In this document: positions 1-64,000 of the stretch, one piece after another
Position numbering within the stretch: position 1 is the stretch's first letter
Layout: each line of letters opens with the position of its first letter
Source: Candidatus Poribacteria bacterium
GTDB lineage: Bacteria > Poribacteria > WGA-4E > WGA-3G
Assembly: GCA_965116815.1 (NCBI GenBank)
Contig: OZ220722.1
Location: 671,050 to 735,049, forward strand
Length of the DNA stretch: 64,000 bases
Direction of reading: 5' to 3'
Notes under the pieces: model-generated
What the model was told of the DNA's origin: nothing
The model's database searches: none
The model's input: only the letters and a program-made list of their open reading frames with translations
Translations under genes and position numbers: made by a program

Positions 1-1289
1 TGTAGGTACGGTATTTCAAAGAGATCGCGTCCCAACACCCCGAAGGTCCGTGCTGTGATATACGAGTTGAGCGGTGTATATAGGAATGCAAAGCCTAACA
101 GGAAACTCAATGGGAAATTCGGGACCATCCAGTGGATGAGCCAGACAAATCCACCCATACCGATGAACCACATTAATCCCATCAACCATATTGGAAAATC
201 GCCACGGTTCGGAGGTGGAGCGAAGGTACCGCGTTCACCAGCAGTTTTCTTGGTTTTCCGCATTTTAAAGATCATCGGGACCGAAGCTGCCATCCCTACG
301 ACTGCGAAACTGAACGATTTTCCCATGCTACCGCTCATCCAGAAATCCAGCCCATTGTACAAACCAACACCCCGAACATCTAATCCAGGTTTCCATTGGT
401 GAAGTATCTCAAATCGGTACAGGATTTGTGGGTTCAAGACAAATTGCGTTGCCATTGATGCAATAAATTCTGTCATCACCACCGGGAACGGCAGCACGAA
501 CCCAAAGAGCATCTGTCCGAAGTCCGTATGGAGGGCGAACACACCCGTTGGTGCGAAACCTTCGATACTCTGCGTAAAGTCTATCCACGGAATCTTCAGG
601 ATCTGAATCGGCTGGCTCATCATAACACCGGTGAGCGAAGGCACGCCGATATAGAGGAACCCCCAGATGAGTCCTGCCATTGAGCCGATAGAAAAAATTC
701 GCCACCGCCAGGTTTCCTCTTTGCCTGTCGTTTCGGCGAGCGCGGTTGCTCCTTGGGCACTAATAGGTGCCATCGGATATGGAAGTCGTTCAAGGTCCGC
801 CGTGAGCCTGAACAAGATATACTGCCCGCTGACAAATCGCAACGTACCGAGCAATTTTCCTGCAAGGTAGATACCGATTGGTAGGAGCCAGTCTGGATGC
901 AGCAGACTTCGCGTGAGTACGCCGACGGAATCACCTGCTGGCACGATCCAGTCTGGTATTTTGTCTGCGATTTCGTAGGATGCCGCCTGCGGCGTATTGA
1001 TGAAGTAGGCGTACCAGATAAAGTTCCGGTATTGCAATCCACTTCCGACCGCCGCGCCTGTTAACCCGAGGAGCATATAAAGCTCCTGGCGCCGGGCAGT
1101 CGTGAAAGACCGTCTTGCGAGCTCAGTGAATAGAATAACGGCAACCCAAGGTGCTGCACCAGCACCGGATTGGCCGGATACATAACTGAGATAGATGGAA
1201 CCCGGCATCATCAGCAAGCCAACGAAAAGTGCTCCGATAAACACCTTAACCGTTAATCCTGACTCAAAGGTACGGATACCACCTTCCAT
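1..1289 (-). CDS. Polytopic integral membrane protein of unknown function. Partial: the C-terminus runs off the window. The start is uncertain; an alternative TTG gives end 1346.
   Basis: Manual translation of the minus strand gives one uninterrupted frame from 1289 down to base 1: MEGGIRTFESGLTVKVFIGALFVGLLMMPGS...WLIHWMVPNFPLSFLLGFAFLY. It contains many hydrophobic helices. It is absent from the ORF track because no stop falls inside the window. The listed ORFs 55..402(+), 409..705(-) and 620..1042(-) are out-of-frame shadows of this gene. Confidence 0.5.
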   Translation of the reverse strand, partial: MEGGIRTFESGLTVKVFIGALFVGLLMMPGSIYLSYVSGQSGAGAAPWVAVILFTELARRSFTTARRQELYMLLGLTGAAVGSGLQYRNFIWYAYFINTPQAASYEIADKIPDWIVPAGDSVGVLTRSLLHPDWLLPIGIYLAGKLLGTLRFVSGQYILFRLTADLERLPYPMAPISAQGATALAETTGKEETWRWRIFSIGSMAGLIWGFLYIGVPSLTGVMMSQPIQILKIPWIDFTQSIEGFAPTGVFALHTDFGQMLFGFVLPFPVVMTEFIASMATQFVLNPQILYRFEILHQWKPGLDVRGVGLYNGLDFWMSGSMGKSFSFAVVGMAASVPMIFKMRKTKKTAGERGTFAPPPNRGDFPIWLMGLMWFIGMGGFVWLIHWMVPNFPLSFLLGFAFLYTPLNSYITARTFGVLGRDLFEIPYL

Positions 1290-1377
1290 GTCGTATCGCT
1301 GCGCCCAAGCTTGCCATTCATCTGCTTGTGTTACTCGTTCTCTTGCCAAATTGAGTGTTCTCCTTCCATTAGTTATC

Positions 1378-1446
1378 GGTTATCGGTTATCAGTTATCGG
1401 TAAAGAATTCCTATTTCTGACAACCGATAACTGATAACTGACAACT
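1378..1446. repeat. Imperfect long hairpin / inverted repeat whose arms are tandem heptamers: TTATCGG TTATCGG TTATCAG TTATCGG, a 23-nt loop, then CCGATAA CTGATAA CTGACAA.
   Basis: Seen directly. Bases 1386-1400 (gttatcagttatcgg) are the exact reverse complement of 1424-1438 (ccgataactgataac). With G-U pairs and a few mismatches the stem extends to about 23 bp. The loop contains GAATTC. Confidence 0.55.
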
Positions 1447-1451
1447 AATCG

Positions 1452-1640
1452 TTACTCTCCGTCTGACTCTTTGTCGCTGTCTGTGTCTCGCAATTCTTCC
1501 CAGAAATGTGCCGTAAAAATGCCAATTATCAACACAAGAGCTGATAACATCTGCCATTGCCAACGCCCTCCAAGGGCGAGAATACTAAACAGCCATAAGA
1601 AGGTGCCAATAATGATAATAAGGCTTGCTATTTTCTCCAC
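1452..1640 (-). CDS. Small hypothetical membrane protein (62 aa, two predicted TM helices).
   Basis: ORF with hydrophobic stretches IIIIGTFLWLFSILALG and LSALVLIIGIFTA. It lies immediately downstream of the giant gene on the same strand. Confidence 0.35.
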   Translation of the reverse strand: MEKIASLIIIIGTFLWLFSILALGGRWQWQMLSALVLIIGIFTAHFWEELRDTDSDKESDGE

Positions 1641-1713
1641 GTTTTCTGTCCTTTTTTGATTCGCAATCAGCTATCAGAAAGAGAACTCTTTTCTGACCGC
1701 TGACTGCTTCTTT

Positions 1714-4700
1714 TTAATCTGCTGGCGTTGGTGCTGGTTCCATCTGTGCTGTTTCTTCCGCCGAACCATCTGTGCCTTCAGTTCTGCCGCGTTCATGGAA
1801 CTCTGATCGAACATCGACACTGAACGTCCGCCAAATCAGAAGTTGTTTCCGCAGTAGGTTGAGGAACCGTCGATTCACTCGCTTCCAAGAGGCGATCTCA
1901 CCACTCTCGCGATGTACATCCAACGTAATCTTGTAGAGGTCCTCCTCTTCACCACCCGCTGGGGATGTGACGAATTGAATAGACTGACTCACACCCAAAT
2001 CATAAGGTGCTAACCATACCATCATCCCGATTTGATAGGAATCTTCTGCTTCCTCTTGACTGAAAGCAACCTGGTCCGTGTAGAAGTCGCTGGCGGATTC
2101 GTCTGCGTGCGCCTCAAAGTAATCCCGCATAAAGACGTTCAATCCAAGCGCTTCTTCTTCAAGGACGGTGAAAGGCAGATTGAAATGCCATACGTCACCC
2201 TCAGGTTCAGGGAGTTTCCATTTACGTTCAATATCAGGGACAGCCATCCGTGAGGCTTTAATGGCTGGGTACATGGTACTCAGCAGCACGACAGCCATGA
2301 CGATAATCGTTGCAACAACGGTTGACATTGATGAGTAATTGAGCGTCAATCCGGCAAGCCAACCAAAATGCACGAGAGTTGTCGCTATCGCTTGCCCCAT
2401 GAGATAGCCTAACACTGCGCCGACAATCGCATAGACGCATGCCTCAGCAAGGAAGAGGAAGGCGATATGCACAGGCGCGAGTCCGACGGAACTGTAAATA
2501 CCAATTTCACGAACCCGTTCATAGACTGCGCCAAGCATGGTGTTGAGCACGATAAGTGCTGCGATCAAAATTGGAACGAATAGGTTGCCCATCCCACTGA
2601 AACTCGTCATCCCGATACTGCTGTAGAGGTATGTGTCTTTATCGCGCCCGACGAAGAAATCAAGTGCGATGCGGTTCATAAGTGGTGCCATGATAAGGTC
2701 CAACTTATCTATCGCGCCGAGCAATTTCGGATCGTCATCTCTCGGTTCCATATTAACAGCGACGCTTCGGAGCGTCCCGCCTTGGTTCATAACGACTTCA
2801 TAAGGGAGAATGGCAATACTGTCTGGTGTGAGATGGAGATATTTCTGTAATTCACCTTCGAGGGTCTCATCACCCGTAGCGCCGCGGCTCCGCTGCTGTT
2901 GCATCAATTGATAGTCAACAGGTGTAAGTTCCTCACCATCGTTATCAGTTAGGTCTTTGAAACCGATACCGAGCACACCAACAACGGTGAAGTCGGCACC
3001 GTAAACAGAGACGGTCGCTTTCCCCATATCGCTTTCGGTGATTTTCAGCAATTCTGCCATCCCTTTGGGCAGTACAATCGCGTAGGGCCACTCTGTGGGC
3101 CATTCATGAGCATCTGCTGGGTTGAACCATTTTCCGTATTGGAGGTACCTGTCAATACCGCTGACCCCCGGTTCTGCTTCGTTCATACCCACGAGCATGT
3201 TTGCCGCGAACGTCAACGCTTCACCCGTGAGTTGATGTGTCGGTGGAGATGAATCTGCCGGATTTGGCGTGCGTGTAAGTTGAACAAATGATTGATCCCC
3301 TGTGCCTGAAGACTGATACCACGCACGCGGGGCGACGACGTTCCGAACAGTCACAACCGATTCTTCGTCTACCTGTTCAATGAAACCCCCTTGTTCTAAA
3401 GCGGCGGTTGCTGCTGAAATGTCAATAGGTTGTTGTCCTTGCTTAATGAGCAGTTCGTTCTTACGCTCCAGAAGTCTTTCTAAGGCTGTGAATGTGATCT
3501 GCGTTTTCTGCATGTCGTTTAGCACAGAGGTAAGCACCGGTTCTTCAAGTGGACGCCAGTATTGGTCACGGATAAGCAGTCCTGTATAGCGCGGTGTCAC
3601 CTGCGGCAAACTTGTTCTATTCGGATGCATAAACGTCCGCACAGATGTAAACGAGATGACCGTAAAGGTAAGGATGACCAACGTGCAGCAGGTCAGGATC
3701 GTACGTCCTTTCCGTTTCCGCATGTTGGAAATACCCAAACTAAACGCTGCTGCACTCGCACTCAACCTGCCGACATCAGCTTTATAAACCTTGTTCCCTT
3801 CTTGGCGAATTTTTTCGAGTTGCTCCTCAAATTTCCGGACAATAATACTTATAACGATAACAGTTAAGGCAAGTACAACGAACGCAATCAAGATAATCAC
3901 AGGCGTTGTCGTAATCTGGAATGCAGGGTGAACTTGGCTTAAGAAGAAAAACACAAGTAGAAAGATGGCAAACGATCCGATAATCTGCTTGTGGATATTC
4001 GGGAAACCGAAGATGAGCCGTTCCATAAAGTAGGCAAACGGCATCAGCAAGGCAAGATAGAACATTACGCCGTTAACGACATCGTTACCTGTCTGTTTGA
4101 CATCTGGGTATGCGCGTGATTCGTAACCCCACGCGGCACGTGCGAGTTTGAGTGCCTGTTGGTAATCGTTTTGAAGCAGCTCGGTCTCCGCGCGTGCGAG
4201 GTATTCATTCGCGAATTGATGGAGTTTATCGAGGCGGTCGCTGGAGATACCGAACCGTTTATAGAGTCGCGATCGGTTCTCATCAAGCCACCACATATCA
4301 CGAACAACAACGTAGGGTGTAAGCCGGATCTGTCCATTTTCACGGACGACAAACCCTTCGCCGGTGTAAAGCGTCGGGTTCTTCATACCGCTCTTTGTCG
4401 CCTTAATGAGTAGGAGACGTTTGCCGATCTGTCCGTAAGCCATTCCGACTTTAATGCGAGTGTTCGGTTCGCTATAGACGAGGGCGATAGGTTCGGCTGC
4501 GGAGACCCCTTCCTGCTGCCACGGTTTGGACATTCCGAACTTCTCCGGCGCGCTATCGGTAAGTGCGTCGTATACTTCAAGCTCTCGCAATGTCCGTAGA
4601 TACCGTTGGTCCACCAAGTCGTAGATAGTTGTAGACACGCAGGGGAACGTAACGACACGACACCCACGTCTGCGGGTATTAATTGGAACTTTATTCGGCA

Positions 4701-7700
4701 GCAGTTTCGCGCCGTAATTCCCCAAGTCCGGCGCATAGACGATGTCCCCGGAATCCGGATCAAGAATGTATGCTTCGACCTCTTGGGCACCACCGAGACG
4801 ACGTGTCGCTCTACCTTCCATCGCTAATCCGGCAACCTCAAAGTTCCCTTTGTTATCGCCCATCACAAACAGATCGCCACGCACACCCATCATGGATTTG
4901 TGTTTTCTGCGGAGTGTCAAAATAGGATAAGGCACCGGTTTGTTCGGTAGTGCGGACTCGCGCGCATCGAATTCAACGACATCGCCGAAGAGGTTACAGT
5001 AGAAATTCCCGACGCGTGCTGCAGTGGGCATCTCTTCATCGCGGAGGGCTTGGATAAGTAATGATGCCAATGTCTGTGCTTGTTGATGGAGGTTGCCACC
5101 TTCCTGCAAATCGACGCGTTCAATTGTATCGAGCGGCGTATCCGTTAAAACACGGGCATCTTCAATAGTCGCAAAAGCGATGCCGGTTTTTCCAACAAGT
5201 GTCGCTACCTCGCTGTCAAAGGCGATCTTACCTGGGATATAGGTTTTCCAAGTTTTTCCACCACTTGCGGAGATGGCGTTAACAAAGTTCGACTTGCCAC
5301 CGAGACCCGCAATTGAAATGAGGGTTCTAATGTCCTCAATTTCGTCCTCGGAGAAGGTGTCTGGATCTTCATACCGAAGTCGGAGCATGGCATCTAACTG
5401 CTCACGCGTCCGGATATTGTTCTTCCGATTTTTCTTTGCTGTACGGACATCGTTTCGAATGAAACGCTCTACCTCTTTACGGATATAATCCATATCTTTG
5501 AGCATATCCTCAGAGGGTTCGCCTTGATTGCGCCACTGCTCAAACTGCATCTTCATGAGTCGACTCACACCGCTGAGCCCTGTGAGTTTGTTGAAGTGCG
5601 AACTCAGCAGTGTTTCAAGCGTTTTTCCTTCAAGGGCAGCTTTGTCAGAGATTCCGTTTGCGACCGTCCATTGACGAGTCATCACCGCTTGTCGGATTTG
5701 GTCGTCTGTCCACTGCCAAAGTTTACGAACACGGACACCGAAATCGGCATCTTCAGCGTAAGAGGCAAGTTTATTGCCGATACTTGCGAACTCACGCCGC
5801 AGAACAAATTCGGGCTGTTGATCGTAGAACCATCCCTTATTGAACACCCCGAACTGATTCGACTGTGAAGAGAGATCAATGCTGATATAGAGAGAGGTGT
5901 AGTAGCGGTTAAACAGATCTTGAAGGGCAATAGCCGCCTCGATCTGTCCGAGTTTCCGATTATATTCGTTGGTGTCAATGCGCAACATTTTTTCAACGCG
6001 GCTCTGAATGTTTCGGAAACGTGCGTTTCGTAGGGTGAGTAGATTATCGCGTAGGAGGATCTTGGTCTCTTCATCCAAATCGGTATCTAATGTGGGTAAC
6101 CGTTCAAAGAGATTTTCGAGTGCGATAATATCTGCGTCCGCTCGCTTTTTGACGATTTCTAATAGTGCTGTTTCGCTAATATGTGATGCGATGCGAGAGC
6201 GTAACGAAAGTGCCTGTTCGACTTCTTCTTCTAAGAGGTAATTTTCTAAAATGAGGCGTTCTTCATCCAAATATTCCCGCCCTAATGTTCCGGATGTTGC
6301 AATCAAGTGCTGGATGCGTGTTTGTTCCAATCGGGCGTTCCGCAGTGCAATTTCAAAGATACCTTGTTTGTCCTTGAGAATGTCTGCTATTAATGTAGTG
6401 GTATCAGCGGTGTCTTCAGATTCGGTTAACCGCTGGCGAAGTTGGGTGTCAATAGTATTGAGTCGTTCGATTCCGGCTTTCGACAAAAATTTACCGCCAT
6501 AAACCAGGGAATCACCGCTCAGTTTGCCCATCGGTGTTTCCTTGAGTTTCCGGATGCTTGTTTTGATTGCATCTTCAACCGATTGGCTGTCAGGTATTTG
6601 TGCGAGAATTTTTTCAAGTAATTGGACTTCTCGCTGGATTGCGACTTCTTGGGAGTCGGTAGCCTCGCGCAAAACACTGCGTGCGTCTTTCACTTTATTG
6701 AGTGAGTGTAGGTCAAGATGCCGGTCGAGTATTTTCTCGGGGGTCCACATCAAGGCAAATTTGCTCTTGTCGCTCAGCTCCCAGTTTGCAAGGGTTTTGT
6801 TAAGCATCTCAAGGTCAGGCATGAGTTCTTGCGGGAGGTCTTCCGGTACAGGAATTTGCCAGTCTGAACCCTGTTGTTCGGGGAGAAGGTATGCATGATT
6901 TGGGTGTGTAGCATATTCATTGATGGTGCCGGTCTCTATGGCGCGAATGAGTTTCTCTACCGCCCATATATCGAGGCGGGCTATCGGGAGCGCGAGCGTT
7001 TCAATCAATTCGCGCTGCGCGGATCGGCTTGTGTCAAGGGCAACAGTGCGAACCTCCGTTAATCTTTGAACGATGTCTCGGAGAAAGTGGGTCGTTTGCA
7101 GGGACTCTTTCTTTGAGCGTGCAAGATTTACCAACAAGCGACTCTTTTCTTCACCTGTGAAGCCTTGCTTCTCACGTTTCCGGTTTCTATCTGTTTGTTT
7201 CTTCTGGCGTTCTGAAAAGTCCCGTTGTTGCGCCGTGAGGTTTTCGATTTCAGAGCGCGTCTCTGATAAACCGTCGAGCGTTGTTCCGAGCGATTCCAAA
7301 TCAGCCTTTACCCTATGTATACCGTGGAAGAAATAGGCAGGGAGATCAACAAGGACGCTCCGGTCAATGGAGAGTAGGAGTCTTCTGCCCAATTCTTCAA
7401 ATTCGATGATATCCGTAGAAAGCCCGCGGCGGAGTCCATGCATTGTTGGCGTACCGGGTGAGTCTGTGGCAGACCCCACAATGTCTTGTCCGATACCTTC
7501 CATAAAAGCACGCATTCCAGCAAGCCCTTGAAAATGTCCGTCGATTGCCACAAAGAGGACGGAGTAGCCCGGGCGATATTGGGGCTGACTAAAGAGGCGA
7601 GCGAGTTCCATCAAGGTTGCGATACCACAGGTCGGATCGGCACCGGGTGCCATTGCGGGCACAACAGACATAGAGTCATAATAAGCGGTGAGGATGATGA

Positions 7701-9042
7701 GTTCGTCGCGTAGCGTCGGGTCTCCACCTTCTAAGAATCCGCGTATGTTCTGTCCAACACGGCGTTCCCACGTCATCTTACCTCTAACACGGACATTAAC
7801 CTGATTTCCTTGTGCCTGTTCCGCTTCAAGTAGGTTGGTGAGAACATCCGCATCTTCTTTGGAAAGCCAAAATCGCGGTATGTTAGCGGGGACGGTACCG
7901 AATTTGTTTTCTGCTTCTCCTCGTATAGTGGTTTCGGGTTCAATAAAAATGACAGCCGTGCCACCGAGCATCGCTGCGTTGATGTAACGGGTACTGGAAT
8001 TAAAGTCAAGAAGGACTATAGCCCCTTTCGGGATGAAGATGTGTGATTCGCTTGCGGCGACGAACTCGCCTGTTTCATCGACCTGTCCATCGTTGTTGTT
8101 ATCGATGTCATCGGTAGCGTCGCCAGGGCTTTCATCTGTCCAACCATCGGCATCGTTGTCAATGCCGTCTGTTGCCCATCCCAGAATTTCCGAGAGCAGC
8201 GGTATTTCGCCATATTCGTCAACGGTGCCGTCCTCATCGTTGTCAATACCGTCAGATGCTTTTTGCAGGTGTTCGTTGAGTATGTCGTCAGTAATACTGG
8301 CTTCGGTGATGCGATAGCGGCGGGCGAGAGCCGTGAGGGTGTCTCCATCTTGAAGTTTATACCAGAATCCACCGATGTTTGTGCCGTTGAAATCAGCGAG
8401 TTCGCCATCATCGCCGTAAAGGAGTGGACCGGACAAACCACCTGTTGGGACGAAAACTGTACTCCCTTCAACGATAGGGGTTGGCAAAAATTTGTTTCGT
8501 TCGTCTGCGAGAATAGTCGCTTCAGGGACTTGATAGCTTACGGCTATATCTTCAAGTGTTTCGTCTGCTAAAACGGTATGTTTAATGCCATCTGCTAACA
8601 GAGAGGTACGAACGAGGTTGGGCCAGAGTGGTGTAAGTTTAAAGGTGTGCAGCACAGTGCCTTCAGGGGAGAGCACTTCAACAATACTGTCTCCGTGGTC
8701 GACCGGTACAGTCACAGAGAATTCTCGGCTTTCCACGTTTTGCAAGCCGATCTCAGCGAACCGGTCAAAGATATATTTACTACCACTTGCAGCTTGCGGA
8801 TAGCCTGTTACGCGGCTATCAAGGCTTGAGAGGCGTGCAAGGTCCTTTCGGATGTTGCCAATAGAGAGGTCATCCCGAATCTGAATGGCTGCAGATTGCA
8901 TGCCAGTACTGGAAATTGCTTGTGCATAAGCAGTACCCCACGGTTGCCCAGTGAAAAGCAAAACAGAAAGGAGAAGGGTTAATACGTTTATTAGAGCACT
9001 GAAGCGTAGCGAGTATTGCTCGCGCCTACCACAAATTTTCAT
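1714..9042 (-). CDS. Giant (2442 aa) secreted/membrane multidomain protein. Order: signal peptide, LysM-like segment, Asp-rich Ca-binding-type repeats, PA/M28-family metallopeptidase domain, ~900-aa coiled-coil region, TM helices, then a C-terminal FtsX/MacB-like permease domain.
   Basis: One ORF. N-terminus LINVLTLLLSVLLFTGQPWGTAYAQA is signal-peptide-like. GDTLTALARRYRITEASI is LysM-like. Repeated DGIDNDEDGTVDE / DGIDNDADGWTDE / DDIDNNNDGQVDE motifs. The M28-like core is YYDSMSVVPAMAPGADPTCGIATLMELARLF...SVLFVAIDGHFQGLAGMRAF. The centre is long, E/K/R/L-rich and heptad-like. The FtsX signature is VYERVREIGIYSSVGLAPVHIAFLFLAEACVYAIVGAVLGYLMG, plus flanking TM helices. Confidence 0.7.
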   Translation of the reverse strand: MKICGRREQYSLRFSALINVLTLLLSVLLFTGQPWGTAYAQAISSTGMQSAAIQIRDDLSIGNIRKDLARLSSLDSRVTGYPQAASGSKYIFDRFAEIGLQNVESREFSVTVPVDHGDSIVEVLSPEGTVLHTFKLTPLWPNLVRTSLLADGIKHTVLADETLEDIAVSYQVPEATILADERNKFLPTPIVEGSTVFVPTGGLSGPLLYGDDGELADFNGTNIGGFWYKLQDGDTLTALARRYRITEASITDDILNEHLQKASDGIDNDEDGTVDEYGEIPLLSEILGWATDGIDNDADGWTDESPGDATDDIDNNNDGQVDETGEFVAASESHIFIPKGAIVLLDFNSSTRYINAAMLGGTAVIFIEPETTIRGEAENKFGTVPANIPRFWLSKEDADVLTNLLEAEQAQGNQVNVRVRGKMTWERRVGQNIRGFLEGGDPTLRDELIILTAYYDSMSVVPAMAPGADPTCGIATLMELARLFSQPQYRPGYSVLFVAIDGHFQGLAGMRAFMEGIGQDIVGSATDSPGTPTMHGLRRGLSTDIIEFEELGRRLLLSIDRSVLVDLPAYFFHGIHRVKADLESLGTTLDGLSETRSEIENLTAQQRDFSERQKKQTDRNRKREKQGFTGEEKSRLLVNLARSKKESLQTTHFLRDIVQRLTEVRTVALDTSRSAQRELIETLALPIARLDIWAVEKLIRAIETGTINEYATHPNHAYLLPEQQGSDWQIPVPEDLPQELMPDLEMLNKTLANWELSDKSKFALMWTPEKILDRHLDLHSLNKVKDARSVLREATDSQEVAIQREVQLLEKILAQIPDSQSVEDAIKTSIRKLKETPMGKLSGDSLVYGGKFLSKAGIERLNTIDTQLRQRLTESEDTADTTTLIADILKDKQGIFEIALRNARLEQTRIQHLIATSGTLGREYLDEERLILENYLLEEEVEQALSLRSRIASHISETALLEIVKKRADADIIALENLFERLPTLDTDLDEETKILLRDNLLTLRNARFRNIQSRVEKMLRIDTNEYNRKLGQIEAAIALQDLFNRYYTSLYISIDLSSQSNQFGVFNKGWFYDQQPEFVLRREFASIGNKLASYAEDADFGVRVRKLWQWTDDQIRQAVMTRQWTVANGISDKAALEGKTLETLLSSHFNKLTGLSGVSRLMKMQFEQWRNQGEPSEDMLKDMDYIRKEVERFIRNDVRTAKKNRKNNIRTREQLDAMLRLRYEDPDTFSEDEIEDIRTLISIAGLGGKSNFVNAISASGGKTWKTYIPGKIAFDSEVATLVGKTGIAFATIEDARVLTDTPLDTIERVDLQEGGNLHQQAQTLASLLIQALRDEEMPTAARVGNFYCNLFGDVVEFDARESALPNKPVPYPILTLRRKHKSMMGVRGDLFVMGDNKGNFEVAGLAMEGRATRRLGGAQEVEAYILDPDSGDIVYAPDLGNYGAKLLPNKVPINTRRRGCRVVTFPCVSTTIYDLVDQRYLRTLRELEVYDALTDSAPEKFGMSKPWQQEGVSAAEPIALVYSEPNTRIKVGMAYGQIGKRLLLIKATKSGMKNPTLYTGEGFVVRENGQIRLTPYVVVRDMWWLDENRSRLYKRFGISSDRLDKLHQFANEYLARAETELLQNDYQQALKLARAAWGYESRAYPDVKQTGNDVVNGVMFYLALLMPFAYFMERLIFGFPNIHKQIIGSFAIFLLVFFFLSQVHPAFQITTTPVIILIAFVVLALTVIVISIIVRKFEEQLEKIRQEGNKVYKADVGRLSASAAAFSLGISNMRKRKGRTILTCCTLVILTFTVISFTSVRTFMHPNRTSLPQVTPRYTGLLIRDQYWRPLEEPVLTSVLNDMQKTQITFTALERLLERKNELLIKQGQQPIDISAATAALEQGGFIEQVDEESVVTVRNVVAPRAWYQSSGTGDQSFVQLTRTPNPADSSPPTHQLTGEALTFAANMLVGMNEAEPGVSGIDRYLQYGKWFNPADAHEWPTEWPYAIVLPKGMAELLKITESDMGKATVSVYGADFTVVGVLGIGFKDLTDNDGEELTPVDYQLMQQQRSRGATGDETLEGELQKYLHLTPDSIAILPYEVVMNQGGTLRSVAVNMEPRDDDPKLLGAIDKLDLIMAPLMNRIALDFFVGRDKDTYLYSSIGMTSFSGMGNLFVPILIAALIVLNTMLGAVYERVREIGIYSSVGLAPVHIAFLFLAEACVYAIVGAVLGYLMGQAIATTLVHFGWLAGLTLNYSSMSTVVATIIVMAVVLLSTMYPAIKASRMAVPDIERKWKLPEPEGDVWHFNLPFTVLEEEALGLNVFMRDYFEAHADESASDFYTDQVAFSQEEAEDSYQIGMMVWLAPYDLGVSQSIQFVTSPAGGEEEDLYKITLDVHRESGEIASWKRVNRRFLNLLRKQLLIWRTFSVDVRSEFHERGRTEGTDGSAEETAQMEPAPTPAD

Positions 9043-9699
9043 TCGATTTGATTTACGGACTGGAAACCCCTGAACACATTCAGGAGACGAAAGTCCGTCC
9101 TCCTTATGTATTTTTTTTAAAAAAGGATTAAACCTTTTTTAACTTCGCACGCCTAATGTCTTGGAGAGCAGCGATTTTTCAATACCAAACATCTCTTAGA
9201 AACTCGACGACTTTTGTTTACTCGAACAACGCCTCAAACGAGCTGCGCCTGAAGTCTATTCAGATACGAGCGTATCCGTAGAGGGGCTTCCCATCTGCAG
9301 TGGCGGATGAGTAAAGTTACGAGTTTCTGAGACCGCGAAAGTAGAACAGTCGAGCAGGAAGGTCTTAAGAGGTTCCTCTGACTTGAGTCAGCGGGTAGTT
9401 GGTGTTGTTAAAGTCTCCCACCTTTTTCTGGTTTTCAGATTTCTCTCCGTTGTTTTTCGGAGCCTTTTGGCGTAATTTTAGGAAGCGTAATATGTATATT
9501 CTATACTATTATTACAATTTTTGTCAAATTAAAATTTGCATTTAAGGCTTTTTTAGATTAAAATATATTTCGCGCCTTGCCTCTCATTGAAGCACCATTC
9601 TCTTAAAACCATACTTTGCTGCAACACCGCAGCGATGCTAAAATTCAAAAACTCAGCGGCGATATAACACCCCCGTGCTGTCTGATAAAGGAGCCAAAC

Positions 9700-10098
9700 G
9701 TGGCAAAAGAATCAAAGGACTCAAGTACTGACAAGGTCATCTCACGTATAAAATTACGTCGTCGTGAATTGGAATTGACACAAACAGAACTCGCAAAAGT
9801 GGCGAATCTAACACCTGCTGCAATCTCGCAATTTGAATCGGGAGCCAGAAAACCCTCGTTTAAGACGCTTTCAAGCCTTTCTGATGCCTTGAAGGTTACG
9901 ACCGATTACCTCCTTGGAAAAACTGAAAAAAGTTACGGCGATCTCTTAGCCGATCCGAAGATGGGTGCTATGTTCAGAGGCATGATGGAATTTACGGAGA
10001 AGGATAAGGAAACACTCTACGAGTTCTACGAATTTCTCAAAACGAAAGCAGAAGCACAGAAGACAGAGACAGAAGAACTCTCCTCAAACGAAGAGTAG
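9700..10098 (+). CDS. XRE-family helix-turn-helix transcriptional regulator (Cro/C1-type HTH).
   Basis: HTH motif LTQTELAKVANLTPAAISQFESGARKPSFKTLSSLSDAL. The likely start is GTG at 9700, preceded by AAAGGAG. The ORF-track start at 9616 is probably too far upstream. Confidence 0.7.
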   Translation: MAKESKDSSTDKVISRIKLRRRELELTQTELAKVANLTPAAISQFESGARKPSFKTLSSLSDALKVTTDYLLGKTEKSYGDLLADPKMGAMFRGMMEFTEKDKETLYEFYEFLKTKAEAQKTETEELSSNEE

Positions 10099-10127
10099 CC
10101 TGCTCCACAGGAAAGAAGTCCTGCCGG

Positions 10128-11177
10128 TTAGCCGGTAGGACGGAGGCAAATTTTTCCAAAATTTTGGCGATTCTCCAACAGCAAGTGTGCCTCACCCGCA
10201 CGATGGAGCGGCAGAACGCGGTCAATAATGGGTTCGAGTTTCCGTCGTCCGGCGAGTTGAACAAGCGTTCGGAGTTCAGTCACCGTGCCGAGGGCAGAGC
10301 CCATCACTGTGAGCTGCTTCTGATACAACTTTCGGATGTTAATTGTTCCGATATTACCTGTTGTGACACCACACGAAACGAGCCTCCCGTTTTTAGCAAG
10401 GCTCGCGATACTCTGTTCCCATGTTGCAGCCCCTACGTGCTCAAGAACAATATCTACCCCTCGCCCATCTGTTACGTCAAGTACCACCTCTGAAAAGTCT
10501 ATATCCTTATAGTTAATCGTAACGTCGGCACCCATTTCCCGTGCGCGTGCAAGTTTTTCATCGCTGCTTGCTGTGGCAAAGACTCTGGCACCACTCAACT
10601 TCGCGATCTGCAACCCCGCACTTCCGACACCACCGCCTACACCAAGAATTAAAATATCGTCCTCGGGACGAAGTTGTGCCCGCGTCATCAGCATGTGCCA
10701 TGCTGTAAGATAAGCGATCGGCATCGCAGCTGCGCTAACGAAGGACAGCGCGTCCGGTATCTGAATAGCGTTTTGGGCGGGTGCTTTCACATATTCTGCG
10801 TATCCACCATTCGTTTGGAAGCCGATGAGTTCTTGCGTGTCACACAGATTTTCCGCACCGCTGTGGCAGTCGCTACAGACACCACACGGGATACATGGCG
10901 CGAGGACAACCCGGTCCCCGACGGCTACACCGCGTGCCGCGTCCCCAATCTTAGCAATTGTTCCAGCGATGTCGGATCCAAGTATATGCGGTGTTTCGCC
11001 CCGTTGAAACTTCTCCGCAATCTCTGGTCGGTTCCGCCGGGCGTGAAGATCCAGATAGTTCACCGCACAGGCTTCGACTTTAACCAGCACTTCGTTAGTG
11101 TCAAGTGTTGGCTTCGGTACATCTGTATACTGAAGTACTTCTGTGCTTCCCTGTTCTAAGAAAACAATCGCTTTCAT
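10128..11177 (-). CDS. Zinc-dependent alcohol dehydrogenase / medium-chain dehydrogenase-reductase family oxidoreductase.
   Basis: MKAIVF...VLVKVEACAVNYLDLH. Structural-Zn motif CGVCSDCHSGAENLC. Rossmann motif ILILGVGGGVGSAGLQIAKLSGARV. Confidence 0.85.
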   Translation of the reverse strand: MKAIVFLEQGSTEVLQYTDVPKPTLDTNEVLVKVEACAVNYLDLHARRNRPEIAEKFQRGETPHILGSDIAGTIAKIGDAARGVAVGDRVVLAPCIPCGVCSDCHSGAENLCDTQELIGFQTNGGYAEYVKAPAQNAIQIPDALSFVSAAAMPIAYLTAWHMLMTRAQLRPEDDILILGVGGGVGSAGLQIAKLSGARVFATASSDEKLARAREMGADVTINYKDIDFSEVVLDVTDGRGVDIVLEHVGAATWEQSIASLAKNGRLVSCGVTTGNIGTINIRKLYQKQLTVMGSALGTVTELRTLVQLAGRRKLEPIIDRVLPLHRAGEAHLLLENRQNFGKICLRPTG

Positions 11178-11254
11178 ATTTTTCGTTGGCTGATGGACAA
11201 GAAAAGTGGTAATGAGTAAAGCTAACTTTCTGATTCACTCTATAGTTAGCAAAC

Positions 11255-12076
11255 CTAAGGTCTATGTAATTCATTTAAGCAATCAGAAAGTCCTAATATC
11301 TGTAATTCTCTGGAAACATAATTAAGAACAACCTTTTCCAAGGCGAGAGGGTAGGTCGCCCCGTGCTGTTTTGCAATATCCGGTCCGTACTGCTGCATAA
11401 TAGCCATCAAACGGAGATGTGCTCTCGCAATGCTTTCTTTGTCAACTCCCGGCATTGTTAATGCTTTTTCAATTTCTTCCGTGAGTGTTTGAGGCAGGAA
11501 GGGGTTGATGTTTTTTACACCGCGGTCTCTTTGCTTACCACAACCTATAATTAGTACTTCTGTCAATGACGTTACCACAAACGTAGTTCCCATGAATCCA
11601 GCGATGTATTCCTCGCGTCCTAAAACCGTGGGGAGAATCGCAAGTACACGCCAAAATTCGTTGAAGTGCTGCTTTAATGCTAATTTGACATCCTGTAGTT
11701 CGTTGTTGCTACACGCCGCCTTGAATTGAATACAACCTTCGTTGGCAGACAATACATGAACCTTGTTACGCTCAAGGAAAATTGTATTCCCTGCGTGCAC
11801 CCAGACATCAAGCCGCAAGCCTGCTGTCGTGATACAGGTTATCATCTGTCCGGGGAATGTGTCTCTAAAGAGGACTAGCGGCTGAATGTCGGATAACCAA
11901 GATTCCAGTTGTTGTTGGAAAGCCTTTTTATTCTCTTCGGCAACCAATAAATGGATATCGATATCTGAGTATCTATCGGCAGTACCCCTTCCGAAACTTC
12001 CTTCAAGCCACACCGCCAAAATATGCGCGTCTGACGCTGCTTTATCTGCAAGCGCGTTCAGGTATTCTTGATGCAT
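11255..12076 (-). CDS. Nucleotidyltransferase-fold protein, aminoglycoside 6-adenylyltransferase (AadK/ANT(6))-like.
   Basis: GSFGRGTADRYSDIDIHLLV is a nucleotidyltransferase G[SG]...D.D motif. Length is about 270 aa. An RBS AAGGAAT lies upstream. Confidence 0.55.
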   Translation of the reverse strand: MHQEYLNALADKAASDAHILAVWLEGSFGRGTADRYSDIDIHLLVAEENKKAFQQQLESWLSDIQPLVLFRDTFPGQMITCITTAGLRLDVWVHAGNTIFLERNKVHVLSANEGCIQFKAACSNNELQDVKLALKQHFNEFWRVLAILPTVLGREEYIAGFMGTTFVVTSLTEVLIIGCGKQRDRGVKNINPFLPQTLTEEIEKALTMPGVDKESIARAHLRLMAIMQQYGPDIAKQHGATYPLALEKVVLNYVSRELQILGLSDCLNELHRP

Positions 12077-12138
12077 TTTTCAATTCCTTACCGTGAATGT
12101 TTCAGACGCGCTATTTTTTTCAGGATAGGCATAGTAAT

Positions 12139-12948
12139 TTAACCGTAGGCACCGTGATTGAGGAAACCGAGTAAGCGACGTAAACGGGGACTTGCGTCTT
12201 TGTAGACAGAATCAGGCATATTATAGTTCATAAACGGATAATATTTATGCCCGACGAGGCGGCGCCCGTATGTCACTTGTGTGATATATCGGATGCGCTG
12301 GGTCTGATTAGGACCCCCGCGATGCCATACCTGATTGTTGAACATGATGACACTTCCCGCGTTTCCGAGGTTATACTGGACTTTATCCTCCCACTCTGTT
12401 CCTTCTATCGGGTTCGGGGGAGACGCACCAAAAAGATGGGAGCCCGGAACGACTTCTGTGCCACCGTGTTCAATCTCGGTGACATCGGTGAGATAGTAGT
12501 TCGCTGTAAAAAGCAGCACCGGCAGCCGCACGTTCTTTGGCGGTTCACCCTCCGTTACGATGTAGTGCGGTGCGTCGTCCTGATGCCAAGACGTAATCCC
12601 GCCGCCCGGAAACGTTTGGAACGAGTTGTTGTGAATAACATGGCAGTTGTCGGCGACAAGTGCTTCAGCGAAGGAGACAATCGGTTCGAGATCAAATAGG
12701 CGGCGATTCGCTTCGCTGTGTTCAAACATCCGATGGCTCAAGTGCATGCGCCCGCCGGGGCTTCCGCCATTTAAGCCGTTCGGATCGTTTTTGAGTGCCC
12801 ACTCTAAATCCTGTCGCAGTTGCGCGCAGTGATCAGGGGTCAAGACATTTTGCAAAAACAGACAGCCTCGCTGGTGGAAGGTCTCCACCCATTCCTGAAT
12901 TTGTTCATCACTGACAACCTGATCTGCTAAGTAGGTTGTTTGTCCCAT
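12139..12948 (-). CDS. Phytanoyl-CoA dioxygenase (PhyH) family Fe(II)/2-oxoglutarate oxygenase.
   Basis: GGITSWHQDDAPHY (HxD iron-binding motif) with overall PhyH-like layout. Confidence 0.7.
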   Translation of the reverse strand: MGQTTYLADQVVSDEQIQEWVETFHQRGCLFLQNVLTPDHCAQLRQDLEWALKNDPNGLNGGSPGGRMHLSHRMFEHSEANRRLFDLEPIVSFAEALVADNCHVIHNNSFQTFPGGGITSWHQDDAPHYIVTEGEPPKNVRLPVLLFTANYYLTDVTEIEHGGTEVVPGSHLFGASPPNPIEGTEWEDKVQYNLGNAGSVIMFNNQVWHRGGPNQTQRIRYITQVTYGRRLVGHKYYPFMNYNMPDSVYKDASPRLRRLLGFLNHGAYG

Positions 12949-13083
12949 TTTTCTACCTTCCCTCGTTTTTTGTGCCTGTGGATAGAGATAAAAGCAATTT
13001 GAAGGAGGGCTGGAAGGGTGGAAGCGTAGAAGGACGGGTGCCCAATCTTCCTATCTTCCAAACTTCCATCCGCCATCTCTTTG

Positions 13084-13419
13084 CTAACCCATCGCGGCGG
13101 CGACGATGATGCCGAGTGAGATGAGGACCCCCGCAACAGCAATGCCAGCAGCGGTGTTGTTCTCTTCGGCAATCTGACGGTTTAGATCGTAGGGAGTCGC
13201 CATATCGAAGACTTTATAGCCTATCATCAGAATTATTAAACCGACAATACTAAAAACGATGCCTTCAATGATGAAACCGCCTAAGACTTTGAAGTCTACC
13301 ATCGGAACCTCTCCAGATGCCGCGTCGGATTGGGCTATAGCGTTATGTGAAAACAGCGTAAAGGCAACAATTGCCACGGCAACCAGAATGAATGTGGTGA
13401 AAACGATCTTTTTAGCCAT
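13084..13419 (-). CDS. DUF350-family small membrane protein.
   Basis: Two-TM architecture with the DUF350-like segment IIEGIVFSIVGLIILMIGYKVFDMATPYDLNRQIAEENNTAAGIAVAGVLISLGIIVAAAM. RBS AAGGAGA. Confidence 0.55.
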   Translation of the reverse strand: MAKKIVFTTFILVAVAIVAFTLFSHNAIAQSDAASGEVPMVDFKVLGGFIIEGIVFSIVGLIILMIGYKVFDMATPYDLNRQIAEENNTAAGIAVAGVLISLGIIVAAAMG

Positions 13420-13471
13420 TTTGTAGCGTCTCCTTATTTGGACGGGACTTATAAAAATTTACCCCCGCTTG

Positions 13472-13498
13472 TATCTATGCGTAGGGGTTGGGTGACCC
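13472..13498. terminator. Near-perfect palindrome gtaggggttgggtgacccaatccctac, sitting just 3' of the 1331-aa gene on its strand. Candidate transcription terminator.
   Basis: Seen directly. A 12-bp stem, followed on the minus strand by a T-rich tract (aaatttttat). Confidence 0.3.
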
Positions 13499-13503
13499 AA
13501 TCC

Positions 13504-16500
13504 CTACGAATGTGTCAAAAGCTCGAACTGCACATCCGGGGTGGTGTGCAGATATTTTATCAGTATAGCGTCCTTATCTTCAATATAAAGCCATCCGGAT
13601 CCAACATCTTCAAGTGACTGCACAGCCGGAACCTCAATTTCTGCGTATTTATTCGATCCGTTGACGGGTTCAGAATCTTCAGGGGACGTGTCCGTATCGG
13701 TAGGAGTATCATCTGGAGGCGATGTGAGTTCATATCGCGCCCGGAGTGCTTGTGGCGCACGTCCGCAACCAACAATAAGTGAGTAGCTTGTTTCATTGTT
13801 AGCGTAACTGAGCTGCCAGTTCAACTGATCGGTGTTGGTTAAAGTAAGTTTCTCCACGCTTGCACCGGAACTGACGTGTATCTCACCCGCGATAAGGGTC
13901 TTTATACCCGGGTCGAGTCCTCGGAGTGCGTAAACATTCACCATGATATCTTCGGGGTTCAGATGCGGTCCTTTACCTTCGGTGCAGAAACCGTAAAATC
14001 CATCGGGATAGGTGCCTTTGAGGTCACCCTCTTCCCACTGCTGATACATCGCACTTACTGTAATACCTTCAGCAATCTGGAGCCATTTTTCATCTTCGGT
14101 GTGCTGGTCCAGTCGTTGTAAGTAGTAAGCGAGAACCAACCCATTCCATTGAACAGGGACACCGAACCAAGGGTGCGTATGGAAGCTCGTCCCGAAAACA
14201 GGGATTGAGGCGAACTGCATACCGGGTCGGTCAGACAAGTGCCAATGGTAGAGGAACGGCAGGGCTGTCTCTGCCCAATACGTTGCGCGCTTGAGATGTT
14301 CTTTTTCGTTTGTCAGTTCATAAGCTTCAACGTAGGCACCGATAGCGTGAGCGGCTGCGAGAACGTCCGGTTGATACATTGGGCATTCCCACATTTGCGC
14401 GCCGCGCGGCACGGAGAATTGCTGAATGAATTTAAGTGCCTTCAAGCCTGCCGCACGCGAGGTTTTATTTCCAGTAATTCGTGCGTGTTTGAGGAGTAAA
14501 TGTGCCGACTCTGCACAGGTGCCGAGCACGGCTTCGCCCGGTTCTCCAAGGGAAGTGGTTCGTTCGCTTGTTGGATGCCACCGCCAGCTTCCATCGGACG
14601 CTTGTGTAGCGAGGCGTTGCTGTGTCTCCTCTTCCATGTAAGTTAGTGCCGCATCAATATTGCTGATATAGAAAGGGAATTCCCATCTCAAAATGTGACA
14701 CGAACCACGTGCTGCCAAGCCTCCTGCTCCAGATTCGGCTACGGTATTTTTAGCGATTTCTTGCACCCGTTCCTTTACCTGCTCATCTTTTGTCGCGAGG
14801 TAGTCGTACCAAAGCAAGGTGCCGAAACCTGGTTCATTTTGAGCCGCCCAGTCTACACAGTGACGAGATTTTCGAGTGTTTTCATCCCATGTGGTGTGCA
14901 TAAATCCGTGCCGTGAGAGCAAAACTTGTTCTTCGTCACTACGCGGTGGTGGCAATGGCTTGGGCGTACCGTAAGCATCGTTCCAATGGGCTACGGCATC
15001 TAAAATAGAGGCGTTTCCATCCACAATGATTTCGCTTTTGATGGACAGCGGACGCGATGTCATCAACGGATACGGAATGGAAGCCTCCGCCTGATTTTCT
15101 TGGACCCACGTTGGGACGGTCGGTAGGAATACACCGAGGACGTGATTTTTCTGGGACTGATACCAATTCGGAGAGGCGAATATCGTAGAGAGCATCTGAT
15201 TCTCACCATCCCAAGTATCCAGGGGGTTCCAAACAATGCCGACTAACGATTTCTGCATTTCTACCGCCATGACCGGCACTGTAATCTTATAGGGGTGTGG
15301 CACAAGTCGGTTGTCGAGTGGAGGTGATGCATCACGCGGACTTGAGGAGCGTTCGTCGTTCTCCAGGAATTCAAGTCCAGGGAAGAGTGCAGCCGTTTTC
15401 TTCTCACGGTTACGCCCTTGCCCCGCATAAAGCATCGGACCTCGGAAACTGAGGAGTTCTCTGTTTCCGTCTGTTTGCAACTTATATTCTGTCTTCACTC
15501 GCGTCGCACGTTCAGCAAGCGTCCACTGCATCTCATAAGCCCATTCCACGCCATCGGCATCTGTGTCCGAACCACTTAAACGGATGATAGACTCTCCCTT
15601 GTTGTTTCCTGAGAGTTGATGGATCGTAGGCGTGAGTTGCAAAGTTTGGCGATTTTGCGATGCGTCTAAGTAGGTTACCTCAGAGAGGAACGGACTGGTT
15701 GCCACCTGTTGATAGTTCCTACCCTTTGCAACAAAAAGCACATAGTACGCAAAGCTGCCAGCCGCCTTTTTGTCGAAGTTGTTTTGGTTTTCAGTCTCTG
15801 ATGTTGCTTCAGTACCACGGACAAAAATGATGCGGAGATTTTTGTTCCCTAACACCACGCTACCATCTTGTGTGTAGGTGTGCAGTTCTTTCACGGCTTT
15901 CGTCGCGAGTTTGGGCGGGGCAGGACGAATCGCAACGCTGCCTTGAGCTGTTTGACGTTCTTCTCCGGCTGACGTTTGGCATTTGAGCGAAACGGAAATA
16001 GGAATTACAGTGGGATTTGAAAGACGACGCGCTACCCAAAAAATGGAGGTTTCTTCATTCGGTTCAATTCCTTTGACCGTTTGTCTCGGACGTCCACGCC
16101 GTAGTTTCACACCGTTGATAGAGATCCAAGCAGTATCTGCCTTACCGAGTGGCGCACTGCCGACATTCCGAAGCGTGCATTGCACTTCAAAATCTTCACC
16201 CGCGGCGACAACAGCGGCTGTCGCACCTACGCTCACAATCTCCAATTTCGGCTGTGCTGCGTAAATGGATAGCTTGATAGGGTGTTTTTCCGATTCGTGT
16301 GATTCAAGCAGAATATCCCTTAGCGCGGAAACCGATGTTGACGTGGATTGACTGAACTCCTGCAGCTGCGTCGCATCATCGCTGAAGTGTAGGATGGCAA
16401 GACCGCATCGAACTTCGGGTTCCTTATCTCTTTTCCCTTTCCGGAGCGATGTCTGTTTAAGTTTGCGTAACTGTGGTTTACCCCACAACGCCCACGCGTA

Positions 16501-17499
16501 GTTACTGTTGCCTTCTACGTTACACTCCGTCAAAAACGAGACAACGATCTCTTTACCAGCGTAGTGTGTCAGATCTATGCTTTTTTCTCTCCAGTGACAC
16601 TCCGTTGATACAGATTCAAAGCATCTTTCTGGTGTGGCTTCCAAATCTGTGTTCGGAAGATCGACAATTTCAATGGAAAATTTTACACCCCCGGGTGTTC
16701 GCGCTGCATCATCAAATACGACACCATCCCGCAAGCCGATCGAAAAGTGTAAGAAGAGTTTCTCTTTGTCATCGGCATCGGGAAGTGAAAGTGTGTAGTC
16801 AATTCTCGCGGTTTCTGTTGAGGTTGGATGTTCAAAAATGGCAGGTTTTACCACACCACCTGAGGAATCTGTACCGTTGGCAGATGCTTGTTCTGTTCCA
16901 GAAACAGTGCCCTGTTCAAACATCTCCACGAAGTCATAAATTTCCTCAATAATCCCAAGCTCCAGTGGTGGAGGTTCAGGTTCCGCTTCAGTCTTATCGC
17001 TTGGGGTTGTTTCGTCTGTTTCTTGCGTTTCAGTTTCTGGAACTTCGCTGTCGGCAACCTGTGGACTTTCCGCCACGGCATCCTCGGTTTCCGTCTCAGG
17101 CGGGGCAATCTCCTCCTCATCTTCGGAAACCGAATCGGTACCTTCTAATGATTGGGATGCCTCTTGACCTTCAGCGGAATCAAGGTTGGTAACCCCCTCA
17201 GGAACATTGTCTTCGCCTGTTTCAGGACTGTCCGCATGCATTTCGGTGCTCTCCTCTGTAGTGACAGGCGGAGCCTCATCCGTCGGTGCTTCCTCTGATG
17301 GAGCATCGTTTTCTTCGCTTTCCGAGTGTTCGGAAACCGGAGCATCTACGGGGTCAACATCACTTACCGGATTATCATCCGTTGCGAGTTCCAATTCCGT
17401 TTGAGGTTCGTCATCATGCTGTGCATCGTCGGGTTGATCGTTTTCTTCCTCTGTTTGCCCGATGCAGGCGGCTAAAAATTGTTGAAAACCGATGGACAT
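13504..17499 (-). CDS. Large (1331 aa) multidomain protein of unknown function. Order: strongly acidic low-complexity N-terminal ~200 aa, CARDB/Ig-like beta-sandwich segment, then a C-terminal alpha-helical toroid-like domain. No obvious signal peptide.
   Basis: The N-terminus is rich in D/E/P/T. The segment LEIVSVGATAAVVAAGEDFEVQCTLRNVGSAPLG is CARDB-like. Its start overlaps the stop of the upstream GH172-like gene (17499/17500), suggesting an operon. Confidence 0.65.
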   Translation of the reverse strand: MSIGFQQFLAACIGQTEEENDQPDDAQHDDEPQTELELATDDNPVSDVDPVDAPVSEHSESEENDAPSEEAPTDEAPPVTTEESTEMHADSPETGEDNVPEGVTNLDSAEGQEASQSLEGTDSVSEDEEEIAPPETETEDAVAESPQVADSEVPETETQETDETTPSDKTEAEPEPPPLELGIIEEIYDFVEMFEQGTVSGTEQASANGTDSSGGVVKPAIFEHPTSTETARIDYTLSLPDADDKEKLFLHFSIGLRDGVVFDDAARTPGGVKFSIEIVDLPNTDLEATPERCFESVSTECHWREKSIDLTHYAGKEIVVSFLTECNVEGNSNYAWALWGKPQLRKLKQTSLRKGKRDKEPEVRCGLAILHFSDDATQLQEFSQSTSTSVSALRDILLESHESEKHPIKLSIYAAQPKLEIVSVGATAAVVAAGEDFEVQCTLRNVGSAPLGKADTAWISINGVKLRRGRPRQTVKGIEPNEETSIFWVARRLSNPTVIPISVSLKCQTSAGEERQTAQGSVAIRPAPPKLATKAVKELHTYTQDGSVVLGNKNLRIIFVRGTEATSETENQNNFDKKAAGSFAYYVLFVAKGRNYQQVATSPFLSEVTYLDASQNRQTLQLTPTIHQLSGNNKGESIIRLSGSDTDADGVEWAYEMQWTLAERATRVKTEYKLQTDGNRELLSFRGPMLYAGQGRNREKKTAALFPGLEFLENDERSSSPRDASPPLDNRLVPHPYKITVPVMAVEMQKSLVGIVWNPLDTWDGENQMLSTIFASPNWYQSQKNHVLGVFLPTVPTWVQENQAEASIPYPLMTSRPLSIKSEIIVDGNASILDAVAHWNDAYGTPKPLPPPRSDEEQVLLSRHGFMHTTWDENTRKSRHCVDWAAQNEPGFGTLLWYDYLATKDEQVKERVQEIAKNTVAESGAGGLAARGSCHILRWEFPFYISNIDAALTYMEEETQQRLATQASDGSWRWHPTSERTTSLGEPGEAVLGTCAESAHLLLKHARITGNKTSRAAGLKALKFIQQFSVPRGAQMWECPMYQPDVLAAAHAIGAYVEAYELTNEKEHLKRATYWAETALPFLYHWHLSDRPGMQFASIPVFGTSFHTHPWFGVPVQWNGLVLAYYLQRLDQHTEDEKWLQIAEGITVSAMYQQWEEGDLKGTYPDGFYGFCTEGKGPHLNPEDIMVNVYALRGLDPGIKTLIAGEIHVSSGASVEKLTLTNTDQLNWQLSYANNETSYSLIVGCGRAPQALRARYELTSPPDDTPTDTDTSPEDSEPVNGSNKYAEIEVPAVQSLEDVGSGWLYIEDKDAILIKYLHTTPDVQFELLTHS

Positions 17500-18648
17500 C
17501 TATTCTTTCTCACTCCATTTCTGTTTCATCTGCTGCATCTCATCGTTAAGCACGATTTCCACTGAGGGCGTTTGGGCGGAAGACTCAATCTGCCATTTAC
17601 CAGATTCATCCTTCAGGACCGGCTTACGTTGAGCGACAGGCAAAATGCTAAACGGGACATGCGGCTCAATTTGGTACCAATACGCGACGGAGGACGTTTC
17701 ATTACTGAGGTGATTGCCGTGTCCGTGCTCTATTGTAACCCGAATCTCCTTCTCGAAGCGGATAGGATTTTCGATGTGATAGACATAAGAGGTCTGATAG
17801 CCGTCAGTGTTGTTTTCGTGAATAGCAGATCCGTTGTGTGCATAAGCGTTTTGTTGCATCCCCCACGCTTGGTTGAGGTAGTCCTCTGAACCTGTGCCGT
17901 GCAAATCGGGGGGCCATTTGTAACCATCGACCCAGATCATGTCGTCGCCTTCGCCCCACCATGTGCCTTGAAAATTGGTCACCGATAGGTTACAACCGAT
18001 ATAGTGGCCTCTACCTTCAGCGGACAGGATAAGGTAATTGTTATCCCACGCGGGTCGTTCTGCATTAATGATATTGGCTTCTGGGGTATTCACAGTAATT
18101 TCATGTCCCCATCCGTCACACGGGTTTTCACGGTGGAATTGGGCATGGAAATAGGCGACATCGTCCCCGTGCGGTTCGGGATACAGTTCATAATCAACAT
18201 AGAAGTATTGACGGTGGGTTGTATCGCCTTCGTTGACGAGTTCTATCCTTGCACTGCGATTAAAGGGCATCTGCAAGTAACAATTAAGCGCACAACCTGT
18301 ATTGAATGTGTTGTTTTGATGTGTGGAGGCAGAGAAGGGGATGGAATCATACGAATTAACGATTTCGTTGCCGAGTCCGAAGAAGTCACCTAATGGACAC
18401 AGGACGCTTGGATGTTCCTCATCGTCCCAAAACATCCGAATCAGGACGTTTCGGTAACCGTTTGGCTGCGTCATCCAGATATGGTTGACACATCCCGGTC
18501 CTTGAATGTCCGCAATGACGCGGGTTTCACCGGGTTCGACATTCCACGCATCGTTATTTCTGCCTGTCGTATCCCACGAGGAGGCGCGTAATGAGCGTGC
18601 TTTCTTGACACGCGTCAACGATGACAATAATCCGTCAACATAAGTCAT
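17500..18648 (-). CDS. DUF2961 / glycoside-hydrolase-family-172-like protein.
   Basis: Motifs WWGEGDDMIWVDG and GTGSEDYLNQAWG match the family as I recall it, with an overall beta-rich composition. About 380 aa. Confidence 0.55.
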   Translation of the reverse strand: MTYVDGLLSSLTRVKKARSLRASSWDTTGRNNDAWNVEPGETRVIADIQGPGCVNHIWMTQPNGYRNVLIRMFWDDEEHPSVLCPLGDFFGLGNEIVNSYDSIPFSASTHQNNTFNTGCALNCYLQMPFNRSARIELVNEGDTTHRQYFYVDYELYPEPHGDDVAYFHAQFHRENPCDGWGHEITVNTPEANIINAERPAWDNNYLILSAEGRGHYIGCNLSVTNFQGTWWGEGDDMIWVDGYKWPPDLHGTGSEDYLNQAWGMQQNAYAHNGSAIHENNTDGYQTSYVYHIENPIRFEKEIRVTIEHGHGNHLSNETSSVAYWYQIEPHVPFSILPVAQRKPVLKDESGKWQIESSAQTPSVEIVLNDEMQQMKQKWSEKE

Positions 18649-18791
18649 TCAACTTTTCCCTCTAAAATCCTCACTCAAAAACGTGAGGATACATGTAGAA
18701 TAAATATTCTTCCTATTATTATATCACGTACGCGTGGAAAATCAATACGATTTTTGGCTTTTATATCTTCCAAGCCCACTGCTGTCTGAAG

Positions 18792-19601
18792 TTAAGGCAG
18801 AACGGATTTCATCTTTTCCAATCCGATGCGTGCGACTTCTGCGGGGTCTTGTTCCCAATAGTTTGGATTGAACAATTCCAGCGAGATGACACCGGCATAT
18901 CCTACGTCTTCCAGAATAGAGATCATCTGTCCGAGATCAAGGATACCGTCGCCCGGATACACCCTGTCTGCATCCGACTGCTCGGCACGCGCAGGTTCGG
19001 CAGGCGCGTCGTTGAAGTGGAACACAGCGATTTTTTCGCCGGGGATGCCCTTCATATCTTCTATCTCTCCACCGCCACGATAGATATGGAAGGGATCAAG
19101 CACAATCGTGCTATCGGGGTGATCTGCTACTTCCATCACTTCCCATGCGTGCTTAACTTGGTTGACACCATCGACGAAACCGAGGAACTCCATGGCGGGT
19201 TTAACGCCAAATTCACGTCCGAGTTCGAGCAATTCGCGGTAGTTCTCGCCGCCTAATTGGAGATCTGCGACCTCACGGGGTGGACTGGAGATGATATAGG
19301 TCGATCCGACCGCAGCGGCTTGTGCCATGCGCCGTTTCGCTTCTTCAATCGCTTCTTGATGTTCAGGTCCTGTTGTGTTGAGCCAACCGTGTAAGGCTAT
19401 AACGGTAGGCACCGAAAGCCCGTTGTCATCAAGTGCTTTTTTGACATCCGTGAGCGAACCGCCCTGTTCCTGGTAAGCCGTTAAGTCGTCGTTCCATAAC
19501 TCAATCGCTGAATAGCCGGTTTCGGCAGCGATCCGAATCTTGTCCATTAACCCGGCGGGACGTATTGTGCTTGTATTTAAACCTAACTGAAATTGTGCCA
19601 T
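18792..19601 (-). CDS. Sugar phosphate isomerase/epimerase (xylose isomerase-like TIM barrel).
   Basis: MAQFQLGLNTSTIRPAGLMDKIRIAAETGYSAIELW... Start chosen at the ATG 2 nt after the upstream stop. The track's longer start overlaps the upstream gene. Confidence 0.8.
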   Translation of the reverse strand: MAQFQLGLNTSTIRPAGLMDKIRIAAETGYSAIELWNDDLTAYQEQGGSLTDVKKALDDNGLSVPTVIALHGWLNTTGPEHQEAIEEAKRRMAQAAAVGSTYIISSPPREVADLQLGGENYRELLELGREFGVKPAMEFLGFVDGVNQVKHAWEVMEVADHPDSTIVLDPFHIYRGGGEIEDMKGIPGEKIAVFHFNDAPAEPARAEQSDADRVYPGDGILDLGQMISILEDVGYAGVISLELFNPNYWEQDPAEVARIGLEKMKSVLP

Positions 19602-19602
19602 T

Positions 19603-20406
19603 CTATTGTTTCCCCAATAAACCGTTAATGAAGCGGACATCTATACGAGCGAGATCAATGACAGAGTCCACAGGTTCTCCGCTGTATTCACTATGAAAAC
19701 TCACAGGACCTGAGAATTCGATTGTTTGTAGTGTGTTCACTGCCGTTTCCCAGTCAACGAAGCCTTTTCCCATTCGGACAACACTGCCACCACGTGCGCC
19801 GGGTGAGCGTGCTAAATCCTTGAATGCCATAACCGCGAGATGCGATTTGACGATATCGAGTGCCATGTTAATAGGTTCGCCAACGATGGAGAGATGCCCA
19901 GTATCAGCAAAAACGCCGACGTGTTGCGGATCGAAACCCTTTACAAGGTTCATCACCGCGCACGAATTCAAGCCCATGGAAGTGCCAGAATGATTATGGA
20001 TACATGTCCGGGGTCCGTATTGTTCGGAGAGTTTTGCGAATCTGTACAATTGCTGACGGATGAAATCGACCTGTGCCCAGTAACCGCCGTCTTCTGCGTG
20101 CCAGTGCCAGTATCCCAATTTGATATTTTCGACACCTGCTTCACCGGCAGCAGCGAAGACGCGGCGCGTCTCTTCTTGTGCCGGATCGAGAAAATCTCCC
20201 GGTGTTGTGACGAGTGGAATGGACAAACCGGCATCGGTGAACTGCTTTGCGGCGGCAGGTAGTGCGTCCGTCGCGTTTTCTGGGTTCACCGGATAGCCCG
20301 GACGAACACATAGGTCTGCACCACTGACACCTACCGATTGTAACGCGGTAATAATCTCTGGAATTTCTAAACCTTCCAGATGTTTGGTAAACATTATAAA
20401 TTTCAT
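19603..20406 (-). CDS. Sugar phosphate isomerase/epimerase (xylose isomerase-like TIM barrel).
   Basis: MKFIMFTKHLEGLEIPEIITALQSVGVSGADLCVRPGY... is typical of the family. Confidence 0.8.
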   Translation of the reverse strand: MKFIMFTKHLEGLEIPEIITALQSVGVSGADLCVRPGYPVNPENATDALPAAAKQFTDAGLSIPLVTTPGDFLDPAQEETRRVFAAAGEAGVENIKLGYWHWHAEDGGYWAQVDFIRQQLYRFAKLSEQYGPRTCIHNHSGTSMGLNSCAVMNLVKGFDPQHVGVFADTGHLSIVGEPINMALDIVKSHLAVMAFKDLARSPGARGGSVVRMGKGFVDWETAVNTLQTIEFSGPVSFHSEYSGEPVDSVIDLARIDVRFINGLLGKQ

Positions 20407-20416
20407 AGTTTTATTA

Positions 20417-20566
20417 TTCAGTTTTCAGTTTTCAGTCATCGGTTAAGAGGGTTCCGATTGTCCAATATCTTTTGTAAAAGACTGCTTCAATTGGGTAACG
20501 ACCATTACAAAGAGGTGATCAAACATCAGAAACCGGACTGAAAACTGATAACTGATGACTGATAAC
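20417..20566. repeat. Intergenic inverted repeat with arms built from tandem heptamers: CAGTTTT CAGTTTT CAGTCAT...CGGTT, then ~86 nt, then AACCGG ACTGAAA ACTGATA ACTGATG ACTGATA. Related to the element at 1378-1446.
   Basis: Seen directly. 20426-20444 is the reverse complement (with a 2-nt bulge) of 20531-20548. The CTGATAA heptamer is shared with the 1378-1446 element. Confidence 0.45.
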
Positions 20567-20572
20567 TATGTT

Positions 20573-21676
20573 TTACCAATCAACAACGGAGCCGTCGTCG
20601 GGGTGGTATGACGTTGGATTCTGCCAATCGTGGTCAATCTTATCTTCGAGTGCGTCTTCATCCAGTTCGATGCCAAGCCCAGGACCGGTTGGGAGTTCAA
20701 CGAATCCATCTTTAAAGACGAAGGGGTTCTTCAGATACCCTTCACCGAGCGTTGTATGCTCCTGCATCACGAAGTTTGGAATCGACGCATCTAATTGGAT
20801 ACATGCCGCTAAGGAGATGGGACCGAGCGGATTATGCGGTGCGATACCACCATAGTAGGCTTCTGCCATACCGGCAATGATACGCACTTCATTGATACCT
20901 CCGGCGTGACAGAGGTCGGGCTGGAGGATGGATGCCGCCTGTTTCTCTAAGATTTCACGGAACCCCCATTTTGTAAAGACCCGTTCGCCGGTTGCAATCG
21001 GTAGATGAGTGCTCCGCGCGATTTCGGCGAGTGTGTCCACGTTTTGGCACTGAATCGGCTCTTCGATGAACATGGGTTGGTAAGGTTCCAACGCTTTAAT
21101 CAGGACTTTAGCAGTTTGCGGACTGACTGCACCGTGAAAATCAATTGCGAGATCGACTTCTGTGCCTGCGGCTTCGCGCAGTGCTGCGAAGTGATCCACG
21201 GCTTTGTCAATGAAAGCTTTATTTTCGATGATACGTGCAGGTCTGCCGCCTGCGGGACCTGTTTTGAATGCGGTAAACCCTTTATCGATCCACTCTTTGA
21301 TCCCTTCTGGGTCGCCGCCGCCTTTGTAGAGTCTGATGCGGTCGCGCGTCGGTCCACCGAAGAGTTGGTAAACAGGCACGCCGAGCGATTTCCCTGCGAG
21401 GTCCCAAAGTGCCTGCTCTACACCACTCAATGCGCTTGTCAGAATCGGACCGCCGCGATAGAATGCATGGCGATACATCGCCTGCCAGTGGTGGACAACG
21501 CGTCTTGGATCTTCACCGATGAGATAAGGTGCAAGTTCGTCAACGGCTTGCGCACACGTTTTTGCCCGTCCTTCTAAGATCGGCTCACCGAGACCGACTA
21601 ATCCTTCATCTGTGTGGATTTTAAGAAAGAGCCAACGCGGTTGTACCAGAAAAGTTTCCAGTTTTGTTATCTTCAT
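20573..21676 (-). CDS. dgoD: Enolase-superfamily sugar-acid dehydratase, D-galactonate dehydratase (DgoD)/mannonate dehydratase-like.
   Basis: N-terminus MKITKLETFLVQPRWLFLKIHTDEGLVGLGEPILEGRAKT...ALWDLAGKSLGVPVYQLFGG closely follows the E. coli DgoD N-terminal pattern from memory. RBS GAGGAG. Confidence 0.75.
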   Translation of the reverse strand: MKITKLETFLVQPRWLFLKIHTDEGLVGLGEPILEGRAKTCAQAVDELAPYLIGEDPRRVVHHWQAMYRHAFYRGGPILTSALSGVEQALWDLAGKSLGVPVYQLFGGPTRDRIRLYKGGGDPEGIKEWIDKGFTAFKTGPAGGRPARIIENKAFIDKAVDHFAALREAAGTEVDLAIDFHGAVSPQTAKVLIKALEPYQPMFIEEPIQCQNVDTLAEIARSTHLPIATGERVFTKWGFREILEKQAASILQPDLCHAGGINEVRIIAGMAEAYYGGIAPHNPLGPISLAACIQLDASIPNFVMQEHTTLGEGYLKNPFVFKDGFVELPTGPGLGIELDEDALEDKIDHDWQNPTSYHPDDGSVVDW

Positions 21677-21939
21677 TGAGACTCCTCAAATTAGATAGGG
21701 CTTGCAAGCAGCATCCGGCTGCTTGAAACGGATTGTTTTGTGGACTTTAATGTCATGTTACCATTTTCCTTGAATTCTGTCAACAATTATAGTGAATCCT
21801 AAAATATATGGACAGTTGCTCAGTGAAAGAGGGAACACCGAAACAAAAACACCCTCACAATCGCTGGCGAGGATTGTATCCTCGCCTTCCTGCAATGTCC
21901 ACGTAATTGTAGATTTCACTATAATCTCAGTGGTGTATG

Positions 21940-21988
21940 GACATTCAATCCTTCTGTAGGAGCGACCTCCTTGTCGCAATACGCACGC
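21940..21988. repeat. Copy 1 of a ~49-bp repeated element (gacattca...ctgtaggagcgacct...gtcgc.ata...), 240 bp upstream of the first array gene.
   Basis: Seen directly. About 37/49 identity to 35431-35479, with an identical 15-nt core ctgtaggagcgacct. Confidence 0.5.
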
Positions 21989-22227
21989 ATTATATTTCGA
22001 TTTATGCACCATTTCTGCTCCAAAATTGCGTCTATAAATAAATCGTAAAGCGAGGATTTAAATTTAATCCTCTATCAGACTTACATTGTGGTAAACAAGT
22101 TTTTTAAGATTACGTTAAGTGTTGTATCATTCTTGAACCTAAAGAATATCCCTAAGATTGACGTAATCCCCCAAACATGTTATTATCTTTCAAGACTAAC
22201 GGATTTGAAAAAAAGGAGGACTTCACA

Positions 22228-23508
22228 ATGCCCCGTTCTTACTACACTTCTCTTGTGATTTTCGTGCTTCTGTTTACAACATCCCTCCAGAGTGTCGCGA
22301 CGACATTTTCAGGAAGGGTTGTAGACGAAGCCGGGAAACCCGTTTCTGGCATCAAGTTAGCACTTCCCGCATTCAGAGCCGCTACACCCCAAGACCAAGA
22401 TGAACCTGTGTTTATCCTTTCTCAACAGGATGAAACGAATGAGGCAGGTGAATTCCTGATTAGTGACATTGATTCCCCTTCAGTTCAATTGACACTACTT
22501 CCTGTTCATAATTCAGCGTATGAAATTCGCGTTGTCGAAATTGAGGGTGTAGCTTTCTATCCCAATGAACGCCAACGCCGTTTTGGTGGACTCACATTTG
22601 CTATTGCACCGGGAGCGGATGTTAAAGGCGTAAAGGTAATTGTCCGTCCTCGGATGCGGATTCGTGGACGCGTTCTCTCTGTAGACGGTACCCCGCTTCA
22701 AAATTTGCGGGTTGGCATCTCAATAAAAAGTCGTGATGTGGATGGCAGCGGTAGCGGTGGGAGTGCAGGCACAAGAGAGCTTGACCACGATGGTTATTTT
22801 GTGGAGTATGTGAATGACCCTGCCTATTATACTGTTTATGTTAGATATGAGGGACAGTCCGCAGAATCCGAGGAGATACTGCTTAAAGATGGTGAGCGGC
22901 ACGATGACCTCGTTTTGACCCTCGACGGTGCGCCGCCTCCCAAGCCGTTACCGGCAGTGGCTCGCATCCCTGACCCTGTGAGAGTACACTTTAAGGATGA
23001 CGAGAAGATTGCCAGGGAACGCTTTAAAGCCGCAGAGGAACGCAATCGACAAGGTGTATGGGCGATTAATCCTGAAAATCGGCATGCCTACAAAAGGATT
23101 TATTGTGAAACCCGTGAAGATGCGCGCGCCCAAGCTGCTGCCGAAGAGGCGCATCTCGTTGCCATCAACGATGAAGCGGAAGAGAAGTGGCTCCTTGAAG
23201 TTTTTGGAAAAGAATACTTTTGGATTGGACTGGCCGGTGCTTCAAAAGAGGATACTCCGCACTGGGATAACGGCGAACCGGTCACCTACACCAATTGGGC
23301 TTTTCCAGAGAAGATTGCTGCAGGTGAAAAATCGAGGCAAGATGAGGATGTCCATCGGAATTACACGCTCCTCGTAGGATTGACTGGGAAGTGGCAGGAG
23401 ACACGTCAGGATAGTTCCCTCGCACGTATAACTGGACAAGCCATTCTGGAAAAAGAGCGTTTCACCGTTGGATTACCGGAATTAGACGAGGATGTTGAAA
23501 AACGTTAA
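22228..23508 (+). CDS. Array member A1: secreted protein with two carboxypeptidase-regulatory-like beta-sandwich domains and a C-terminal C-type lectin-like domain (CTLD).
   Basis: RBS AAGGAGG. Signal peptide LVIFVLLFTTSLQSVA. SGRVVDEAGKPVSGIKL and RMRIRGRVLSVDGTPLQN are CarbopepD_reg-like. CTLD motifs HAYKRIYCETREDARAQAAAEEAHLVAINDEAEEKWL, WIGLAG, HWDNGEPVTYTNW. Confidence 0.8.
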   Translation: MPRSYYTSLVIFVLLFTTSLQSVATTFSGRVVDEAGKPVSGIKLALPAFRAATPQDQDEPVFILSQQDETNEAGEFLISDIDSPSVQLTLLPVHNSAYEIRVVEIEGVAFYPNERQRRFGGLTFAIAPGADVKGVKVIVRPRMRIRGRVLSVDGTPLQNLRVGISIKSRDVDGSGSGGSAGTRELDHDGYFVEYVNDPAYYTVYVRYEGQSAESEEILLKDGERHDDLVLTLDGAPPPKPLPAVARIPDPVRVHFKDDEKIARERFKAAEERNRQGVWAINPENRHAYKRIYCETREDARAQAAAEEAHLVAINDEAEEKWLLEVFGKEYFWIGLAGASKEDTPHWDNGEPVTYTNWAFPEKIAAGEKSRQDEDVHRNYTLLVGLTGKWQETRQDSSLARITGQAILEKERFTVGLPELDEDVEKR

Positions 23509-23536
23509 GTGCCCTAAAACGCAAGGAGGTGTTGAC

Positions 23537-24823
23537 ATGAACCGTACCTATATGACATCAAAGTTAGCCGTACTTGTATTGATGCTTTTGTCTGTTATAA
23601 CAGGTATTGCTGCAGCGGAAGAGATGCTTAGTGGATTTTCAGGGAAAGTTGTTGATTTGGAGGGGAAGGGTGTTGCTAACTTTACATTCGCCATTCAACC
23701 TATGCGATTACACAACGGCTCTCTGGTGCCAGATGATGAATTTATGCCGTGGCGAGCTGATTCAACGGGTGCTTTCACTGTCAGGGACATCCAGCTACGT
23801 CTGATTCAATTAAGCGCACTTCCCGACATCCCGCTGGATGTGTTCGATCCGGAGAAAGGGAAGATTCCGTTGGAATTTAGGTATCGCAGAATTGAGTCGG
23901 ATAAGAAAATCATCTCTATTCAAATAGGGGCGGTCACCCTCTTTAATATGGGTGATCCGGACTTTTATGAGGGACTCACGTTTGCCCTCAAACCCGGTGA
24001 GAATATTGAAAACGTTAAGGTTATTGTCAAACCGAGGCTTCGGATTCGTGGACGAGTTGTTTATGCCGATGGCGCGCCCCTCGCCAACGCCGGATTAGAT
24101 TTTGACATGGAATGGCGACATGAGACCCGTCTGAATCATAGTGGGAACAGCGGGGCACACCCTTTTACGGATGCCGATGGATACTTTGTCCAATATGTAG
24201 ATAAACCGGGGTTTTACACACTGTCCGTGGAACATAATGATCTTTCTGCAGGCGCAGGTCCCTTTCTGATCAAAGATGATGTGCAACCTGAGGAAATTGT
24301 CTTTACACTTGAAGGTAAGCCGGATGTTGTCGAACTGCCTCCCCCGAAGATTAAAGCCTCCGGTAAAATAAAATTCCAAGAACCATCCACGCCACCAGCG
24401 AAAGGTGTGTGGGTAATTAATCCTGCGAATGGACACGCTTACAAAAGGATTCAGTGTGAGGATTGGCACGATGCCCAGCGCAAGGCAGTTGAGGAAAGGG
24501 CTCACCTTGTCTCAATCAACGATGAATCGGAACAACACTGGGTTCAGGTAATTTTCGGAGGGGACCCTTTTTGGATCGGACTTACGGATGCGAAAAAAGA
24601 GGGTGAGTGGCAATGGGATAGCGGTGAACCCGTCACTTACACTAATTGGGTGGTCCATCCGATCCTCCGTGATAAATCTCCGGACACCGAGAAAGACTAT
24701 GTTGTGTTCACCTTTATCAGAGGAGAGTGGCAAGCTATCAGTCTCAAGAGCCTGTTATGGGCGGAAATCGCAAAACAGGCAGTCATCGAAAAGGACGGAT
24801 TGGTTTCTACTATCGATGAGTAG
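23537..24823 (+). CDS. Array member A2: same architecture (signal peptide, 2x CarbopepD_reg-like, CTLD).
   Basis: RBS AAGGAGG. FSGKVVDLEGKGVANF, LRIRGRVVYADGAPLAN. CTLD HAYKRIQCEDWHDAQRKAVEERAHLVSINDESEQHW, WIGLTDAKKEGEWQWDSGEPVTYTNW. Confidence 0.8.
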   Translation: MNRTYMTSKLAVLVLMLLSVITGIAAAEEMLSGFSGKVVDLEGKGVANFTFAIQPMRLHNGSLVPDDEFMPWRADSTGAFTVRDIQLRLIQLSALPDIPLDVFDPEKGKIPLEFRYRRIESDKKIISIQIGAVTLFNMGDPDFYEGLTFALKPGENIENVKVIVKPRLRIRGRVVYADGAPLANAGLDFDMEWRHETRLNHSGNSGAHPFTDADGYFVQYVDKPGFYTLSVEHNDLSAGAGPFLIKDDVQPEEIVFTLEGKPDVVELPPPKIKASGKIKFQEPSTPPAKGVWVINPANGHAYKRIQCEDWHDAQRKAVEERAHLVSINDESEQHWVQVIFGGDPFWIGLTDAKKEGEWQWDSGEPVTYTNWVVHPILRDKSPDTEKDYVVFTFIRGEWQAISLKSLLWAEIAKQAVIEKDGLVSTIDE

Positions 24824-24898
24824 GGCCTAATACTGTAGAAAAAGGCGACCTTGTCTTGTAAGCGCGTATAGTGAGCTCAAACCAGAGGGGATAGAAAA

Positions 24899-26158
24899 AT
24901 GACACGTCTGTATTTCGGAAAGAGAATTCTCACATTTTTTATCGGAATTGTCGCACTTTTCCTTTTAAGTGCGTCGGAGAGCGGCGCACAGAACGATGTG
25001 TTGACCACACTCTCCGGTCGCGTTATTGATGCAGCTGGACAGCCAATTGCCGGACTTACGGTAGCTATTGTTCCTGTCCAAGACGGTCATGGCGCATGGT
25101 TTCCAATTGAGTTTGAGGTCGAAGAAGGTGGACGGCAAGGCGATCCGATGGCGTTCCAAGGGGAAACCGATGCAGCAGGACGTTTCGTCATTACCGATGC
25201 CATTGTTGGTCCCGTGTTGTTAGGGTTGTTTCCGTATAATGGGCCGGAGATGGAAATTTTGAATGTCCAAATCGGCGATATGTTTCTCTATGCGCCTAAA
25301 GAATCGTGGGGACGTGGCGTTATATTTTCTGTGGAGCCGGGTAAGCGCATTGAAGACCTTGAGGTCACAGTGCAGCCTTTTCTACAACTCCGGGCGAAAG
25401 TTCTAAGGATGGACGGGAGTCCACTCGCCAATGCACAACGTATCAGGGTCGGGTTAAGGCGACTCAGTTTAGATGGAGAATACGATGGTAGTGGGAGATG
25501 GAACGCGGAGACGGATGACGAAGGAAACTTTGCACGATATATGACAAGATATATGAATGGTCCCATATTTTACTTCATGTCTGTGACATATCAGGAGCAT
25601 CAAGCGCAGTTAGATCCAATTGTGGTCAAACCCGAAGATCTAATTCAGGAGGTGGTCTTCACTTTCGAGGTCCCACTGCCCCCTGATATACCCCAGAACG
25701 CTCCTCGCGGTTTTCATGCTGGCGCGCCAGCGCGATTTGGTGGCGGGCTTAACGCGAAAGGTGTATGGGTTATCAATCCAGCAAATGGTCACGCCTACAA
25801 AAAAATCCGTTTTAACGGCGTGGAAGATGCTATTGCGCAAGCAGCCAAGGAAGATGCTTATCTCGTCACGATTAACGATGAAGCGGAACAAAACTGGTTG
25901 GATCAAGTTTTTGTTGCACATCGCGCTTTAATTGGGCTTAGTGATGTTGAAGAAGAGGGGCAGTGGCAATGGCATAGTGGGGAACCCGTCACATATACAA
26001 ATTGGGCAATGTATGAACCACAGGATACCGACAAAGGCGATGAAGATTATGTCATCCTGTTCGCCGACCAGTGGGTGGACGTTGGTCCCGGAGATGTCCA
26101 ATGGCGTTTTATTCAGTCCGCACTCCTTGAAAAAGAAGAAGCGTCTCTAAAGAAGTAA
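24899..26158 (+). CDS. Array member A3: same architecture.
   Basis: Signal peptide ending SGAQ. LSGRVIDAAGQPIAGLTV. CTLD HAYKKIRFNGVEDAIAQAAKEDAYLVTINDEAEQNWL...LIGLSDVEEEGQWQWHSGEPVTYTNW. Confidence 0.8.
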   Translation: MTRLYFGKRILTFFIGIVALFLLSASESGAQNDVLTTLSGRVIDAAGQPIAGLTVAIVPVQDGHGAWFPIEFEVEEGGRQGDPMAFQGETDAAGRFVITDAIVGPVLLGLFPYNGPEMEILNVQIGDMFLYAPKESWGRGVIFSVEPGKRIEDLEVTVQPFLQLRAKVLRMDGSPLANAQRIRVGLRRLSLDGEYDGSGRWNAETDDEGNFARYMTRYMNGPIFYFMSVTYQEHQAQLDPIVVKPEDLIQEVVFTFEVPLPPDIPQNAPRGFHAGAPARFGGGLNAKGVWVINPANGHAYKKIRFNGVEDAIAQAAKEDAYLVTINDEAEQNWLDQVFVAHRALIGLSDVEEEGQWQWHSGEPVTYTNWAMYEPQDTDKGDEDYVILFADQWVDVGPGDVQWRFIQSALLEKEEASLKK

Positions 26159-26176
26159 ACCCTAAAGGAGAAAACC

Positions 26177-27607
26177 ATGAAATGTTCGGAGTCTAAAAGG
26201 CACGTTTTGTTATTTTTGATGGTGATAGTCGCACTTTTTATCGGTTTCATTTCGCACGCTGTTGCGCAGAAAGATACGGGGAGCGTTACCGGACGCGTTG
26301 TCGATCTGAGTGGAAACCCAGTTGTCGAGTTACCGATATTTATTGCTCCTCTTTATGTTGATGGCACTGGATACATGCGGACAGTAATTTTACCGTATGA
26401 GCACGCACAGTTGCGCCGTGCACGCACAGACCGAGAAGGTCGATTTTCCGTAACGGATGTCCCCTCGGGTCCTGTGTACATCGGTGCCCTTCCGGACGAC
26501 ATAGATAAACGCCTGCCTGAAGACTTTGAAAGGGTTGTAGATGAGTTCACATCCGGCAGAGATTGGGGGAAGACCACAGCAGACGAGATAGAGGCATTCG
26601 ATTCCAGTAACTTCGGCATGACTTCAGAGGATTTTGAGCCAGACGTTGAAATTTTGTTCATTCGCGTCCAAGGATTAACCCTATACCCGCGTACCGATTT
26701 TGTTGAAATCGCGTTCGGTCTCAAATCCGGCGCGCTTATGAAGGATATGGAAGTCACAGTGCAACCTCGGATGCGAGTTCGCGGACGCGTCCTTTTCAAA
26801 GACGGAACACCACTTGCCAATACACGCGTCGGCCTCTACACTCATGCTCGTACTGTAAGTGGCGGCTCCATCGGCTCCGGTGGAAATTTATGGACGGACA
26901 CTGACGGCTATTTTGTTTATTATATAGATGAGAAGGATGATGCTGCGTTCTACACGTTTTCTGTGGAATACCAAGATCTTGTGGTAGAGGCTGAGCCGAT
27001 TCGCCTTGATCCAGGAGACCGGTTCGATGGGTTGACATTGACGTTTGATAGCGAACCGATTCCACCCAACCAACTGCCTCAAAAAATCGAAACTGACGAG
27101 TTGGAACCGCTTTCACCCGCATGGGAAGTCCCGTCAGTACCAACAGCATCTCATGACGTGTGGGTCGTCAATCCCGAAAATGGACACGCCTATAAAAGGG
27201 TTCACTGCGAAACTCGCGATGATGCGATTGCCCAGGCAACCGAAGAGAAGGCGCATCTCGTCGCGATTAATGACGCTGCGGAGCAGGCATGGTTGGAAGC
27301 GGTTTTTGGACACAAGTTCTATTGGATCGGACTCAGCCGCGTTCCTACAACAGGGACACTTTCTAAGCGAGCAAAAAAATGGTGGCAATGGGATAACGGC
27401 GATCCTATCACCTATGCCAACTGGTTACCCAATGAGTTCTTTTCTGAATCCTTGGATGCCAGTGAAAGAGACTATGCCGTCATGACGCTCTCTGATGGAA
27501 AGTGGTATGCGGTGAATCCCGACAGTGTTATCTGGGATATGACGGAGATGGCGATCCTTGAAAAAGCAGATGTACTTGACAATCCATCCGCTGCAGAAAG
27601 ACGATGA
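26177..27607 (+). CDS. Array member A4: same architecture, with a longer linker.
   Basis: RBS AAAGGAG. VTGRVVDLSGNPV, RMRVRGRVLFKDGTPLANTRV. CTLD HAYKRVHCETRDDAIAQATEEKAHLVAINDAAEQAWL...WIGLSRV...WWQWDNGDPITYANW. Confidence 0.8.
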   Translation: MKCSESKRHVLLFLMVIVALFIGFISHAVAQKDTGSVTGRVVDLSGNPVVELPIFIAPLYVDGTGYMRTVILPYEHAQLRRARTDREGRFSVTDVPSGPVYIGALPDDIDKRLPEDFERVVDEFTSGRDWGKTTADEIEAFDSSNFGMTSEDFEPDVEILFIRVQGLTLYPRTDFVEIAFGLKSGALMKDMEVTVQPRMRVRGRVLFKDGTPLANTRVGLYTHARTVSGGSIGSGGNLWTDTDGYFVYYIDEKDDAAFYTFSVEYQDLVVEAEPIRLDPGDRFDGLTLTFDSEPIPPNQLPQKIETDELEPLSPAWEVPSVPTASHDVWVVNPENGHAYKRVHCETRDDAIAQATEEKAHLVAINDAAEQAWLEAVFGHKFYWIGLSRVPTTGTLSKRAKKWWQWDNGDPITYANWLPNEFFSESLDASERDYAVMTLSDGKWYAVNPDSVIWDMTEMAILEKADVLDNPSAAERR

Positions 27608-27723
27608 ACACGACACATAACACCTTATTGCTTTTTTTATATCAACACCCTCGTATTTTTGGCAAAATTATGCACCAGTTTTACACCTCATAAGCGTCAC
27701 TATAGGGCAATCGGAGGTAATTC

Positions 27724-29775
27724 ATGAAAAACATCGATGTTGAACTCATTCACCGTGTGCTTGATGGCGATGATACCGCTTTCACTGAACTTGTGAAAAA
27801 ATACCAAAAGCCCGTTCACACGCTGGTGTGGCGTAAAATTGGAGATTTCCACATCGCCGAGGAAATTACGCAGGATACATTCTTAAAGGCGTATCAGGAA
27901 TTGGCAAAGCTGAAAAAACCACAGAGTTTTGCGAGTTGGCTTTATGTGATCGCTGCGAACCACTGCAGTACATGGCTGCGTAAAAAGCGTTTACAGACGC
28001 AGTCGCTTGAGGAAACGAGCAGTGCTCGATTAGAAAAGGCGACATATTCGGGGTATGTTGTTGAAGAAAATGAGCGGACAGCAGTGGAAGCACAACGCGA
28101 AGTCGTGAAAAAATTGCTTGCGAAACTCCAAGAGAGTGAACGCACAGTGCTCACACTGCATTACTTCGGTGAGATGTCCAGTACAGAGATTGGCGCGTTT
28201 TTAGGTGTGTCAGCAAATACGATTCGGAGTCGTCTCCGTCGTGCGCAGCAGCGTTTAAGGAAAGATGAACCGATGATTCGAGAAGCCTTGGCCAATTTTC
28301 AAATCACGCCGCATCTCACAGAAAATATCATGCGTGAGATTGCGCGTATGAAACCCGCTGCGCCGTCTGGCAGTAAACCGCTGGTGCCGTGGGCAATTAC
28401 GACGATTTCTACAGTAGCGGTGGTGCTTTTGATGTTAGGCGTTGGAAGCCATCAATACTTATCACGTGTCCAAAAGCCGTATAGTTTCGACGCAATGTCA
28501 GAGATGAGGGTTGAACTAATTGAGGCACCTGTTGTGCTAAATCTTGAGTCCAAACCGGGTGTTCAGACTCAACTTGGCGACAACGATGCAACCGGTAGAG
28601 ACAATAAGACGCATCAGAACTCTGATGCGACGCTATTTTCCTCCACCTCCGGTCACATCCTTAATGAAGCAGGCGAACCGGTTTCTGGGATCAAGATAGC
28701 GATTACACCTGTCGTAGATGGTAAAGGGGCTTGGTTTCCGATTCATGTGCAAGAGCGTGCTCTTGAAGATACGCGTGAACGCCACGTGGAGAGCGATGCA
28801 GAGGGGCGTTTTACTATCACCGGTGACATCTCCGGTCCTGTGTTGTTGTCGCTATTTCCGCTTCGCAGCTCGTCAGTCCGTATTTTAAGGGTTCAAATCG
28901 GCGGATTATTTTTCTATCCAAGCGGAATGATGGAGCGTGGAATTGTATTTGCCCCACCCCCGGGTGAATCCATTGCGAATATTGAAGTTACGGTACAGAG
29001 TCCGCACATCCGAGGGAGAGTACAACGCATAGATGGGAGACCAATCGCCAATGCAAAAATCAAACGCCGGTTGCGGACAGTAAGTCAGCACGGTGAGTCT
29101 TCTGGTTCTGGCAGTGTTCATACGGACGCTGAAGGATACTTTTCACACTATGTGGACAAGGATATAGAGCAACCAACATTTTACATGTTTTCTCTGACCT
29201 ATCAGGGGCAGACCGTCAATGCAGACCCGATTGTGCTTAAACCCGGGGATCCAACACACGACATCGTTTTTACCTTTGATAGTTTACCGGAAAAGCCTTT
29301 ACAAGCGCGGCGTGGAGTTTTCGCGAGCGCGTCCGCTTCAGTGGGTTATCGTGCACAAAATGTATGGGTGATAAAACCGGACTTTCCCCTACAAACTGGC
29401 GGGCATGCTTACAAGAAAATTAAGTGTGAGAATCGGGAAGATGCGAGAGCCCAAGCCGCCGCCGAAGGGGCGTATCTCGTCACAATTAACGACGAGGCAG
29501 AGCAGAAGTGGTTGCAAGCTGTCTTTGGAAATCAACCGATTTGGATTGGACTTAACGATGTTGCAACAGAAGGAGAATGGCAATGGGACAACGGCGAACC
29601 GCTTACCTATACCAACTGGGAATTTCAGGAACCCCATGACCCGAACAATGAGGCTGAGGATTATGTCATCCTTAATCCTTTAGGGAAATGGGAGGACAGT
29701 AACGCCAGAAATCCAAAATGGGGCTGGATTCGGACAGCACTCATTGAGAAGGAAACGTTACCCGTGAAGAAGTAG
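27724..29775 (+). CDS. Array member A5: ECF sigma-70 factor (regions 2 and 4) fused through one TM helix to an extracytoplasmic module of 2x CarbopepD_reg-like domains plus a CTLD (683 aa).
   Basis: RBS GGAGG. Sigma region 2 is DDTAFTELVKKYQKPVHTLVWRKIGDFHIAEEITQDTFLKAYQEL...WLYVIAANHCSTWLRKKR. Region 4 is SSTEIGAFLGVSANTIRSRLRRAQQRLRK. The TM helix is LVPWAITTISTVAVVLLMLGVG. After it come SGHILNEAGEPVSGIKI, and the CTLD HAYKKIKCENREDARAQAAAEGAYLVTINDEAEQKWL...WIGLNDVATEGEWQWDNGEPLTYTNW. Confidence 0.8.
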   Translation: MKNIDVELIHRVLDGDDTAFTELVKKYQKPVHTLVWRKIGDFHIAEEITQDTFLKAYQELAKLKKPQSFASWLYVIAANHCSTWLRKKRLQTQSLEETSSARLEKATYSGYVVEENERTAVEAQREVVKKLLAKLQESERTVLTLHYFGEMSSTEIGAFLGVSANTIRSRLRRAQQRLRKDEPMIREALANFQITPHLTENIMREIARMKPAAPSGSKPLVPWAITTISTVAVVLLMLGVGSHQYLSRVQKPYSFDAMSEMRVELIEAPVVLNLESKPGVQTQLGDNDATGRDNKTHQNSDATLFSSTSGHILNEAGEPVSGIKIAITPVVDGKGAWFPIHVQERALEDTRERHVESDAEGRFTITGDISGPVLLSLFPLRSSSVRILRVQIGGLFFYPSGMMERGIVFAPPPGESIANIEVTVQSPHIRGRVQRIDGRPIANAKIKRRLRTVSQHGESSGSGSVHTDAEGYFSHYVDKDIEQPTFYMFSLTYQGQTVNADPIVLKPGDPTHDIVFTFDSLPEKPLQARRGVFASASASVGYRAQNVWVIKPDFPLQTGGHAYKKIKCENREDARAQAAAEGAYLVTINDEAEQKWLQAVFGNQPIWIGLNDVATEGEWQWDNGEPLTYTNWEFQEPHDPNNEAEDYVILNPLGKWEDSNARNPKWGWIRTALIEKETLPVKK

Positions 29776-29806
29776 GTCTTATGCTTTATTCCAAAGGAGA
29801 GAAATT

Positions 29807-31138
29807 GTGAAATGTTTGAAATCCTGTAACAAAGTTTTTGCATTGTTCATAATAATTGGTTCGCTTTTCATTGAGTTTGCCTCACACAGCATTGCTGACG
29901 AGAAAACAGGAACTTTCTCAGGACGTGTTGTTGATGTGGAAGGAAATCCTGTTGCGAAATTGCCAGTTATGATTGTACCTGCTATGGTTATGGGGTACGG
30001 AATTCACACATTGTTTCCAAGGCAGTATTCTACTGTGCGACGCACACTGACAGATGCGGACGGGCGATTTTTCATTACGGATATTGCGCCGGGAATTTCC
30101 TATTTTGGTGTACTTCCTTACGATGTAGAGGAGATGGAGGATGATGATTTTGACCCCGATATTGAGGTTTTATCTCTCCGCATCCAAGGGATAACGTTCT
30201 ATCCGCGTACCGATTACGAACAGATTGGGTTTAGTGTCAAACCGGGAACCCATATTGAGAATGTAGAGGTCACAGTTCAACCTCGGATGCGAATTCGGGG
30301 ACGCATCGTTTTCAAAGATGGAACACCGCTTGCGAGTGCACGGTTCAACCTCCGCTTCCATTCTAAGACTGTGGATGGGACAGGCAACCGGCAGTCCGGA
30401 GGCAGACCGCGAACAGATACTGATGGCTATTTTGTCTATTATCTGGATGAGAAAGATGATCCTGCATTCTACACATTTTCTGTGGAATATCGAAATCTTA
30501 CCGCAAAGGCTGGACCGATCCGCATTAATCCAGGGGAGCGTCTTGACGGATTGACGTTGAAATTCGATAGTGAACCGATTTCCCCACAACCATCGTCTCA
30601 TACTGTTCCACAACCATTATCTCAGACAAAGACACTTGATCGTCCATCTGCTGCTACGCCACCGCCGAGAAAATCAATGCCGGTCTCTGAAGAGGTGTGG
30701 ATAGCCAATCCCGCGAATTTGCATGCCTACAAAAGAATTCATTGTGAGACCCGCGAAGATGCTGTTGCCCAAGCAAGGGAAGAAAATGCGCATCTTGTCA
30801 CTATTAACGACGCTGCTGAGGAAGCGTGGTTGGTAGAGGTTTTTGAGCGTAACCTCTACTGGATCGGACTCAGCCGCGTCCCACCGATAGGCACGGATTC
30901 TAACACAACGCAATGGCGATGGGAGAATGGTGAACCTATCACCTATGCGAACTGGTTACCCGATTATATCTTTGGTGAGTCTTTGGATGTCAGTAAGAGG
31001 GTCTATGCTGTTATGATGACGTTCACCGATGGAAAATGGTATGCCGTTGGTCCTGACAGTCTCGTTTGGCGTATGACGGAGATGGCGATCCTCGAAAAAG
31101 CATACCTGCTTGATAATCCGTCCGCTGCAGAGAAATGA
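29807..31138 (+). CDS. Array member A6: same architecture (GTG start).
   Basis: RBS AAAGGAGAG before GTG. FSGRVVDVEGNPVAKLPV, RMRIRGRIVFKDGTPLASARF. CTLD HAYKRIHCETREDAVAQAREENAHLVTINDAAEEAWL...WIGLSRV...QWRWENGEPITYANW. Closest to A4. Confidence 0.75.
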   Translation: MKCLKSCNKVFALFIIIGSLFIEFASHSIADEKTGTFSGRVVDVEGNPVAKLPVMIVPAMVMGYGIHTLFPRQYSTVRRTLTDADGRFFITDIAPGISYFGVLPYDVEEMEDDDFDPDIEVLSLRIQGITFYPRTDYEQIGFSVKPGTHIENVEVTVQPRMRIRGRIVFKDGTPLASARFNLRFHSKTVDGTGNRQSGGRPRTDTDGYFVYYLDEKDDPAFYTFSVEYRNLTAKAGPIRINPGERLDGLTLKFDSEPISPQPSSHTVPQPLSQTKTLDRPSAATPPPRKSMPVSEEVWIANPANLHAYKRIHCETREDAVAQAREENAHLVTINDAAEEAWLVEVFERNLYWIGLSRVPPIGTDSNTTQWRWENGEPITYANWLPDYIFGESLDVSKRVYAVMMTFTDGKWYAVGPDSLVWRMTEMAILEKAYLLDNPSAAEK

Positions 31139-31234
31139 TAGTTGTAAAAGATGTTCCTGTTCATATATGAATATATCTTGTAGGGGCAGCCCTTGTGGCT
31201 GCCCGCTGTTCCTGTTCTAAAAGGAGAATTTATA

Positions 31235-32467
31235 ATGAATCTGCAAAGTTTCAAACAAAATTTTGGATTACTTTTGTTGGTGATGCTACTCTCCCTTCTG
31301 GTATCGTCGTCTGTTGTTGCCCAACAAGGTGCGACGATTTCTGGGCGCGTCGTTGATGAGCTGGGGAATCCGGTTGTCGGTACTTCGGTAGCACTCCATC
31401 GGTATAAAGCCATAGATGGTGATCAGAGAGGACGATTTGTGCCTTTCTGGCAAAAGCCGGTCGATTTAGATGGTCATTTTTCCTTCGTAAATATTGCGCC
31501 AACGGAGTCCGTTAGTTTTATCGTAGAAGATGAACGGACTAAAGGAAAAATCCTTTCTATCCAAATGGGTGAGCTCACCCTTTATCCGGGGGACCATCCA
31601 CATTTTGGTAAAGTAAGATTTTCCTTGGAAGCAGGGATGGAAATCGAAGACGTTGTCATCACGGTGAACACAAATATTCCGCCACAAGTCCGCGCGCGAG
31701 TCGTCTCTGCTGACGGTACACCGCTTGTCAACACAACTATATATGTTGCAGTGCAACGTAAAAGTCTGGATGGAACGGGCTCTGGCGGTTCTGGTGGCAC
31801 AAGACAGACCGATGCAGAAGGATATTTCGTAGAAGACCTGCAGGTGGACGATAATCCCAGATTCTATGTGCTTGGTGTTAAATATCAGGGGCTTTTTGCG
31901 AAAGCACCTCCTTTCATTTTACATGAAGGGCAACCGCAAGTTCATCTCCTTTTGACACTCAAAGGTAATCCAGATCCGCTTGCACGACCACCAGTACGTC
32001 CGCTGGTAGGTCCACCGTCCGCTGCATTAACGACGTTTCTTGATCCACCAACGGTGTGGATTGTGAACCCCGCGAATGGACACGCTTACAAAAAGATTCA
32101 TTGTGACGGTGTAACGGATGCGACGACCCAAGCCGCTGCAGAAAATGCGTATCTCGTTGCCATCAATGATGAAGCAGAAAATGAATGGTTGGAGGAAATC
32201 TTTGGGCGAGAACGTTTTTGGATTGGACTCAACGATGCCGCCGAAGAAGGACAGTTGGCTTGGGATAGCGGTGAACCTGTTACCTATACGAACTGGGGTG
32301 AACATGAACGAGCAGGTAACAACACTGAGGTGAATGACTACGTTATCTGGGGATTTGGCGGTAGATGGGAGATGGTCGCACTTGGAAGTGGGCATGCACA
32401 TTTTGTCAAAACAGCAATTCTCGAAACGACAGATGTCCCTGTTGAAACATCACCTGAGAATAATTAG
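31235..32467 (+). CDS. Array member A7: same architecture.
   Basis: RBS AAAAGGAGA. ISGRVVDELGNPVVGTSV. CTLD HAYKKIHCDGVTDATTQAAAENAYLVAINDEAENEWL...WIGLNDAAEEGQLAWDSGEPVTYTNW. Confidence 0.8.
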   Translation: MNLQSFKQNFGLLLLVMLLSLLVSSSVVAQQGATISGRVVDELGNPVVGTSVALHRYKAIDGDQRGRFVPFWQKPVDLDGHFSFVNIAPTESVSFIVEDERTKGKILSIQMGELTLYPGDHPHFGKVRFSLEAGMEIEDVVITVNTNIPPQVRARVVSADGTPLVNTTIYVAVQRKSLDGTGSGGSGGTRQTDAEGYFVEDLQVDDNPRFYVLGVKYQGLFAKAPPFILHEGQPQVHLLLTLKGNPDPLARPPVRPLVGPPSAALTTFLDPPTVWIVNPANGHAYKKIHCDGVTDATTQAAAENAYLVAINDEAENEWLEEIFGRERFWIGLNDAAEEGQLAWDSGEPVTYTNWGEHERAGNNTEVNDYVIWGFGGRWEMVALGSGHAHFVKTAILETTDVPVETSPENN

Positions 32468-32540
32468 CGACAACCCAACATTGGGTTTGCTTCCAGTTCG
32501 CCCCAATCTACATTTGTCTATTCTATAAGGAGAACTTACA

Positions 32541-33878
32541 ATGAATCGCTTAAGTTTCACACGTATTGCATACCTTTTCGGAGTTGTAATTGTACTCTCT
32601 CTCATTGCATCCGTTCCTTGTATCGCACAGGACGAGACAACACTCTCTGGTACCGTCCTTGATACAGAGGGGAAACCGATTGCTGGATTTGCCATTGGTC
32701 TTTTACAAGGTTCTCTCATATCGAAGACTGATGAAGAAGGGGCTTTCACCTTTACCAATATCCCTGCCGGACCGGTTCAAATTGCGATTCCAGCGCAGCC
32801 GTCCAAAGAAAATGAGAAGCCTGTATTCAACTTTGAGGCAGATGATGAGATCGTTTCAATCAAAATCAAGGGTGTAACGCTTTATCAGGACATGCGTCCG
32901 CCTTTCGGCGGTATCACATTCGGGGTCAAATCGGGCAGTCATATTGAAGACATAACGGTTACCGTACGTCCACGGATGCGAATTCGGGCGAGAGTCGTTT
33001 TCAAAGATGGGAAACCGCTAACGAATACTTCTGTTGCCACGCGAGTCGAAGGCGGTGGTGGTACGTCGACTGGAGGGGCTACTACGGACTCTGAAGGATA
33101 TTTTGTGCATTATATGGATAACGACGATGTTCCGGCACACTACACGGTCACCGTAAAATATAAAGGGCTCTCGGCGAAATCAGAGCAATTTTTGCTTGAA
33201 AAGGGTGCGCGCTATGATGATTTAGTCTTGACGCTTGATGGCGATGTACCGCCTGCTGCGCCACAAACGGAATCTCTGCCGAAAGTTTTGGATAAATTGA
33301 CTGGTGGATCGACACCATCTGAGAAACCGACACTCACCGAAACAAACCGCTCTGTACCGACTAACAAGGGACAAGTTAATATTCGAGAGGTGGAAGTAAA
33401 GCCTCGTGGAACAGATACTAAACCTGCTAACTCCGTTAGGCAGATGCGACCGCCGTGGGAGAAAGATGCGTGGGCTGTGAACCCGGCGAATGGACACGCC
33501 TATAAAAAGATTCGGTGCGACAGTCTGGATGAGGCACGAGATCAAGCCGCTGCGCAAGGTGCACACCTCGTCGCGATTAACGACGCAGCGGAGCAGGAAT
33601 GGATTTCGGGACTCTTTGGCAATCATCTCTATTGGATTGGACTCAGTGATGCTGAAAACGAAGGGGAATGGGCATGGCAGAACGGTGAGCCTCTCACCTA
33701 TACGAATTGGGGACCCAAGCACAGTTTCCCGCGGAGTCCACTTTCACCGGAAAAGAAGGACAGTGTTGTTATGACGTTTGCGAATGGACAGTGGCATGCC
33801 GTTGGTCCCGGTGACCTTTTTTGGCATAAGACGAAGATGGCAATCCTTGAAAAAGCAAACGTGCTTGATGGGAAATGA
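32541..33878 (+). CDS. Array member A8: same architecture.
   Basis: RBS AAGGAG. LSGTVLDTEGKPIAGFAI, RMRIRARVVFKDGKPLTNTSV. CTLD HAYKKIRCDSLDEARDQAAAQGAHLVAINDAAEQEWI...WIGLSDAENEGEWAWQNGEPLTYTNW. Confidence 0.8.
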   Translation: MNRLSFTRIAYLFGVVIVLSLIASVPCIAQDETTLSGTVLDTEGKPIAGFAIGLLQGSLISKTDEEGAFTFTNIPAGPVQIAIPAQPSKENEKPVFNFEADDEIVSIKIKGVTLYQDMRPPFGGITFGVKSGSHIEDITVTVRPRMRIRARVVFKDGKPLTNTSVATRVEGGGGTSTGGATTDSEGYFVHYMDNDDVPAHYTVTVKYKGLSAKSEQFLLEKGARYDDLVLTLDGDVPPAAPQTESLPKVLDKLTGGSTPSEKPTLTETNRSVPTNKGQVNIREVEVKPRGTDTKPANSVRQMRPPWEKDAWAVNPANGHAYKKIRCDSLDEARDQAAAQGAHLVAINDAAEQEWISGLFGNHLYWIGLSDAENEGEWAWQNGEPLTYTNWGPKHSFPRSPLSPEKKDSVVMTFANGQWHAVGPGDLFWHKTKMAILEKANVLDGK

Positions 33879-33934
33879 TATTTCTCGGACTCCGGTTTAT
33901 TTGGCATCTCAATATTGAAAAAAGGAGAATCTAC

Positions 33935-35326
33935 ATGAATCTTCAGCGTCTCGGTCTAAAACTTTGTATCCTCGTCGGGATTGTAGCGTTTTTCTTTACT
34001 ATTGCTGCTGACGTGCAGGCAGATCGCCCACAAATTCACGCGCGGGTCGTCCATGCTGACGGGACACCGCTTGTGAACGCGGATATATATGTTGCGGTGC
34101 TACGCAAAAGCTTGGATGCAGGCGGCTCCGGAGGTACAGGAAGTACAATGCAGACCGATGCCGCGGGATACTTTGTGGAAACTCTTAACGTAGGTAATAG
34201 CCCAAAATTCTATGTGGTTGGTGTTGCGTATCAGCGGCATCTCGCGAAAGCACCCCCTTTTATTTTGCAGGAGGGACAACCGGAAGTTCATCTACTCTTG
34301 ACACTTGATGAGAATCACGTTCCGCCAGATAGATGGGGATTTGATCAAGTACATACTACATTAAAAGCATTTCTTGAACCCCCAACGGCGTGGGTAGTGA
34401 ATCCTATAAATGGGCACGCTTACAAAAGGATTTATTGTCACGATGTAATGGATGCGATGACCCAGGCTATTACAGAAGGTGCTTATCTTGTTTCCATTAA
34501 CGATGAAGCAGAGGAGATATGGATACAAGGAGTCTTTGAACCAGATAGTTTTTGGATCGGACTCAGCGATGTCACTAAGGAGGGGCAGTGGGTCTGGCAC
34601 AGTGGTGAACCGGTTACGTATACCAACTGGGGAGAGAATAAACAAAACGGTGGTAACACCGAGGCGAACGATTACGTTATCTCTGATTTTGGTGCCGAAT
34701 GGTTGTCGGTTGCGCCGGGAGATGCCCCTTTTGTCGAAGAGGCAATCCTCGAAAAAGCGGAGTTACCCGTTAAGACGCAATCTGATAAACAAACCGATGT
34801 CCAGCCAACTGGTGTCTCAATACCACCGAATAAAACTATCGCCACTCAAGCCAGTCGTTCTGTCCCACCTCAGAAAATAAAGTCCCTTTTAGAGATAGGT
34901 GTATGGGCTGTGAACCCCGCAAATGGACACGCGTACATAAAGATTTGGTGCGAAAGTCTGGACGATGCGAGAGATAGTGCCGCTGCCCAAGGGGCACACC
35001 TCGTCGCTATTAACGATGTAGCGGAACAGCAGTGGCTTTTAGGGCTCTTTGGGAATCACCTCTATTGGATTGGACTCAGTGATGCAAAAAAAGAGGGTGA
35101 ATGGGTATGGCAGAACGGTGAACCACTTACTTATGAAAATTGGGGATCCAAGTATAAATTTCCGCGTAGTGCTCTCTCACCGGAAGAGAAAGACAGTGCT
35201 GTTATGACGTTTGCGAATGGACAGTGGCATGCCGTCGGTCCCGGTGATCTGCTCTGGAATACGACTCGACAGGCAATCCTTGAAAAAACAGACGTGTTTG
35301 ACAGTCCTCCTGTCAAAGAAAAATAA
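33935..35326 (+). CDS. Array member A9: chimeric paralog. It has a signal peptide, only the second beta-sandwich domain, and then two CTLDs in tandem.
   Basis: RBS AAAAGGAGA. N-terminal half RPQIHARVVHADGTPLVNADIYVAV...FILQEGQPEVHLLLTL is ~80% identical to the A7 interior. CTLD-1 is HAYKRIYCHDVMDAMTQAITEGAYLVSINDEAEEIWI...WIGLSDVTKEGQWVWHSGEPVTYTNW. CTLD-2 is HAYIKIWCESLDDARDSAAAQGAHLVAINDVAEQQWL...WIGLSDAKKEGEWVWQNGEPLTYENW, about 85% nt identity to the A8 CTLD. Confidence 0.75.
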   Translation: MNLQRLGLKLCILVGIVAFFFTIAADVQADRPQIHARVVHADGTPLVNADIYVAVLRKSLDAGGSGGTGSTMQTDAAGYFVETLNVGNSPKFYVVGVAYQRHLAKAPPFILQEGQPEVHLLLTLDENHVPPDRWGFDQVHTTLKAFLEPPTAWVVNPINGHAYKRIYCHDVMDAMTQAITEGAYLVSINDEAEEIWIQGVFEPDSFWIGLSDVTKEGQWVWHSGEPVTYTNWGENKQNGGNTEANDYVISDFGAEWLSVAPGDAPFVEEAILEKAELPVKTQSDKQTDVQPTGVSIPPNKTIATQASRSVPPQKIKSLLEIGVWAVNPANGHAYIKIWCESLDDARDSAAAQGAHLVAINDVAEQQWLLGLFGNHLYWIGLSDAKKEGEWVWQNGEPLTYENWGSKYKFPRSALSPEEKDSAVMTFANGQWHAVGPGDLLWNTTRQAILEKTDVFDSPPVKEK

Positions 35327-35430
35327 TGGTTTTGAATCTACAATTGTTTCGTTCCGTGTTCACTTCTTCCCAGACAATTTTTTCCAATTAATTTGTCAGT
35401 CATTCCCACAAAGTCTACAGAGACATTCAG

Positions 35431-35479
35431 TTTTCCTGTAGGAGCGACCTTCCAGTCGCTATACCTCGGCTGTTTCTCC
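35431..35479. repeat. Copy 2 of the ~49-bp repeated element (see 21940-21988), 125 bp upstream of array member A10.
   Basis: Seen directly; shares the core ctgtaggagcgacct. Confidence 0.5.
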
Positions 35480-35605
35480 AGTCCAAGATGGACGCGTGTA
35501 CAAAGCGGACCGAGTAACACTTGTGGGAGAGGTTTCTTGTGGAAATCCGCAGAAACACCCAAGCAAAAACATCCGAATCTCTTCCCCCTAAGAAGGAAAT
35601 GGCTT

Positions 35606-36352
35606 ATGAGCAGCCGAAAGCTTTTGGATAAAATAGTGGTCATCCCCCTTGTTATTTTGGTTTCTGCCTTGCTGGGTTGTGGTGAAACTATAGAAACTAT
35701 AGAAATAGACAGAGCGAGTTTTTCAGGACGCGTTGTTGATGAAACTGGAAATCCGATTGCTGGACTTGCGTTAGTCATTGTACCCTGTGAAGTTGATGAT
35801 GCCAGTATAGCGGTTTACGACGCGCAGACCAATGATACAGGTCATTTCTCTATCACGGGTATCTATCCCGGAAAAGCTGATTTCATGTTAGTGCCTGAGT
35901 ATCAGAATGGTCTACCTCTTGAGCCGGAATATCAACTTCTTTCCTTTAAAATCGGGGTTTCTGATTACCATCCGAAAGACCTATCCCTTGATCCTTGCAC
36001 TCAGGACACCTTTTTTATCGGGTCGGGTGCGCGAATCGAAAACGTAGAGGTCACGGTGCGACTCCGGATGCGGATTCGAGCGAAAGTCGTTTTGGAGGAT
36101 GGTACACCCTTGGCAGACAAAAAGGTTAGCCTCAACATAAGGGCGTTCGATTCGCAAAGAAGTCGTGTTGTTGGAGGTATCCAGGGATCTGTGCAGACCG
36201 ATGCTCAAGGATACTTTGTGCAGTATGTAGATAGGAGCGAGGCAATTGGCTATAGGGTGTCAGTTGAATATAAATGGCTTTGCGCAACATCGGAGATATT
36301 TATACTCGGAGTTAGGGAACGTCGCGAAGATCTGATTTTGAAGTTAAGTTGA
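35606..36352 (+). CDS. Array member A10: short lipoprotein form with the two CarbopepD_reg-like beta-sandwich domains only and no CTLD.
   Basis: Lipobox LLGCGE (signal VVIPLVILVSALLGC). FSGRVVDETGNPIAGLAL, RMRIRAKVVLEDGTPLADKKV. It ends at the conserved EDLILKLS boundary where the other members continue into the linker and CTLD. The ORF-track start (35393) is too far upstream; the ATG at 35606 has a weak RBS. Confidence 0.65.
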   Translation: MSSRKLLDKIVVIPLVILVSALLGCGETIETIEIDRASFSGRVVDETGNPIAGLALVIVPCEVDDASIAVYDAQTNDTGHFSITGIYPGKADFMLVPEYQNGLPLEPEYQLLSFKIGVSDYHPKDLSLDPCTQDTFFIGSGARIENVEVTVRLRMRIRAKVVLEDGTPLADKKVSLNIRAFDSQRSRVVGGIQGSVQTDAQGYFVQYVDRSEAIGYRVSVEYKWLCATSEIFILGVRERREDLILKLS

Positions 36353-36464
36353 AGTTGCCAAGTGCTCCCAAGTGAAATATGACACTTTCAAGACTATAAA
36401 CCGGAAGTTTCAGAAGTGAGACCGGTGTGTCTTGGGTTATCCATATAAAGGAGAAGAGTTAACT

Positions 36465-37262
36465 ATGAGTCGTCAAAACTTCTTACATGAAATGGTGGTG
36501 ATTTTCTCTGTAATTGCAATCTGTACCCTGTTGGGTTGTGGTGAAACTGAGGATACGTCCTCCGCTATGTTGTCAGAGACCGTGATGGGGGGAGACACAA
36601 CGAGTTTTTCGGGGCGTGTTGTTGATGAAGATGGGAATCCGGTTGCTGGGCTTGCCTTGATCATTCAGCTTCGCGAAGTTGACGATAATACTGGAGCGCG
36701 GACGTACGGTCCTAATTTAGAAGCGAAGACCGATGATGCAGGACATTTCTCTATCACAAATATTCGTCCCGGGCAATTTCAATTCATGTTGGCGCGTGAC
36801 TATGGGAACAGTCTGCTTTTTGAAACGGAATATCAACTCCTTTCTGTCAAAATCGGGGCTTTCGCCTATCATCCGAGTGACCGGTTCCCTCCTGCTTTTA
36901 CTAAAGATACTCTTTCTATCACTCCAGGCGCGGAAATAAAAAACGTAGAGGTCACGGTGCGGCTCCGAATGCGGATTCGCGCGAAAATTGTTTTTGCGGA
37001 TGGCACCCCCTTAGCAAACAAGGAAGTTAGGATCGATATAAAAGGGCGGGATTTACACGGGGATGGGAGTGCAAAAATTGGTACTACATGGGAGACTGAT
37101 GCCCGAGGGTACTTTATACAGTACATGGATGCAAATAGGACGAGATCCTATACGGTGTCAGTGGAGTATAATGGGCTTTCCGCAACGTCGGAGAAGTTTG
37201 TACTCAAAGTCGGGGAACGCCGTGAAGATTTGATTTTGAAGTTGTCGGGTCCTCCTCAGTAA
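36465..37262 (+). CDS. Array member A11: short lipoprotein form (two beta-sandwich domains, no CTLD). Close paralog of A10.
   Basis: RBS AAGGAGAAG. Lipobox LLGCGE. FSGRVVDEDGNPVAGLAL, RMRIRAKIVFADGTPLANKEV. Ends ...EDLILKLSGPPQ. Confidence 0.7.
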   Translation: MSRQNFLHEMVVIFSVIAICTLLGCGETEDTSSAMLSETVMGGDTTSFSGRVVDEDGNPVAGLALIIQLREVDDNTGARTYGPNLEAKTDDAGHFSITNIRPGQFQFMLARDYGNSLLFETEYQLLSVKIGAFAYHPSDRFPPAFTKDTLSITPGAEIKNVEVTVRLRMRIRAKIVFADGTPLANKEVRIDIKGRDLHGDGSAKIGTTWETDARGYFIQYMDANRTRSYTVSVEYNGLSATSEKFVLKVGERREDLILKLSGPPQ

Positions 37263-37308
37263 AGATGGTGGTAACGCCACTAAAACGTATGAATTAGGTT
37301 TGGTCGCC

Positions 37309-38388
37309 TTATGAAAGCAGGTTTCCACAATACGCGCAAGCGTCTAATGTGACATCACCATTGAACGTTTCACGTTCCGGCGTTAAGTAGGTCTCATAGT
37401 TCGTAACGCAATTTGTGTTTTCACACGTCCGTGTGGAAGGTCCAATGTTTCGTTTCGGCGGTTGGGTCAAGATGAGTTGTTCCAACCCCATGAGGCTGGC
37501 GATGAGTGCCATCCGAACCGGCACTGCATTGGCGGATTGCTCGAAGTAAGCAGCACGTGGATCGTCGTCTAACTCATAGGCAAGTTCATTGACGCGCGGG
37601 AGTGGATGCATAATCATCGCGTCCGGCTTCGCGTTTGTCATGACTTCTGCATTTAGCAGATAACTACCGCGCACAGCGGCTGGATCCATGTTTGCTGGTA
37701 GTCGTTCCTCCTGAAGCCGATTCACATAGATAACATCCAGCCTCTCGATCACTTCTGTGATATTCTCTACTTCAAGCGGTATCTGTCCATGACACTGTTC
37801 CAGCTGCGCGAGTACCCACGGCGGCATCTGTAGCGGCTTCGGCGCGATGTGAACCAGTTGCCCACCGAATCTCGCAACCGCCAAAGCAAAAGAGTGTGCC
37901 GCCCGTCCAAATTGGAGATCGCCGCAGATACCGACGGTTAACCCTTCTACTTTCGATTTCCGCCGTATAATGGTATATAGATCCGCGAGTGCTTGTGTTG
38001 GGTGTGTATGGCTTCCATCACCGCCATTGATAACGGGGATGTGTGCGTATTGTGCCATAACACGTGCTGCGCCCGCCCAGTTATGCCGCACCACAATGAT
38101 GTCAGCATAATTCGTCACCATCCGCGCGGTGTCGGCGAGCGTTTCGCCTTTCGTGGTAGAAGTCGCGCTTGGGTCAGCGAAACCGAGCGTGCCGCCGTTG
38201 AGGCGTTCCATCGCACTTTCAAACGAAAGCCGGGTCCGTGTGCTCGGTTCATAGAAGAGCGTTGCGAGCAATTTGCTCCTGCTGATGCCCGCCCATGTCT
38301 CCAGTTGCGACTGCATGCCTCCTGCGAGTCGAAAAATCTGTTCAATCTCAAAATTCGACAGATCGTCGAGTGTTACCAGATGCCGCAT
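37309..38388 (-). CDS. pyrB: Aspartate carbamoyltransferase catalytic chain with a C-terminal fusion of a PyrI-type zinc-binding domain.
   Basis: STRTRLSFESAMERLNGG and HPTQALAD are ATCase motifs (HPTQ rather than the HPCQ of OTCase). The ~55-aa C-terminal extension CENTNCVTNYETYL...DACAYCGNLLS matches the CxNxNC...CxYC Zn motif of the ATCase regulatory chain. Confidence 0.8.
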   Translation of the reverse strand: MRHLVTLDDLSNFEIEQIFRLAGGMQSQLETWAGISRSKLLATLFYEPSTRTRLSFESAMERLNGGTLGFADPSATSTTKGETLADTARMVTNYADIIVVRHNWAGAARVMAQYAHIPVINGGDGSHTHPTQALADLYTIIRRKSKVEGLTVGICGDLQFGRAAHSFALAVARFGGQLVHIAPKPLQMPPWVLAQLEQCHGQIPLEVENITEVIERLDVIYVNRLQEERLPANMDPAAVRGSYLLNAEVMTNAKPDAMIMHPLPRVNELAYELDDDPRAAYFEQSANAVPVRMALIASLMGLEQLILTQPPKRNIGPSTRTCENTNCVTNYETYLTPERETFNGDVTLDACAYCGNLLS

Positions 38389-38424
38389 TGTTCTCCTCTA
38401 AGCGTTCGTGTTTATCATGCGTTA

Positions 38425-39354
38425 TTACAAACCAACTTGCAAACTCCCAACCAATTCTTTCATTGATCTCATGTTTGCTTGTTTGAGATAGGCGTGAATG
38501 CCTTTTACCACTTCTATTGATGCGTGTGGATTGACGAAGTTCGCCGTCCCGATTGCCACGGCGGATGCACCAGCGATAAAAAATTCAATGGCATCTGTCG
38601 CGGTCATAATGCCACCCATCCCAACGATCGGGATAGAGACGCTTTTGTAAACCTCCCAAACCAATCGGAGTGCCACCGGCTTTATCGCAGGACCGGAAAG
38701 CCCACCTGTCACGTTCGCGAGTTCCGGTTTCCGTGTTTCGGCGTTAATTGCCATACCGAGAAGCGTATTGATGGCGGATAGCGCGTTCGCACCCGCATCC
38801 TCAACCGCACGCGCAATTATTGTAATATCTGTAACATTTGGGGAAAGTTTCACCAAGAGTGGGAGGTGTGTCTTTGCTCTGACCTCTGTGACGAGTTGAT
38901 GTGCCAACGTTGCATCGACACCGAAACTCATACCACCGCAATCTAAGTTCGGACAGGAGATATTGAGTTCCACGCCAGCGACACCGTCTGCCGTGTTTAG
39001 TTTCTCGGTCACCGTCAGGTATTCTTCGACCGTTTTACCACAGATGTTGACAATTACCGGTACATCGAAATCACGAAGGTAGGGCAACTTCTCTGAAATA
39101 AAACCGTCTACACCGACGTTTTGAAGTCCAATCGCATTGAGCATACCGGAAGGCGTTTCCATGATGCGTTGCATCGGATTGCCGGGCCACGGTACGCTTG
39201 TGATGCCTTTAACGACGACCGCACCGAGTCGGTTCAGATCCACGAAATCCACGTATTCACTGCCGTAGCCGAATGTGCCGGATGCCGTCATGACGGGATT
39301 GCGCATCTGTATCCCGCCGATATTCACGCTGAGTGGTAAGTCTGTTGTGTCCAT
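38425..39354 (-). CDS. pyrD: Dihydroorotate dehydrogenase catalytic subunit (class 1).
   Basis: NPVMTASGTFGYG...GAVVVKGIT...IVNICG...ELNISCPN are conserved DHODH motifs. Adjacent to pyrB. Confidence 0.85.
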   Translation of the reverse strand: MDTTDLPLSVNIGGIQMRNPVMTASGTFGYGSEYVDFVDLNRLGAVVVKGITSVPWPGNPMQRIMETPSGMLNAIGLQNVGVDGFISEKLPYLRDFDVPVIVNICGKTVEEYLTVTEKLNTADGVAGVELNISCPNLDCGGMSFGVDATLAHQLVTEVRAKTHLPLLVKLSPNVTDITIIARAVEDAGANALSAINTLLGMAINAETRKPELANVTGGLSGPAIKPVALRLVWEVYKSVSIPIVGMGGIMTATDAIEFFIAGASAVAIGTANFVNPHASIEVVKGIHAYLKQANMRSMKELVGSLQVGL

Positions 39355-39383
39355 TTTATTTAAATGAGGGTGGTTTTGCTATT

Positions 39384-39638
39384 CTAACGAAAATAATTAT
39401 TGAGAAAAAGCAACGCAAGCAATGAAATGCAAATTAAAACGATACGTACCCAAGATGGTAATATCGGTTGGGACCATCTCGGAGGTAATTTGTCCTTAAA
39501 AAAGGTCGAAACGGCTAAAACAGAGAATAGGATGAAGTTTATGAGTGCGTCGATGATGTCTGCCGAAAGGGCACTGCGTACTGTGAAGCCTATCCCACAT
39601 ATTCCAGCGATAATACCAACAATATGATGCCGTTTCAT
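39384..39638 (-). CDS. Small hypothetical membrane protein (84 aa).
   Basis: ORF with two or three hydrophobic helices. No recognisable motif. Confidence 0.3.
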   Translation of the reverse strand: MKRHHIVGIIAGICGIGFTVRSALSADIIDALINFILFSVLAVSTFFKDKLPPRWSQPILPSWVRIVLICISLLALLFLNNYFR

Positions 39639-39767
39639 AAGAACATGCTCCTACAGATGTTATGTTTTTGAAGCGTGTCAAAAATCAGTCCTTCAATTCT
39701 GCACGAAAAGTTTAGCACCAATATATCTCAGATGTCAAGCAATTTTCCGCATTCTTTTTTTCGAGAT

Positions 39768-41711
39768 TTACCAACTTAGATAGACGACGCGGAAATCGAA
39801 TATCAGTCCCAAAATACTAATAATAGAAGCAACAATCACATCACCGATAACCAACCCTATGAAAAACGGAATTGAACGCCGATATAAGCGAACACCGCCT
39901 GTTGAGAGCAATATCCGTTTAATGATCCAGCTGATTAGGAGCGGAAACCACAGTCCGGTAAAGGTCCACCAACTTGAAACGACGTATCCAACCGGATGTA
40001 GGGGCCACTGAATAAATCGCCATCGTAGGAGCAGGAGGCTAACCGCGAACCCAAATCCACCAGCGGTATAGAGCATACCGCTGATACTCGTTTCGCTTGG
40101 GTTATAGAGCCATCCCGCAAGTCTATTGAAAGCGGCGCGTGCATACCACGAACGCGCCTGCTCTAAACCGACTTGGTATGAGAGATGCAAGTGTCCCCAC
40201 GCTGCAGAGAGCGCGCCTACGAAGATGGCAATCGCCAATACCCATAGTAATTGCGTCGGATTGAAACGGGTTTGATGTGCGAGTTTCAATCCCTCCAATT
40301 GATGCGGCATCGGGTGCGCGCGATACGACAGATGGTTCAACCAGAAAAAGAGCGACATCACCGAGAGATTCCGATTGCCGATGCGTCGTGTGCCAAGCGC
40401 GTCTGTCAAGAGTAAGTCTGGACCGGCATTGTAGAGGTCGTGCGCGGGTGGTCCCAGTTCGGCACGAATACGGGTGATTGTCACCGACATCGCGAAATAG
40501 AGCGCGAAAAATAGGGCTGCAAACCAGAGCGACATTCCCGCCTTCAGGCAAAACGCCAGAATCAAGATGAATCCGATGAGCGCGCCGATGCCTGCTGTTC
40601 TATAACGTAGTGCTTCACCTTCGTCGTTAGTGGTAGGCGCGCGGTTGTTGAAAATCGTCTGCAGCACTACCTTAACATGTGAACGCCCCATCCACAGGGT
40701 CCAGAGAAATAGGGCGATCCAGACACCTCGAATTTGCGCCATTTCCCGTGGAAATCCGACAGCCCCTCGCCAACCGAACATCTCACCAATAATCCGCTCA
40801 AAGTGCCAAAACAGATGAAAAAACCAGCAGGAGAACCCCAAATCGAGCGGAATCAGGAAACCGACCCCAATCGCAAACGGAAAGAAACTGATGCGGAAAC
40901 CGGGATTATTCATCGCACTCCACGGTTTTTCACCGAGTCGAAATCCGTGGTAAAGCGGAATTGTAGGGAAAACAGGATCGATTTGGTGTAAACTATAGAG
41001 AAGATTCAGGACACCAGCGATGCATAAGCCGACGGTCATCATCCGTCTATTGAAAAACAGATGAGACGCAGTCCGCAGGTGGTTTCCTGCATTTGTCGCC
41101 GCTCGTGTGATTTCATAAGGGAGTTGTGCGATCGGGTAGGTGAGCCGTTCATGTTCCTGCCACTGCTTGCGTATAAGCACGTTGATGCAGAGCATCGTCA
41201 CTCCGATAACGAGGCAGAAACCTACCCATATCAGTGTTGGCAGCAGCCATGCTTGTATGTTGGTCTGGAGGTAGAACGTGGATTCGCCTTTGTAGAAACC
41301 TTGTAATATCTCCTGTTTCCCAACGACAAGCCATTCGGGGAGGTGTTGATGAAAGAGTTGTGCCCATTCGTTTTCGGTAGTTGCGTACCAAAAACCGTTG
41401 CACATCAATGGCACCAGGACTTGTAGCATGTCGCGTCCAGCGAAAACGGAGGCTTGGCACAGCATCGCATAGATTGTTAGCAGTTCGCTCTGCGTGAATG
41501 CCAACGTTGGGTGCAAGCGGCGTAGGACCACGCTGAGTCCGATAAGGACGAGCAGCGTGAACAGGACATTGAACAGCAATGCTAAACTCGTGGGGCGGTT
41601 GGAGTCCCATATATAGCTGAGATGTAGAACCCAGTAGCTATTAAAAGGGATGAGAAGGATTCCAATCAGCGTTGCACGTAGCGTAATAGGACTTTTTGAG
41701 GGGTGTTTCAT
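39768..41711 (-). CDS. Large polytopic integral membrane protein of unknown function (647 aa, at least 12 predicted TM helices).
   Basis: Continuous ORF with many hydrophobic helices. No catalytic motif recognised. Confidence 0.55.
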   Translation of the reverse strand: MKHPSKSPITLRATLIGILLIPFNSYWVLHLSYIWDSNRPTSLALLFNVLFTLLVLIGLSVVLRRLHPTLAFTQSELLTIYAMLCQASVFAGRDMLQVLVPLMCNGFWYATTENEWAQLFHQHLPEWLVVGKQEILQGFYKGESTFYLQTNIQAWLLPTLIWVGFCLVIGVTMLCINVLIRKQWQEHERLTYPIAQLPYEITRAATNAGNHLRTASHLFFNRRMMTVGLCIAGVLNLLYSLHQIDPVFPTIPLYHGFRLGEKPWSAMNNPGFRISFFPFAIGVGFLIPLDLGFSCWFFHLFWHFERIIGEMFGWRGAVGFPREMAQIRGVWIALFLWTLWMGRSHVKVVLQTIFNNRAPTTNDEGEALRYRTAGIGALIGFILILAFCLKAGMSLWFAALFFALYFAMSVTITRIRAELGPPAHDLYNAGPDLLLTDALGTRRIGNRNLSVMSLFFWLNHLSYRAHPMPHQLEGLKLAHQTRFNPTQLLWVLAIAIFVGALSAAWGHLHLSYQVGLEQARSWYARAAFNRLAGWLYNPSETSISGMLYTAGGFGFAVSLLLLRWRFIQWPLHPVGYVVSSWWTFTGLWFPLLISWIIKRILLSTGGVRLYRRSIPFFIGLVIGDVIVASIISILGLIFDFRVVYLSW

Positions 41712-41766
41712 ATTTTTTAACTATGTGCGTTGCTACGATCTGGCTGAAGGGAGGAGATAACGAGAA

Positions 41767-41988
41767 ATGGTGATGATGGTGGTATTCGGTCTTGTTGTTA
41801 TAGTTATGATAGGTGGCGGTGTATTGCTTGCGCGTCTGGCAACTGTTGCCAAATCCAAACGTTCATGGATATGGGGATTTTTCGTCCTCATTGTGCTTAT
41901 CTGTGTTCCACTTTTTCTATTAGGTCTCGGCGTGTGGTTTCTCCACTTCAGTGGGATATCGTCGGGAAGCTTTAGCCCATTTGGTTAA
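41767..41988 (+). CDS. Small hypothetical membrane protein (73 aa).
   Basis: Two hydrophobic helices. GGAGGA lies 11 nt upstream. Weak call. Confidence 0.25.
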   Translation: MVMMVVFGLVVIVMIGGGVLLARLATVAKSKRSWIWGFFVLIVLICVPLFLLGLGVWFLHFSGISSGSFSPFG

Positions 41989-42031
41989 TATGAACTTCCT
42001 GAAACGACAGATGGGGCAACCATCAGTATAC

Positions 42032-42739
42032 CTATAAGTTAGAGATTTCCTCGGTGTTTTCCTCGGTAGATGTTTGTTGGACAGTCGAGGTCTTCCCTGA
42101 GAGGTAGAGAAACCATATCGTGAGCGCAATTGCGATGAGAATCCACAAAGCCCCCCAAACCTCAGTCGCAATGCCTGTCACCTCCGATAGCATCCGCGCA
42201 TCCGAACGGAGACTGGATCTGTCTAAGACATCGCTCTTAATGTCAAGGATCGCGTAGAGACAACTCGTCACACCGATAATACGTAACACCCAATCGTTGA
42301 CAGCCTCTGGAAGATAAAAGCCGATGGCAATCAATGCAACACCAAAGCCGATGCCGAACAGATAGGTAAATGTACTCTCGCCGAAGCCGATGGAGATAGC
42401 CACCATACCGAAGCCGATCAGGATACTAATTGCTTTGTCGAAACGTGTTCTCGCTGCCAGAAGCAGGATGATACCACCCCACAATAGGCTGCCAAGATAA
42501 CCCGCTGTTAATGTCCAAAACCGAGAGCCCCCTTGTGTGAGCGCGTGCCCGCCTTGTTGTGGGTTAATCTGAATTTCGAGAATACGCCCTCCGGTTGCGA
42601 TTGCCGCAAGCCCGTGGCTTACCTCATGCATGAACACAACGAAAATTTTGAGCGGATACACAAACAGCGTGTTCCATAAAAACCCGATGGCTATGAAAAT
42701 CAAGAGCAGCGCGATATAGCGTTTAAAAATTGATAGCAT
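42032..42739 (-). CDS. Membrane-embedded HExxH zinc metalloprotease, peptidase M50B-like family.
   Basis: N-proximal FMHEVSHGLAA (HExxH) inside a TM-rich ~235-aa protein, typical of M50B-like proteins. Confidence 0.5.
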   Translation of the reverse strand: MLSIFKRYIALLLIFIAIGFLWNTLFVYPLKIFVVFMHEVSHGLAAIATGGRILEIQINPQQGGHALTQGGSRFWTLTAGYLGSLLWGGIILLLAARTRFDKAISILIGFGMVAISIGFGESTFTYLFGIGFGVALIAIGFYLPEAVNDWVLRIIGVTSCLYAILDIKSDVLDRSSLRSDARMLSEVTGIATEVWGALWILIAIALTIWFLYLSGKTSTVQQTSTEENTEEISNL

Positions 42740-42861
42740 AGAATGATTGTCGGTTGTCGGTTAAGACGTATGATGATTGCGATCGTTTGCACATGCCACA
42801 CGTCTTAACTCTCGGTGGAAGGCAGAGCGGAAACCCTACAGTTAAGAATCCTTTAAATTAC

Positions 42862-42890
42862 TTGCGTTTTGCGAAAGAATCTGTTATATT
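42862..42890 (+). promoter_or_regulatory. Candidate sigma-70-type promoter for aroC: TTGCGT, 17 nt spacer, TATATT.
   Basis: Seen directly, about 75 nt upstream of the aroC start. Not validated. Confidence 0.25.
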
Positions 42891-42964
42891 ATATCACAAA
42901 ATGTCCAAAATATACAATTCTAAAAGTAAAGGTGCGCGCTTACAAAACGCGTCTGTGAAACTAA

Positions 42965-44050
42965 ATGAATACATTCGGTCACCTTTTTCGGATTACGACG
43001 TGGGGCGAGTCGCACGGTGGTGCTGTCGGTGTTGTGGTTGATGGATGTCCACCGCAAATTGACTTGGACGAATCCGCGATACAATTTGAGCTTGATCGAC
43101 GGAGACCAGGCCAAAGCCATCTCACAACATCGCGTCAAGAGGGCGATGCCGTTGAAATACTTTCCGGTGTCTTTGAGGGTAAAACGCTTGGAACGCCGAT
43201 CTCTATGCTGGTATGGAATAAGGACGCACGTCCATCAGCCTACGAACATCTAAAAGACCTTTACAGACCTTCACACGCCGATTTTACATATCAACAGAAA
43301 TACGGTATCCGAAACTGGCAAGGTGGCGGTAGAGCGAGTGCACGGGAAACCATCGGACGCGTCGCTGCAGGCGCAATCGCCAAGCAAGTTTTGCGTGAGA
43401 TGTCCGGGACCGAAACGCTTGCTTATGTCAAACAGATTCATACATTGGAAGCTAACGTTGATGCGGACGCGGTGACGCTTGAAGAGATAGAAGCAAGTCC
43501 TGTCCGGTGTCCCGATCCGATTGTTGGTCCGAAGATGGCAGAACGCGTTGATCAAGCGCGACGTGATCTTGACTCTCTCGGTGGTGTCATTGAATCGGTT
43601 GCTCGTAATGTTCCTGTGGGGCTTGGTGAACCGGTATTCGACAAACTCAAAGCGGATTTGGCGAAAGCGATGATGTCTCTCCCCGCGACGATGGGTTTCC
43701 AAATCGGCTCCGGCTTTGGCGGTGTTACGATGACGGGGGCTGAACATAACGATCCGTTTTATCTCCAAAAGGACGATGGGACGAAACGCATTCGGACGCG
43801 TACAAATAATTCGGGCGGCACACAGGGCGGCATTTCAAACGGCGAAAATATTCTGTTCCAAGTCGCTTTCAAACCGACAGCGACAATTGGGAAACCACAA
43901 CAAACCGTCGATGTCGATGGAAACGAGGTGACGTTAGAGGCGAGCGGACGACACGATCCGTGTGTGCTGGTGCGCGCGCCCGCGATTGTGGAGGCGATGG
44001 CGGCACTTGTCCTCACAGATCATTTGCTCCGCCAACGCGCAAAATCTTGA
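42965..44050 (+). CDS. aroC: Chorismate synthase.
   Basis: [31 protein letters not shown]...SRQEGD...[20 protein letters not shown] is the full-length chorismate synthase signature. Confidence 0.9.
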
Positions 44051-44165
44051 TAGTTGAAGGTTGCCAAGATATCGTGAGTATTTTCGCCTATTTTTTGTTG
44101 GCGAGAGTTCTGCTTTCCGAGTAAATTGATGATAAAGGGATCCTAAGATAGAGGAAGCTGGAAAA

Positions 44166-44630
44166 ATGACGACAGCCTTGGAAATCGAAAATATCTCGCC
44201 TGATAGCACGTTGGAAGCCTGTGCTCGTCAGGTGATTGTGAGTTATTTTCAAAAGATGATGTCCTACAAGGAGGGTGCCAAGGACGGAACGGATATTGAA
44301 TTTGTCCACGAGATGCGTGTCACTTCGCGTCGCTTACGCGCTGCCATGGACAATTTCGCTGATTGCTTTCCGGAAAAACCCTTCAAGAAATACTACAAGA
44401 AGATAAAAGCGATGACTCGAACCATGGGAGCCGTGCGTGACTTGGATGTCCTTATCGCTCGTTTTCAGAGCGAATTGGTTACCCTGACTGAAGCGGAACA
44501 GGCGGACATTCGAGGATTAATCGAACATTTACAGCAGAAGCAGGAAGATGCTCGAAAACCGATGCTGACGCTCTTTGCCAAACTGGAAGAAACCGATTTT
44601 GAGACCAAGTTTTTGGAATTCTTTATGTAA
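44166..44630 (+). CDS. CHAD-domain protein, N-terminal half.
   Basis: FVHEMRVTSRRLRAAMDNFADCF...MGAVRDLDVLIARF is the CHAD helical repeat signature. Its stop overlaps the next start by 1 nt (TAATG). Confidence 0.55.
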   Translation: MTTALEIENISPDSTLEACARQVIVSYFQKMMSYKEGAKDGTDIEFVHEMRVTSRRLRAAMDNFADCFPEKPFKKYYKKIKAMTRTMGAVRDLDVLIARFQSELVTLTEAEQADIRGLIEHLQQKQEDARKPMLTLFAKLEETDFETKFLEFFM

Positions 44631-45202
44631 TGGAGAACCGGTATACGGAGAGGGACTTGAAAGTCACTAACCCATCTCATCGAACCGCAAGGTATAATCA
44701 AAAAATGGCAAAGGTGCACAAGGTCATCGGCGTTGCGCCGAAGCAGAATTATCACGAGAATGCACGCATTATTCTCCCGCAAAAGGTGGAGGAGGTCTAC
44801 ACGTGGGAGCCGTTCATCCGTGATGAAGCGCGGCGCGAAGAACTCCACAACATGCGGATTTCGATTAAACGCCTCCGGTATACGATGGAAATTTTTCGTG
44901 CTGCTTATCAGCTACCAAAGATATATGCTAAAGAGGCTTCAACAACTTATAACGAACTCCTTACGGTGATCGTTGATTTGCAAGAGATACTCGGTGATAT
45001 TCACGACTCTGATGTCGTTTTGGAAGTTTTAACCGATTATGCATGTCAGTCGGGATGTGAAATTTCAGCACAAGGTGTTGCTACGCTTATTGATCGGACG
45101 AGGGAAGCCCGTAAAGCGGATTACAAAGTATTTCTGAAAAAATGGGAGCAACTGTCCACAACAGGTTTCAAACAGAAGTTGCTATCATTCTTGGCATCAT
45201 AA
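44630..45202 (+). CDS. CHAD-domain protein, C-terminal half (second CHAD repeat).
   Basis: LHNMRISIKRLRYTMEIFRAAYQ...LQEILGDIHDSDVVLEVL is a second CHAD-like H.{2}R...R(R/Y)...D.DV repeat. Confidence 0.55.
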   Translation: MENRYTERDLKVTNPSHRTARYNQKMAKVHKVIGVAPKQNYHENARIILPQKVEEVYTWEPFIRDEARREELHNMRISIKRLRYTMEIFRAAYQLPKIYAKEASTTYNELLTVIVDLQEILGDIHDSDVVLEVLTDYACQSGCEISAQGVATLIDRTREARKADYKVFLKKWEQLSTTGFKQKLLSFLAS

Positions 45203-45255
45203 CAACTAATTATCAAAGTGCGCTCGTGGCAGATGCGCATAGGGAGACTACTATA

Positions 45256-46230
45256 ATGAGCACGAATGTTGTCGGTGTGGATATGGGTGGCACCAAGATT
45301 CTATCGGCTGTCATTGATTCAGAAGGGAATATTTTAAGTACAGCCAAAGTACCAACCAAAGCAGATAAAGGTCCATCCATTGTGATTGATCGGATCGCGG
45401 CATCTATCCAAAGGGCTATTGATAAGTCAGGCGTTCCCGCGGCCTCGATTCAATCTGTCGGAATTGGCGCGCCGGGACCACTTGACCCAGCCACAGGCGT
45501 TGTTATTTTTGCCCCCAACCTCCGCTGGAAGAATGTCCGACTCAAGGAGGAATTGGAAGCACGCGTCAATATTCCGACATTTGTTGACAATGATGTGAAC
45601 GTCGGGACACTCGGTGAACACGTATTCGGTGCGGGGAAAGATTTTCAGAACGTCGTCGGGATTTTTGTAGGGACTGGCATTGGTGGCGGAATTATTTTGC
45701 AGGGCGAACTTTTTCATGGTGCAAGTAAGACGGCTGGCGAAATCGGGCATATCATTGTCAAAGCAGGGGGACCAAGATGTGGATGCGGTACGCGTGGCTG
45801 CTTAGAGGCACTCGCGAGCCGCACTGCGATGGCAAAACAGTTTCAGAAGGCAATTCTAAAGAATGGGAAAAAAAGCGTGCTCTCCGAACTCACTGATGGT
45901 GACTTGCGGACGGTTCGGAGCGGGGTGTTGGCGAAAGCGATTCGCGCAAATGATAAACTAACCCTGAAAGTTATCAAAAGGGCAACGAAATACCTCGGTA
46001 TCGGTATTGGTTCTATTGTAAATTTCTTGAATCCAGAAATGATTATACTCGGCGGTGGAGTCGTTGAAGCACTGGACGATACATTTTTGGACAGCATCCG
46101 AGCTGCTGCGAAAAAATACGCACTGCCCAACACGCTGGACGGGGTCCAGATTGTACCGGCAAAACTGGGAGACAATGCCGGTATCCTTGGCGCAGCAGCA
46201 CTGGCACGACAGCGCTCCGAAACCGGGTAG
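45256..46230 (+). CDS. ROK-family sugar kinase (glucokinase-like).
   Basis: VVGVDMGGTKILSAVID... The ROK zinc motif is GGPRCGCGTRGCLEA. RBS AGGGAG, start at 45256 rather than the track's 45142. Confidence 0.8.
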   Translation: MSTNVVGVDMGGTKILSAVIDSEGNILSTAKVPTKADKGPSIVIDRIAASIQRAIDKSGVPAASIQSVGIGAPGPLDPATGVVIFAPNLRWKNVRLKEELEARVNIPTFVDNDVNVGTLGEHVFGAGKDFQNVVGIFVGTGIGGGIILQGELFHGASKTAGEIGHIIVKAGGPRCGCGTRGCLEALASRTAMAKQFQKAILKNGKKSVLSELTDGDLRTVRSGVLAKAIRANDKLTLKVIKRATKYLGIGIGSIVNFLNPEMIILGGGVVEALDDTFLDSIRAAAKKYALPNTLDGVQIVPAKLGDNAGILGAAALARQRSETG

Positions 46231-46280
46231 GATAACCGAGGCACGGAGGTATCGTTTTATAAGTTGAGGGGGATACATCT

Positions 46281-47963
46281 ATGTTAGTAGATGATAACAG
46301 AGAAGAACATCGGATGATGATTTTCGGTAACGATAGTCGTCTCGTCCAAGACCAGTTAATCGTGGAAAGCAAGGCAAAGTCGGAGGGGATCCTTGCGCAG
46401 AAGGTTCACGCGGATTCCTATACCGTCACGCTGTATGTATTACTGAAGGATTACGGGCTCACACCCGTCTTTCGCATCAAGCCGCGCATCCGTTTCCACC
46501 GCTCTAACTACGATAATCTCTCTTCAAGCGCACCCATCCGATATAGCCTTGACGACATCATCCACTTCGCTGAGTTGAAACGCGGTGTTGACTTGACGGA
46601 AAAGATTGACGATGTCAAACTCGCGGAAATCCTTGGGGACGCGCCTGCCCTCAAGGATGTAACGGATGATCCAGCACTGCACCTGGTCTCACAGCGCGAT
46701 GTGTCGCTCCGAAATCCGCCGTTCAAAACCAAGACTAAGATTTTTGGGCAAAGTGAAGATGAAGGTGTAGAAGAGGGAGGCATCCGTATAGGAACCTTCC
46801 TTGATGCCCTGAATCAACCGAAACGCACCGAGCAAATTTTCAAACGGTTTGCGAAAGGAAGTGAATTCGCTCGCGATTTGCGGGAGGCTTTAGCACCCTA
46901 CGAAGATTTTGAGTTTCAATTCGGACTCTATTCCCGATATGAACGACGAGATTGCATCTTGGCGAATGGGGACGAAGAGACCAGCGGGAATTACCGAGCA
47001 ACATTCGATCCTTGGACAGCACTCGGATATATCCGAACTGCTGCTGGTGATACACAGCAGTTCCAGATTTTAATGCATGAACGCGGGACACGATGGGAAC
47101 ATAAAATTATGTTGGAGCAGCTGGATACTCCGACGCTTGATCGCCTCGCGACAGAGATTCCGAGGCTTCGCTGCGAGTACCTAATTGGGCGAGTCTTATC
47201 CAAAAGCCAGACTGCCTTGACACGCTTGGCTGAACTTCGTCAATCCCAGTTAAATCTGACAACCGATTTACACACCGGATATACACTCCGACTTGAAATA
47301 CCTGTTTCTCAAAAACGGTTTTCTGTCATAGAACACCGCCGGAAATTGCGCCAGACATTTAACGGCGGCGGTGCTTATCGCCTCCATCCACTGAATGGTG
47401 AATTTGTCGAGAAACATCATAACATGGCGAAGGGTATCCGAGATGGGATCGTCTGGACCTTGGATTCCGTGGACCTATTTACAGGACAACCGGCTTTAGA
47501 GGAGAACGATGACGGGTTTCTTATCATCAAAACGCCGCATCAAAATAAGTTTGTCGTCCGTTCTGCCGAAGAGCTTCGCGAACGTCTCCCGACAAACGGG
47601 TTTGAGAAGTGTTGGAATGAAGCAATTGATATGGGCGGCTATACTGTCCTCAACCAGATGAGTGGTAGGGTCTATATGGTGAGTTACGGACGGAGAAATA
47701 CTGGCAGCATCCATGAGGGCAATAGTACGAAAGAGGATGTCGCGCATTATCTTTCAATTGACTACCTCGGCGTAGATCCTACACGTGTTGGCGTTTCACG
47801 TTTTGGGGTACCTGCCCATGTCCAGCAGAGTTTCTTTGACAGACTTTTCAGTAGACAACCTGTATCGCCGCTCTTTAGCCAGTTGATCCAAACCGAGGCA
47901 CAGGTCCTTGCAGAAATAAAAACGCTTGCGCGGTACTGTAGGGAAAAGTTAGAGATTTTATAA
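46281..47963 (+). CDS. Hypothetical protein (560 aa), with no recognisable domain.
   Basis: Long ORF with good coding character, lying immediately upstream of the ATPase/TOPRIM pair. Confidence 0.45.
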   Translation: MLVDDNREEHRMMIFGNDSRLVQDQLIVESKAKSEGILAQKVHADSYTVTLYVLLKDYGLTPVFRIKPRIRFHRSNYDNLSSSAPIRYSLDDIIHFAELKRGVDLTEKIDDVKLAEILGDAPALKDVTDDPALHLVSQRDVSLRNPPFKTKTKIFGQSEDEGVEEGGIRIGTFLDALNQPKRTEQIFKRFAKGSEFARDLREALAPYEDFEFQFGLYSRYERRDCILANGDEETSGNYRATFDPWTALGYIRTAAGDTQQFQILMHERGTRWEHKIMLEQLDTPTLDRLATEIPRLRCEYLIGRVLSKSQTALTRLAELRQSQLNLTTDLHTGYTLRLEIPVSQKRFSVIEHRRKLRQTFNGGGAYRLHPLNGEFVEKHHNMAKGIRDGIVWTLDSVDLFTGQPALEENDDGFLIIKTPHQNKFVVRSAEELRERLPTNGFEKCWNEAIDMGGYTVLNQMSGRVYMVSYGRRNTGSIHEGNSTKEDVAHYLSIDYLGVDPTRVGVSRFGVPAHVQQSFFDRLFSRQPVSPLFSQLIQTEAQVLAEIKTLARYCREKLEIL

Positions 47964-48008
47964 GCATTCAGATTTTACGTTGGGAACTATCTCTGTGAGG
48001 TAAAACAG

Positions 48009-49238
48009 ATGATACAATATCTTAAAGTTGAAGGACTCAATAACCGGTTTGATGGCGAATTTGAGTTTAATGAAGACTTAAACATTTTTACTGGAGCAAA
48101 CGGTTCAGGTAAAACAACATTGTTGAAACTTATTTGGTATCTAATCAGCGGCAATTTGGAGCGAATTCTTCTTGAAATTCCGTTTCGTTCGGTTTCGCTT
48201 CGGACGGATCTATTTGCTTTGAGCATAACTCGAGTTAATTCGGATGAGGTGCAGTTTGTTAGTAAGAAAAATACCTTCTCAAGATCGGTAGATTTTACTA
48301 TCGCTGCGAATTCCGAAACTGGAAACCTAGAGAAACAAACGGATGCAGAAGAAATAGATGAACTTAATACCGATATAGCTAATGCAATGAAGAGTAGTCT
48401 ATTTTTCCCAACCTTCAGAAGGATTGAAGGAGGCTTTTCTACTTCTCATATTCCCAACAAGTATATTCCGATTGAGCCGAGCACCACTAGAAGAAAGGTA
48501 TATAGTTATCGGATGGCAGAAGATCTTCGAGAGGCAATATCAGAGCTCACGGATGTGGTATCGGTTCATGAACATAAGTTCATTGTTTCAATCTCAACAG
48601 ATGATATATCAGCTTTGTTGCCACAAAAATACGCCAATATTTCCCAAAATATAGACAAACTTCAAGTAGAGTCGTCACAAGAAATCACACAGAAGATTAA
48701 AGATTATTTTGATAATGAAAAAGAGTCTGAAGTCAAGGAATCTCAAAAAGCACGACTTGTGTTAGACAAGATTCAAAAAAGGGTTGAGCAGGTTACTTCT
48801 AACCGAGAGATCCTGCTTAAACCATTTTCTGTGCTATCTGATCTTATTCAAAACATTTTGCAATATAAATCAGTTAATGTCTCTGGACAGATTGTGCGTG
48901 ACGATGACACAGAAGGAATTACTTTTGATGAAGGTGCAGAAGGAATTACGCTTAGTGCAACAAAGGGAGCAATATCTTCTGACAAACTCTCTTCTGGTGA
49001 AAAGCAAATGCTCAGTTTTTTGTGTTACAACGCTTTTTACAAGGATACGGCTATCTTCATTGATGAACCTGAGTTAAGTCTCCATGTCGATTGGCAAGGG
49101 CTTCTCCTATCAACTTTGCTTGAGCAGGCAACAGGAAATCAGTTTTTCGTTGCCACCCACTCACCTTTCATCTATACTATGTATCCTGACAAGGAGTTTA
49201 TGTTAGATGATACTCGGGGATATCAAGGAGAGACTTAA
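48009..49238 (+). CDS. ABC/SMC-type AAA ATPase (AAA_15/AAA_21-like).
   Basis: Walker A FTGANGSGKTTLLKLI. C-terminal signature/Walker B region LSSGEKQMLSFL...AIFIDEPELSLH...FVATHSP. Lower GC than the neighbours. Confidence 0.7.
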   Translation: MIQYLKVEGLNNRFDGEFEFNEDLNIFTGANGSGKTTLLKLIWYLISGNLERILLEIPFRSVSLRTDLFALSITRVNSDEVQFVSKKNTFSRSVDFTIAANSETGNLEKQTDAEEIDELNTDIANAMKSSLFFPTFRRIEGGFSTSHIPNKYIPIEPSTTRRKVYSYRMAEDLREAISELTDVVSVHEHKFIVSISTDDISALLPQKYANISQNIDKLQVESSQEITQKIKDYFDNEKESEVKESQKARLVLDKIQKRVEQVTSNREILLKPFSVLSDLIQNILQYKSVNVSGQIVRDDDTEGITFDEGAEGITLSATKGAISSDKLSSGEKQMLSFLCYNAFYKDTAIFIDEPELSLHVDWQGLLLSTLLEQATGNQFFVATHSPFIYTMYPDKEFMLDDTRGYQGET

Positions 49239-50020
49239 TGCCAACGCCGAATCCGATGACGGTGGAGCATTTAGTTGGTGTTCTGCGGAGGTCTCGCAAA
49301 CCGAGCATTGTTGTTGAGGGAGATGATGATGTAGTCATCTATCGGGAATTAGCCAAGCGAATCGGAATACTTGAAGTTGTTTTACGACCTTCTGGTGGAA
49401 GGGAAAAATTACTCCAAGTTTATGAGCGCAGAAGTGAATTTATCCAAATCCCTGTTGCTTTTATTGCAGATCAGGATATGTGGTTATTTTCTGGGATTGA
49501 GCCAGGTTACGAAGATGTTATTTGGACTAACGGATATAGTATTGAAAACGACTTGTATTCCGATGCAGGCTTAGAACGTCTTTTGGATGAAAGTGATACA
49601 CTTGAACATCAACAAATTCTGGATTCTATCAGCGTGTGGTTTGCATTTGCCGTTGAGGAGTATTTAGCAGGAAACGCTCCAAAGCTTGATCTGCATTGTG
49701 ACGAAATGGTTCCACCTGGTAAAACTGAATTGGATGCCGACTTTTGCGTACGTCAAAGTTTTCGCACTCCTAATACAGAGCGAGTGCAACAAATCAGATC
49801 CGCATATCAACTGTTACTCAGAGGAAAACAACTTTTCCAGTTGTTAGTTCGTTTCCTGAGCAAGCCCATCCACGGTTTTGAGAAAGCAAGCCTTAACGAT
49901 TATGCTCTGTACAATTTGGCACTCAGAATGCCGGAACAGTACCCATTGCTGGATGGATTAATGGAAAAAGTAAAGCAAAAAATTGCAGCGCAACAACCAC
50001 TTCCTGATACACCTCAATAA
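49238..50020 (+). CDS. TOPRIM-like (OLD/DUF4435-like) protein, partner of the upstream ATPase.
   Basis: IVVEGDDDVVIY (Toprim E-G...D motif) followed by AFIADQDMW (DxD-like). Its start overlaps the ATPase stop by 1 nt. Low GC. Confidence 0.45.
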   Translation: MPTPNPMTVEHLVGVLRRSRKPSIVVEGDDDVVIYRELAKRIGILEVVLRPSGGREKLLQVYERRSEFIQIPVAFIADQDMWLFSGIEPGYEDVIWTNGYSIENDLYSDAGLERLLDESDTLEHQQILDSISVWFAFAVEEYLAGNAPKLDLHCDEMVPPGKTELDADFCVRQSFRTPNTERVQQIRSAYQLLLRGKQLFQLLVRFLSKPIHGFEKASLNDYALYNLALRMPEQYPLLDGLMEKVKQKIAAQQPLPDTPQ

Positions 50021-50043
50021 CCTTTGAAGGAAACACTAAACAA

Positions 50044-50871
50044 ATGCCAAACCGCAGAAAAGTCCTTATCACCGGCGCATCAGGCTATGTCGCCGGACGG
50101 ATGCTCCCAGAATTTCGCCAACGTTATGAACTCGTACTGCTGGACGTGAAGACCACGAATCGGCAGGGAGAGGAAGTCGAAGGGATTCAGATTGCTGAAC
50201 TCACGGATCCTGACCGAAACGCATACCGTCATCATTTTGAAGGCGTTGACGCTGTCGTCCACTGTGCCTTTAAGGGTGGTAGTTTTGAGAACGAGCTTGC
50301 CAACGTTCAGATGGCATACAACCTCTACCAAACCTGCGTTGAAACCGATGTCCGGCGCGTCGTCGTTTGTAGTTCTAACCACGCCGCCGACTATTATGAA
50401 CGTCTCATCTGGGCAGATAAGTGGGATGTGGTGACACCGGAAATGCGTCCGCTCTCCGATAACTTCTACGGGTGGGCAAAAGAGGCGTATGAGCACCTCG
50501 GTTTTGTCTTTGCAACGGGACACGTTGACGGTAAGAAATTACAGAATATCCAGTTGCGTATCGGTGGACCGCGCGAGACAGATATGGCGAATTCTTCAGC
50601 AGACGATTTGAAGGCGATGCGCCGCGGACTCGGCGCGTATTTGAGCGTCCGAGATCAGGTCCAACTCTTCGTCAAGAGCATTGAGACGGAAAACATAGAG
50701 GACGAAAACGGGATTCCGTTCCAGATTTTCTACGGCATCAGTGATAACTCACATAAGTTCTGGAGTATCGCCAACGCACGGAAAGTAATAGGCTATGCAC
50801 CAGAGGACGACAGTCAACTTCGCTTTGCCGATCGGTTGGCAGAATTGTTAGAGCAGGCGAAAGATAAGTAA
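50044..50871 (+). CDS. NAD-dependent epimerase/dehydratase family (extended SDR) protein.
   Basis: VLITGASGYVAGRM is a Rossmann GxxGxxG motif. About 275 aa. Confidence 0.7.
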   Translation: MPNRRKVLITGASGYVAGRMLPEFRQRYELVLLDVKTTNRQGEEVEGIQIAELTDPDRNAYRHHFEGVDAVVHCAFKGGSFENELANVQMAYNLYQTCVETDVRRVVVCSSNHAADYYERLIWADKWDVVTPEMRPLSDNFYGWAKEAYEHLGFVFATGHVDGKKLQNIQLRIGGPRETDMANSSADDLKAMRRGLGAYLSVRDQVQLFVKSIETENIEDENGIPFQIFYGISDNSHKFWSIANARKVIGYAPEDDSQLRFADRLAELLEQAKDK

Positions 50872-50895
50872 TTCCCTCCTTTAAGGATTCCCACA

Positions 50896-51918
50896 ATGCC
50901 GAACTTTACAGCAGAGGAACTCACCGAAATTTGCCGTAACGTCTTTCAAGAATTAAATATCCCGGCAGCCGAAGCGGAAATCGTGACCCGCTCTATGGTG
51001 GATGCTAACCGCGTCGGACACGATTCACACGGCGTTATTCACCTCCCAAAATATGTCCGAGAATTGGAGGAAAGATTAATCCAGCCCGGTGCGCCAACAG
51101 AGACGCTACACGAATCTGCCTCCATCGCAGTGTTAGATGGGAATTGGGGGTTCGGTCCCGTAATCGCGACGCGCGCCGTTGAATTGGCAATCCAGAAGGC
51201 GAAACAGACGGATCTTAGTTCTGTCGCTGTGTCACGCTGCAATGAGGTGGGCAGGTTAGGTGGATACGCGTGCCTCGCTGCAGATGCAGGGATGATCGCA
51301 CTGCTCATGGCGAACGACCATGGCGGTGGCACATGTGTCGCACCGCACGGCGGCGTTGAAGGCAGACTCTCTACAAATCCGCTCGCGTGTGCAGTGCCGA
51401 TTGAGGGGCAGGATCCGATTGTACAGGATATGTCGACGAGTGTTGTCGCATCGGGGAAGATTCGGGTCAAACAGCATCGGAATGAAGCAGTGCCGTACGG
51501 ATGGCTCATTGACGCGGAAGGCGCGTCAACCACTGATGCAGACGACTTCTATGGCACACCACCTGCCGCCATATTACCGTTCGGTGGAATTGCTGCACAC
51601 AAAGGATTCGGGTTGAGTGTCATTGTTGACATCTTGTCGGGGGCACTTACGGGAGCAGGGTGTAGCAGGAGTGAGGATGCCCGCGTCGGCAATGGGTTGT
51701 TCGTGCTGGTGATTAACGTTGCGAGTTTTAGAGGGTTTCCGGGGTTCAGTGCGGAGATAGAACGGTTTATTGCGTATCTCAAATCGGCGAAGCGCATTGC
51801 TGGTGTTGACGCAATTCGGATGCCGGGTGAACGCGGTTGGGAAGAGCAACGCAGGCGGGAACGGGACGGTATTCCGATAGACGCAGAAACATGGACACAA
51901 ATTCAAACTCTTTTCTAA
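50896..51918 (+). CDS. Malate/L-lactate dehydrogenase family 2 (Ldh_2) oxidoreductase (ureidoglycolate/sulfolactate dehydrogenase-like).
   Basis: RVGHDSHGVIHLPKYV...GNWGFGPV...GGIAAHKGFGLSVIVDILSGALTGAG is the Ldh_2 family pattern. Confidence 0.75.
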   Translation: MPNFTAEELTEICRNVFQELNIPAAEAEIVTRSMVDANRVGHDSHGVIHLPKYVRELEERLIQPGAPTETLHESASIAVLDGNWGFGPVIATRAVELAIQKAKQTDLSSVAVSRCNEVGRLGGYACLAADAGMIALLMANDHGGGTCVAPHGGVEGRLSTNPLACAVPIEGQDPIVQDMSTSVVASGKIRVKQHRNEAVPYGWLIDAEGASTTDADDFYGTPPAAILPFGGIAAHKGFGLSVIVDILSGALTGAGCSRSEDARVGNGLFVLVINVASFRGFPGFSAEIERFIAYLKSAKRIAGVDAIRMPGERGWEEQRRRERDGIPIDAETWTQIQTLF

Positions 51919-52021
51919 TTTTCCTTGCGGTTCTTGAGGCAGGTTTTAGGAAGGATGTCCCTCTCCGTATATCCCGTTTCCCGGTTTCCCGTTGGCTGGG
52001 TTTACACTCTTTTCAATCTTT

Positions 52022-53125
52022 TCAATGGCGTGCGGGAGCTGTTAACGATTTGCCTGTCTCTGGGTGAAACAAATGCGCTTTGTCCATATTGAAGTTGACT
52101 GTCACTGGAGCATTGTGTTGTGGCACGTTGAGCAGATCCGATTGGGCAACGAAGTTGTTCTTCTCTGTCCGAAGGTATAAGAGGGCGTGGTTTCCGAGTG
52201 GCTCAACCAATTCTACCTGTGTACCAACGTTGTTCTTGCCATTCTCACCTACATAGATGTCCTCTGGACGGATCCCGAGCGTCACCGAATCCCCTGAAAG
52301 TTCGTTCAGTGTTGATTGGAGTTGGGCATTCAGTTCCACTTTGAAGGTTTCAAATTTAAGGGTTGGGGTGCCACCGTTGTTCACAATCTGCGTCTCTATA
52401 AAGTTCATCGGTGGCGTGCCGATGAAACCCCCGACGAATTGATTTGCCGGTTTATGATAAAGCGTTCCTGGATCGGCAATCTGCTGGATTTTCCCCTCAT
52501 TGAGCACCACGATCTGATCGCCCATCGTCATCGCTTCGACTTGGTCGTGTGTGACGTAGACGATGGTAGCGTTGAGCCGGTCGTGAAGCCGACTGATTTC
52601 CATCCGCATCTGCACCCGTAGTTTTGCATCGAGGTTGCTCAAGGGTTCATCGAATAGGAAGACCTTCGGGTGTCGAACGATTGCCCTACCGACAGCGACG
52701 CGTTGGCGTTCTCCACCGGAGAGATGCTTCGGTTTGCGGTTCAAAAGATGTGAAATGCTCAGAATCTCCGCCGCCTCTTTGACACGCGCATCAATCTCCG
52801 TTTTCGAGTATTTGCGAAGTTTCAACCCAAACGCCATGTTCTTATACACTGTCATGTGTGGATAGAGGGCATAGTTTTGGAAGACCATGGCGATATCCCT
52901 GTCTTTAGGAGGGATATCGTTAATGCGTTCCTCATCAATATAGATGTCCCCTTCCGTTATCTCTTCCAACCCGGCAATCATCCGTAAGATTGTTGATTTA
53001 CCGCAACCCGACGGACCGACAAGCACTGTAAACGACTCATCTGGAATCTGAAAATCCGCCTGTTCAACTGCGAGAACGTCACCGTCGTAAATTTTGGTGA
53101 CATCTTTCAAAGTAAGGTGTGCCAT
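52022..53125 (-). CDS. ABC transporter ATP-binding protein, MalK/UgpC-type sugar importer ATPase.
   Basis: Walker A GPSGCGKST, LSGGERQRVAVGRAI, Walker B VFLFDEPLSNLD, and a C-terminal TOBE-like regulatory domain. Confidence 0.85.
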   Translation of the reverse strand: MAHLTLKDVTKIYDGDVLAVEQADFQIPDESFTVLVGPSGCGKSTILRMIAGLEEITEGDIYIDEERINDIPPKDRDIAMVFQNYALYPHMTVYKNMAFGLKLRKYSKTEIDARVKEAAEILSISHLLNRKPKHLSGGERQRVAVGRAIVRHPKVFLFDEPLSNLDAKLRVQMRMEISRLHDRLNATIVYVTHDQVEAMTMGDQIVVLNEGKIQQIADPGTLYHKPANQFVGGFIGTPPMNFIETQIVNNGGTPTLKFETFKVELNAQLQSTLNELSGDSVTLGIRPEDIYVGENGKNNVGTQVELVEPLGNHALLYLRTEKNNFVAQSDLLNVPQHNAPVTVNFNMDKAHLFHPETGKSLTAPARH

Positions 53126-53213
53126 AATCCTGTGTTAATGAGGTGCTGCAAATAGGCGGGGTTTCAGACCCCGCCAGCAAAGTATGAGAGAAGCGTTACA
53201 CCCGCATTTATTC

Positions 53214-55499
53214 TCACGGACGAAACAGGGCTTCGTCAATTTCAGTGTTCAGCGTAACGTCGGTGATAAAGACTCGTCGGTATTCACCGTTCTTTGTCGT
53301 ACGATAATGCGGGATTTTAATGCCATCTACGTCCCGATAATCGTCAAGGAAGGCTACCACGTTTTCCTCTTCTCCACCTATCTCAACGTCATAACTAAAC
53401 TGGATTACGTAGTGGGTTTCTTTACTAATGAAGATTTTTAATTTTTTCCCGGAAGGCTGCGTAACGAGGAGAACGGATGTAGGTTCACCCTTTACCTGTT
53501 CTGTTCCTATGTATTGAACGGGAACATTGCTTTTCGAGAGGGTTGCCAAAAGCCACATAGGTTCTCGGAAAAGACTGTCCTTAAAGAAGCTAACATAAAA
53601 CTTAGTCTCCTCCGGTGGAACAGGTTTGACCTCTCCGGCTGCTATCACAAACACCGATTCTCCATCAAAGATTAGGTGGTTATCCTTCTGGGCGTGAATA
53701 CCCCAATCGCTGCGGACCCTGTTGGCATCAAAGTATGTTTTCGCCGGTCCCTCGTCCTGCATGGTTCCGTCCGGAAGGTGTTCAAAACTCTCAGATTCCA
53801 TCACAATGCTTTTCACTGCTTCGAGTTTCTCAAGTCCACCGTGCGCAGCGATAGCCGCGCTGATAATTTCTTTGACATCGGGTCCTACATTTTGCGCACC
53901 GTCAGGCGGATCGGAAGGTGTTCTTATAGGCGCATCGACGGGTTTCGCGAGATTTTCCGCCACCAATTCCGCAACAGCAGATTCAACATCAAAACCGCCG
54001 AGGCTCGCCTTTCGGATAATTCCCTCACTGTCAATTAAAAAAGCTGATGGAATGCCCCACACCCCGTATAGCGTCCTTAACTGCCGACTTTCATCCCAGT
54101 AGTGAATCCATCCAAGTCCTTCTTTTTCAATATATTCCTCAAGTGGTTGCTTTGACCTATCCAAGCTGATACCGATGATTTGGAAACCCTGATCCTTGTA
54201 TGCTTCATAGGTCCGCTTCACTTTGGGCATCTCGGCAATGCAGGGTCCACACCATGTTGCCCAGAAGTCCAGAAGCACAATTTGCCCTCGGAAGTCTTTC
54301 AAAGAAAGTTCTTCACCTTTCAAATTCGTTACCTGAAAATCTGGGGCAGGTTTACCGACCCACTCACTTGGATGTGTCCTGGCAGGCTTAATTGGTTCAT
54401 TTTTTTGAGAAGTTGTTTCCTGTTTCAGGAGTTTTGTCGCGGGTATCGACTGTGATTGCGAACCTGTCTCAGATGTTTTGGCAGGCTTCGCGAGATTTTC
54501 CTTCACCAAGTCCTCAACGGCATGTTCAAGCGCGTGTCCACGGAGGTTCGTCTTGCGGATGGTCCCCTCACCGTCAATCAGGAAGGTAGACGGAATTCCC
54601 CGCACCTTATACATATTACTAACTTTACCGCTGTTGTCCCAATAGTGAACCCATCCGAGTTCCTTTTTTTCAATGTATTCCTCAAGGGGCGTTATGGACC
54701 TGTCTAAACTAATACCGATAATCTGAAACTTCTGATCTTTATACTTTTCGTAAGTCCGCTTAACGTTCGGTATCTCAGCGATGCAGGGTCCGCACCACGT
54801 TGCCCAGAAATCCAGCAGTACAACCTGCCCTCGGTATTTTTCCAACGAGAGTTCGTCACCTTTCAGATCCGTTACCTGAAAGTCAAGTGCTGGTTTACCA
54901 ATCCACTCACTGGGGGGCGTTCCCATTCCCTGACTTGCCCCTGGCGGTTTCGGTAATTCACCCATTCGATCGGCTTTATCCTGTTCAAGGAGTCGCTTCG
55001 CAAATTTTGCTTGCGATCGTTTACCATACTTCGGGTGATCTATCAATTTCTGGTAAGCACCGTCTGCTGCATCGTGATTACCAAGTTTATCGTACGCCAA
55101 TCCTAAATCTAACAGGCAACGTTCAACATAACGAGCCTCTGGATAATTCCTGACGACTTTTTCAAAGGCTTCGATGCCTTCTTCAACACTCCCCAACTGC
55201 ACTAAGGCGTTGCCGAGAAGGTGATAGACTTCATCCACCCGTTTGTATTCTGGGTGCGCCGCAACAAAATCTCTCGACTTCTCAACTAACCGCTCTAACT
55301 CTTCCTGTGTCTTCTGCTTTTTGAGATTTTTAGAAATTGCCTTGATTTCCTGATACTTGTAAGCTGCTTTTATCGAAGCCGCATCAACGAAGTTCGCACA
55401 AAAACCGATTAGCACAAGGCTTATGAGTGCGCAAACGAGATGTGCACGGAAGCCTCTATTTCCGCTTTGTTGTGAATGTCTTTCATTTCGGGAGTACAT
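53214..55499 (-). CDS. Membrane-anchored protein with TPR-like repeats, two tandem TlpA/ResA-like thioredoxin domains and a C-terminal domain of unknown function.
   Basis: N-terminal TM helix LVCALISLVLIGFCANF. TPR-like helices. The FWATWCGPCIAE redox motif appears twice (LLDFWATWCGPCIAEIPNVK and LLDFWATWCGPCIAEMPKVK). Confidence 0.75.
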   Translation of the reverse strand: MYSRNERHSQQSGNRGFRAHLVCALISLVLIGFCANFVDAASIKAAYKYQEIKAISKNLKKQKTQEELERLVEKSRDFVAAHPEYKRVDEVYHLLGNALVQLGSVEEGIEAFEKVVRNYPEARYVERCLLDLGLAYDKLGNHDAADGAYQKLIDHPKYGKRSQAKFAKRLLEQDKADRMGELPKPPGASQGMGTPPSEWIGKPALDFQVTDLKGDELSLEKYRGQVVLLDFWATWCGPCIAEIPNVKRTYEKYKDQKFQIIGISLDRSITPLEEYIEKKELGWVHYWDNSGKVSNMYKVRGIPSTFLIDGEGTIRKTNLRGHALEHAVEDLVKENLAKPAKTSETGSQSQSIPATKLLKQETTSQKNEPIKPARTHPSEWVGKPAPDFQVTNLKGEELSLKDFRGQIVLLDFWATWCGPCIAEMPKVKRTYEAYKDQGFQIIGISLDRSKQPLEEYIEKEGLGWIHYWDESRQLRTLYGVWGIPSAFLIDSEGIIRKASLGGFDVESAVAELVAENLAKPVDAPIRTPSDPPDGAQNVGPDVKEIISAAIAAHGGLEKLEAVKSIVMESESFEHLPDGTMQDEGPAKTYFDANRVRSDWGIHAQKDNHLIFDGESVFVIAAGEVKPVPPEETKFYVSFFKDSLFREPMWLLATLSKSNVPVQYIGTEQVKGEPTSVLLVTQPSGKKLKIFISKETHYVIQFSYDVEIGGEEENVVAFLDDYRDVDGIKIPHYRTTKNGEYRRVFITDVTLNTEIDEALFRP

Positions 55500-55537
55500 T
55501 GTCGACCTCCTCAGATTTGTCGGAAAATTGGCGTGTG

Positions 55538-56128
55538 TTAAACGGCGTTTCGATAGGAATACGCCAATAACAACTTAATCTCTTCCGCCTGCACTTGTTG
55601 CAAGAAACGGGTTACATCCGAATCAGAGTCACCTTCGGCAGCTTGGCACCAATCGATAAATTGATAAGCATCCCACGCCTCTTGCGCTGCAATCGTCTGT
55701 CCGATGTCTGCGAGCGCGTCCGATGGATTTTGTGTTCCGTTGAAAAGTTCGAGTGCGCGTTCACGAAGTGCTGGGAAAATTGGGTGTGTACCAACTCTGC
55801 CGAACCAATATTTGGAGTTGCTGTAGTCCGGTTCACGACGATGCATAATACCGTGCCAGTAGCTGCCTGTCTGGTTTCCTAACTCTTGCGAGATGTTATG
55901 GGATTCGTCCAGCGCGTCGTTCCATAGAAGCAAACCGCTTTTGATGGCTTCCGCAAACGTCGTATTTTTCAGTGATTCTCCCTCAAAAAGTTCGTCAAGG
56001 GATACTGATTCTAAGGCATCTGTCAGTTCACTGTTCCACGCTTTCTGTGGAACGAGTGTGGGGAGTGGGTTCCCTGCTTCTAATTTTTCGATAGTTTCAG
56101 CGATTGCTGATGTGTATGTTACATCCAT
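55538..56128 (-). CDS. Hypothetical cytoplasmic protein (~196 aa).
   Basis: RBS AAGGAG 7 nt before MDVTYT. No motif recognised. Confidence 0.45.
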   Translation of the reverse strand: MDVTYTSAIAETIEKLEAGNPLPTLVPQKAWNSELTDALESVSLDELFEGESLKNTTFAEAIKSGLLLWNDALDESHNISQELGNQTGSYWHGIMHRREPDYSNSKYWFGRVGTHPIFPALRERALELFNGTQNPSDALADIGQTIAAQEAWDAYQFIDWCQAAEGDSDSDVTRFLQQVQAEEIKLLLAYSYRNAV

Positions 56129-56366
56129 AAGAAGGCTCCTTAGCGTCCAAATCAATCTAATTTAAAATTAATTTACCATCTTTCTCCAAATAAATCAAGC
56201 ATTTTTGGATTCCGCGTCCGAAACGAGAAACCGATTGACATTTCTGAAGATTCATGGTAGACTCTACCGATATGTGTTGGCGCAGTTGCAGTCGGTGCAC
56301 TAAAGGCAAAACAACCTGCGTATGCGCTATATACTATTTTATTCAGGAGACGCTTTGAGGTAATTT

Positions 56367-57263
56367 ATGGCAAAAGTTGGACTCATCGGGGTCGGTAATA
56401 TGGGCATAGGGATGTCGAGAAATATCTTGAAAGCCGGACATGAACTGACGGTATACGATGTCCGCCCAGAGCCGTTAGAAACACTTGTACGAGAAGGGGC
56501 AAACGCCGCCGCATCACCGCGTGAAGTGGGCACTGCCGCGGATGCTGTCTTTATCATGGTGCTGAATGTTGAACAAGTTAAAGCAGCATTACTCACAGAA
56601 GACGGGCTGCTGGCAGGGCTCAAACCAGGATCTACACTCATTTGTACAGCGACTATCGGACGCTCACAGGTGATGGAAATTGCCGAACTGGTAACAGCGG
56701 AAGGAATCAATATCGTTGACGCGCCTGTTAGTGGGGGTGCACCGGGCGCGGCTGCGGGCACACTCACAATGATGGCCTCGGCACCAACCGAGACGTTTGA
56801 AGCATCAAAGTCGGTGCTTGAAGCAGTCGGACGGGACATCTACCACGTCGGGGAAGAGGTCGGGATGGGACAGACTGTCAAATCCGCACTCGCAGTACTG
56901 ATAGGTACCACATACACAGGTATCTTTGAGGCACTGACGCTTGCAGTGAAGGCAGGTGTAGCACCGGAAACACTTCGCGATGTCGTTAGCACAAGCGTCG
57001 TCGGGAATTTTCTCTTCAGCGATACAACACAAAACATCTTGGATCGGAACTTTAAGGGACAGAGCAATATCGGTACGATGTATAAAGACCTCACCTTAGC
57101 GAAAAATATGGCGAGTGAATGTGGTGTGCCTCTTTTCGCAGCAAGTGCTGCCTTTGAACTCTTTCAAGCGGGGAAGGCAGTAAATCCTGATGAGGATAAC
57201 TGGACGATTATCAAAATCCTTGAAAACATCGCAGGTGTTGAGGTCAAAAAAACGGAAAAATGA
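56367..57263 (+). CDS. NAD(P)-dependent 3-hydroxyisobutyrate/2-hydroxy-3-oxopropionate reductase family (HIBADH) oxidoreductase.
   Basis: MAKVGLIGVGNMGIGMSRNILKAGHELTVYD is the 6PGDH-type NAD-binding N-terminus. About 298 aa. Confidence 0.8.
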   Translation: MAKVGLIGVGNMGIGMSRNILKAGHELTVYDVRPEPLETLVREGANAAASPREVGTAADAVFIMVLNVEQVKAALLTEDGLLAGLKPGSTLICTATIGRSQVMEIAELVTAEGINIVDAPVSGGAPGAAAGTLTMMASAPTETFEASKSVLEAVGRDIYHVGEEVGMGQTVKSALAVLIGTTYTGIFEALTLAVKAGVAPETLRDVVSTSVVGNFLFSDTTQNILDRNFKGQSNIGTMYKDLTLAKNMASECGVPLFAASAAFELFQAGKAVNPDEDNWTIIKILENIAGVEVKKTEK

Positions 57264-57388
57264 AACCGAAAAACGGAAGAATGGAGGGATGGAAGGATCA
57301 GTGGATACCCAATCTTCCAATCTTTCCAGCATCGTAAGAGCAGAACTTCTGTTATTTGTTCAAACGAAAGAAATTGAAAGGGAATTGA

Positions 57389-58240
57389 ATGTTCAAACTG
57401 GGGACAATCACGGATGGAATTAGTCGGGATTTCGAGTACGCACTTGACACAATGGTAGAAACCGGCTTGGAATACGTTGAGTTACAGTACCTTTGGGAGA
57501 AACAGGTCGGAGAGTTGACGGATGCAGATATCGAGCGAGTCAAGGGATTAATTAATGATCGGGATTTAAAGGTATCATGTATCTCACACCATAACCTCTC
57601 GGCACTTCCTGTGGAAACAGCGGTTGACGCGCCTGCGTATCGCTCCCACATTGAGACATTGCAACGGTGTATTGATGTTGCACAAGCACTCGGCACAAAT
57701 TTGGTGCGGATTTTCAGTTTTCGGAAAGAGATGGTCCTTTTTGGGGCGGAGCCGATTATCTCCGAAGACGCATGGACAACGCTCCTGAATCGTTTAGAAG
57801 AACCTTTGCGAATCGCCGATGCTGCTGGCATTACACTTGTCATTGAGACGGCAATCTCCGGTAATGTGACATCCGCATACCTTGCGAGGAAACTGATTGA
57901 TGAATTGGATGTGTCCCATCTGAAAGTCCTCTGGGATCCGTGCAGCTCACTCTATTGTACCGAAGTCCCCTATCCAGACGGCTATGAAATGATCCGTGAT
58001 TCTCTCGCACATGTCCATCTCAAGGACGGGGTCGTAAATCTCCCAGCGGCAACATTCGATTTCTGTGCGATGCGTCAAGGACAGATGGACCCTTACTACA
58101 ATGACATTGTGGACGCGTTGAAACAGGATGGATATGATGGTGCTATCTCTTTAGAGAGTGTTTATACACCAGAGGGTGGAACGCGCGAAGATGGATTTAG
58201 AGAATCGTTACCTGTCTTTATGGAACTTATGGGACAATAG
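57389..58240 (+). CDS. Sugar phosphate isomerase/epimerase (xylose isomerase-like TIM barrel).
   Basis: Family-typical layout LEYVELQYLW...LVRIFSF...VLWDPCSS...LKDG. Confidence 0.75.
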   Translation: MFKLGTITDGISRDFEYALDTMVETGLEYVELQYLWEKQVGELTDADIERVKGLINDRDLKVSCISHHNLSALPVETAVDAPAYRSHIETLQRCIDVAQALGTNLVRIFSFRKEMVLFGAEPIISEDAWTTLLNRLEEPLRIADAAGITLVIETAISGNVTSAYLARKLIDELDVSHLKVLWDPCSSLYCTEVPYPDGYEMIRDSLAHVHLKDGVVNLPAATFDFCAMRQGQMDPYYNDIVDALKQDGYDGAISLESVYTPEGGTREDGFRESLPVFMELMGQ

Positions 58241-58318
58241 AGACCGACAAAAAAAGGACGCAGCCAATATATAATATACAGACTGCGTCCTTTATTTATT
58301 CTAAGGTACGGAGACCTA

Positions 58319-59545
58319 TTACCTGGCTTTCAAGCTTCCCCAAGTAGTGAAGAGTTTACCAGCAGGTTCGACAGAAACAAATCCACCGGTGTAAACTTCC
58401 CATATACCACCGACACCGGCAAACAAGCTCCAACCGCCGCCACGTTCGCTGACCTTCACCAACAGGACATTTTTACCTGCGATCAGGTTAACTTTGAAGT
58501 CGTCTTGGAAGTCGCCAGCACCACGGTTGACTGGGTTGTTATGGACAACCTCACCGTTGAACCAGACCTTGACAGAATCATCACTACCGACTTTCGCCGG
58601 AACGCCATCCTGAGCTTCAGGAGCGTCAAGGATGATCAATCCATAAACCGAATGGTCGTTGACATCGCCTTCACCCAAACCGAGATCGTTGACGAGATCG
58701 TTGACGTTGTTACCGCCGGTTTCAGAAATTTCACCGACTGTCCATTCTAAATCACCGACAGCATCGCCTGCACTGGCACCGTTTGCTGCGACCATATCTT
58801 CAGTGACCTCACCACCACTGGCTTCAGCGAGTGAATCCACATCGGTGGAATTCGCGCCACCTTGGCCTGTTTCGGTTGCTGCAATCATCCACAGCCATGG
58901 ACCGGTAATTTTTCCAGCCACACCAATAACAGCGGGTCTTATGGCAGTTTCCACATCGGCATCAACACCGGCGAACATACTCCAACCACCACCACGCTCA
59001 CTGACCTTCACGAGTAAGAGGTTATCACCTTGCTTTATATCAACCTGAAATGTGTCCTGGAAATCACCAGCACCGCGGTTGACTGGATTGTTATGGACAA
59101 CCTCACCGTTGAGCCAAACCTTGACAGAGTCGTCACTGCCGACTCTCATATCCACACCGCTCTGATCAGAAGCGGATACAAGCGTGATTAGTCCATAAGA
59201 CGAATGGTCATTGACATCACCTTCGCCCAAGCCGATTTCATTGACGAGGTCGTTGACATTGTTACCGCCGGTTGCGGAAATCTCACCGACCGTCCATACC
59301 AAGTCACCGACAGCATCGCCTTCGTTTGCGCCGTTTTCTGCGACCATCTGTTCAGTGACCTCACCACCGCTGGCTTCAGCGAGTGAATCCACATCGGTGG
59401 AATTCGCGCCACCTTGGCCTGTTTCGGTTGCTGCAATCATCCAAAGCCACGGACCGGTAATTTTGTCTTGGGCATTAGCGGTCATCGTCATGGCAAAAAG
59501 TGCTATGAGACATGCCAACCCTATTGTGAATAGTTTCCTATACAT
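58319..59545 (-). CDS. Secreted protein made of two tandem ~190-aa repeats of an uncharacterised beta-sandwich-like domain.
   Basis: RBS GGAGGA. Signal peptide LACLIALFAMTMTANAQ. The two internal repeats are ~85% identical, each containing KITGPWLWMIAATETGQGGANSTDVDSLAEASGGEVTE...GSDDSVKVW.NGEVVHNNPVNRGAGDFQD.F.V....G.N.LLVKVSERGGGWS.FAGV. Confidence 0.65.
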   Translation of the reverse strand: MYRKLFTIGLACLIALFAMTMTANAQDKITGPWLWMIAATETGQGGANSTDVDSLAEASGGEVTEQMVAENGANEGDAVGDLVWTVGEISATGGNNVNDLVNEIGLGEGDVNDHSSYGLITLVSASDQSGVDMRVGSDDSVKVWLNGEVVHNNPVNRGAGDFQDTFQVDIKQGDNLLLVKVSERGGGWSMFAGVDADVETAIRPAVIGVAGKITGPWLWMIAATETGQGGANSTDVDSLAEASGGEVTEDMVAANGASAGDAVGDLEWTVGEISETGGNNVNDLVNDLGLGEGDVNDHSVYGLIILDAPEAQDGVPAKVGSDDSVKVWFNGEVVHNNPVNRGAGDFQDDFKVNLIAGKNVLLVKVSERGGGWSLFAGVGGIWEVYTGGFVSVEPAGKLFTTWGSLKAR

Positions 59546-59809
59546 GGAAATCCTCCAATTAATTTTTACTTTCTGAATCAAACAGAGTGAATTAGTGTTG
59601 CCCATTCTTGCGGATCCCGTTGCGCCTGAATCAAGAGATCGCGGCTGCAATATCATGTCGGTGTTTACAAAGATAGGACAACTTCTTTAGAGTAGTATAT
59701 AAAATATACCACAATTAAATCAAGCACAAAAAATTTTGTGCGGTTTTAACCGGTAAAAACAATTCCGAATCGAAAACCGCGGAAGGGTAATACCGGTTAA
59801 AACACCAAC

Positions 59810-60502
59810 TTAGTAAGAACTTTTAACTTCCGCCCACCGCGTCGCTAATTTGCCAGCGGGTTCAACGGGAAATCCTTTGAACTTCAGGTTGTATTCCAAA
59901 GGCGCGTCGATACCGGCGAACATGCTCCAACCGCCGCCGCGTTCGCACACTTTAACCATGAAAACGTTATCGCCTTTTTTCAAGTCCACGTCAAATGTGT
60001 CCTGAAAATCGCCAGCACCGCGGTTGACAGGATTTTTGTGAACCTCGTCGCCATTCATCCAGACCTTGACAGAATCATCACTACCGACGCGGGCTTCAAC
60101 GCCTTTCTTCGTAACCTTTGATACAGCATTGATTACGGCGTAGGAGCAGTGGTCGTTGATATCGCCACCGGGGCCCAACTTAATCTTTAGGAGCATGTCG
60201 TTGATGTTGTTACCACCGACTGGAGCGATTTCGCCCTCGGTCCATTTGTAATTTTCTGCAAATTTGACCTTCAGAACCTTATCGGTAATCCCTTCTTTGG
60301 CAACATCTTCCTCGGTCAGTTTACCTTTTGTTGCGTCTTTAATACCGTCGTCATCTGTTACGGCGGCACCACCTCCACCGGCAGGGCTTTCGGTGATCAT
60401 CCACATCCAAGGACCTTCAATTTTATCTAAGGCAGTGGCAAATTGTGCCGTAAGAAGAAATCCAATAGCACACACTGCCAAGAGTACATATCTGCTTTTC
60501 AT
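59810..60502 (-). CDS. Secreted single-domain paralog of the upstream two-repeat protein.
   Basis: Signal peptide AIGFLLTAQFATA. KIEGPWMWMITESPAGGGGAA...GSDDSVKVWMNGDEVHKNPVNRGAGDFQDTFDVDLKKGDNVFMVKVCERGGGWSMFAGI. Confidence 0.65.
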   Translation of the reverse strand: MKSRYVLLAVCAIGFLLTAQFATALDKIEGPWMWMITESPAGGGGAAVTDDDGIKDATKGKLTEEDVAKEGITDKVLKVKFAENYKWTEGEIAPVGGNNINDMLLKIKLGPGGDINDHCSYAVINAVSKVTKKGVEARVGSDDSVKVWMNGDEVHKNPVNRGAGDFQDTFDVDLKKGDNVFMVKVCERGGGWSMFAGIDAPLEYNLKFKGFPVEPAGKLATRWAEVKSSY

Positions 60503-60611
60503 TTTTGAGTTTAACCTCCTTAATATTCAACTAACGTGATAGATTATCACAAGTTACCAAAAATGTCAAATTAATTTTTCAATTAAAATTAAATTTGAAA
60601 ACGTCTATCAG

Positions 60612-60917
60612 TTATTCTATCTTTAACTGATTTTGGACACTGGCAACCTTATCGTTCATTGTTTGGGGTCTGTCAATTCGAGTCCCAAACTTGAGTGTCG
60701 TTGTGATTCGGGGGGCGCCCATTTCATGAACGACCTCGTGGCACCGTCGAATTGCCGCAAACACAACGTCCCATTCACCTTCAATATTGGTGCCGTAAGC
60801 ATGCAGTTTCGTTTCCAAACCTGCCTCTTTTAGCACCTTTTCGCACGCCGTAACGTATTTGGAGACCGATACACCGACACCCATCGGAACAACACAGAGA
60901 TCCGCGATAACCTTCAT
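60612..60917 (-). CDS. MTH1187/YkoF-family (UPF0045) small protein.
   Basis: MKVIADLCVVPMGVGVSVSKYVTACEKVLKEAGL...YGTNIEGEWDVVFAAIRRCHE. RBS GAGGAG. Start at 60917 rather than the track's 61001. Confidence 0.6.
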   Translation of the reverse strand: MKVIADLCVVPMGVGVSVSKYVTACEKVLKEAGLETKLHAYGTNIEGEWDVVFAAIRRCHEVVHEMGAPRITTTLKFGTRIDRPQTMNDKVASVQNQLKIE

Positions 60918-60927
60918 ATAACTCTCC

Positions 60928-61866
60928 TCAATTATCGCGTAATTGTTCCAAAACGTTAGTCGGCAGAGATGCCGCATTCGATGTCGCGACACCATCATCA
61001 ACCTGTGCCGGTGTCATCATCCCTGGCACGACACAGGAGACTGCGGGGTGTGCCAAGATAAATTTGAGGGCGGCTTGTGGAAGGCTGCGCGCTTTGTTTC
61101 CAATGATCGACTTGACCGCTTCTACTCGCTCCAGATCAGCGAGGAACTTCTCACGGGACCACGTCTTGCGGTAATCGTTTTCCGCAAAAACAGTATCCGG
61201 ACCGAGTTGTCCAGAGAGTAAACCTGAGGACAAGGGTTGTCGGACAATAACAGCGACACCTCTTTCAGCAGCGGTTTCCATCACCGGAGCTGCCATATCT
61301 TGTGCAAGGATATTGTAGGTGAGCATCAGCGAAGAGATACCGGTTTCTTCGATAGCCTTTAGCGCATCCGCTTCACTACCGAGACCCATCCCATAGAATC
61401 GGATTTTGCCTTCGGCTTTGAGGTTTTCCATAGTTCCGAACGCGTTGTCCCATTCGGGTGCCGGGGGAGGTCCATGGAATTGGTAGATGTCTATAACATC
61501 TCTCTTTAACCGTGTGAGGCTGCCTTCAACTGCTGAGCGGATATAATCGGGTGAAACATTGAACGATGGGCGTTCCCATCCATGGCTAATCCACCCGTCA
61601 GAATCCAATTCATAACCGAGTTTCGTCGCAATGACGACCCTGTCACCGAGTGCTGAAAAAGCCTCGCCAAGTAGGCGTTCTGCACGACCACCGCCGTACT
61701 GATCGGCTGTATCGTAATAGGTAACACCGCTCTCAAAGGCGTATCGAAGGAGATCAACGGCATCGGTCTCACCGATGTCACCCCATTCGCGTCCACCGAG
61801 CTCCCATGTTCCCATACCGATTTCAGAGACGGTTAATCCTGTACTCCCTAATTCGCGTTTGCGCAC
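60928..61866 (-). CDS. Aldo/keto reductase family oxidoreductase.
   Basis: RKRELGSTGLTVSEIGMGTWELGG...YYDTADQYGGG...IATK is the AKR N-terminal signature. Likely GTG start with RBS GAGGGG. Confidence 0.8.
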   Translation of the reverse strand: MRKRELGSTGLTVSEIGMGTWELGGREWGDIGETDAVDLLRYAFESGVTYYDTADQYGGGRAERLLGEAFSALGDRVVIATKLGYELDSDGWISHGWERPSFNVSPDYIRSAVEGSLTRLKRDVIDIYQFHGPPPAPEWDNAFGTMENLKAEGKIRFYGMGLGSEADALKAIEETGISSLMLTYNILAQDMAAPVMETAAERGVAVIVRQPLSSGLLSGQLGPDTVFAENDYRKTWSREKFLADLERVEAVKSIIGNKARSLPQAALKFILAHPAVSCVVPGMMTPAQVDDGVATSNAASLPTNVLEQLRDN

Positions 61867-62093
61867 TGTTTTCCCCTCACAAGATCGCAAGGCACGAATC
61901 CCTGCGTTTAGAAAACTCTACAATTTAGATCCACTCTCCATTTTATTACATTTGCCATTATTTGTCAAGGGATATTTAATTTTTCTGTAGTTTTGATCTC
62001 TCCATCCGAGGACGAATTTGAGTTGACAAGTGATGTCTCTTTCTGATAAGATATGGTTATGCGTTTGACTCCGCGAAAGGGAACTCATCACTA

Positions 62094-63128
62094 ATGAAAT
62101 TACTGGTCACTGGTGGTGCGGGATTTATCGGGACCAACTTCATCCGATACTGGCTGCAACACCACACAGACGATGCCATCGTTAACCTCGACCTCCTGAC
62201 GTACGCTGGGGATCTCTCCAATCTAAAGGATATAGCGGCACACCATCCAGAACGGTACAAGTTTGCACAGGGTGATATTCTGAATTCCGCTTTTGTGGAA
62301 AGTGTTTTGAAGGAAGAGCGTCCGGATACGATCGTCAATTTCGCTGCGGAATCACACAACAGTCGAGCAATTCTGCATCCACGGCGTTTCTTTGAGACAA
62401 ACGTGATGGGTACACAGGTCTTACTGGACGCGGCTCGGAAGTACGATGTGCAACGGTTCCATCATATTTCTACGTGTGAGGTTTACGGCGAACTTCCTTT
62501 AGATTCGCCCAATAGGTTTAGTGAAGACGCACCCTATCGTCCGCAGACACCCTATAACGCTTCTAAAGCGGCAGCAGATCATCTCGTGAACGCTTACTTT
62601 CATAGCTTCGGCACGCCGATAACGATTTCTAATTGTGCGAACAACTACGGTCCCTACCAGCACCCAGAGAAGTTGATTCCGCTCTTCACAACGAATGCGA
62701 TTCGAGATTTACCTTTAACGCTCTATCGGAGCAGTCATAACCGACGCGAATGGCTGCATGTCGAGGACCATTGCGCCGCAATCGCAGTGGTTCTCAAGCA
62801 CGGAAAAATCGGTGAGACTTATAACGTTGGGAGCGGTGTGGAAAAGAGCATTGAAGAAATTAGCGATTTCATCTTGGATGTTCTCAACAAACCACAGACG
62901 TTGAAAACTTACGTCCCTGACAGACCTGGACACGATTGCCGGTATCTGTTGGATTCGGAAAAGATCGCCCGTGATGTCGGATGGAAACCGGCTATCGCAT
63001 TTGAGGATGGCATACGCGAGACGATTCAGTGGTACGTCGAAAATCAGGAATGGTGGCAGACGATTCAACAGAAAGCAGGCAGTGAAATGGTTCAAGAGGA
63101 TAAATGGGAAACGTTCACACGGAGGTAA
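62094..63128 (+). CDS. rfbB: dTDP-glucose 4,6-dehydratase.
   Basis: MKLLVTGGAGFIGTNF...HHISTCEVYG...YNASKAAADHLV (catalytic YxxxK) matches RmlB/RfbB. Confidence 0.85.
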   Translation: MKLLVTGGAGFIGTNFIRYWLQHHTDDAIVNLDLLTYAGDLSNLKDIAAHHPERYKFAQGDILNSAFVESVLKEERPDTIVNFAAESHNSRAILHPRRFFETNVMGTQVLLDAARKYDVQRFHHISTCEVYGELPLDSPNRFSEDAPYRPQTPYNASKAAADHLVNAYFHSFGTPITISNCANNYGPYQHPEKLIPLFTTNAIRDLPLTLYRSSHNRREWLHVEDHCAAIAVVLKHGKIGETYNVGSGVEKSIEEISDFILDVLNKPQTLKTYVPDRPGHDCRYLLDSEKIARDVGWKPAIAFEDGIRETIQWYVENQEWWQTIQQKAGSEMVQEDKWETFTRR

Positions 63129-63129
63129 C

Positions 63130-64000
63130 ATGATGCAGCTAACCACGGAACAGTTGGCAACATGGGAGCGAGATGGAATAATCGTGGTGCCGAACGTATT
63201 TTCACCGGAAATAATTGCGCCCGCGTTAGAAGAGATTGAACGGAATGCTTATGATGGATTAACTTACACCGAATATCAAGCGAAATGGGGTCCGCAGCCA
63301 GAGGCACTGAAAAGTGCCTATGAGAAGAACAGTGATATGCAACGACTTGGGGGACCTTTTGGAAAGGCAGTGCATTTTCCGACGGGCTTGGAAGCCGTGG
63401 ATAAACTGATTGAAAATAAAGCGTATTTAGCGATTGCAAAGCAGCTGTTAGATACAGAAGAAATTCGGCTCGGTTATGGGCAAATCTTCTTTCGCGAAGG
63501 TCTCACCGATAGTCGTCATAGTGAACATCCATGGCAAGGATACCATATTGATAATGCGACGAACTCACCCTTGCCACCACACCCTGATTGGCAACGCTAT
63601 GGATATGTTCTGACCGCTATTTTTGTACACGACATTGAATTAGACGGCGCGCCGATGCTTGTCTGTCCGGGTTCACAGAACCAGTTGGATAAAATATGGG
63701 CGAAGTATCCGGGCAGAGCGGGCGGAATGGGTATCCCTGATCTGCGTGAGTTTAAGGGAGAACTCTCGGATCCGGTTCCGCTTACGGCGAAAGCGGGGAG
63801 TGTGTCGTTCCGCTCAAGTTACTTGGTTCACGCTGCACAACCGTTTGAGAATAAGAGTAGACAACGTGGATGGATGGGGTTCCACTTCCATCGTGCCGAC
63901 AATGACGATTGGTGCAAAACAACGCGCCCGGTGCCCGGTTGGGGCAGCCCAAACTACATGAAATTTGTCGCGCAAACAACACCTGCTGTCCGGCGTGTTT
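63130..64000 (+). CDS. Phytanoyl-CoA dioxygenase (PhyH)-family protein. Partial: the 3' end lies outside the window.
   Basis: Frame open to the window end. The RBS GGAGG overlaps the rfbB stop. PhyH-like motifs WERDGIIVVPNVF...HIDNAT...SYLVHAAQP. Not in the ORF track because it has no stop. Confidence 0.6.
   Translation, partial: MMQLTTEQLATWERDGIIVVPNVFSPEIIAPALEEIERNAYDGLTYTEYQAKWGPQPEALKSAYEKNSDMQRLGGPFGKAVHFPTGLEAVDKLIENKAYLAIAKQLLDTEEIRLGYGQIFFREGLTDSRHSEHPWQGYHIDNATNSPLPPHPDWQRYGYVLTAIFVHDIELDGAPMLVCPGSQNQLDKIWAKYPGRAGGMGIPDLREFKGELSDPVPLTAKAGSVSFRSSYLVHAAQPFENKSRQRGWMGFHFHRADNDDWCKTTRPVPGWGSPNYMKFVAQTTPAVRRV

What the first reader, a model, noticed from the sequence alone, without database searches (positions are those of the whole stretch)
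1714..9042. 2442-aa single protein combining a secreted M28 peptidase, a ~900-aa coiled coil and an FtsX/MacB-type permease
FtsX-like permeases normally pair with a cytoplasmic ABC ATPase and have a modest periplasmic domain. FtsX itself couples to periplasmic peptidoglycan hydrolase activators. Here one gene encodes a signal peptide, a LysM-like segment, Ca-binding-type D-rich repeats and an M28 metallopeptidase fold. It then encodes a very long coiled coil, and finally the TM helices and the RxxEIG...permease signature. No ABC ATPase gene is adjacent. This may be a self-contained mechanotransmission machine that tethers an extracytoplasmic peptidase to a membrane permease through a long stalk.
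Basis: partly seen in the sequence, partly recalled or inferred. Interest (0 to 1): 0.7.

Follow-up and report, generated by a model that had tools for sequence, protein, structure and literature searches.

The report
Giant ABC permease with peptidase-like head
A real 2442-residue membrane protein of a Poribacteria (sponge-symbiont) genome joins a peptidase-shaped but probably non-catalytic outer domain to a MacB/FtsX-type permease. It is an enlarged member of a widespread, unstudied family whose operon carries its own ATPase, and the window cuts that ATPase off.

Summary
The 7.3-kb ORF is real. More than 120 full-length Poribacteria homologues exist, some on 4-6 Mb contigs, and dN/dS is 0.04. 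Signal peptide, two LysM units, three acidic repeats, a PA+M28 fold and an FtsX/MacB module are all confirmed.

Three points of the finding fail.
1. The M28 site is remodelled across the family. H97 is Tyr, catalytic E151 is an invariant His, E152 is Phe and H256 is Asp. A canonical di-zinc peptidase is unlikely.
2. The "900-aa coiled coil" is two lineage-specific helical insertions (about 515 and 165 aa) inside the M28 fold. It is not a stalk to the membrane. That link is a beta-sandwich domain plus three extra TM helices.
3. "No ATPase" is a window-edge artefact. In 72 of 82 related Poribacteria loci the gene order is giant, 62-aa ORF, OPT-like permease, about 345-aa protein, PqqD-like protein, LolD/MacB-type ATPase. 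The window ends inside the OPT-like gene.

The same cluster, with an extra minimal FtsX, recurs in other phyla. The family has at least 1328 representatives at E<=1e-30, typically about 1500 aa, and I found no literature on it. Best reading: the large subunit of an ATP-driven type VII ABC mechanotransmission complex. The substrate is unknown and possibly peptide-like.

The parts
1714..9042 (-). Whole ORF, 2442 aa: large subunit of the predicted type VII ABC complex
8923..9042 (-). aa 1-40: Sec-type signal peptide (basic n-region, hydrophobic aa 10-34, AYA|Q)
   Evidence: hydropathy; sequence read directly; poorly conserved, as signal peptides are
8623..8922 (-). aa 41-140: N-terminal piece of the M28-like fold
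   Evidence: family profile against 2ek8/YwaD from profile position 18-30; model pLDDT above 90
7753..8622 (-). aa 141-430: PA/apical-type domain carrying a Poribacteria-specific insert of about 165-185 aa
8449..8586 (-). aa 153-198: LysM unit 1 (beta-alpha-alpha-beta)
   Evidence: Pfam LysM, two stretches; AF2 secondary structure
8233..8367 (-). aa 226-270: LysM unit 2
   Evidence: Pfam LysM best stretch aa 228-251; lower pLDDT
8074..8253 (-). aa 264-323: three acidic repeats DGIDNDxDGxxDE (calcium-binding type, inferred)
   Evidence: Only a non-significant resemblance to the MopE metal-binding motif. pLDDT 42-60
7408..7752 (-). aa 431-545: M28-like core piece 1 with Y454 (in place of H97), D456, D469, H503 (in place of E151) and F504 (in place of E152)
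5908..7407 (-). aa 546-1045: helical insertion 1 (about 515 aa; helices of 51, 75, 37 and 47 residues plus shorter ones), Poribacteria-specific
   Evidence: dN/dS 0.11
5788..5907 (-). aa 1046-1085: M28-like core piece 2 with D1056 (equivalent of D179)
5293..5787 (-). aa 1086-1250: helical insertion 2, low model confidence
   Evidence: pLDDT 35-60; dN/dS 0.03
5008..5292 (-). aa 1251-1345: M28-like core piece 3 with D1301 (in place of H256), R1297 and D1305
4333..5007 (-). aa 1346-1570: all-beta periplasmic domain (transthyretin/CarboxypepD_reg-like sandwiches), 95% conserved within Poribacteria
   Evidence: no Pfam family
3796..4320 (-). aa 1575-1749: periplasmic helical hairpin and three extra TM helices (1655-73, 1686-1706, 1712-36)
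   Evidence: conserved across the family
2245..3768 (-). aa 1759-2266: FtsX/MacB module. It comprises an amphipathic elbow helix, TM1, a periplasmic Porter/Sabre-type domain (1808-2142), and TM2-4 with the coupling helix YERVREIG
1768..2193 (-). aa 2284-2425: conserved cytoplasmic alpha/beta tail (b-a-b-b-b-b-a-a) with motifs WLAPxDLGVSQ and SWxRxNRxFLxxLRKQxLIWRT
1452..1640 (-). 62-aa two-TM ORF, the second gene of the operon (seen in Poribacteria only)
1..1349 (-). First 449 codons of the roughly 662-aa OPT-like polytopic membrane protein, cut by the window edge
   Evidence: tblastn 91.5% identity to the L002 orthologue. OPT is the only Pfam family hit in this protein family (5 of 41 members, best 7e-8)
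9616..10098 (+). Divergent XRE-type HTH_3 regulator gene, kept next to the giant gene in L001, L002 and L083
9498..9527 (-). Promoter-like TTGACA-18-TAGAAT, about 455 nt upstream of the ATG
   Evidence: consensus match only

Best explanation
The ORF encodes the large membrane subunit of a type VII (MacB/LolC/FtsX-class) ABC mechanotransmission complex. It is not a stand-alone device.

Shown:
- After a signal peptide comes a periplasmic head with the PA+M28 fold. Its metal and catalytic site is replaced family-wide by a different but strongly conserved set of residues.
- Next come a beta-sandwich spacer, a helical hairpin, three extra TM helices and a complete FtsX module. That module has an elbow helix, TM1, a Porter/Sabre-type domain and TM2-4 with an invariant coupling helix.
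- A conserved cytoplasmic tail follows.
- The gene heads a conserved operon: 62-aa membrane ORF, OPT-like permease (the window holds its first 449 codons), a roughly 345-aa protein ending in Cys-His, a PqqD-like protein and a LolD/MacB-type ATPase.

Inferred:
- Two ATPase subunits dock on the coupling helices. ATP binding and hydrolysis move the stalk helices and thereby the periplasmic head.
- The head acts as a binding or clamping module rather than a protease.
- The complex works together with the OPT-like membrane protein, and a cytosolic PqqD-like peptide-binding protein feeds or regulates it.
- The cargo is therefore most likely peptide-like. Its identity and direction of movement are unknown.
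- The Poribacteria-specific additions (two LysM units, three acidic repeats, about 680 aa of helices) attach and extend the head at the peptidoglycan layer.
For: FtsX module:
- Pfam 47.5 bits.
- LolC and MacB PDB sequence hits at 1e-8.
- The coupling-helix residues E..R...EI..S..GL.P are invariant in 83 sequences.

ATPase:
- Best NCBIfam matches are LolD (232 bits), MacB NBD, YbbA, DevA and FtsE.
- Walker A, Q-loop, LSGGQ, Walker B and H-loop are intact (read directly).
- It is present downstream on the same strand in 72 of 82 Poribacteria loci. Six of the ten exceptions end before the expected position.
- It is 68-70% identical across phyla.

Neighbour census outside Poribacteria:
- An OPT-like gene is next in 63 of 73 loci.
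- The full set, including the ATPase, is present in 27 of 43 loci with at least 6 kb of flank.
- The alternative polytopic partner DUF6785/6784 is fused to the C-terminus of 2088-aa family members.

M28 head:
- Site columns over 86 members: Y454 in place of H97 (Y76/F6/H4); H503 in place of E151 (86/86); F504 in place of E152 (F67/H14); D1301 in place of H256 (D78).
- The best single-sequence M28 hit in the PDB is the pseudo-peptidase nicalin.

Other:
- Topology is consistent: signal peptide out, 3+4 TM helices, C-terminus in.
- All segments are under purifying selection.
Against: - The ATPase of this particular genome is not in the window. It is inferred from synteny, and the nearest loci are only about 83-84% identical in DNA.
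- Poribacteria lack the minimal roughly 210-aa FtsX gene that accompanies the cluster in other phyla, so the composition of the dimer is unclear.
- In 16 of 43 well-flanked loci no LolD-like ATPase was found among the downstream genes. One of them, L160, has the ATPase and minimal FtsX upstream on the opposite strand.
- No substrate evidence exists. The "peptide" idea rests only on the usual roles of M28, OPT and PqqD domains.
- The remodelled M28 site is highly conserved (invariant D456, S459, H503, D1305). A non-canonical catalytic activity is therefore not excluded.
- The bridging Asp may be retained as D/E469, depending on where a one-residue gap is placed.
- A strong PADLOC match to 'CARF_m8--CARF_LolE_TM' (163 bits; 217 bits for a typical member) is unexplained.
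Confidence: 0.65

Rival explanations
1. A cis version of FtsEX-EnvC/PcsB. The non-catalytic peptidase-like head, with its helical inserts and LysM units, binds peptidoglycan. Driven by the ATPase, it switches a separate cell-wall hydrolase on or off.
For: Two LysM units. Long helices up to 75 residues inside a degenerate peptidase domain. This recalls EnvC, which has a coiled coil plus an inactive LytM domain regulated by FtsEX (my own knowledge; FtsEX as a regulator of wall hydrolases: PMC5985334, PMC6355983). A class A PBP gene lies two genes upstream in L001.
Against: LysM units and the helical inserts are confined to the Poribacteria branch. Typical members have 41-aa and 37-aa loops there. 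The conserved partners (OPT-like, PqqD-like, p344) have no known wall-hydrolase role, and no amidase or LytM gene is conserved nearby. Scores to the FtsX equivalog models are far below cut-off: 13.9 against 255 and 21 against 250.
Confidence: 0.15
2. The M28-like head is an active hydrolase with a non-canonical site. ATP-driven movement of the permease gates its activity: an ATP-controlled periplasmic peptidase.
For: The altered site is not decayed but strictly conserved: H503 86/86, D456 86/86, D1056 79/86, D1301 78/83, R1297 82/83. The best-scoring AAP entry in the PDB search is 2anp, which carries His at position 151. From memory, it was described as a functional E151H mutant.
Against: H97, E152 and H256 are replaced by Tyr, Phe and Asp in most members. 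The closest single-sequence PDB relative is the inactive nicalin. Other fold neighbours include the non-catalytic TfR1 and GAA1.
Confidence: 0.1
3. One reading: a self-contained, ATPase-independent machine in which the FtsX module only anchors or passively couples the head to the membrane.
For: No ATPase lies within the 62 kb of the window upstream of the gene. The only ABC ATPase there is MalK-type, 43 kb away. Some family loci (L083, L085, L087, L088) show no ATPase within 10 kb.
Against: The operon continues beyond the window edge. A LolD-class ATPase is conserved there in relatives. The NBD-docking coupling helix is invariant, even in 'solo' members.
Confidence: 0.05
4. A signal-controlled membrane effector. 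The cytoplasmic tail would be a ligand sensor, as catalogued for the 'CARF_m8 LolE_TM' proteins, possibly linked to defence.
For: PADLOC PDLC01991 scores 163 bits here and 217 bits for P0328, covering the extra TM helices, the FtsX module and the tail.
Confidence: 0.04
5. An assembly or annotation artefact that fuses separate genes.
For: None beyond the unusual length.
Against: Full-length homologues exist in more than 120 clusters from independent assemblies, including closed-size contigs. dN/dS is 0.02-0.11 in every segment. The roughly 1500-aa family architecture is conserved across phyla.
Confidence: 0.01

Closest known systems
FtsEX with EnvC / PcsB / RipC (type VII ABC regulators of wall hydrolases)
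   Same: An FtsX-type permease is driven by a separate cytoplasmic ATPase. The periplasmic output goes through a helical, catalytically inactive peptidase-like partner. The Poribacteria version also has peptidoglycan-binding LysM units.
   Different: Here the peptidase-like module has the M28/PA fold, not LytM/CHAP, and is fused in cis N-terminal to the permease. There are 7 TM helices instead of 4. Scores to the FtsX equivalog models are far below cut-off. The partners are OPT-like, PqqD-like and p344 proteins, not amidases.
LolCDE / MacAB-TolC / YtrEF / HrtBA / YbbAP (other type VII ABC systems)
   Different: An extra ectodomain of about 1600 aa and three extra TM helices precede the FtsX module, and a conserved cytoplasmic tail of about 175 aa follows it. 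No adaptor (MacA) or outer-membrane partner gene is present. The OPT-like partner has no counterpart in the type VII systems I am aware of.
PA-domain M28 proteins: bacterial aminopeptidases (2ek8, YwaD, 3iib, PaAP), GCPII, and the non-catalytic transferrin receptor, nicalin, nicastrin and GAA1
   Same: The same PA+M28 fold. As in TfR, nicalin and GAA1, the zinc ligands are not kept, and the domain is attached to a membrane complex.
   Different: Bacterial and periplasmic, and fused to an ABC permease. The replaced site is itself strongly conserved (invariant His at the E151 position). Two large helical insertions split the fold in Poribacteria.
ADOP family duplicated orphan permeases (TIGR03434)
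   Same: Large FtsX-family permeases that often lack an adjacent ATPase gene.
   Different: The ADOP model scores 29 bits against a cut-off of 622. There is no duplication of the FtsX module here, and in this family an ATPase is usually in the operon.
PADLOC 'CARF_m8--CARF_LolE_TM' candidate proteins
   Same: Sequence homology across the extra TM helices, the FtsX module and apparently the cytoplasmic tail (163-217 bits).
   Different: Profile positions 1-77 and 686-810 are unmatched. The M28 head is absent from that model, and no defence context is seen here.

Membership tests
Type VII ABC transporter permease (MacB/LolC/FtsX superfamily; features as in PMC5985334) | FtsX C-terminal TM domain (Pfam PF02687) above the gathering score | tested here: met
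   47.5 bits against 25.5, aa 2156-2266
Type VII ABC transporter permease | Four-TM unit with a large periplasmic domain between TM1 and TM2, preceded by an amphipathic helix | tested here: met
   Elbow helix 1759-76, TM1 1778-98, periplasmic domain 1808-2142, TM2-4 2151-2266. Three additional TM helices lie upstream
Type VII ABC transporter permease | Porter (and Sabre) fold of the periplasmic domain | tested here: met
Type VII ABC transporter permease | Major coupling helix between TM2 and TM3 | tested here: met
   YERVREIGIYSSVGL; E, R, E, I, S, G, L and P are invariant in 83 family members
Type VII ABC transporter permease | Cognate LolD/MacB/FtsE-class ATPase | tested here: inconclusive
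   Not inside the window. It is present five genes downstream in 72 of 82 related Poribacteria loci and in 27 of 43 well-flanked loci elsewhere. The window ends inside gene 3 of that operon
FtsX proper (cell-division FtsEX) | Equivalog-level similarity to FtsX and an adjacent ftsE | tested here: not met
   TIGR00439 13.9 against 255; NF038346 21 against 250. The neighbouring genes are different
M28 metallopeptidase (active, co-catalytic zinc) | M28 alpha/beta fold | tested here: met
M28 metallopeptidase (active, co-catalytic zinc) | Five metal ligands His-Asp-Glu-Asp-His (AAP H97, D117, E152, D179, H256) | tested here: not met
   Y454, D469/P470 (ambiguous), F504, D1056 (kept), D1301. The same holds across 86 members
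M28 metallopeptidase (active, co-catalytic zinc) | Catalytic general-base Glu (AAP E151) | tested here: not met
   Invariant His503, 86 of 86
LysM domain | Pfam LysM above cut-off and a beta-alpha-alpha-beta fold | tested here: met
   27.4-33.9 bits against 20.9, two stretches, each covering only part of the profile. b-a-a-b at aa 153-198 in the model. Peptidoglycan binding was not tested
ADOP duplicated permease (TIGR03434) | Score above the family cut-off; duplicated FtsX module | tested here: not met
   29.4 against 622.3; a single FtsX module
OPT oligopeptide transporter superfamily (for the downstream partner gene, window 1..1349) | Match to Pfam OPT | tested here: inconclusive
   The Poribacteria protein itself gives no hit. 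Five of 41 family members hit OPT, best 7e-8, and it is the only family matched. One NCBI record is named 'peptide transporter'

The most novel reading that the evidence does not exclude
The family defines an undescribed envelope machine. In it a LolD-type ATPase drives a 7-TM FtsX subunit whose remodelled M28/PA head captures or hands over a peptide-like cargo. That cargo crosses the membrane through a dedicated OPT-like (or DUF6785) partner, with a PqqD-like chaperone and a Cys/His protein on the cytoplasmic side. This would be the first coupling of a type VII ABC mechanotransmitter to a secondary-transporter-like channel. Poribacteria would have re-tooled it with LysM and helical inserts to act at the cell wall.
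Probability: 0.3. Interest if true: 0.75.

Novelty: new variant of a known kind. Interest (0 to 1): 0.55.

Why it matters
Type VII ABC systems (FtsEX, LolCDE, MacAB) do mechanical work outside the membrane. Several are essential and are drug targets. This family adds an architecture not covered by the described subfamilies. It has a fused peptidase-like head with a conserved but non-canonical site, three extra TM helices and a conserved cytoplasmic tail. It also has fixed partners that include an OPT-like membrane protein and a PqqD-like protein.

The family is large, with at least 1328 representatives at 50% clustering and E<=1e-30. It spans Poribacteria, Planctomycetota, Armatimonadota, Latescibacterota, Zixibacteria and Omnitrophota. 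Databases label it only "M28 family peptidase" or "FtsX-like permease", which probably misleads. For Poribacteria, the LysM and helical elaboration points to a lineage-specific role at the cell wall of a sponge symbiont.

Tried and rejected
The first run of model 2 failed and was repeated.
- The genome-contig scan returned only Poribacteria, because hits are ranked on the window sequence. A second alignment headed by a non-Poribacteria member was therefore used on metagenomes.
- An exact-sequence look-up of the window protein found nothing. No fetched locus is the same genome; the best is about 84% nucleotide identity.
- Homology of the OPT-like partner to DUF6785 gave 4.5% probability with shallow profiles. 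With deeper ones it gave 63.6% and E 7e-5. This is suggestive, not established.
- PDB profile searches for the p344 family and the OPT-like family found nothing.
- Pfam finds nothing for the beta-sandwich domain or the inserts, and only an insignificant DUF6242 hit (E 0.033) for the tail.
- Literature searches found no description of the family. The terms tried were FtsX+M28, DUF6785/6784, PqqD+FtsX+OPT and CARF+LolE. The CARF classification paper could not be opened.
- The crude heptad scan is home-made and only indicative.
- Rejected: the MalK-type ATPase at 52022..53125 as partner. It has OB_MalK/TOBE domains and lies 43 kb away.
- Rejected: the window's own DUF6785/6784 gene (39768..41711) as part of this operon. 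It is 30 kb away among unrelated genes.
Full report
**1. The observation**

The minus strand of 1714..9042 carries one uninterrupted ATG-to-stop ORF of 2442 codons. Pfam finds four things:
- FtsX above its cut-off (aa 2156-2266, 47.5 bits).
- The first 78 of 193 positions of Peptidase_M28 (aa 432-515, 31.9 bits).
- LysM (27-34 bits, two stretches).
- MacB_PCD and PA below their cut-offs.

The N-terminus looks like a Sec signal peptide: a hydrophobic stretch at aa 10-34 and AYA|Q. Three acidic repeats DGIDNDxDGxxDE sit at aa 264-323.

The gene is not an assembly artefact. More than 120 clusters of full-length proteins (2420-2476 aa, 70-92% identical) come from independent Candidatus Poribacteria assemblies, several on 4-6 Mb contigs. 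Against a 92% homologue, dN/dS is 0.04 overall and 0.02-0.11 in every segment.

**2. Anatomy**

Two AlphaFold models built with 83-86-sequence alignments cover aa 36-1235 (pLDDT 78) and aa 1243-2442 (pLDDT 79.6).

The fold is split. In typical family members the loop between the strand carrying H503 and the strand carrying D1056 is 37 residues. In Poribacteria it is about 552. The WPN..DFN segment of the PA region is 41 residues in typical members and 205-225 in Poribacteria.

The LysM units and acidic repeats form a third, roughly 170-aa insertion in the PA region. The first insertion is confidently helical, with helices of 51, 75, 37 and 47 residues and many shorter ones. Only three short stretches pass a crude heptad test. 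It is not one long coiled coil.

After the M28 fold the order is as follows:
- A helical hairpin.
- Three TM helices.
- A complete FtsX module: elbow helix, TM1, a 335-aa periplasmic domain and TM2-4.
- A conserved cytoplasmic alpha/beta tail at 2284-2425.

**3. The peptidase site**

Alignment to the Aeromonas aminopeptidase, and the same columns in 86 family members, give the following.

| AAP residue | Here | Across the family |
|---|---|---|
| H97 | Y454 | Y76 / F6 / H4 |
| D117 | D469 or P470, depending on a one-residue gap | position 469 is E/D in 69 of 86 |
| E151 (catalytic) | H503 | His 86/86 |
| E152 | F504 | F67 / H14 |
| D179 | D1056 | kept in 79/86 |
| H256 | D1301 | D78 |

A canonical di-zinc aminopeptidase site is thus absent. 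The replacement residues are themselves nearly invariant, which argues for a conserved binding or non-canonical site rather than decay. The closest M28 relative by single-sequence search of the PDB is nicalin, a known inactive homologue.

**4. The missing ATPase is a window-edge artefact**

The ORF listing does not report ORFs that run off the window. The 62-aa ORF at 1452..1640 and the stretch 1349..3 on the minus strand are orthologues of the two genes that follow the giant gene in related loci. The second is 91.5% identical over its first 449 residues.

In locus L002 (92% homologue, same upstream synteny) and L001 (70% homologue) the same-strand order is as follows:
- giant gene;
- 62-63-aa ORF;
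- 662-663-aa polytopic protein;
- 309-344-aa protein;
- PqqD-like protein;
- 270-aa ABC ATPase.

The ATPase's best NCBIfam matches are LolD, the MacB NBD, YbbA, DevA and FtsE, which is exactly the type VII class. Its motifs are intact.

Across 82 Poribacteria loci the ATPase was found in 72. Six of the other ten end before the expected position. The only ABC ATPase inside the window is a MalK-type sugar-transport ATPase 43 kb away. No fetched locus is the same genome; the best is about 84% DNA identity. For this genome the ATPase therefore remains an inference from synteny.

**5. The family beyond Poribacteria**

An exhaustive search with aa 1243-2442 found 7222 representatives at E<=1e-3 and 1328 at E<=1e-30. 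The best 150 have a median length of about 1545 aa. Most of them match the query on both sides of its poorly conserved stretch, from about query residue 1-600 and about 660-1180.

Sources name these proteins only "M28 family peptidase", "FtsX-like permease family protein", "ABC-type antimicrobial peptide transport system permease" or "hypothetical". The lineages named are Omnitrophica, Zixibacteria, Latescibacteria, Planctomycetota and Chthonomonadales.

A census of 88 non-Poribacteria loci used HMMs of the partner genes:
- An OPT-like gene lies immediately downstream in 63 of 73 loci with at least 1 kb of flank.
- The full set (OPT-like, p344, PqqD-like, a minimal roughly 210-aa FtsX, ATPase) is present in 27 of 43 loci with at least 6 kb of flank.
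- Other loci have a DUF6785/DUF6784 protein adjacent, or fused to the C-terminus of 2088-aa members.
- Others have a PhyH gene directly upstream and no partners.
- The sample is biased towards relatives of the query used.

The partner ATPases are 68-70% identical to the Poribacteria one. The p344 and PqqD-like proteins are clear orthologues. The polytopic partner is OPT-like: OPT is the only Pfam family hit in that protein family, in 5 of 41 members with best E 7e-8. It may be remotely related to DUF6785 (hhalign 63.6%, E 7e-5). Poribacteria lack the minimal FtsX gene in the cluster and have the 62-aa ORF instead.

**6. Mechanism**

Established knowledge of type VII ABC transporters (PMC5985334) is this. 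The NBD dimer closes on ATP and pushes the major coupling helix between TM2 and TM3. The four-helix bundle and stalk zip up, and the periplasmic domains move. The work is done outside the membrane.

Every element needed for this is present and invariant here, and a matching ATPase is in the operon. My best explanation is therefore that the giant protein is the large subunit of such a complex.

The steps beyond that are inference:
- The M28/PA head is a binding or clamping module.
- The OPT-like protein supplies a membrane path.
- The PqqD-like protein is a cytosolic peptide-binding adaptor (a domain known as a peptide-recognition element in RiPP pathways; my own knowledge).

Three peptide-associated module types in one cluster suggest a peptide-like cargo. 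Nothing here shows its identity or direction of movement. The Poribacteria-specific LysM units, acidic repeats and helices are most simply read as attachment to, and reach across, the peptidoglycan layer.

**7. Rivals**

- A cis analogue of FtsEX-EnvC. This fits the Poribacteria additions but not the family-wide partners.
- An ATP-gated non-canonical hydrolase. This is kept alive by the strict conservation of the altered site.
- An ATPase-independent device. This is contradicted by synteny and by the invariant coupling helix.
- A ligand-sensing effector. It is suggested by an unexplained strong PADLOC match to 'CARF_m8--CARF_LolE_TM': 163 bits here and 217 bits for a typical member, covering the extra TM helices, the FtsX module and apparently the tail. 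The tail's predicted fold is not Rossmann-like. No defence genes are nearby. I could not read the source paper.

**8. Comparison and novelty**

The protein meets the tested defining features of a type VII ABC permease. It fails those of FtsX proper, of ADOP permeases and of an active M28 peptidase (see the membership table).

I found no paper on the fusion or on DUF6785/6784 in the held library. I rate it a new variant of a known kind. It is an uncharacterised, widespread subfamily of type VII ABC systems with a novel ectodomain and partner set, and the window holds a lineage-specifically enlarged member.

Interest is moderate. The headline claim of an ATPase-less machine falls. The conserved multi-phylum gene cluster behind it is a sound target for experiment.

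Noticed in passing
window 22177..31138 (+), also 35393..37262 (+): A tandem array of at least six paralogous 420-480-aa ORFs with CarboxypepD_reg plus C-type lectin domains. One of them (27724..29775) is fused to an N-terminal ECF sigma factor (regions 2 and 4). Two further CarboxypepD_reg ORFs follow.
   Followed up: no
window 39768..41711 (-): A stand-alone 647-aa DUF6785+DUF6784 protein (E 1.9e-152) lies next to a Peptidase_M50B-like gene. The same module is fused to, or adjacent to, M28-FtsX family members in other phyla.
   Followed up: partly
window 12139..12948 (-); L001 3089-3907; L085 7742-8629; L087 9089-9994; L088 9013-9966: PhyH-type dioxygenase genes recur close to the M28-FtsX gene. 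They lie directly upstream on the same strand in L087 and L088, and about 1.4 kb upstream with a CreD gene between in L085. This could be a real link or reflect the abundance of PhyH genes in these genomes.
   Followed up: no
window 1714..9042 (-), aa 1986-2411: A strong match to PADLOC model PDLC01991 'CARF_m8--CARF_LolE_TM': 163 bits here and 217 bits for the typical member P0328. Its meaning is unexplained and the source description was not available.
   Followed up: partly
L084 18965-19648; L086 17991-18623; 37 metagenome loci: Non-Poribacteria clusters carry a minimal roughly 210-aa four-TM FtsX gene with almost no periplasmic loop, between the PqqD-like and ATPase genes. Poribacteria clusters lack it and have a 62-aa two-TM ORF after the giant gene instead.
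   Followed up: partly
L002 19961-20995 and orthologues (p344 family): The roughly 300-345-aa partner protein ends in an invariant Cys-His and has another invariant Cys about 30 residues earlier. Most non-Poribacteria members also have a CxxC, which suggests a metal site. There is no Pfam or PDB relative.
   Followed up: partly
window 13504..17499 (-): A 1331-aa ORF without any Pfam match lies directly downstream of a DUF2961/GH172 gene. Both are conserved in L002.
   Followed up: no
window 9043..9527 (-): A roughly 455-nt leader lies between the promoter-like site and the start codon. The only strong AAGGAGG is about 55-60 nt upstream of the ATG, too far for a normal ribosome-binding site.
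   Followed up: no

What the first reader, a model, noticed from the sequence alone, without database searches (positions are those of the whole stretch)
22228..37262. 15-kb co-directional tandem array of 11 paralogous secreted CarbopepD_reg-CTLD proteins
Eleven consecutive plus-strand genes sit within about 15 kb, separated by only 20-170 bp. They share one architecture: a signal peptide or lipobox, then two carboxypeptidase-regulatory-like (transthyretin/Ig-like) beta-sandwich domains. Nine copies also have a linker and a canonical C-type lectin-like domain, with W-I-G-L, EGEW-W-xxGEP and xTYTNW motifs and an HAYK...AHLV.INDxxEQxW N-terminal half. Several pairs are only about 35-50% identical, so this is an old and diversified family rather than a recent amplification. 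An expanded, clustered family of cell-surface or secreted glycan-binding modules is not a standard described operon type. It suggests a dedicated carbohydrate or host-surface recognition system.
Basis: partly seen in the sequence, partly recalled or inferred. Interest (0 to 1): 0.85.

Follow-up and report, generated by a model that had tools for sequence, protein, structure and literature searches.

The report
Sponge-symbiont C-type lectin gene array
A Poribacteria (sponge-symbiont phylum) genome carries a conserved row of eleven related exported proteins, nine of them tipped with an animal-style C-type lectin domain. One is fused to a membrane-bound sigma factor that probably switches the row on when its own lectin head meets its target.

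Summary

- Gene 5 has no signal peptide. It is an ECF sigma factor, one transmembrane helix, and the same beta-sandwich plus lectin ectodomain.
- Gene 9 has one sandwich and two lectin domains.
- The canonical calcium/sugar signature (EPx...ED...WxD) survives only in genes 3 and 5. Glycan binding is therefore unproven for most members.
- An ECF-type promoter motif, ATGCACC-N17-GCGTC, sits upstream of gene 1 and gene 5. It recurs upstream of sigma-fusion orthologues in other genomes.

The window is from Candidatus Poribacteria. Arrays of the family occur in all eleven related genome loci read, and the five that show both flanks keep the same chromosomal slot. Each paralogue has its own orthologues (50-89% identity, against 27-62% between paralogues) and its own conserved binding-loop signature. 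This points to an old, subfunctionalised set.

Best reading: a self-regulated battery of exported binding proteins controlled by a lectin-headed, membrane-tethered sigma factor. The ligand is unknown. I found no description in the searchable literature. It is a new variant of known kinds.

The parts
21940..21982 (+). 43-nt hairpin-containing repeat (copy 1), 22 nt upstream of the ECF-like -35 element
   Evidence: Direct repeat family D18. Exact 14-mer found twice in the window against 0.23 expected. Conserved together with the promoter as one block of about 140 nt in L001 and L010.
22004..22032 (+). ECF-type promoter-like motif ATGCACC-N17-GCGTC, 196 nt upstream of the g1 ATG
   Evidence: The same motif lies upstream of the array head in L001 and L010.
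22158..22186 (+). Sigma-70-like promoter candidate (TTGACG-17-TATTAT, with TG) close to g1
   Evidence: Consensus scan. Conserved in L010. Function untested.
22228..23508 (+). g1: signal peptide, two beta-sandwiches, linker, C-type lectin domain
   Evidence: Orthologues in L002, L003, L005, L006, L008, L009.
23537..24823 (+). g2: same architecture (longest ORF starts at 23492; likely start is the MNRTYM methionine)
24899..26158 (+). g3: same architecture; lectin domain keeps EPQ...DED...WVD (canonical-like calcium site); closest paralogue of the g5 ectodomain (47%)
26177..27607 (+). g4: same architecture, with an insertion in the loop after WIGL; closest paralogue of g6 (52%)
27670..27698 (+). 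ECF-type promoter-like motif ATGCACC-N17-GCGTC, 25 nt upstream of the g5 ATG, followed by a GGAGG ribosome-binding site
   Evidence: The intergenic region has 86% mean column identity across 4 genomes. Motif hits. A metagenome scan placed 4 of 6 hits directly upstream of g5-type genes. A variant, ATGCAAC-N17-GAGTC, precedes both sigma fusions of L017.
27724..29775 (+). g5: ECF sigma factor (aa 1-185), juxtamembrane helix, one TM (aa 219-243), two beta-sandwiches, linker, C-type lectin domain
   Evidence: Pfam and NCBIfam. Hydropathy. Full-length orthologues down to 44% identity.
27724..28278 (+). g5 sigma2-sigma4 domains
   Evidence: PF04542 48.3 bits, PF04545 46.3 bits, TIGR02937 96.7 bits. 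97% identical to the L002 orthologue.
28378..28452 (+). g5 single transmembrane segment
   Evidence: The only Kyte-Doolittle peak of at least 1.6 in the protein. P219, P222, W223, M237 and G239 are invariant in 38 orthologues.
29362..29772 (+). g5 C-type lectin domain with QEPH...AEDY...WED
   Evidence: Lectin_C 54.2 bits. EPx/ED/WED is conserved in about 55 orthologues. It aligns to EPS...EDC...WAD of mannose receptor CTLD2.
29807..31138 (+). g6: signal peptide, two sandwiches, linker, lectin domain
31235..32467 (+). g7: same architecture (longest ORF starts at 31193)
32541..33878 (+). g8: same architecture; the modelled member
33935..35326 (+). g9: signal peptide, one sandwich, two lectin domains; a chimera of a g7-like part (60%) and a g8-like lectin domain (62%)
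   Evidence: Orthologues in L002, L004, L007, L009. Absent from L010.
35422..35464 (+). 43-nt repeat (copy 2) in the gap of about 279 bp before g10
35606..36352 (+). g10: lipoprotein (LLGC lipobox) with two sandwiches and no lectin domain
36465..37262 (+). g11: lipoprotein (LLGC lipobox) with two sandwiches and no lectin domain

Best explanation
The locus is an old, vertically inherited module found so far only in Poribacteria. It combines a battery of exported binding proteins with its own sensor-regulator.

Shown:
- Eight proteins (g1-g4, g6-g9) carry a Sec-type signal peptide, a stalk of one or two transthyretin/Ig-like beta-sandwiches, a proline-rich disordered linker, and a Cys-poor but otherwise canonical C-type lectin-like head.
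- g10 and g11 are lipoproteins made of the stalk only.
- g5 places the same stalk and head outside the membrane. It joins them, through one transmembrane helix and a conserved juxtamembrane segment, to a cytoplasmic ECF sigma factor.
- Each paralogue has its own orthologues and its own conserved long-loop sequence. The set therefore looks like about eight fixed, different binding specificities.
- An ECF-type two-block motif (ATGCA[C/A]C-N17-G[C/A]GTC) precedes g5 in every genome examined. In this lineage it also precedes g1.

Inferred:
- The lectin head of g5 binds an extracytoplasmic macromolecule. Calcium-dependent binding is plausible, because the EPx/ED/WED residues are kept.
- Binding triggers proteolytic release of the sigma domain, as in IutY and as proposed for SCO4117.
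- The released sigma transcribes g5-g9 and g1-g4 from the two motifs. This is positive autoregulation, and it loads the periplasm or cell surface with the paralogous binding proteins.
- The most likely targets are glycans, glycoproteins or other matrix components of the sponge mesohyl. The ligand itself is not known.
For: Architecture.

Taxon and conservation:
- All named homologues and all 9 genome loci are Candidatus Poribacteria.
- Arrays of 6-11 members occur in all 9 loci.
- The array sits between the MR_MLE dehydratase gene and pyrB in the window and in L001, L010 and L017.

Orthology: identity to the orthologue is 50-89%, against 30-50% to the next paralogue. Lineage-specific loop signatures are conserved across 6-100 orthologues.

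Sensor head: EPx...EDY/C...WED is conserved in about 55 g5 orthologues. It aligns with the calcium-site segment of mannose receptor CTLD2.

Promoter:
- The g5 upstream region has 86% column identity in 4 genomes whose proteins are 71-94% identical.
- The motif occurs 9 times in loci fetched by protein similarity, against 0.16 expected. All 9 are upstream of a sigma fusion or of the array head.
- In a metagenome scan, 4 of 6 hits fall directly upstream of g5-type genes.
- The motif form is kept in L017, where the sigma fusion is only 50% identical.

Precedent: sigma factors fused to transmembrane, extracytoplasmic extensions and activated by proteolysis are known, namely IutY (ECF243) and SCO4117 (ECF52, with a carbohydrate-binding domain) (PMC8999054).
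Against: - There is no expression, binding or cleavage data.
- The promoter assignment rests on motif form and conservation only.
- The g1 motif is 196 nt from the ATG, with a sigma-70-like site in between.
- No strict motif and no in-array sigma fusion was found in the fetched parts of L003, L006, L008 and L009. In those genomes a g5-like ectodomain occurs without the sigma module, so the coupling is not universal.
- Most lectin heads lack the canonical sugar site.
- Export beyond the periplasm is unproven.
- The AlphaFold model of g5 was too poor in the sigma and TM region to show any autoinhibitory contact.
- About 75-83% identical sigma cassettes are fused to other ectodomains. Promoter specificity may therefore be shared with other sensors.
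Confidence: 0.55

Rival explanations
1. Nutrient-foraging accessory system, analogous to a polysaccharide utilisation locus. The exported lectin proteins capture a host or environmental polysaccharide. The sigma fusion senses the same polymer. The divergently transcribed neighbours (GH172/DUF2961, two xylose-isomerase-like TIM barrels, an MR_MLE sugar-acid dehydratase) catabolise the products.
For: The upstream neighbours are carbohydrate-catabolic. The same neighbours flank the array in L010 and in the distant L017. ECF sigma/anti-sigma pairs regulate polysaccharide utilisation loci in Bacteroidota (established knowledge).
Against: No transporter, TonB-dependent receptor or secreted glycoside hydrolase lies inside the array. 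The downstream neighbours, pyrB and pyrD, are equally syntenic, so conserved adjacency may only reflect genome collinearity. The ECF motif was not found in front of the catabolic genes. Most heads lack the sugar-site residues.
Confidence: 0.15
2. Host-mimicry effectors (eukaryote-like proteins). The secreted lectin proteins imitate or block sponge lectin-based recognition, so that the symbiont is not phagocytosed. The sigma fusion is an unrelated domain-shuffling product that happens to sit in the array.
For: The heads are closest in sequence and fold to animal lectin domains. The family is found only in a phylum dominated by sponge symbionts. Eukaryote-like proteins are a recognised theme in sponge symbionts (PMC3909097).
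Against: The nearest lectin domains outside the family are Cys-poor bacterial ones, from a Deltaproteobacteria MAG and a Synechococcales MAG. There is therefore no sign of recent transfer from the host. The sigma fusion and its promoter motif are conserved within the array down to 50% identity, which argues against a bystander. No dedicated secretion system gene lies in the locus.
Confidence: 0.15
3. Self-directed envelope or matrix proteins. The lectin heads bind the bacterium's own surface polysaccharide or cross-link a capsule. The g10 and g11 lipoproteins anchor the assembly through stalk-stalk contacts. g5 works as a classical envelope-state sensor.
For: Two stalk-only lipoproteins are retained in most genomes. 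ECF sigma factors classically monitor the envelope (established knowledge). The heads are under purifying selection, 81-91% between orthologues.
Against: No polysaccharide-synthesis genes are adjacent. Eight distinct head types are hard to explain with one self ligand. g11 is decaying and g9 is absent in the close relative L010, so the parts are dispensable.
Confidence: 0.1
4. A hypervariable receptor array (diversity-generating retroelement targets with a C-type lectin fold), or a recently amplified or horizontally acquired island.
For: Diversity-generating retroelement variable proteins use a C-type lectin-type fold (established knowledge). The array is repetitive at the protein level.
Against: No reverse transcriptase was found in any sizeable ORF of the window. 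DNA copies are only 60-81% identical and there is no template/variable repeat pair. The match is to Lectin_C, not FGE-sulfatase. The loops are conserved within orthologous groups. GC content is the same as the flanks. The chromosomal position is conserved in distant genomes.
Confidence: 0.01

Closest known systems
Animal long-form C-type lectin-like domains (mannose-receptor family, collectins, CD23, SRCL)
   Different: There are 0-1 cysteines per domain, so neither canonical disulfide is present. Most paralogues have replaced the EPN/WND residues with lineage-specific loops. The context is a bacterial exported protein with transthyretin-like stalk domains.
ECF sigma factors fused to a transmembrane, extracytoplasmic extension (IutY/ECF243; SCO4117/ECF52, which has a carbohydrate-binding domain; WD40-bearing ECF57)
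   Same: g5 has sigma2 and sigma4, one TM helix and a large external domain. An ECF-like promoter lies in front of its own gene. Sister fusions in Poribacteria carry WD40 or BNR heads (PMC8999054).
   Different: The external domain is a C-type lectin-like domain on a two-sandwich stalk. No zinc-finger anti-sigma domain is detectable and the cytoplasmic linker is only about 35 aa. The sensor is embedded in an array of secreted paralogues of its own ectodomain. ECF group membership was not determined.
Intimin/invasin adhesins (Ig-like Big_1 repeats capped by a C-terminal C-type lectin-like domain)
   Same: A beta-sandwich stalk is followed by a C-terminal lectin-like head that would carry the binding site. 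g8 reaches the Big_1 cutoff (36.2 bits against 34.9).
   Different: There is no outer-membrane beta-barrel anchor or LysM domain. The head is of the Lectin_C type, not the Intimin_C type. A 30-80 aa disordered linker separates stalk and head.
Eukaryote-like protein families of sponge symbionts (ankyrin, TPR, LRR, WD40, fibronectin III, cadherin)
   Same: An expanded family with a typically eukaryotic domain and export signals, in a sponge-symbiont phylum (PMC3909097).
   Different: Lectin domains are not among the families listed in the Poribacteria papers checked. This family is a syntenic, orthology-structured array with its own regulator, not a dispersed repeat-protein expansion.
Diversity-generating retroelement variable proteins and FGE-sulfatase-type C-type lectin folds
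   Same: They share the general C-type lectin-like fold class.
   Different: There is no reverse transcriptase, no template/variable repeats and no PF03781 match.

Membership tests
C-type lectin-like domain (Pfam Lectin_C PF00059 / CTLD fold) | Sequence match above the curated Pfam threshold | tested here: met
   36.7-87.8 bits against a cutoff of 22.6 in g1-g9.
C-type lectin-like domain (Pfam Lectin_C PF00059 / CTLD fold) | Alpha/beta double-loop fold superposable on solved lectin domains | tested here: met
C-type lectin-like domain (Pfam Lectin_C PF00059 / CTLD fold) | Two conserved disulfides (C1-C4, C2-C3) | tested here: not met
   0-1 Cys per domain. The nearest bacterial relatives are also Cys-poor.
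Calcium-dependent carbohydrate-recognition domain (functional C-type lectin) | EPN or QPD motif, a conserved Glu, and WND at the primary calcium site | tested here: inconclusive
   The g5 lineage has QEP[H/N/D/G/Q/S]D...EDY/C...WED and the g3 lineage has EP.D...EDY...W.D. g1, g2, g4 and g6-g9 lack these residues. Binding was not testable.
ECF (group 4) sigma factor | Sigma2 and sigma4 domains without sigma3 or sigma1.1 | tested here: met
   PF04542 48.3 bits, PF04545 46.3, PF08281 46.0, TIGR02937 96.7 against 42.9. All lie within aa 1-185.
ECF sigma factor with fused transmembrane anti-sigma-like extension (IutY / SCO4117 type) | TM helix after sigma4 and an extracytoplasmic domain in the same polypeptide | tested here: met
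   Single hydrophobic segment at aa 219-243. Sandwiches and lectin domain lie C-terminal to it. The architecture is conserved in more than 80 orthologue clusters.
ECF sigma factor with fused transmembrane anti-sigma-like extension (IutY / SCO4117 type) | Activation by regulated proteolysis that releases the sigma domain | not testable with these tools
   Only a conserved external juxtamembrane segment, shared with sister fusions, hints at a common processing site.
ECF sigma factor with fused transmembrane anti-sigma-like extension (IutY / SCO4117 type) | Autoregulated ECF-type promoter upstream of its own gene | tested here: inconclusive
   A conserved ATGCA[C/A]C-N17-G[C/A]GTC motif lies upstream of every sigma fusion examined. 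No transcription data.
Intimin/invasin family | N-terminal outer-membrane beta-barrel anchor, with Big_1/Big_2 repeats and an Intimin_C head | tested here: not met
   No barrel or Intimin_C hit. Big_1 is marginal and only in g8.
Diversity-generating retroelement target | Nearby reverse transcriptase, and a template/variable repeat pair differing at adenines | tested here: not met
   No RT domain in the window ORFs scanned. The best intra-array DNA repeat identity is 81%.
FGE-sulfatase-type lectin fold (PF03781) | Pfam FGE-sulfatase match, or a top structural match to FGE or DGR variable proteins | tested here: not met
Known anti-phage defence systems (PADLOC) | Match to a defence-system protein model | tested here: not met
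   g5 and g8 have no PADLOC hit at E of 0.001 or better.

The most novel reading that the evidence does not exclude
g5 is a bacterial 'C-type lectin receptor'. It would be a single-polypeptide transmembrane receptor whose lectin head reads an external, possibly host-derived, ligand and directly delivers a sigma factor to RNA polymerase.

It would be one head of a poribacterial cassette system. A nearly invariant sigma-TM-juxtamembrane module (74-83% identical between paralogues) is recombined with interchangeable sensor heads: lectin, WD40, BNR/sortilin-like and unknown domains.

The array of secreted paralogues would then be the output, and perhaps also tune the input by competing for the ligand. 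Together they would form a host-sensing circuit that parallels animal pattern-recognition receptors.
Probability: 0.3. Interest if true: 0.8.

Novelty: new variant of a known kind. Interest (0 to 1): 0.62.

Why it matters
Poribacteria are among the most abundant and still uncultivated sponge symbionts. How they perceive and hold on to the host matrix is an open question.

This locus offers a concrete and testable handle:
- a conserved set of about eight distinct lectin-type binding heads;
- a sensor that couples one such head directly to a sigma factor;
- a defined candidate promoter.

All of these can be tested in heterologous hosts without cultivating the symbiont.

It also shows that the Lectin_C-type domain, best known from animals, has been built into a bacterial transcriptional signalling protein. 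It points to a wider family of sigma factors with swappable sensor heads in this phylum. If the ligand is a sponge glycan or matrix protein, these would be the first symbiont-side receptors identified for that symbiosis.

Tried and rejected
- Diversity-generating retroelement: rejected. No reverse transcriptase and no near-identical repeat pair.
- Recent transfer of the lectin domain from the sponge host: not supported. The nearest relatives outside the family are Cys-poor domains on long metagenome contigs, and the two that carry names are bacterial (Deltaproteobacteria and Synechococcales MAGs). GC content equals the flanks.
- AlphaFold model of full-length g5: mean pLDDT 56, with the sigma and TM regions below 50. 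It was uninformative about autoinhibition, and only the ectodomain folds were reproduced.
- The 43-nt repeat as a regulon-wide operator: its exact core is absent from the other loci. It is conserved only in the closest relatives, and related hairpins occur in L017. It looks REP-like and is unresolved.
- Search for the ECF motif in front of other window genes, including the catabolic neighbours and g10: none at 1 mismatch or fewer.
- Exact look-up of the window's g5 protein in public assemblies: not on record.
- Defence-system models: no hit for g5 or g8.
- tRNA and Rfam scans of the window: nothing.
- Literature searches for Poribacteria with lectin, sigma or carboxypeptidase, and checks of three Poribacteria genomics papers: no mention of this family.

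Full report
OBSERVATION.

Eleven + strand ORFs fill 22177/22228-37262. I call them g1-g11:

| Gene | Coordinates |
|---|---|
| g1 | 22228-23508 |
| g2 | 23537-24823 |
| g3 | 24899-26158 |
| g4 | 26177-27607 |
| g5 | 27724-29775 |
| g6 | 29807-31138 |
| g7 | 31235-32467 |
| g8 | 32541-33878 |
| g9 | 33935-35326 |
| g10 | 35606-36352 |
| g11 | 36465-37262 |

Intergenic gaps are short, apart from one of about 279 bp before g10. An HMM built from the family finds no further member elsewhere in the window.

Pfam Lectin_C is above its gathering score in g1-g9, and twice in g9. CarboxypepD_reg is detected in all eleven. Pairwise identity between paralogues is 27-62%.

Three corrections apply:
- g5 is not a signal-peptide protein. 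Its first 185 residues are an ECF sigma factor (Sigma70_r2, Sigma70_r4; TIGR02937 96.7 bits against a cutoff of 42.9). Its only hydrophobic segment is at aa 219-243.
- g9 has one sandwich and two lectin domains. It looks like a fusion of a g7-like and a g8-like copy.
- The lectin domains have 0-1 cysteine.

FOLD.

An AlphaFold model of g8, built on 51 homologues, gives two beta-sandwiches (aa 34-130 and 134-231). These are followed by a disordered proline-rich linker (240-308, pLDDT below 50) and a confident C-terminal domain (310-440, pLDDT 80-92).

BINDING SITE.

The scaffold is invariant among the ten domains. The long-loop region after TYTNW differs between paralogues.

I grouped 278 domains from homologues by best window paralogue. 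Each lineage then shows its own conserved loop:
- the g8 and g9c2 lineages have KH.FPRS.LS.E.KD...GQWHAVGPGDLFW;
- the g4 and g6 lineages have LP.DFFSE..DA.ERDY...GKWYAV;
- the g7 and g9c1 lineages have GGNTE.NDY.

Only the g5 and g3 lineages keep a canonical-like primary calcium site. About 55 g5 orthologues read QEP[H/N/D/G/Q/S]D...EDY/C...GKWED. This segment aligns residue for residue with 'gepshennrqedcvvmkgkdgywad' of mannose receptor CTLD2. From memory, it also matches 'EPNNAGSDEDC...WND' of human MBL; that is a lead, not a test.

Glycan binding is therefore plausible for g3 and g5 and unproven for the others.

ORGANISM AND CONSERVATION.

More than 1000 homologues of g8 were found. All those that carry a name are Candidatus Poribacteria. 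All nine genome loci found are Poribacteria MAGs or chromosomes.

Every locus carries an array of 6-11 family members. In the window and in L001, L010 and L017, the array lies between the MR_MLE dehydratase gene and pyrB/pyrD.

Each window paralogue has a clear orthologue in other genomes, at 50-89% identity. The next-best paralogue scores 30-50%. Gene order is largely the same. The duplications therefore predate the divergence of these lineages, and each copy has been kept.

There is some turnover:
- [g3, g4] and [g5, g6] look like a two-gene duplication.
- L010 lacks g9, has a fragmented g11, and has an IS1595 element inserted between the promoter block and g1.
- L017 has a transposase inside the array.

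Between window and L002 orthologues, the lectin heads of the secreted proteins are the best conserved part (81-91%). In g5 the sigma domain is 97% identical but the head only 72%.

The nearest lectin domains outside the family score 80-143 bits per domain, against 190-212 within it. They are Cys-poor, mostly multi-domain proteins on metagenome contigs. The named ones come from a Deltaproteobacteria MAG and a Synechococcales MAG. GC content equals the flanks. I see no evidence for recent acquisition from the host.

THE SIGMA FUSION.

Full-length orthologues of g5, with sigma, TM, sandwiches and Lectin_C, extend down to 44% identity.

The first 300 or so residues comprise sigma2-sigma4, a short juxtamembrane helix (ITPHLTENIMREI), the TM helix, and a conserved external segment (FQKPYSFDA.SEM.VELIEAPV.LNLE). 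These residues are 74-83% identical to the N-termini of other poribacterial proteins of 970-1150 aa. The ectodomains of those proteins are WD40 propellers, BNR/sortilin-like domains or unknown.

Poribacteria thus have a sigma-TM cassette with swappable sensor heads. g5 is the version whose head is a paralogue of its array neighbours.

Sigma factors fused to transmembrane, extracytoplasmic extensions are known. Where studied, they are activated by proteolysis: IutY (ECF243), and SCO4117 (ECF52), which has a proline-rich region and a carbohydrate-binding domain. WD40-bearing ECF57 is another fused type (PMC8999054).

PROMOTER MOTIF.

The 116-bp region upstream of g5 has 86% mean column identity in four genomes whose g5 proteins are 71-94% identical. 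It contains two invariant blocks, TTATGCACC and AAGCGTCACTATA, followed by a GGAGG ribosome-binding site.

The same two-block pattern, ATGCACC-N17-GCGTC, occurs once more in the window. It lies at 22004-22032, upstream of g1.

Across the window and the loci fetched by protein similarity, ATGCA[AC]C-N17-G[CA]GTC occurs 9 times against 0.16 expected. All occurrences are on the array strand, and all lie upstream of a sigma fusion or of the array head.

A scan of public metagenomes with a 19-base version gave six hits. Four lie directly upstream of g5-type genes. The other two are short unrelated contigs.

In L017 the sigma fusion is only 50% identical. Both of its sigma fusions are preceded by ATGCAAC-N17-GAGTC.

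A -10 element of the CGTC type and a -35 element of the (G)CAAC/CACC type, 17 nt apart, is the usual form of ECF promoters (established knowledge). I read this as the autoregulated promoter of g5 which, in this lineage, also drives g1-g4. This is inference from conservation. There are no transcription data.

MODEL.

Shown:
- export signals on ten proteins, and the N-in, C-out topology implied for g5;
- the lectin fold;
- lineage-specific conserved loops;
- synteny;
- the conserved motif.

Inferred:
- the head of g5 binds an external macromolecule;
- the sigma domain is released by regulated proteolysis;
- the sigma then transcribes both operon-like blocks, loading the envelope with a panel of binding proteins of fixed, different specificities.

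The stalk-only lipoproteins g10 and g11 may anchor or organise these proteins. This is speculative.

Given the organism, the likely ligands are sponge-matrix glycans or glycoproteins. A nutrient-foraging role linked to the adjacent GH172/isomerase/dehydratase genes cannot be excluded. Nor can a host-mimicry role or a self-envelope role.

COMPARISON AND NOVELTY.

The parts are known kinds: C-type lectin-like domains, transthyretin-like stalks, ECF sigma fusions, and eukaryote-like proteins in sponge symbionts. I found three things described nowhere:
- a sigma factor with a Lectin_C sensor head;
- its placement inside a conserved array of secreted paralogues of that head;
- the poribacterial lectin-domain family itself.

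Literature searches and three Poribacteria genomics papers contain no mention of lectin, sigma or ECF in this context. NCBI names the proteins 'hypothetical', 'carboxypeptidase regulatory-like domain-containing' or 'sigma-70 family RNA polymerase sigma factor'.

I rate it a new variant of known kinds, with interest 0.62.

DEAD ENDS.

- The AlphaFold model of g5 was poor in the sigma and TM part.
- The 43-nt repeat next to the g1 promoter, repeated before g10, is unexplained.
- No diversity-generating retroelement, no defence-system match, and no tRNA or Rfam features were found.

Noticed in passing
g5 aa 1-300 (window 27724-28620); proteins P0216-P0240: The sigma-TM-juxtamembrane cassette of g5 is 74-83% identical to the N-termini of other poribacterial proteins of about 970-1150 aa. 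Their ectodomains are WD40 propellers, BNR/sortilin-like domains, or have no Pfam match. L015 carries three such fusions in tandem. This suggests an expanded family of membrane-tethered sigma factors with shuffled sensor heads.
   Followed up: partly
window 21940-21982 and 35422-35464; L017 9700-9770: A 43-nt element containing CTGTAGGAGCGACC...GTCGC occurs upstream of g1, next to the ECF-like motif, and upstream of g10. Related GTAGGGACGGGG...CCCGTCC hairpins occur in tandem upstream of the sigma fusion in L017. It may be a REP-like element or an operator; unresolved.
   Followed up: partly
window 48009-50020: A low-GC stretch (0.398 against about 0.48) holds an AAA_15/AAA_21 ATPase followed by a DUF4435 protein. 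They match PADLOC AriA (E 7e-28) and AriB (E 1e-10). This is a PARIS-like anti-phage defence pair, probably acquired horizontally.
   Followed up: partly
window 42032-42739 (- strand): A Peptidase_M50B-like membrane metalloprotease lies about 5 kb downstream of the array. It is worth noting because sigma release is usually done by M50-type site-2 proteases. No link has been shown.
   Followed up: no
window 1714-9042 (- strand): A giant 2442-aa ORF with only patchy Pfam coverage: a faint LysM match, Peptidase_M28, and an FtsX-like permease C-terminal domain. This is an unusual combination.
   Followed up: no
window 13504-17499 (- strand) and 46281-47963 (+ strand): Large ORFs of 1331 aa and 560 aa have no Pfam match at E of 0.001 or better.
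   Followed up: no
window 44166-44630 and 44630-45202: A CHAD domain is split over two adjacent ORFs (profile positions 5-128 and 166-227). This may be a frameshift or a split gene.
   Followed up: no
window 58319-59656 and 59810-60502 (- strand): Two ORFs without Pfam matches share internal DNA repeats of 200-290 nt at 73-88% identity (repeat families D6 and D8). They are a small local paralogue and repeat-protein family of unknown function.
   Followed up: no
window 53214-55499 (- strand): A 761-aa protein combines TPR repeats with two AhpC/TSA-thioredoxin-like modules. The two modules are also visible as a 300-nt DNA repeat at 71% identity (D11).
   Followed up: no
L010 3194-4069 and 17242-18048; L017 13837-14805: Mobile elements are reshaping the array in relatives. 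In L010 an IS1595 transposase sits between the conserved promoter block and g1, g11 is split into two fragments and g9 is missing. In L017 a DDE transposase sits between two [sigma fusion + lectin protein] units.
   Followed up: partly
L003, L004, L006, L009 (for example L003 4189-5448): In these genomes, a protein whose ectodomain is most similar to that of g5 (58-59%) occurs without the sigma-TM cassette. The cassette has therefore been gained or lost on this paralogue during poribacterial evolution.
   Followed up: partly

What the first reader, a model, noticed from the sequence alone, without database searches (positions are those of the whole stretch)
27724..29775. Single-polypeptide membrane-spanning ECF sigma factor with an extracytoplasmic lectin sensor, embedded in the array
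Array member A5 starts with clear sigma-70 region 2 and region 4 sequence. It then has one TM helix, followed by the same 2x CarbopepD_reg plus CTLD module as its neighbours. Its sensor part is most similar to A3. This topology (cytoplasmic sigma, TM helix, periplasmic carbohydrate-binding domain) would allow ligand binding outside the cell to be coupled directly to sigma release. It resembles a one-component version of the ECF/anti-sigma/TonB-receptor circuits of polysaccharide utilisation loci. The fusion to a CTLD specifically, and its placement as the fifth gene of an 11-gene array, look novel.
Basis: partly seen in the sequence, partly recalled or inferred. Interest (0 to 1): 0.85.

Follow-up and report, generated by a model that had tools for sequence, protein, structure and literature searches.

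The report
Membrane-anchored sigma factor with lectin-fold sensor
This is a real, conserved gene of a Poribacteria genome. It joins an ECF sigma factor, through one membrane helix, to an outward-facing C-type-lectin-fold domain, and it belongs to a large, apparently undescribed poribacterial family that re-uses the same sigma-membrane module with many different outside domains, so it is a new variant of the known one-polypeptide sigma/anti-sigma design and not a new kind of system.

Summary
ORF 27724-29775 (+), 683 aa, reads ECF sigma (sigma2 23-89, sigma4 127-180), one hydrophobic helix (about 219-242), two CarboxypepD_reg-like beta-domains and a C-type lectin-like domain (CTLD). It is not an assembly artefact: 77 of the 120 listed database representatives (94% down to 44% identity) cover at least 99% of the query.

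1. Residues 1-290 (sigma, linker, TM, a 45-aa outside segment) form a constant module. It recurs in at least 569 poribacterial genomic stretches, fused to WD40, BNR/sortilin, LRR, LamG, TPR-protease or CTLD domains.
2. Almost every member is preceded by an ECF-type promoter motif (ATGCACC-17 nt-GCGTC). Its -35 and -10 variants covary with the sigma4 and sigma2 sequences.
3. In the window this motif occurs only twice, before A5 and before A1.

Orthologous loci always place the sigma-CTLD gene directly before secreted CTLD paralogues, usually as first gene.

The most likely mechanism is a membrane-sequestered, autoregulated sigma released by regulated proteolysis. This step is inferred, not shown.

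The architecture class is already known (IutY; ECF52 SCO4117; WD40-type ECF57). The canonical sugar-binding motif is not intact, so "lectin" is unproven.

Verdict: new variant of a known kind, moderately interesting.

The parts
27663..27705 (+). ECF-type promoter motif upstream of A5: CAAAATTATGCACCAGTTTTACACCTCATAAGCGTCACTATAG. The -35-like ATGCACC lies at 27670-27676 and the -10-like GCGTC at 27694-27698, 17 nt apart. It ends 18 nt before the ATG.
   Evidence: A PWM built from 50 paralogue upstream regions, without the window, scores 55.3 bits here. The null maximum was 3.7 in 30 Markov shuffles. The sequence was read.
27713..27717 (+). Ribosome-binding site GGAGG, 6 nt before the ATG.
   Evidence: Sequence read. 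ATCGGAGGTG is conserved upstream of paralogues.
27724..29775 (+). A5 gene: a membrane-anchored ECF sigma factor with CarboxypepD_reg-like domains and a CTLD ectodomain (683 aa).
27790..27990 (+). Sigma-70 region 2 (aa 23-89). Residues 82-83 (ST here) covary with the -10 variant.
   Evidence: Pfam; covariation.
28102..28263 (+). Sigma-70 region 4 (aa 127-180). Residues 172-175 (RRAQ here) covary with the -35 variant.
   Evidence: Pfam; covariation.
28264..28377 (+). Conserved cytoplasmic linker (aa 181-218, MIREALxNFQITPxLTENIMREIxRxKP). It is too short for a full anti-sigma domain and may be a remnant of one.
   Evidence: Conservation. No Pfam hit even at E<=10. Weak NCBIfam NF052375 'antisigma' hit, E 0.0019 here and E<=0.01 in 18 of 60 members, far below the cut-off.
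28378..28449 (+). The single transmembrane helix (aa about 219-242). P222, W223, S229 and G239 are invariant in both alignments; T230 is invariant among the orthologues.
   Evidence: Hydropathy; invariant columns.
28450..28593 (+). Conserved extracytoplasmic juxtamembrane segment (aa 243-290, QxLxRFQKPYSFDAxSEMTVELIEAPVVLNLESKPDVRxQLG). All family members share it whatever their sensor. It is a candidate processing or partner-binding site.
   Evidence: 73-member alignment. AF2 predicts no fold, pLDDT about 25. The aa 181-300 module was found in only 242 of 1.84e9 representatives, listed matches mostly starting near residue 181; fragments aside.
28639..28998 (+). First CarboxypepD_reg-like beta-sandwich (aa about 306-425).
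   Evidence: Pfam; AF2 all-beta with pLDDT about 80-90.
29008..29277 (+). Second beta-sandwich (aa about 429-518; DUF6795 / DUF4198-like).
   Evidence: Pfam; AF2.
29359..29754 (+). C-type lectin-like domain (aa about 546-677). The motif reads EPH..ED..WED, and there is one non-conserved Cys.
   Evidence: Pfam 54.2 bits. PDB sequence hits to DEC-205, PLA2R and mannose receptor. Foldseek hits to CD23, SRCL and ASGR1 with target-normalised TM 0.75-0.83.
21997..22039 (+). Second promoter motif of the same class (ATGCACC-17 nt-GCGTC), in the 500-bp intergenic region upstream of A1.
   Evidence: PWM 17.2 bits (core 14.8) against a null maximum of 3.7. It is the only other hit in the 64 kb. An orthologous site lies before the first CTLD gene in L001 (18.0 bits).
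22177..27607 (+). A1-A4: four secreted paralogues (signal peptide, CarboxypepD_reg-like x2, CTLD). ORFs are 22177-23508, 23492-24823, 24899-26158 and 26177-27607. This is the inferred first transcription unit.
29807..37262 (+). A6-A11: six further paralogues downstream of A5 on the same strand. A6-A8 have the full module, A9 has two CTLDs, and A10 and A11 are lipoproteins without a CTLD. No own promoter motif and no convincing terminators were found, so co-transcription with A5 is inferred.

Best explanation
A5 encodes an N-in/C-out, single-pass membrane-anchored ECF sigma factor of a Poribacteria bacterium.

It is the CTLD-bearing orthologue group of a large poribacterial family. In this family a constant module of about 290 aa is joined to interchangeable ectodomains. 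The module consists of the ECF sigma domain, a 38-aa cytoplasmic linker, one TM helix and a 45-aa conserved outside segment. The ectodomains include WD40, BNR/sortilin, LRR, LamG, TPR-protease and CarboxypepD_reg+CTLD.

The gene carries its own cognate ECF-type promoter (ATGCACC-17 nt-GCGTC). A promoter of the same class precedes A1. The sigma factor therefore most likely autoregulates and drives the array of secreted CTLD paralogues, which are copies of its own ectodomain.

Inferred mechanism:
1. The sigma domain is held at the membrane and is inactive or poorly active.
2. An event at the ectodomain (ligand or target binding by the CTLD/beta-sandwich module) exposes the shared juxtamembrane segment to a site-1 cleavage.
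3. A site-2 intramembrane protease then cuts the TM helix, which carries helix-destabilising residues (invariant P222, S229, G239; T230 among orthologues).
4. The freed sigma binds core RNA polymerase and transcribes its own gene and the CTLD array.

What is shown: the architecture, the family, the synteny, the promoter motif and its covariation with the sigma sequence. What is inferred: the topology, sequestration, proteolytic release, and the nature of the ligand.
For: Architecture and reality of the fusion.

Topology: the ectodomain is homologous to neighbours that start with signal peptides or lipoboxes. The sigma domain must be cytoplasmic to act.

Constant module:
- A 73-member alignment is conserved up to about aa 288 and variable after that.
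- Paralogues are 67-80% identical over aa 1-300 only.
- The aa 181-300 module occurs in only 242 of 1.84e9 representatives, in the listed matches mostly at residues about 181-295 (fragments and a few others aside).
- The ectodomain repertoire is shown.

Promoter:
- The motif lies upstream of 51 of 72 non-redundant members.
- 96 PWM hits in 1.39 Mb are all on the gene strand. 52 lie before the reference genes, and most of the rest lie before further tandem family genes or secreted-protein genes.
- The -35 variant GCACC pairs with sigma4 '..AQ' in 39 of 40 cases, against 0 of 23 for other variants.
- The -10 variant GCATC pairs with sigma2 'KM' in 10 of 10 cases, against 0 of 53. The KM/GCATC pairing occurs in two different sigma4/-35 backgrounds.

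Link to the array:
- The window has only two sites, before A5 and before A1.
- L001 has the same arrangement.
- In all 13 orthologous loci examined, the sigma-CTLD gene is directly followed on the same strand by secreted CarboxypepD_reg+CTLD paralogues. L007 holds two such modules.

No separate anti-sigma gene recurs next to family members.

Precedent for release by proteolysis: IutY is trimmed to about 50 periplasmic residues by Prc and then cut by RseP (PMC5411451). RsgI paralogues combine a constant juxtamembrane domain with variable sensors and are cut by RseP (PMC10328401).
Against: - No tool result shows cleavage, release or ligand binding.
- No full anti-sigma domain lies between sigma4 and the TM helix: only 38 aa, no Pfam hit, and only weak NF052375 hits. 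How the tethered sigma is kept inactive is therefore unexplained.
- AF2 gave low confidence for the N-terminal module (pLDDT 48-61), so docking of the linker on sigma could not be assessed.
- The juxtamembrane segment has no RsgI-type Asn-Pro and no FecR-type domain.
- Charge bias across the TM helix is weak: 4 K/R inside against 3 outside.
- Many paralogues share the same sigma2/sigma4 determinants and the same promoter class. The A1 and A5 promoters could therefore be served by other family members (cross-talk).
- The covariation counts are not phylogenetically independent.
- No S2P/RseP gene was identified. A Peptidase_M50B-like gene lies 12 kb away, but nothing links it to the array.
Confidence: 0.6

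Rival explanations
1. The sigma factor works while still tethered, like ToxR, CadC or TcpP. It recruits RNA polymerase to membrane-proximal DNA. The ectodomain modulates activity through oligomerisation or conformation, not through proteolytic release.
For: No full anti-sigma domain is present. The 38-aa linker is strongly conserved, as expected if its length and geometry matter. No adjacent protease gene recurs.
Against: All experimentally studied TM-fused ECFs are reported or proposed to need proteolysis (IutY, PMC5411451; SCO4117, PMC8999054). A sigma factor must travel with core polymerase through promoter escape, which is hard with a 38-aa tether. Helix-destabilising TM residues and a shared unstructured outside segment fit a protease substrate better.
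Confidence: 0.15
2. The motif-bearing promoters of A1 and A5 are mainly served by other members of the sigma family, which share the same sigma2/sigma4 determinants. A5 would then be a regulated product of the network, for example a surface CTLD protein with a regulatory tail, and not the dedicated regulator of the array.
For: 37 of 63 scored members share the ATGCACC/RRAQ class, and most share GCGTC. Several such paralogues occur per chromosome. So promoter specificity cannot be private to A5.
Against: The sigma-CTLD gene is invariably linked to secreted CTLD paralogues across 44-94% identity, and the pair is duplicated as a unit in L007. This argues for a dedicated functional coupling. Distant orthologues changed promoter variant and sigma residues together, to ATGCAAC..GAGTC.
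Confidence: 0.15
3. The ectodomain is not a ligand sensor. The fusion is processed constitutively, or in response to general envelope stress, and the CTLD part is then simply one more surface or secreted array protein. On this reading the fusion serves stoichiometric co-production.
For: The ectodomain is an ordinary paralogue of the array proteins. The canonical sugar-binding motif is not intact. RsgI autocleavage is constitutive (PMC10328401).
Against: The same N-terminal module is combined with at least eight unrelated ectodomain types. That is the pattern of a sensor family, not of co-production. The ectodomain is conserved along its full length in orthologues.
Confidence: 0.08
4. The ORF is an artificial fusion of a sigma gene and a CTLD gene, produced by a sequencing or assembly error.
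For: None found.
Against: 77 representatives covering at least 99% of the query, from independent assemblies, plus 9 genomic copies. The junction region is highly conserved and in frame.
Confidence: 0.01

Closest known systems
IutY of Pseudomonas putida (ECF243), a sigma/anti-sigma fusion in cell-surface signalling (PMC5411451, PMC8999054)
   Same: One polypeptide with an N-terminal cytoplasmic ECF sigma domain, a single TM helix and a periplasmic C-terminal part. It is activated by sequential proteolysis. About 50 periplasmic residues remain as the RseP substrate, which is comparable to the 45-aa conserved outside segment here.
   Different: IutY has a FecR-type periplasmic anti-sigma domain and signals from a TonB-dependent receptor. 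Here there is no FecR domain and no TonB-dependent receptor nearby, and the ectodomain itself is a binding-type module (beta-sandwiches plus CTLD). IutY is a single case; this is a family of hundreds.
ECF52, e.g. SCO4117 of Streptomyces coelicolor (PMC5826349)
   Same: ECF sigma, TM helix and an extracytoplasmic extension ending in a (putative) carbohydrate-binding domain. It is autoregulated, and proteolytic activation is proposed.
   Different: ECF52 has a zinc-finger anti-sigma domain and a proline-rich spacer, and is reported as exclusive to Actinobacteria. Here there is no zinc finger (0 Cys and 1 His in aa 181-218) and no Pro-rich spacer. The phylum differs, the end domain is a CTLD, and the targets are paralogous secreted CTLD proteins.
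ECF57 / ECF01-Gob of Planctomycetes, ECFs with WD40 C-terminal extensions in many copies per genome (PMC8999054, PMC7826278, PMC8567305)
   Same: A lineage-specific expansion of ECFs with long C-terminal extensions. 31 of 54 poribacterial paralogues of A5 carry WD40 propellers.
   Different: A5 itself has no WD40. The two conserved cysteines described for ECF57 are not present (a single invariant Cys81). In the review, ECF57 extensions are discussed as protein-interaction modules, not as TM-separated ectodomains. Group assignment with ECF Hub HMMs could not be run.
SigI/RsgI polysaccharide sensors of Clostridium thermocellum (PMC10328401)
   Same: Several paralogues per genome. A constant juxtamembrane element is combined with variable C-terminal binding modules that resemble modules of the regulated secreted proteins. 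Signalling runs through proteolysis and RseP.
   Different: That system has two proteins (SigI plus the anti-sigma RsgI). Its periplasmic domain is a folded alpha/beta/alpha domain of about 130 aa with Asn-Pro autocleavage. Here sigma is fused, and the outside constant element is only 45 aa, has no Asn-Pro, and is predicted unstructured.
Metazoan C-type lectin domains (mannose-receptor family, CD23, ASGR1, SRCL)
   Same: Sequence and predicted fold. The WIGL and WxW core motifs are present.
   Different: There are no disulfide cysteines, and the Ca2+/sugar triad is EPH/WED instead of EPN or QPD with WND. The domain is attached to a bacterial sigma factor.

Membership tests
ECF (group IV) sigma-70 family | Regions sigma2 and sigma4 only, matching the ECF profile above its cut-off | tested here: met
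   Pfam Sigma70_r2, r4, r4_2 and Sigma70_ECF, with no r3 or r1 hit. TIGR02937 scores 96.7 bits against a cut-off of 42.9. The best PDB relative is SigW 5wuq, E 1.9e-22.
ECF (group IV) sigma-70 family | Cognate bipartite promoter with an AAC-like -35 and a CGT(C)-like -10, and autoregulation | tested here: met
   ATGCACC-17 nt-GCGTC lies 18 nt upstream of the ATG. It is conserved across the family and covaries with sigma2 and sigma4. Transcription itself was not tested.
Fused sigma/anti-sigma ECFs activated by regulated intramembrane proteolysis (IutY type, ECF243) | Single polypeptide: cytoplasmic sigma, one TM helix, periplasmic C-terminal part | tested here: met
   homology of the ectodomain to secreted paralogues.
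Fused sigma/anti-sigma ECFs activated by regulated intramembrane proteolysis (IutY type, ECF243) | FecR-type anti-sigma or periplasmic domain, and a partner TonB-dependent receptor | tested here: not met
   No FecR Pfam hit on the protein. No TonB-dependent receptor among the neighbouring genes.
Fused sigma/anti-sigma ECFs activated by regulated intramembrane proteolysis (IutY type, ECF243) | Processing by site-1 (Prc-like) and site-2 (RseP) proteases | not testable with these tools
   Needs western blots or protease mutants. Only indirect hints exist: a conserved 45-aa outside segment and helix-destabilising TM residues.
ECF52 (SCO4117 type) | Zinc-finger (ZAS) anti-sigma domain between sigma4 and the TM helix | tested here: not met
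   aa 181-218 contain 0 Cys and 1 His. No zf-HC2 or other Pfam hit at E<=10.
ECF52 (SCO4117 type) | [quoted passage not shown] | tested here: not met
   No Pro-rich stretch. The organism is Candidatus Poribacteria. The terminal CTLD is a possible, but unproven, carbohydrate binder.
ECF57 / ECF01-Gob | WD40 repeats in the C-terminal extension | tested here: not met
   A5 has none, but 31 of 54 paralogues with the same N-terminal module do.
ECF57 / ECF01-Gob | Two conserved cysteines linking sigma2 and sigma4 (as described in PMC8999054) | tested here: not met
   Only Cys81 is present and invariant in the sigma domain.
ECF57 / ECF01-Gob | Assignment by the ECF Hub group HMMs | not testable with these tools
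   The ECF Hub models are not available here, and the supplement of PMC7826278 is not held.
Class I anti-sigma domain | Four-helix domain of about 70-90 aa preceding the TM helix | tested here: inconclusive
   Only 38 aa are available. There is a weak recurrent match to NCBIfam NF052375 'antisigma', profile positions 42-105 of 217. E is 0.0019 here, and 18 of 60 members reach E<=0.01 (best 5.9e-5), against a cut-off of 100 bits. This may be a remnant of the last helix plus the TM helix.
C-type lectin-like domain (PF00059) | Profile match and CTLD fold | tested here: met
   54.2 bits against a cut-off of 22.6. Foldseek hits to CD23, SRCL and ASGR1 with E about 1e-8 to 1e-9 and target-normalised TM 0.75-0.83, from a region with pLDDT about 85.
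C-type lectin-like domain (PF00059) | Ca2+-dependent carbohydrate-binding signature (EPN or QPD, plus WND) and two conserved disulfides | tested here: not met
   A5 reads EPH...ED...WED. The third residue varies among orthologues (EPD, QPD, EPG, EPQ). Most array paralogues lack the motif. The domain has one non-conserved Cys.
SigI/RsgI-type polysaccharide sensing | Separate anti-sigma protein with a folded periplasmic domain that autocleaves at Asn-Pro | tested here: not met
   Sigma is fused. There is no Asn-Pro in aa 243-290. The segment is 45 aa and AF2 gives pLDDT about 25.

The most novel reading that the evidence does not exclude
Poribacteria have evolved a modular receptor family in which one constant transducer (sigma, TM helix, juxtamembrane segment) is plugged onto interchangeable 'eukaryote-like' ectodomains: WD40, LRR, TPR, sortilin/BNR, LamG and CTLD. 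Each receptor drives secreted paralogues of its own ectodomain from a promoter shared across the family.

If so, a sizeable share of the 'eukaryote-like proteins' long noted in sponge symbionts would be transmembrane sigma-factor sensors and their regulons, not secreted host-manipulating effectors. The juxtamembrane segment would define a new, shared activation step.
Probability: 0.35. Interest if true: 0.75.

Novelty: new variant of a known kind. Interest (0 to 1): 0.6.

Why it matters
ECF sigma factors with fused regulatory extensions are regarded as the 'one-component systems' of the sigma world, but few TM-spanning examples have been studied (IutY, SCO4117).

This locus offers a natural, highly modular series: the same sigma-TM transducer and the same promoter, combined with at least eight unrelated ectodomain types. 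This makes several things directly testable.
- How an ectodomain event is passed to a fused sigma domain that lacks a full anti-sigma domain.
- How promoter specificity is encoded. The family shows clean sigma2/-10 and sigma4/-35 covariation.

For sponge and coral symbiosis research, it reinterprets part of the abundant WD40, LRR, TPR and CTLD 'eukaryote-like' proteins of Poribacteria as signalling receptors. It also links a metazoan-type CTLD to bacterial gene regulation.

For synthetic biology, a constant transducer with swappable sensors and a compact orthogonal promoter is an attractive chassis.

Tried and rejected
1. AF2 of the full protein (mean pLDDT 61) and of aa 1-300 with 73 homologues (pLDDT 48). 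The N-terminal module was too poorly predicted to judge whether the linker helix docks on sigma2/sigma4. Only the ectodomain folds are usable.
2. Pfam search of aa 175-300 for an anti-sigma domain at E<=10 found nothing. NCBIfam gave only sub-threshold NF052375 hits. A profile search of PDB sequences gave only a spurious TM match to Notch 3.
3. A search for a conserved partner gene (protease or anti-sigma) next to family members found none recurrent. The neighbours are mostly further family members.
4. The intrinsic terminator scan inside the array gave no more sites than in shuffles (12 found, 15.6 expected), and none lies in an intergenic region.
5. ECF Hub classification was not possible: the supplement of PMC7826278 is not held and no group HMMs are available.
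6. Literature searches for Poribacteria plus sigma factor, and for sigma factor plus C-type lectin, found no description of this family.
7. The assembly-artefact hypothesis was rejected.
8. RsgI-like Asn-Pro autocleavage and FecR-like Gly-Thr autocleavage in the juxtamembrane segment were considered and rejected, because neither dipeptide is present.
9. The Peptidase_M50B gene at 42032-42739 was considered as the site-2 protease. It is syntenic in L001, but nothing else links it to the array.


Full report

Yes. An uninterrupted ORF occupies 27724-29775 on the + strand (683 aa).

Pfam finds the following:
- Sigma70_r2 (aa 23-89)
- Sigma70_r4 / r4_2 (aa 127-180)
- Sigma70_ECF (aa 7-180)
- CarboxypepD_reg (aa 309-373)
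- DUF6795 (aa 430-475)
- Lectin_C (aa 572-663)

The NCBIfam ECF superfamily model TIGR02937 scores 96.7 bits against a cut-off of 42.9. Hydropathy shows exactly one TM-grade segment, aa about 219-242.

The ectodomain (aa 245-683) is most similar to A3: 47% identity and 318 bits, against 31-37% for the other members.

Minor corrections to 'the array':
- A10 and A11 are lipoproteins that lack the CTLD.
- A9 has two CTLDs and one beta-domain.

**2. Is it an artefact?**

No.
- 77 of the 120 best cluster representatives cover at least 99% of the protein at 94-44% identity. Their precomputed Pfam domains include the sigma domains and Lectin_C. Many come from megabase contigs of independent assemblies. 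Those that carry a name are Candidatus Poribacteria.
- A scan of GTDB species genomes returned further full-length copies in named Poribacteria MAGs from sponges, corals and other sources.

**3.

Many database hits match only aa 1 to about 300, at 67-83% identity, and are 970-1150 aa long. At least 569 genomic stretches in Poribacteria encode relatives. Several lie on one chromosome, for example five on OX639973.1 and five on OZ253447.1 among the best 80. Further tandem copies lie next to them.

In a 73-member alignment, conservation runs through four parts and then collapses:
- the sigma domain
- a 38-aa cytoplasmic linker (MIREALxNFQITPNLTENIMREISRLKP)
- the TM helix
- a 45-aa extracytoplasmic segment (QYLxRFQKPYSFDAxSEMTVELIEAPVVLNLESKPDVRTQLG)

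A phmmer search with aa 181-300 alone, against 1.84 billion representatives, found only 242 proteins. In the listed matches the module mostly sits at residues about 181-295 of proteins of 400-1380 aa; the exceptions are largely fragments. So it is a specific module that typically follows a sigma domain of about 180 aa.

The C-terminal parts are unrelated to each other:
- WD40 propellers (31 of 54 genomic paralogues; 40 of 98 long representatives)
- BNR/sortilin-type propellers (36 of 98)
- LRR (7 of 98)
- CarboxypepD_reg with or without a CTLD
- Big_5
- transglutaminase-like
- trypsin-like protease plus TPR
- Laminin_G_3 / pentaxin-like

A5 is thus the CTLD-bearing orthologue group of a modular family.

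**4. A cognate promoter**

The 250 nt upstream of family genes share a bipartite motif: CAGAATTATGCACC[A/C]GTTT..CCCCTAA...GCGTCACTATAG. It is recognisable in 51 of 72 non-redundant members, and related variants occur in most of the others. Its core, ATGCA[C/A]C-17 nt-GCGTC, has the form of ECF promoters: an AAC-like -35 and a CGTC -10. That comparison rests on established knowledge of ECF promoters.

A PWM built without the window gives the following.
- It scores 55.3 bits at 27663-27705, ending 18 nt before the A5 ATG.
- It has only one other hit in 64 kb: 17.2 bits at 21997-22039, in the intergenic region before A1.
- The null maximum was 3.7 in 30 Markov shuffles.
- Across 1.39 Mb of related loci, all 96 hits above 10 bits lie on the gene strand.
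- 52 of them lie before the reference genes.
- Most of the rest lie before further tandem family genes.
- About eight lie before non-sigma secreted proteins. These include the first CTLD gene of the orthologous array in L001 and a WD40 protein in L065.

The motif variants track the protein.
- The -35 variant GCACC goes with sigma4 residues 172-175 '..AQ' in 39 of 40 cases, against 0 of 23 for other -35 variants.
- The -10 variant GCATC goes with sigma2 residues 82-83 'KM' in 10 of 10 cases, against 0 of 53.
- The KM/GCATC pair occurs in two different sigma4/-35 backgrounds.
- Conversely, members with the ATGAGAC-type -35 but 'ST' or 'KS' in sigma2 use GCGTC.

This modular sigma2/-10 and sigma4/-35 pairing is what is expected if the motif is the promoter read by these sigma factors, that is, autoregulation. 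Caveat: the sequences are related, so the Fisher values are not true probabilities.

The A1 site belongs to the same class as A5's own promoter (ATGCACC-17-GCGTC). No other array intergenic region has even a weak site, and no intrinsic terminators stand out. I therefore infer two transcription units, A1-A4 and A5-A11.

**5. Synteny**

In genomes whose orthologue is 71%, 49% and 45% identical, the sigma-CTLD gene sits between the same flanking genes. These are MR_MLE and xylose-isomerase-like TIM-barrel genes on one side and pyrB on the other. The gene is followed on the same strand by 2-5 secreted CarboxypepD_reg+CTLD paralogues. The same holds in ten more loci, and L007 carries two complete sigma-plus-paralogue modules.

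In the distant genomes the sigma gene is the first gene of the array. In L001 it is second, with the weaker promoter copy before the first gene. In the window it is fifth. 'Fifth of eleven' is therefore a local expansion, not a defining trait.

**6. The ectodomain**

AF2 gives confident all-beta domains for aa 306-520 and a confident CTLD for aa 546-677, with pLDDT about 80-90. Foldseek matches the CTLD to CD23, SRCL, ASGR1 and Endo180 carbohydrate-recognition domains, with target-normalised TM 0.75-0.83. Sequence searches hit DEC-205, PLA2R and the mannose receptor.

The functional signature is not canonical.
- A5 has EPH...ED...WED instead of EPN or QPD, E, and WND.
- The third position varies among orthologues: EPD, QPD, EPG, EPQ.
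- Most array paralogues lack the motif.
- The disulfide cysteines are absent.

The fold is certain. Carbohydrate binding is not.

**7. Mechanism**

Shown:
- the architecture
- a family-wide constant transducer
- a cognate promoter before the gene and before the array
- invariant linkage to secreted paralogues of the ectodomain
- no recurrent separate anti-sigma gene

Inferred: N-in/C-out topology. The sigma domain must be cytoplasmic, and the ectodomain is homologous to Sec or lipoprotein substrates.

The most likely mode of action is membrane sequestration relieved by regulated proteolysis, as in three precedents.
- IutY, where Prc trims the periplasmic part to about 50 residues and RseP then cuts (PMC5411451).
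- The proposal for ECF52, ECF48 and ECF53 (PMC8999054).
- RsgI, where a constant juxtamembrane element precedes variable sensors (PMC10328401).

Two features fit this model:
- The 45-aa outside segment is shared by all members whatever their sensor. It is conserved but predicted unstructured.
- The TM helix carries invariant Pro, Ser and Gly residues, plus a Thr that is invariant among the orthologues.

Two features do not fit neatly:
- There is no complete anti-sigma domain. Only 38 aa lie between sigma4 and the membrane. They give sub-threshold matches to one NCBIfam anti-sigma model, possibly a remnant.
- Two AF2 runs could not resolve whether the linker masks sigma.

A ToxR-like tethered mode, cross-regulation by paralogous sigma factors of the same promoter class, and constitutive processing remain open as rivals.

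**8. Comparison with what is known**

The design 'ECF sigma, TM helix, extracytoplasmic extension' is established:
- IutY / ECF243, studied experimentally.
- ECF52 SCO4117, with a zinc finger, a Pro-rich spacer and a carbohydrate-binding domain, in Actinobacteria only (PMC5826349).
- ECF48 and ECF53.
- The many-copy WD40-type ECF57 of Planctomycetes (PMC8999054, PMC7826278, PMC8567305).

A5 fails defining features of each:
- no FecR domain and no TonB-dependent receptor
- no zinc finger and no Pro-rich spacer
- no WD40, and only one conserved cysteine

It works like these systems but cannot be filed in any of them.

Neither the ECF reclassification paper nor the poribacterial genome paper mentions Poribacteria ECFs, lectin fusions or sigma fusions. 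The latter does note abundant WD40 'eukaryote-like' proteins. Full-text searches found nothing on this family.

**9. Verdict**

I rate it a new variant of a known kind.

The added value lies in four things:
- the family-wide constant transducer with swappable 'eukaryote-like' ectodomains
- the shared, covarying promoter
- the sensor-equals-regulon-paralogue arrangement
- a metazoan-type CTLD used in this role

Interest: 0.6.

Noticed in passing
window 48009-50020 (+): An AriA-like AAA ATPase (PADLOC AriA, E 7e-28) is followed by an AriB-like DUF4435 protein (E 1.1e-10). This is a PARIS-like anti-phage pair. It sits in the only low-GC stretch of the window (GC 0.398 against about 0.48), which suggests a horizontally acquired defence island.
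   Followed up: partly
window 42032-42739 (-): A Peptidase_M50B-like membrane metalloprotease gene lies 12 kb downstream of A5 (about 5 kb past the end of the array) and is syntenic in L001. It could be a site-2 protease candidate, but nothing links it to the sigma family.
   Followed up: partly
window 13504-21676 (-): Divergently from the array lie a 1331-aa ORF with no Pfam domain, a GH172/DUF2961 protein, two xylose-isomerase-like TIM-barrel proteins and an MR_MLE enolase-superfamily enzyme. This looks like a carbohydrate-metabolism cluster. It is syntenic with the array in L001 and L003 but not in L002.
   Followed up: partly
window 44166-45202 (+): A CHAD domain is split over two adjacent ORFs: 154 aa matching profile positions 5-128, and 190 aa matching 166-227, with the second start overlapping the first stop. 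This may be a frameshift or a genuine split gene.
   Followed up: no
window 1714-9042 (-): A giant 2442-aa ORF with LysM, Peptidase_M28 and a C-terminal FtsX-like permease domain. This is an unusual combination.
   Followed up: no
L007 7201-18761; L011, L013, L014, L018, L019, L022, L024, L032, L057, L071, L074, L076: Family members occur in same-strand tandem arrays of two to four sigma-TM-sensor genes, each with its own copy of the promoter motif. L007 has two complete sigma-CTLD-plus-paralogue modules.
   Followed up: partly
L065 8794; L027 3033 and 7797; L029 2564; L061 6623: The family promoter motif also precedes non-sigma genes for secreted proteins, for example a 324-aa WD40 protein next to a WD40-type sigma gene. 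This suggests that 'the sensor regulates paralogues of its own ectodomain' may hold beyond the CTLD group.
   Followed up: partly
window 33875-35326 (+) (A9) and 35393-37262 (+) (A10, A11): The array members are structurally heterogeneous. A9 is a 60-62% identical mosaic of A7 (N-terminal half) and A8 (second CTLD). A10 and A11 are 52% identical lipoproteins with only the two beta-domains. This indicates recent recombination and duplication within the array.
   Followed up: partly
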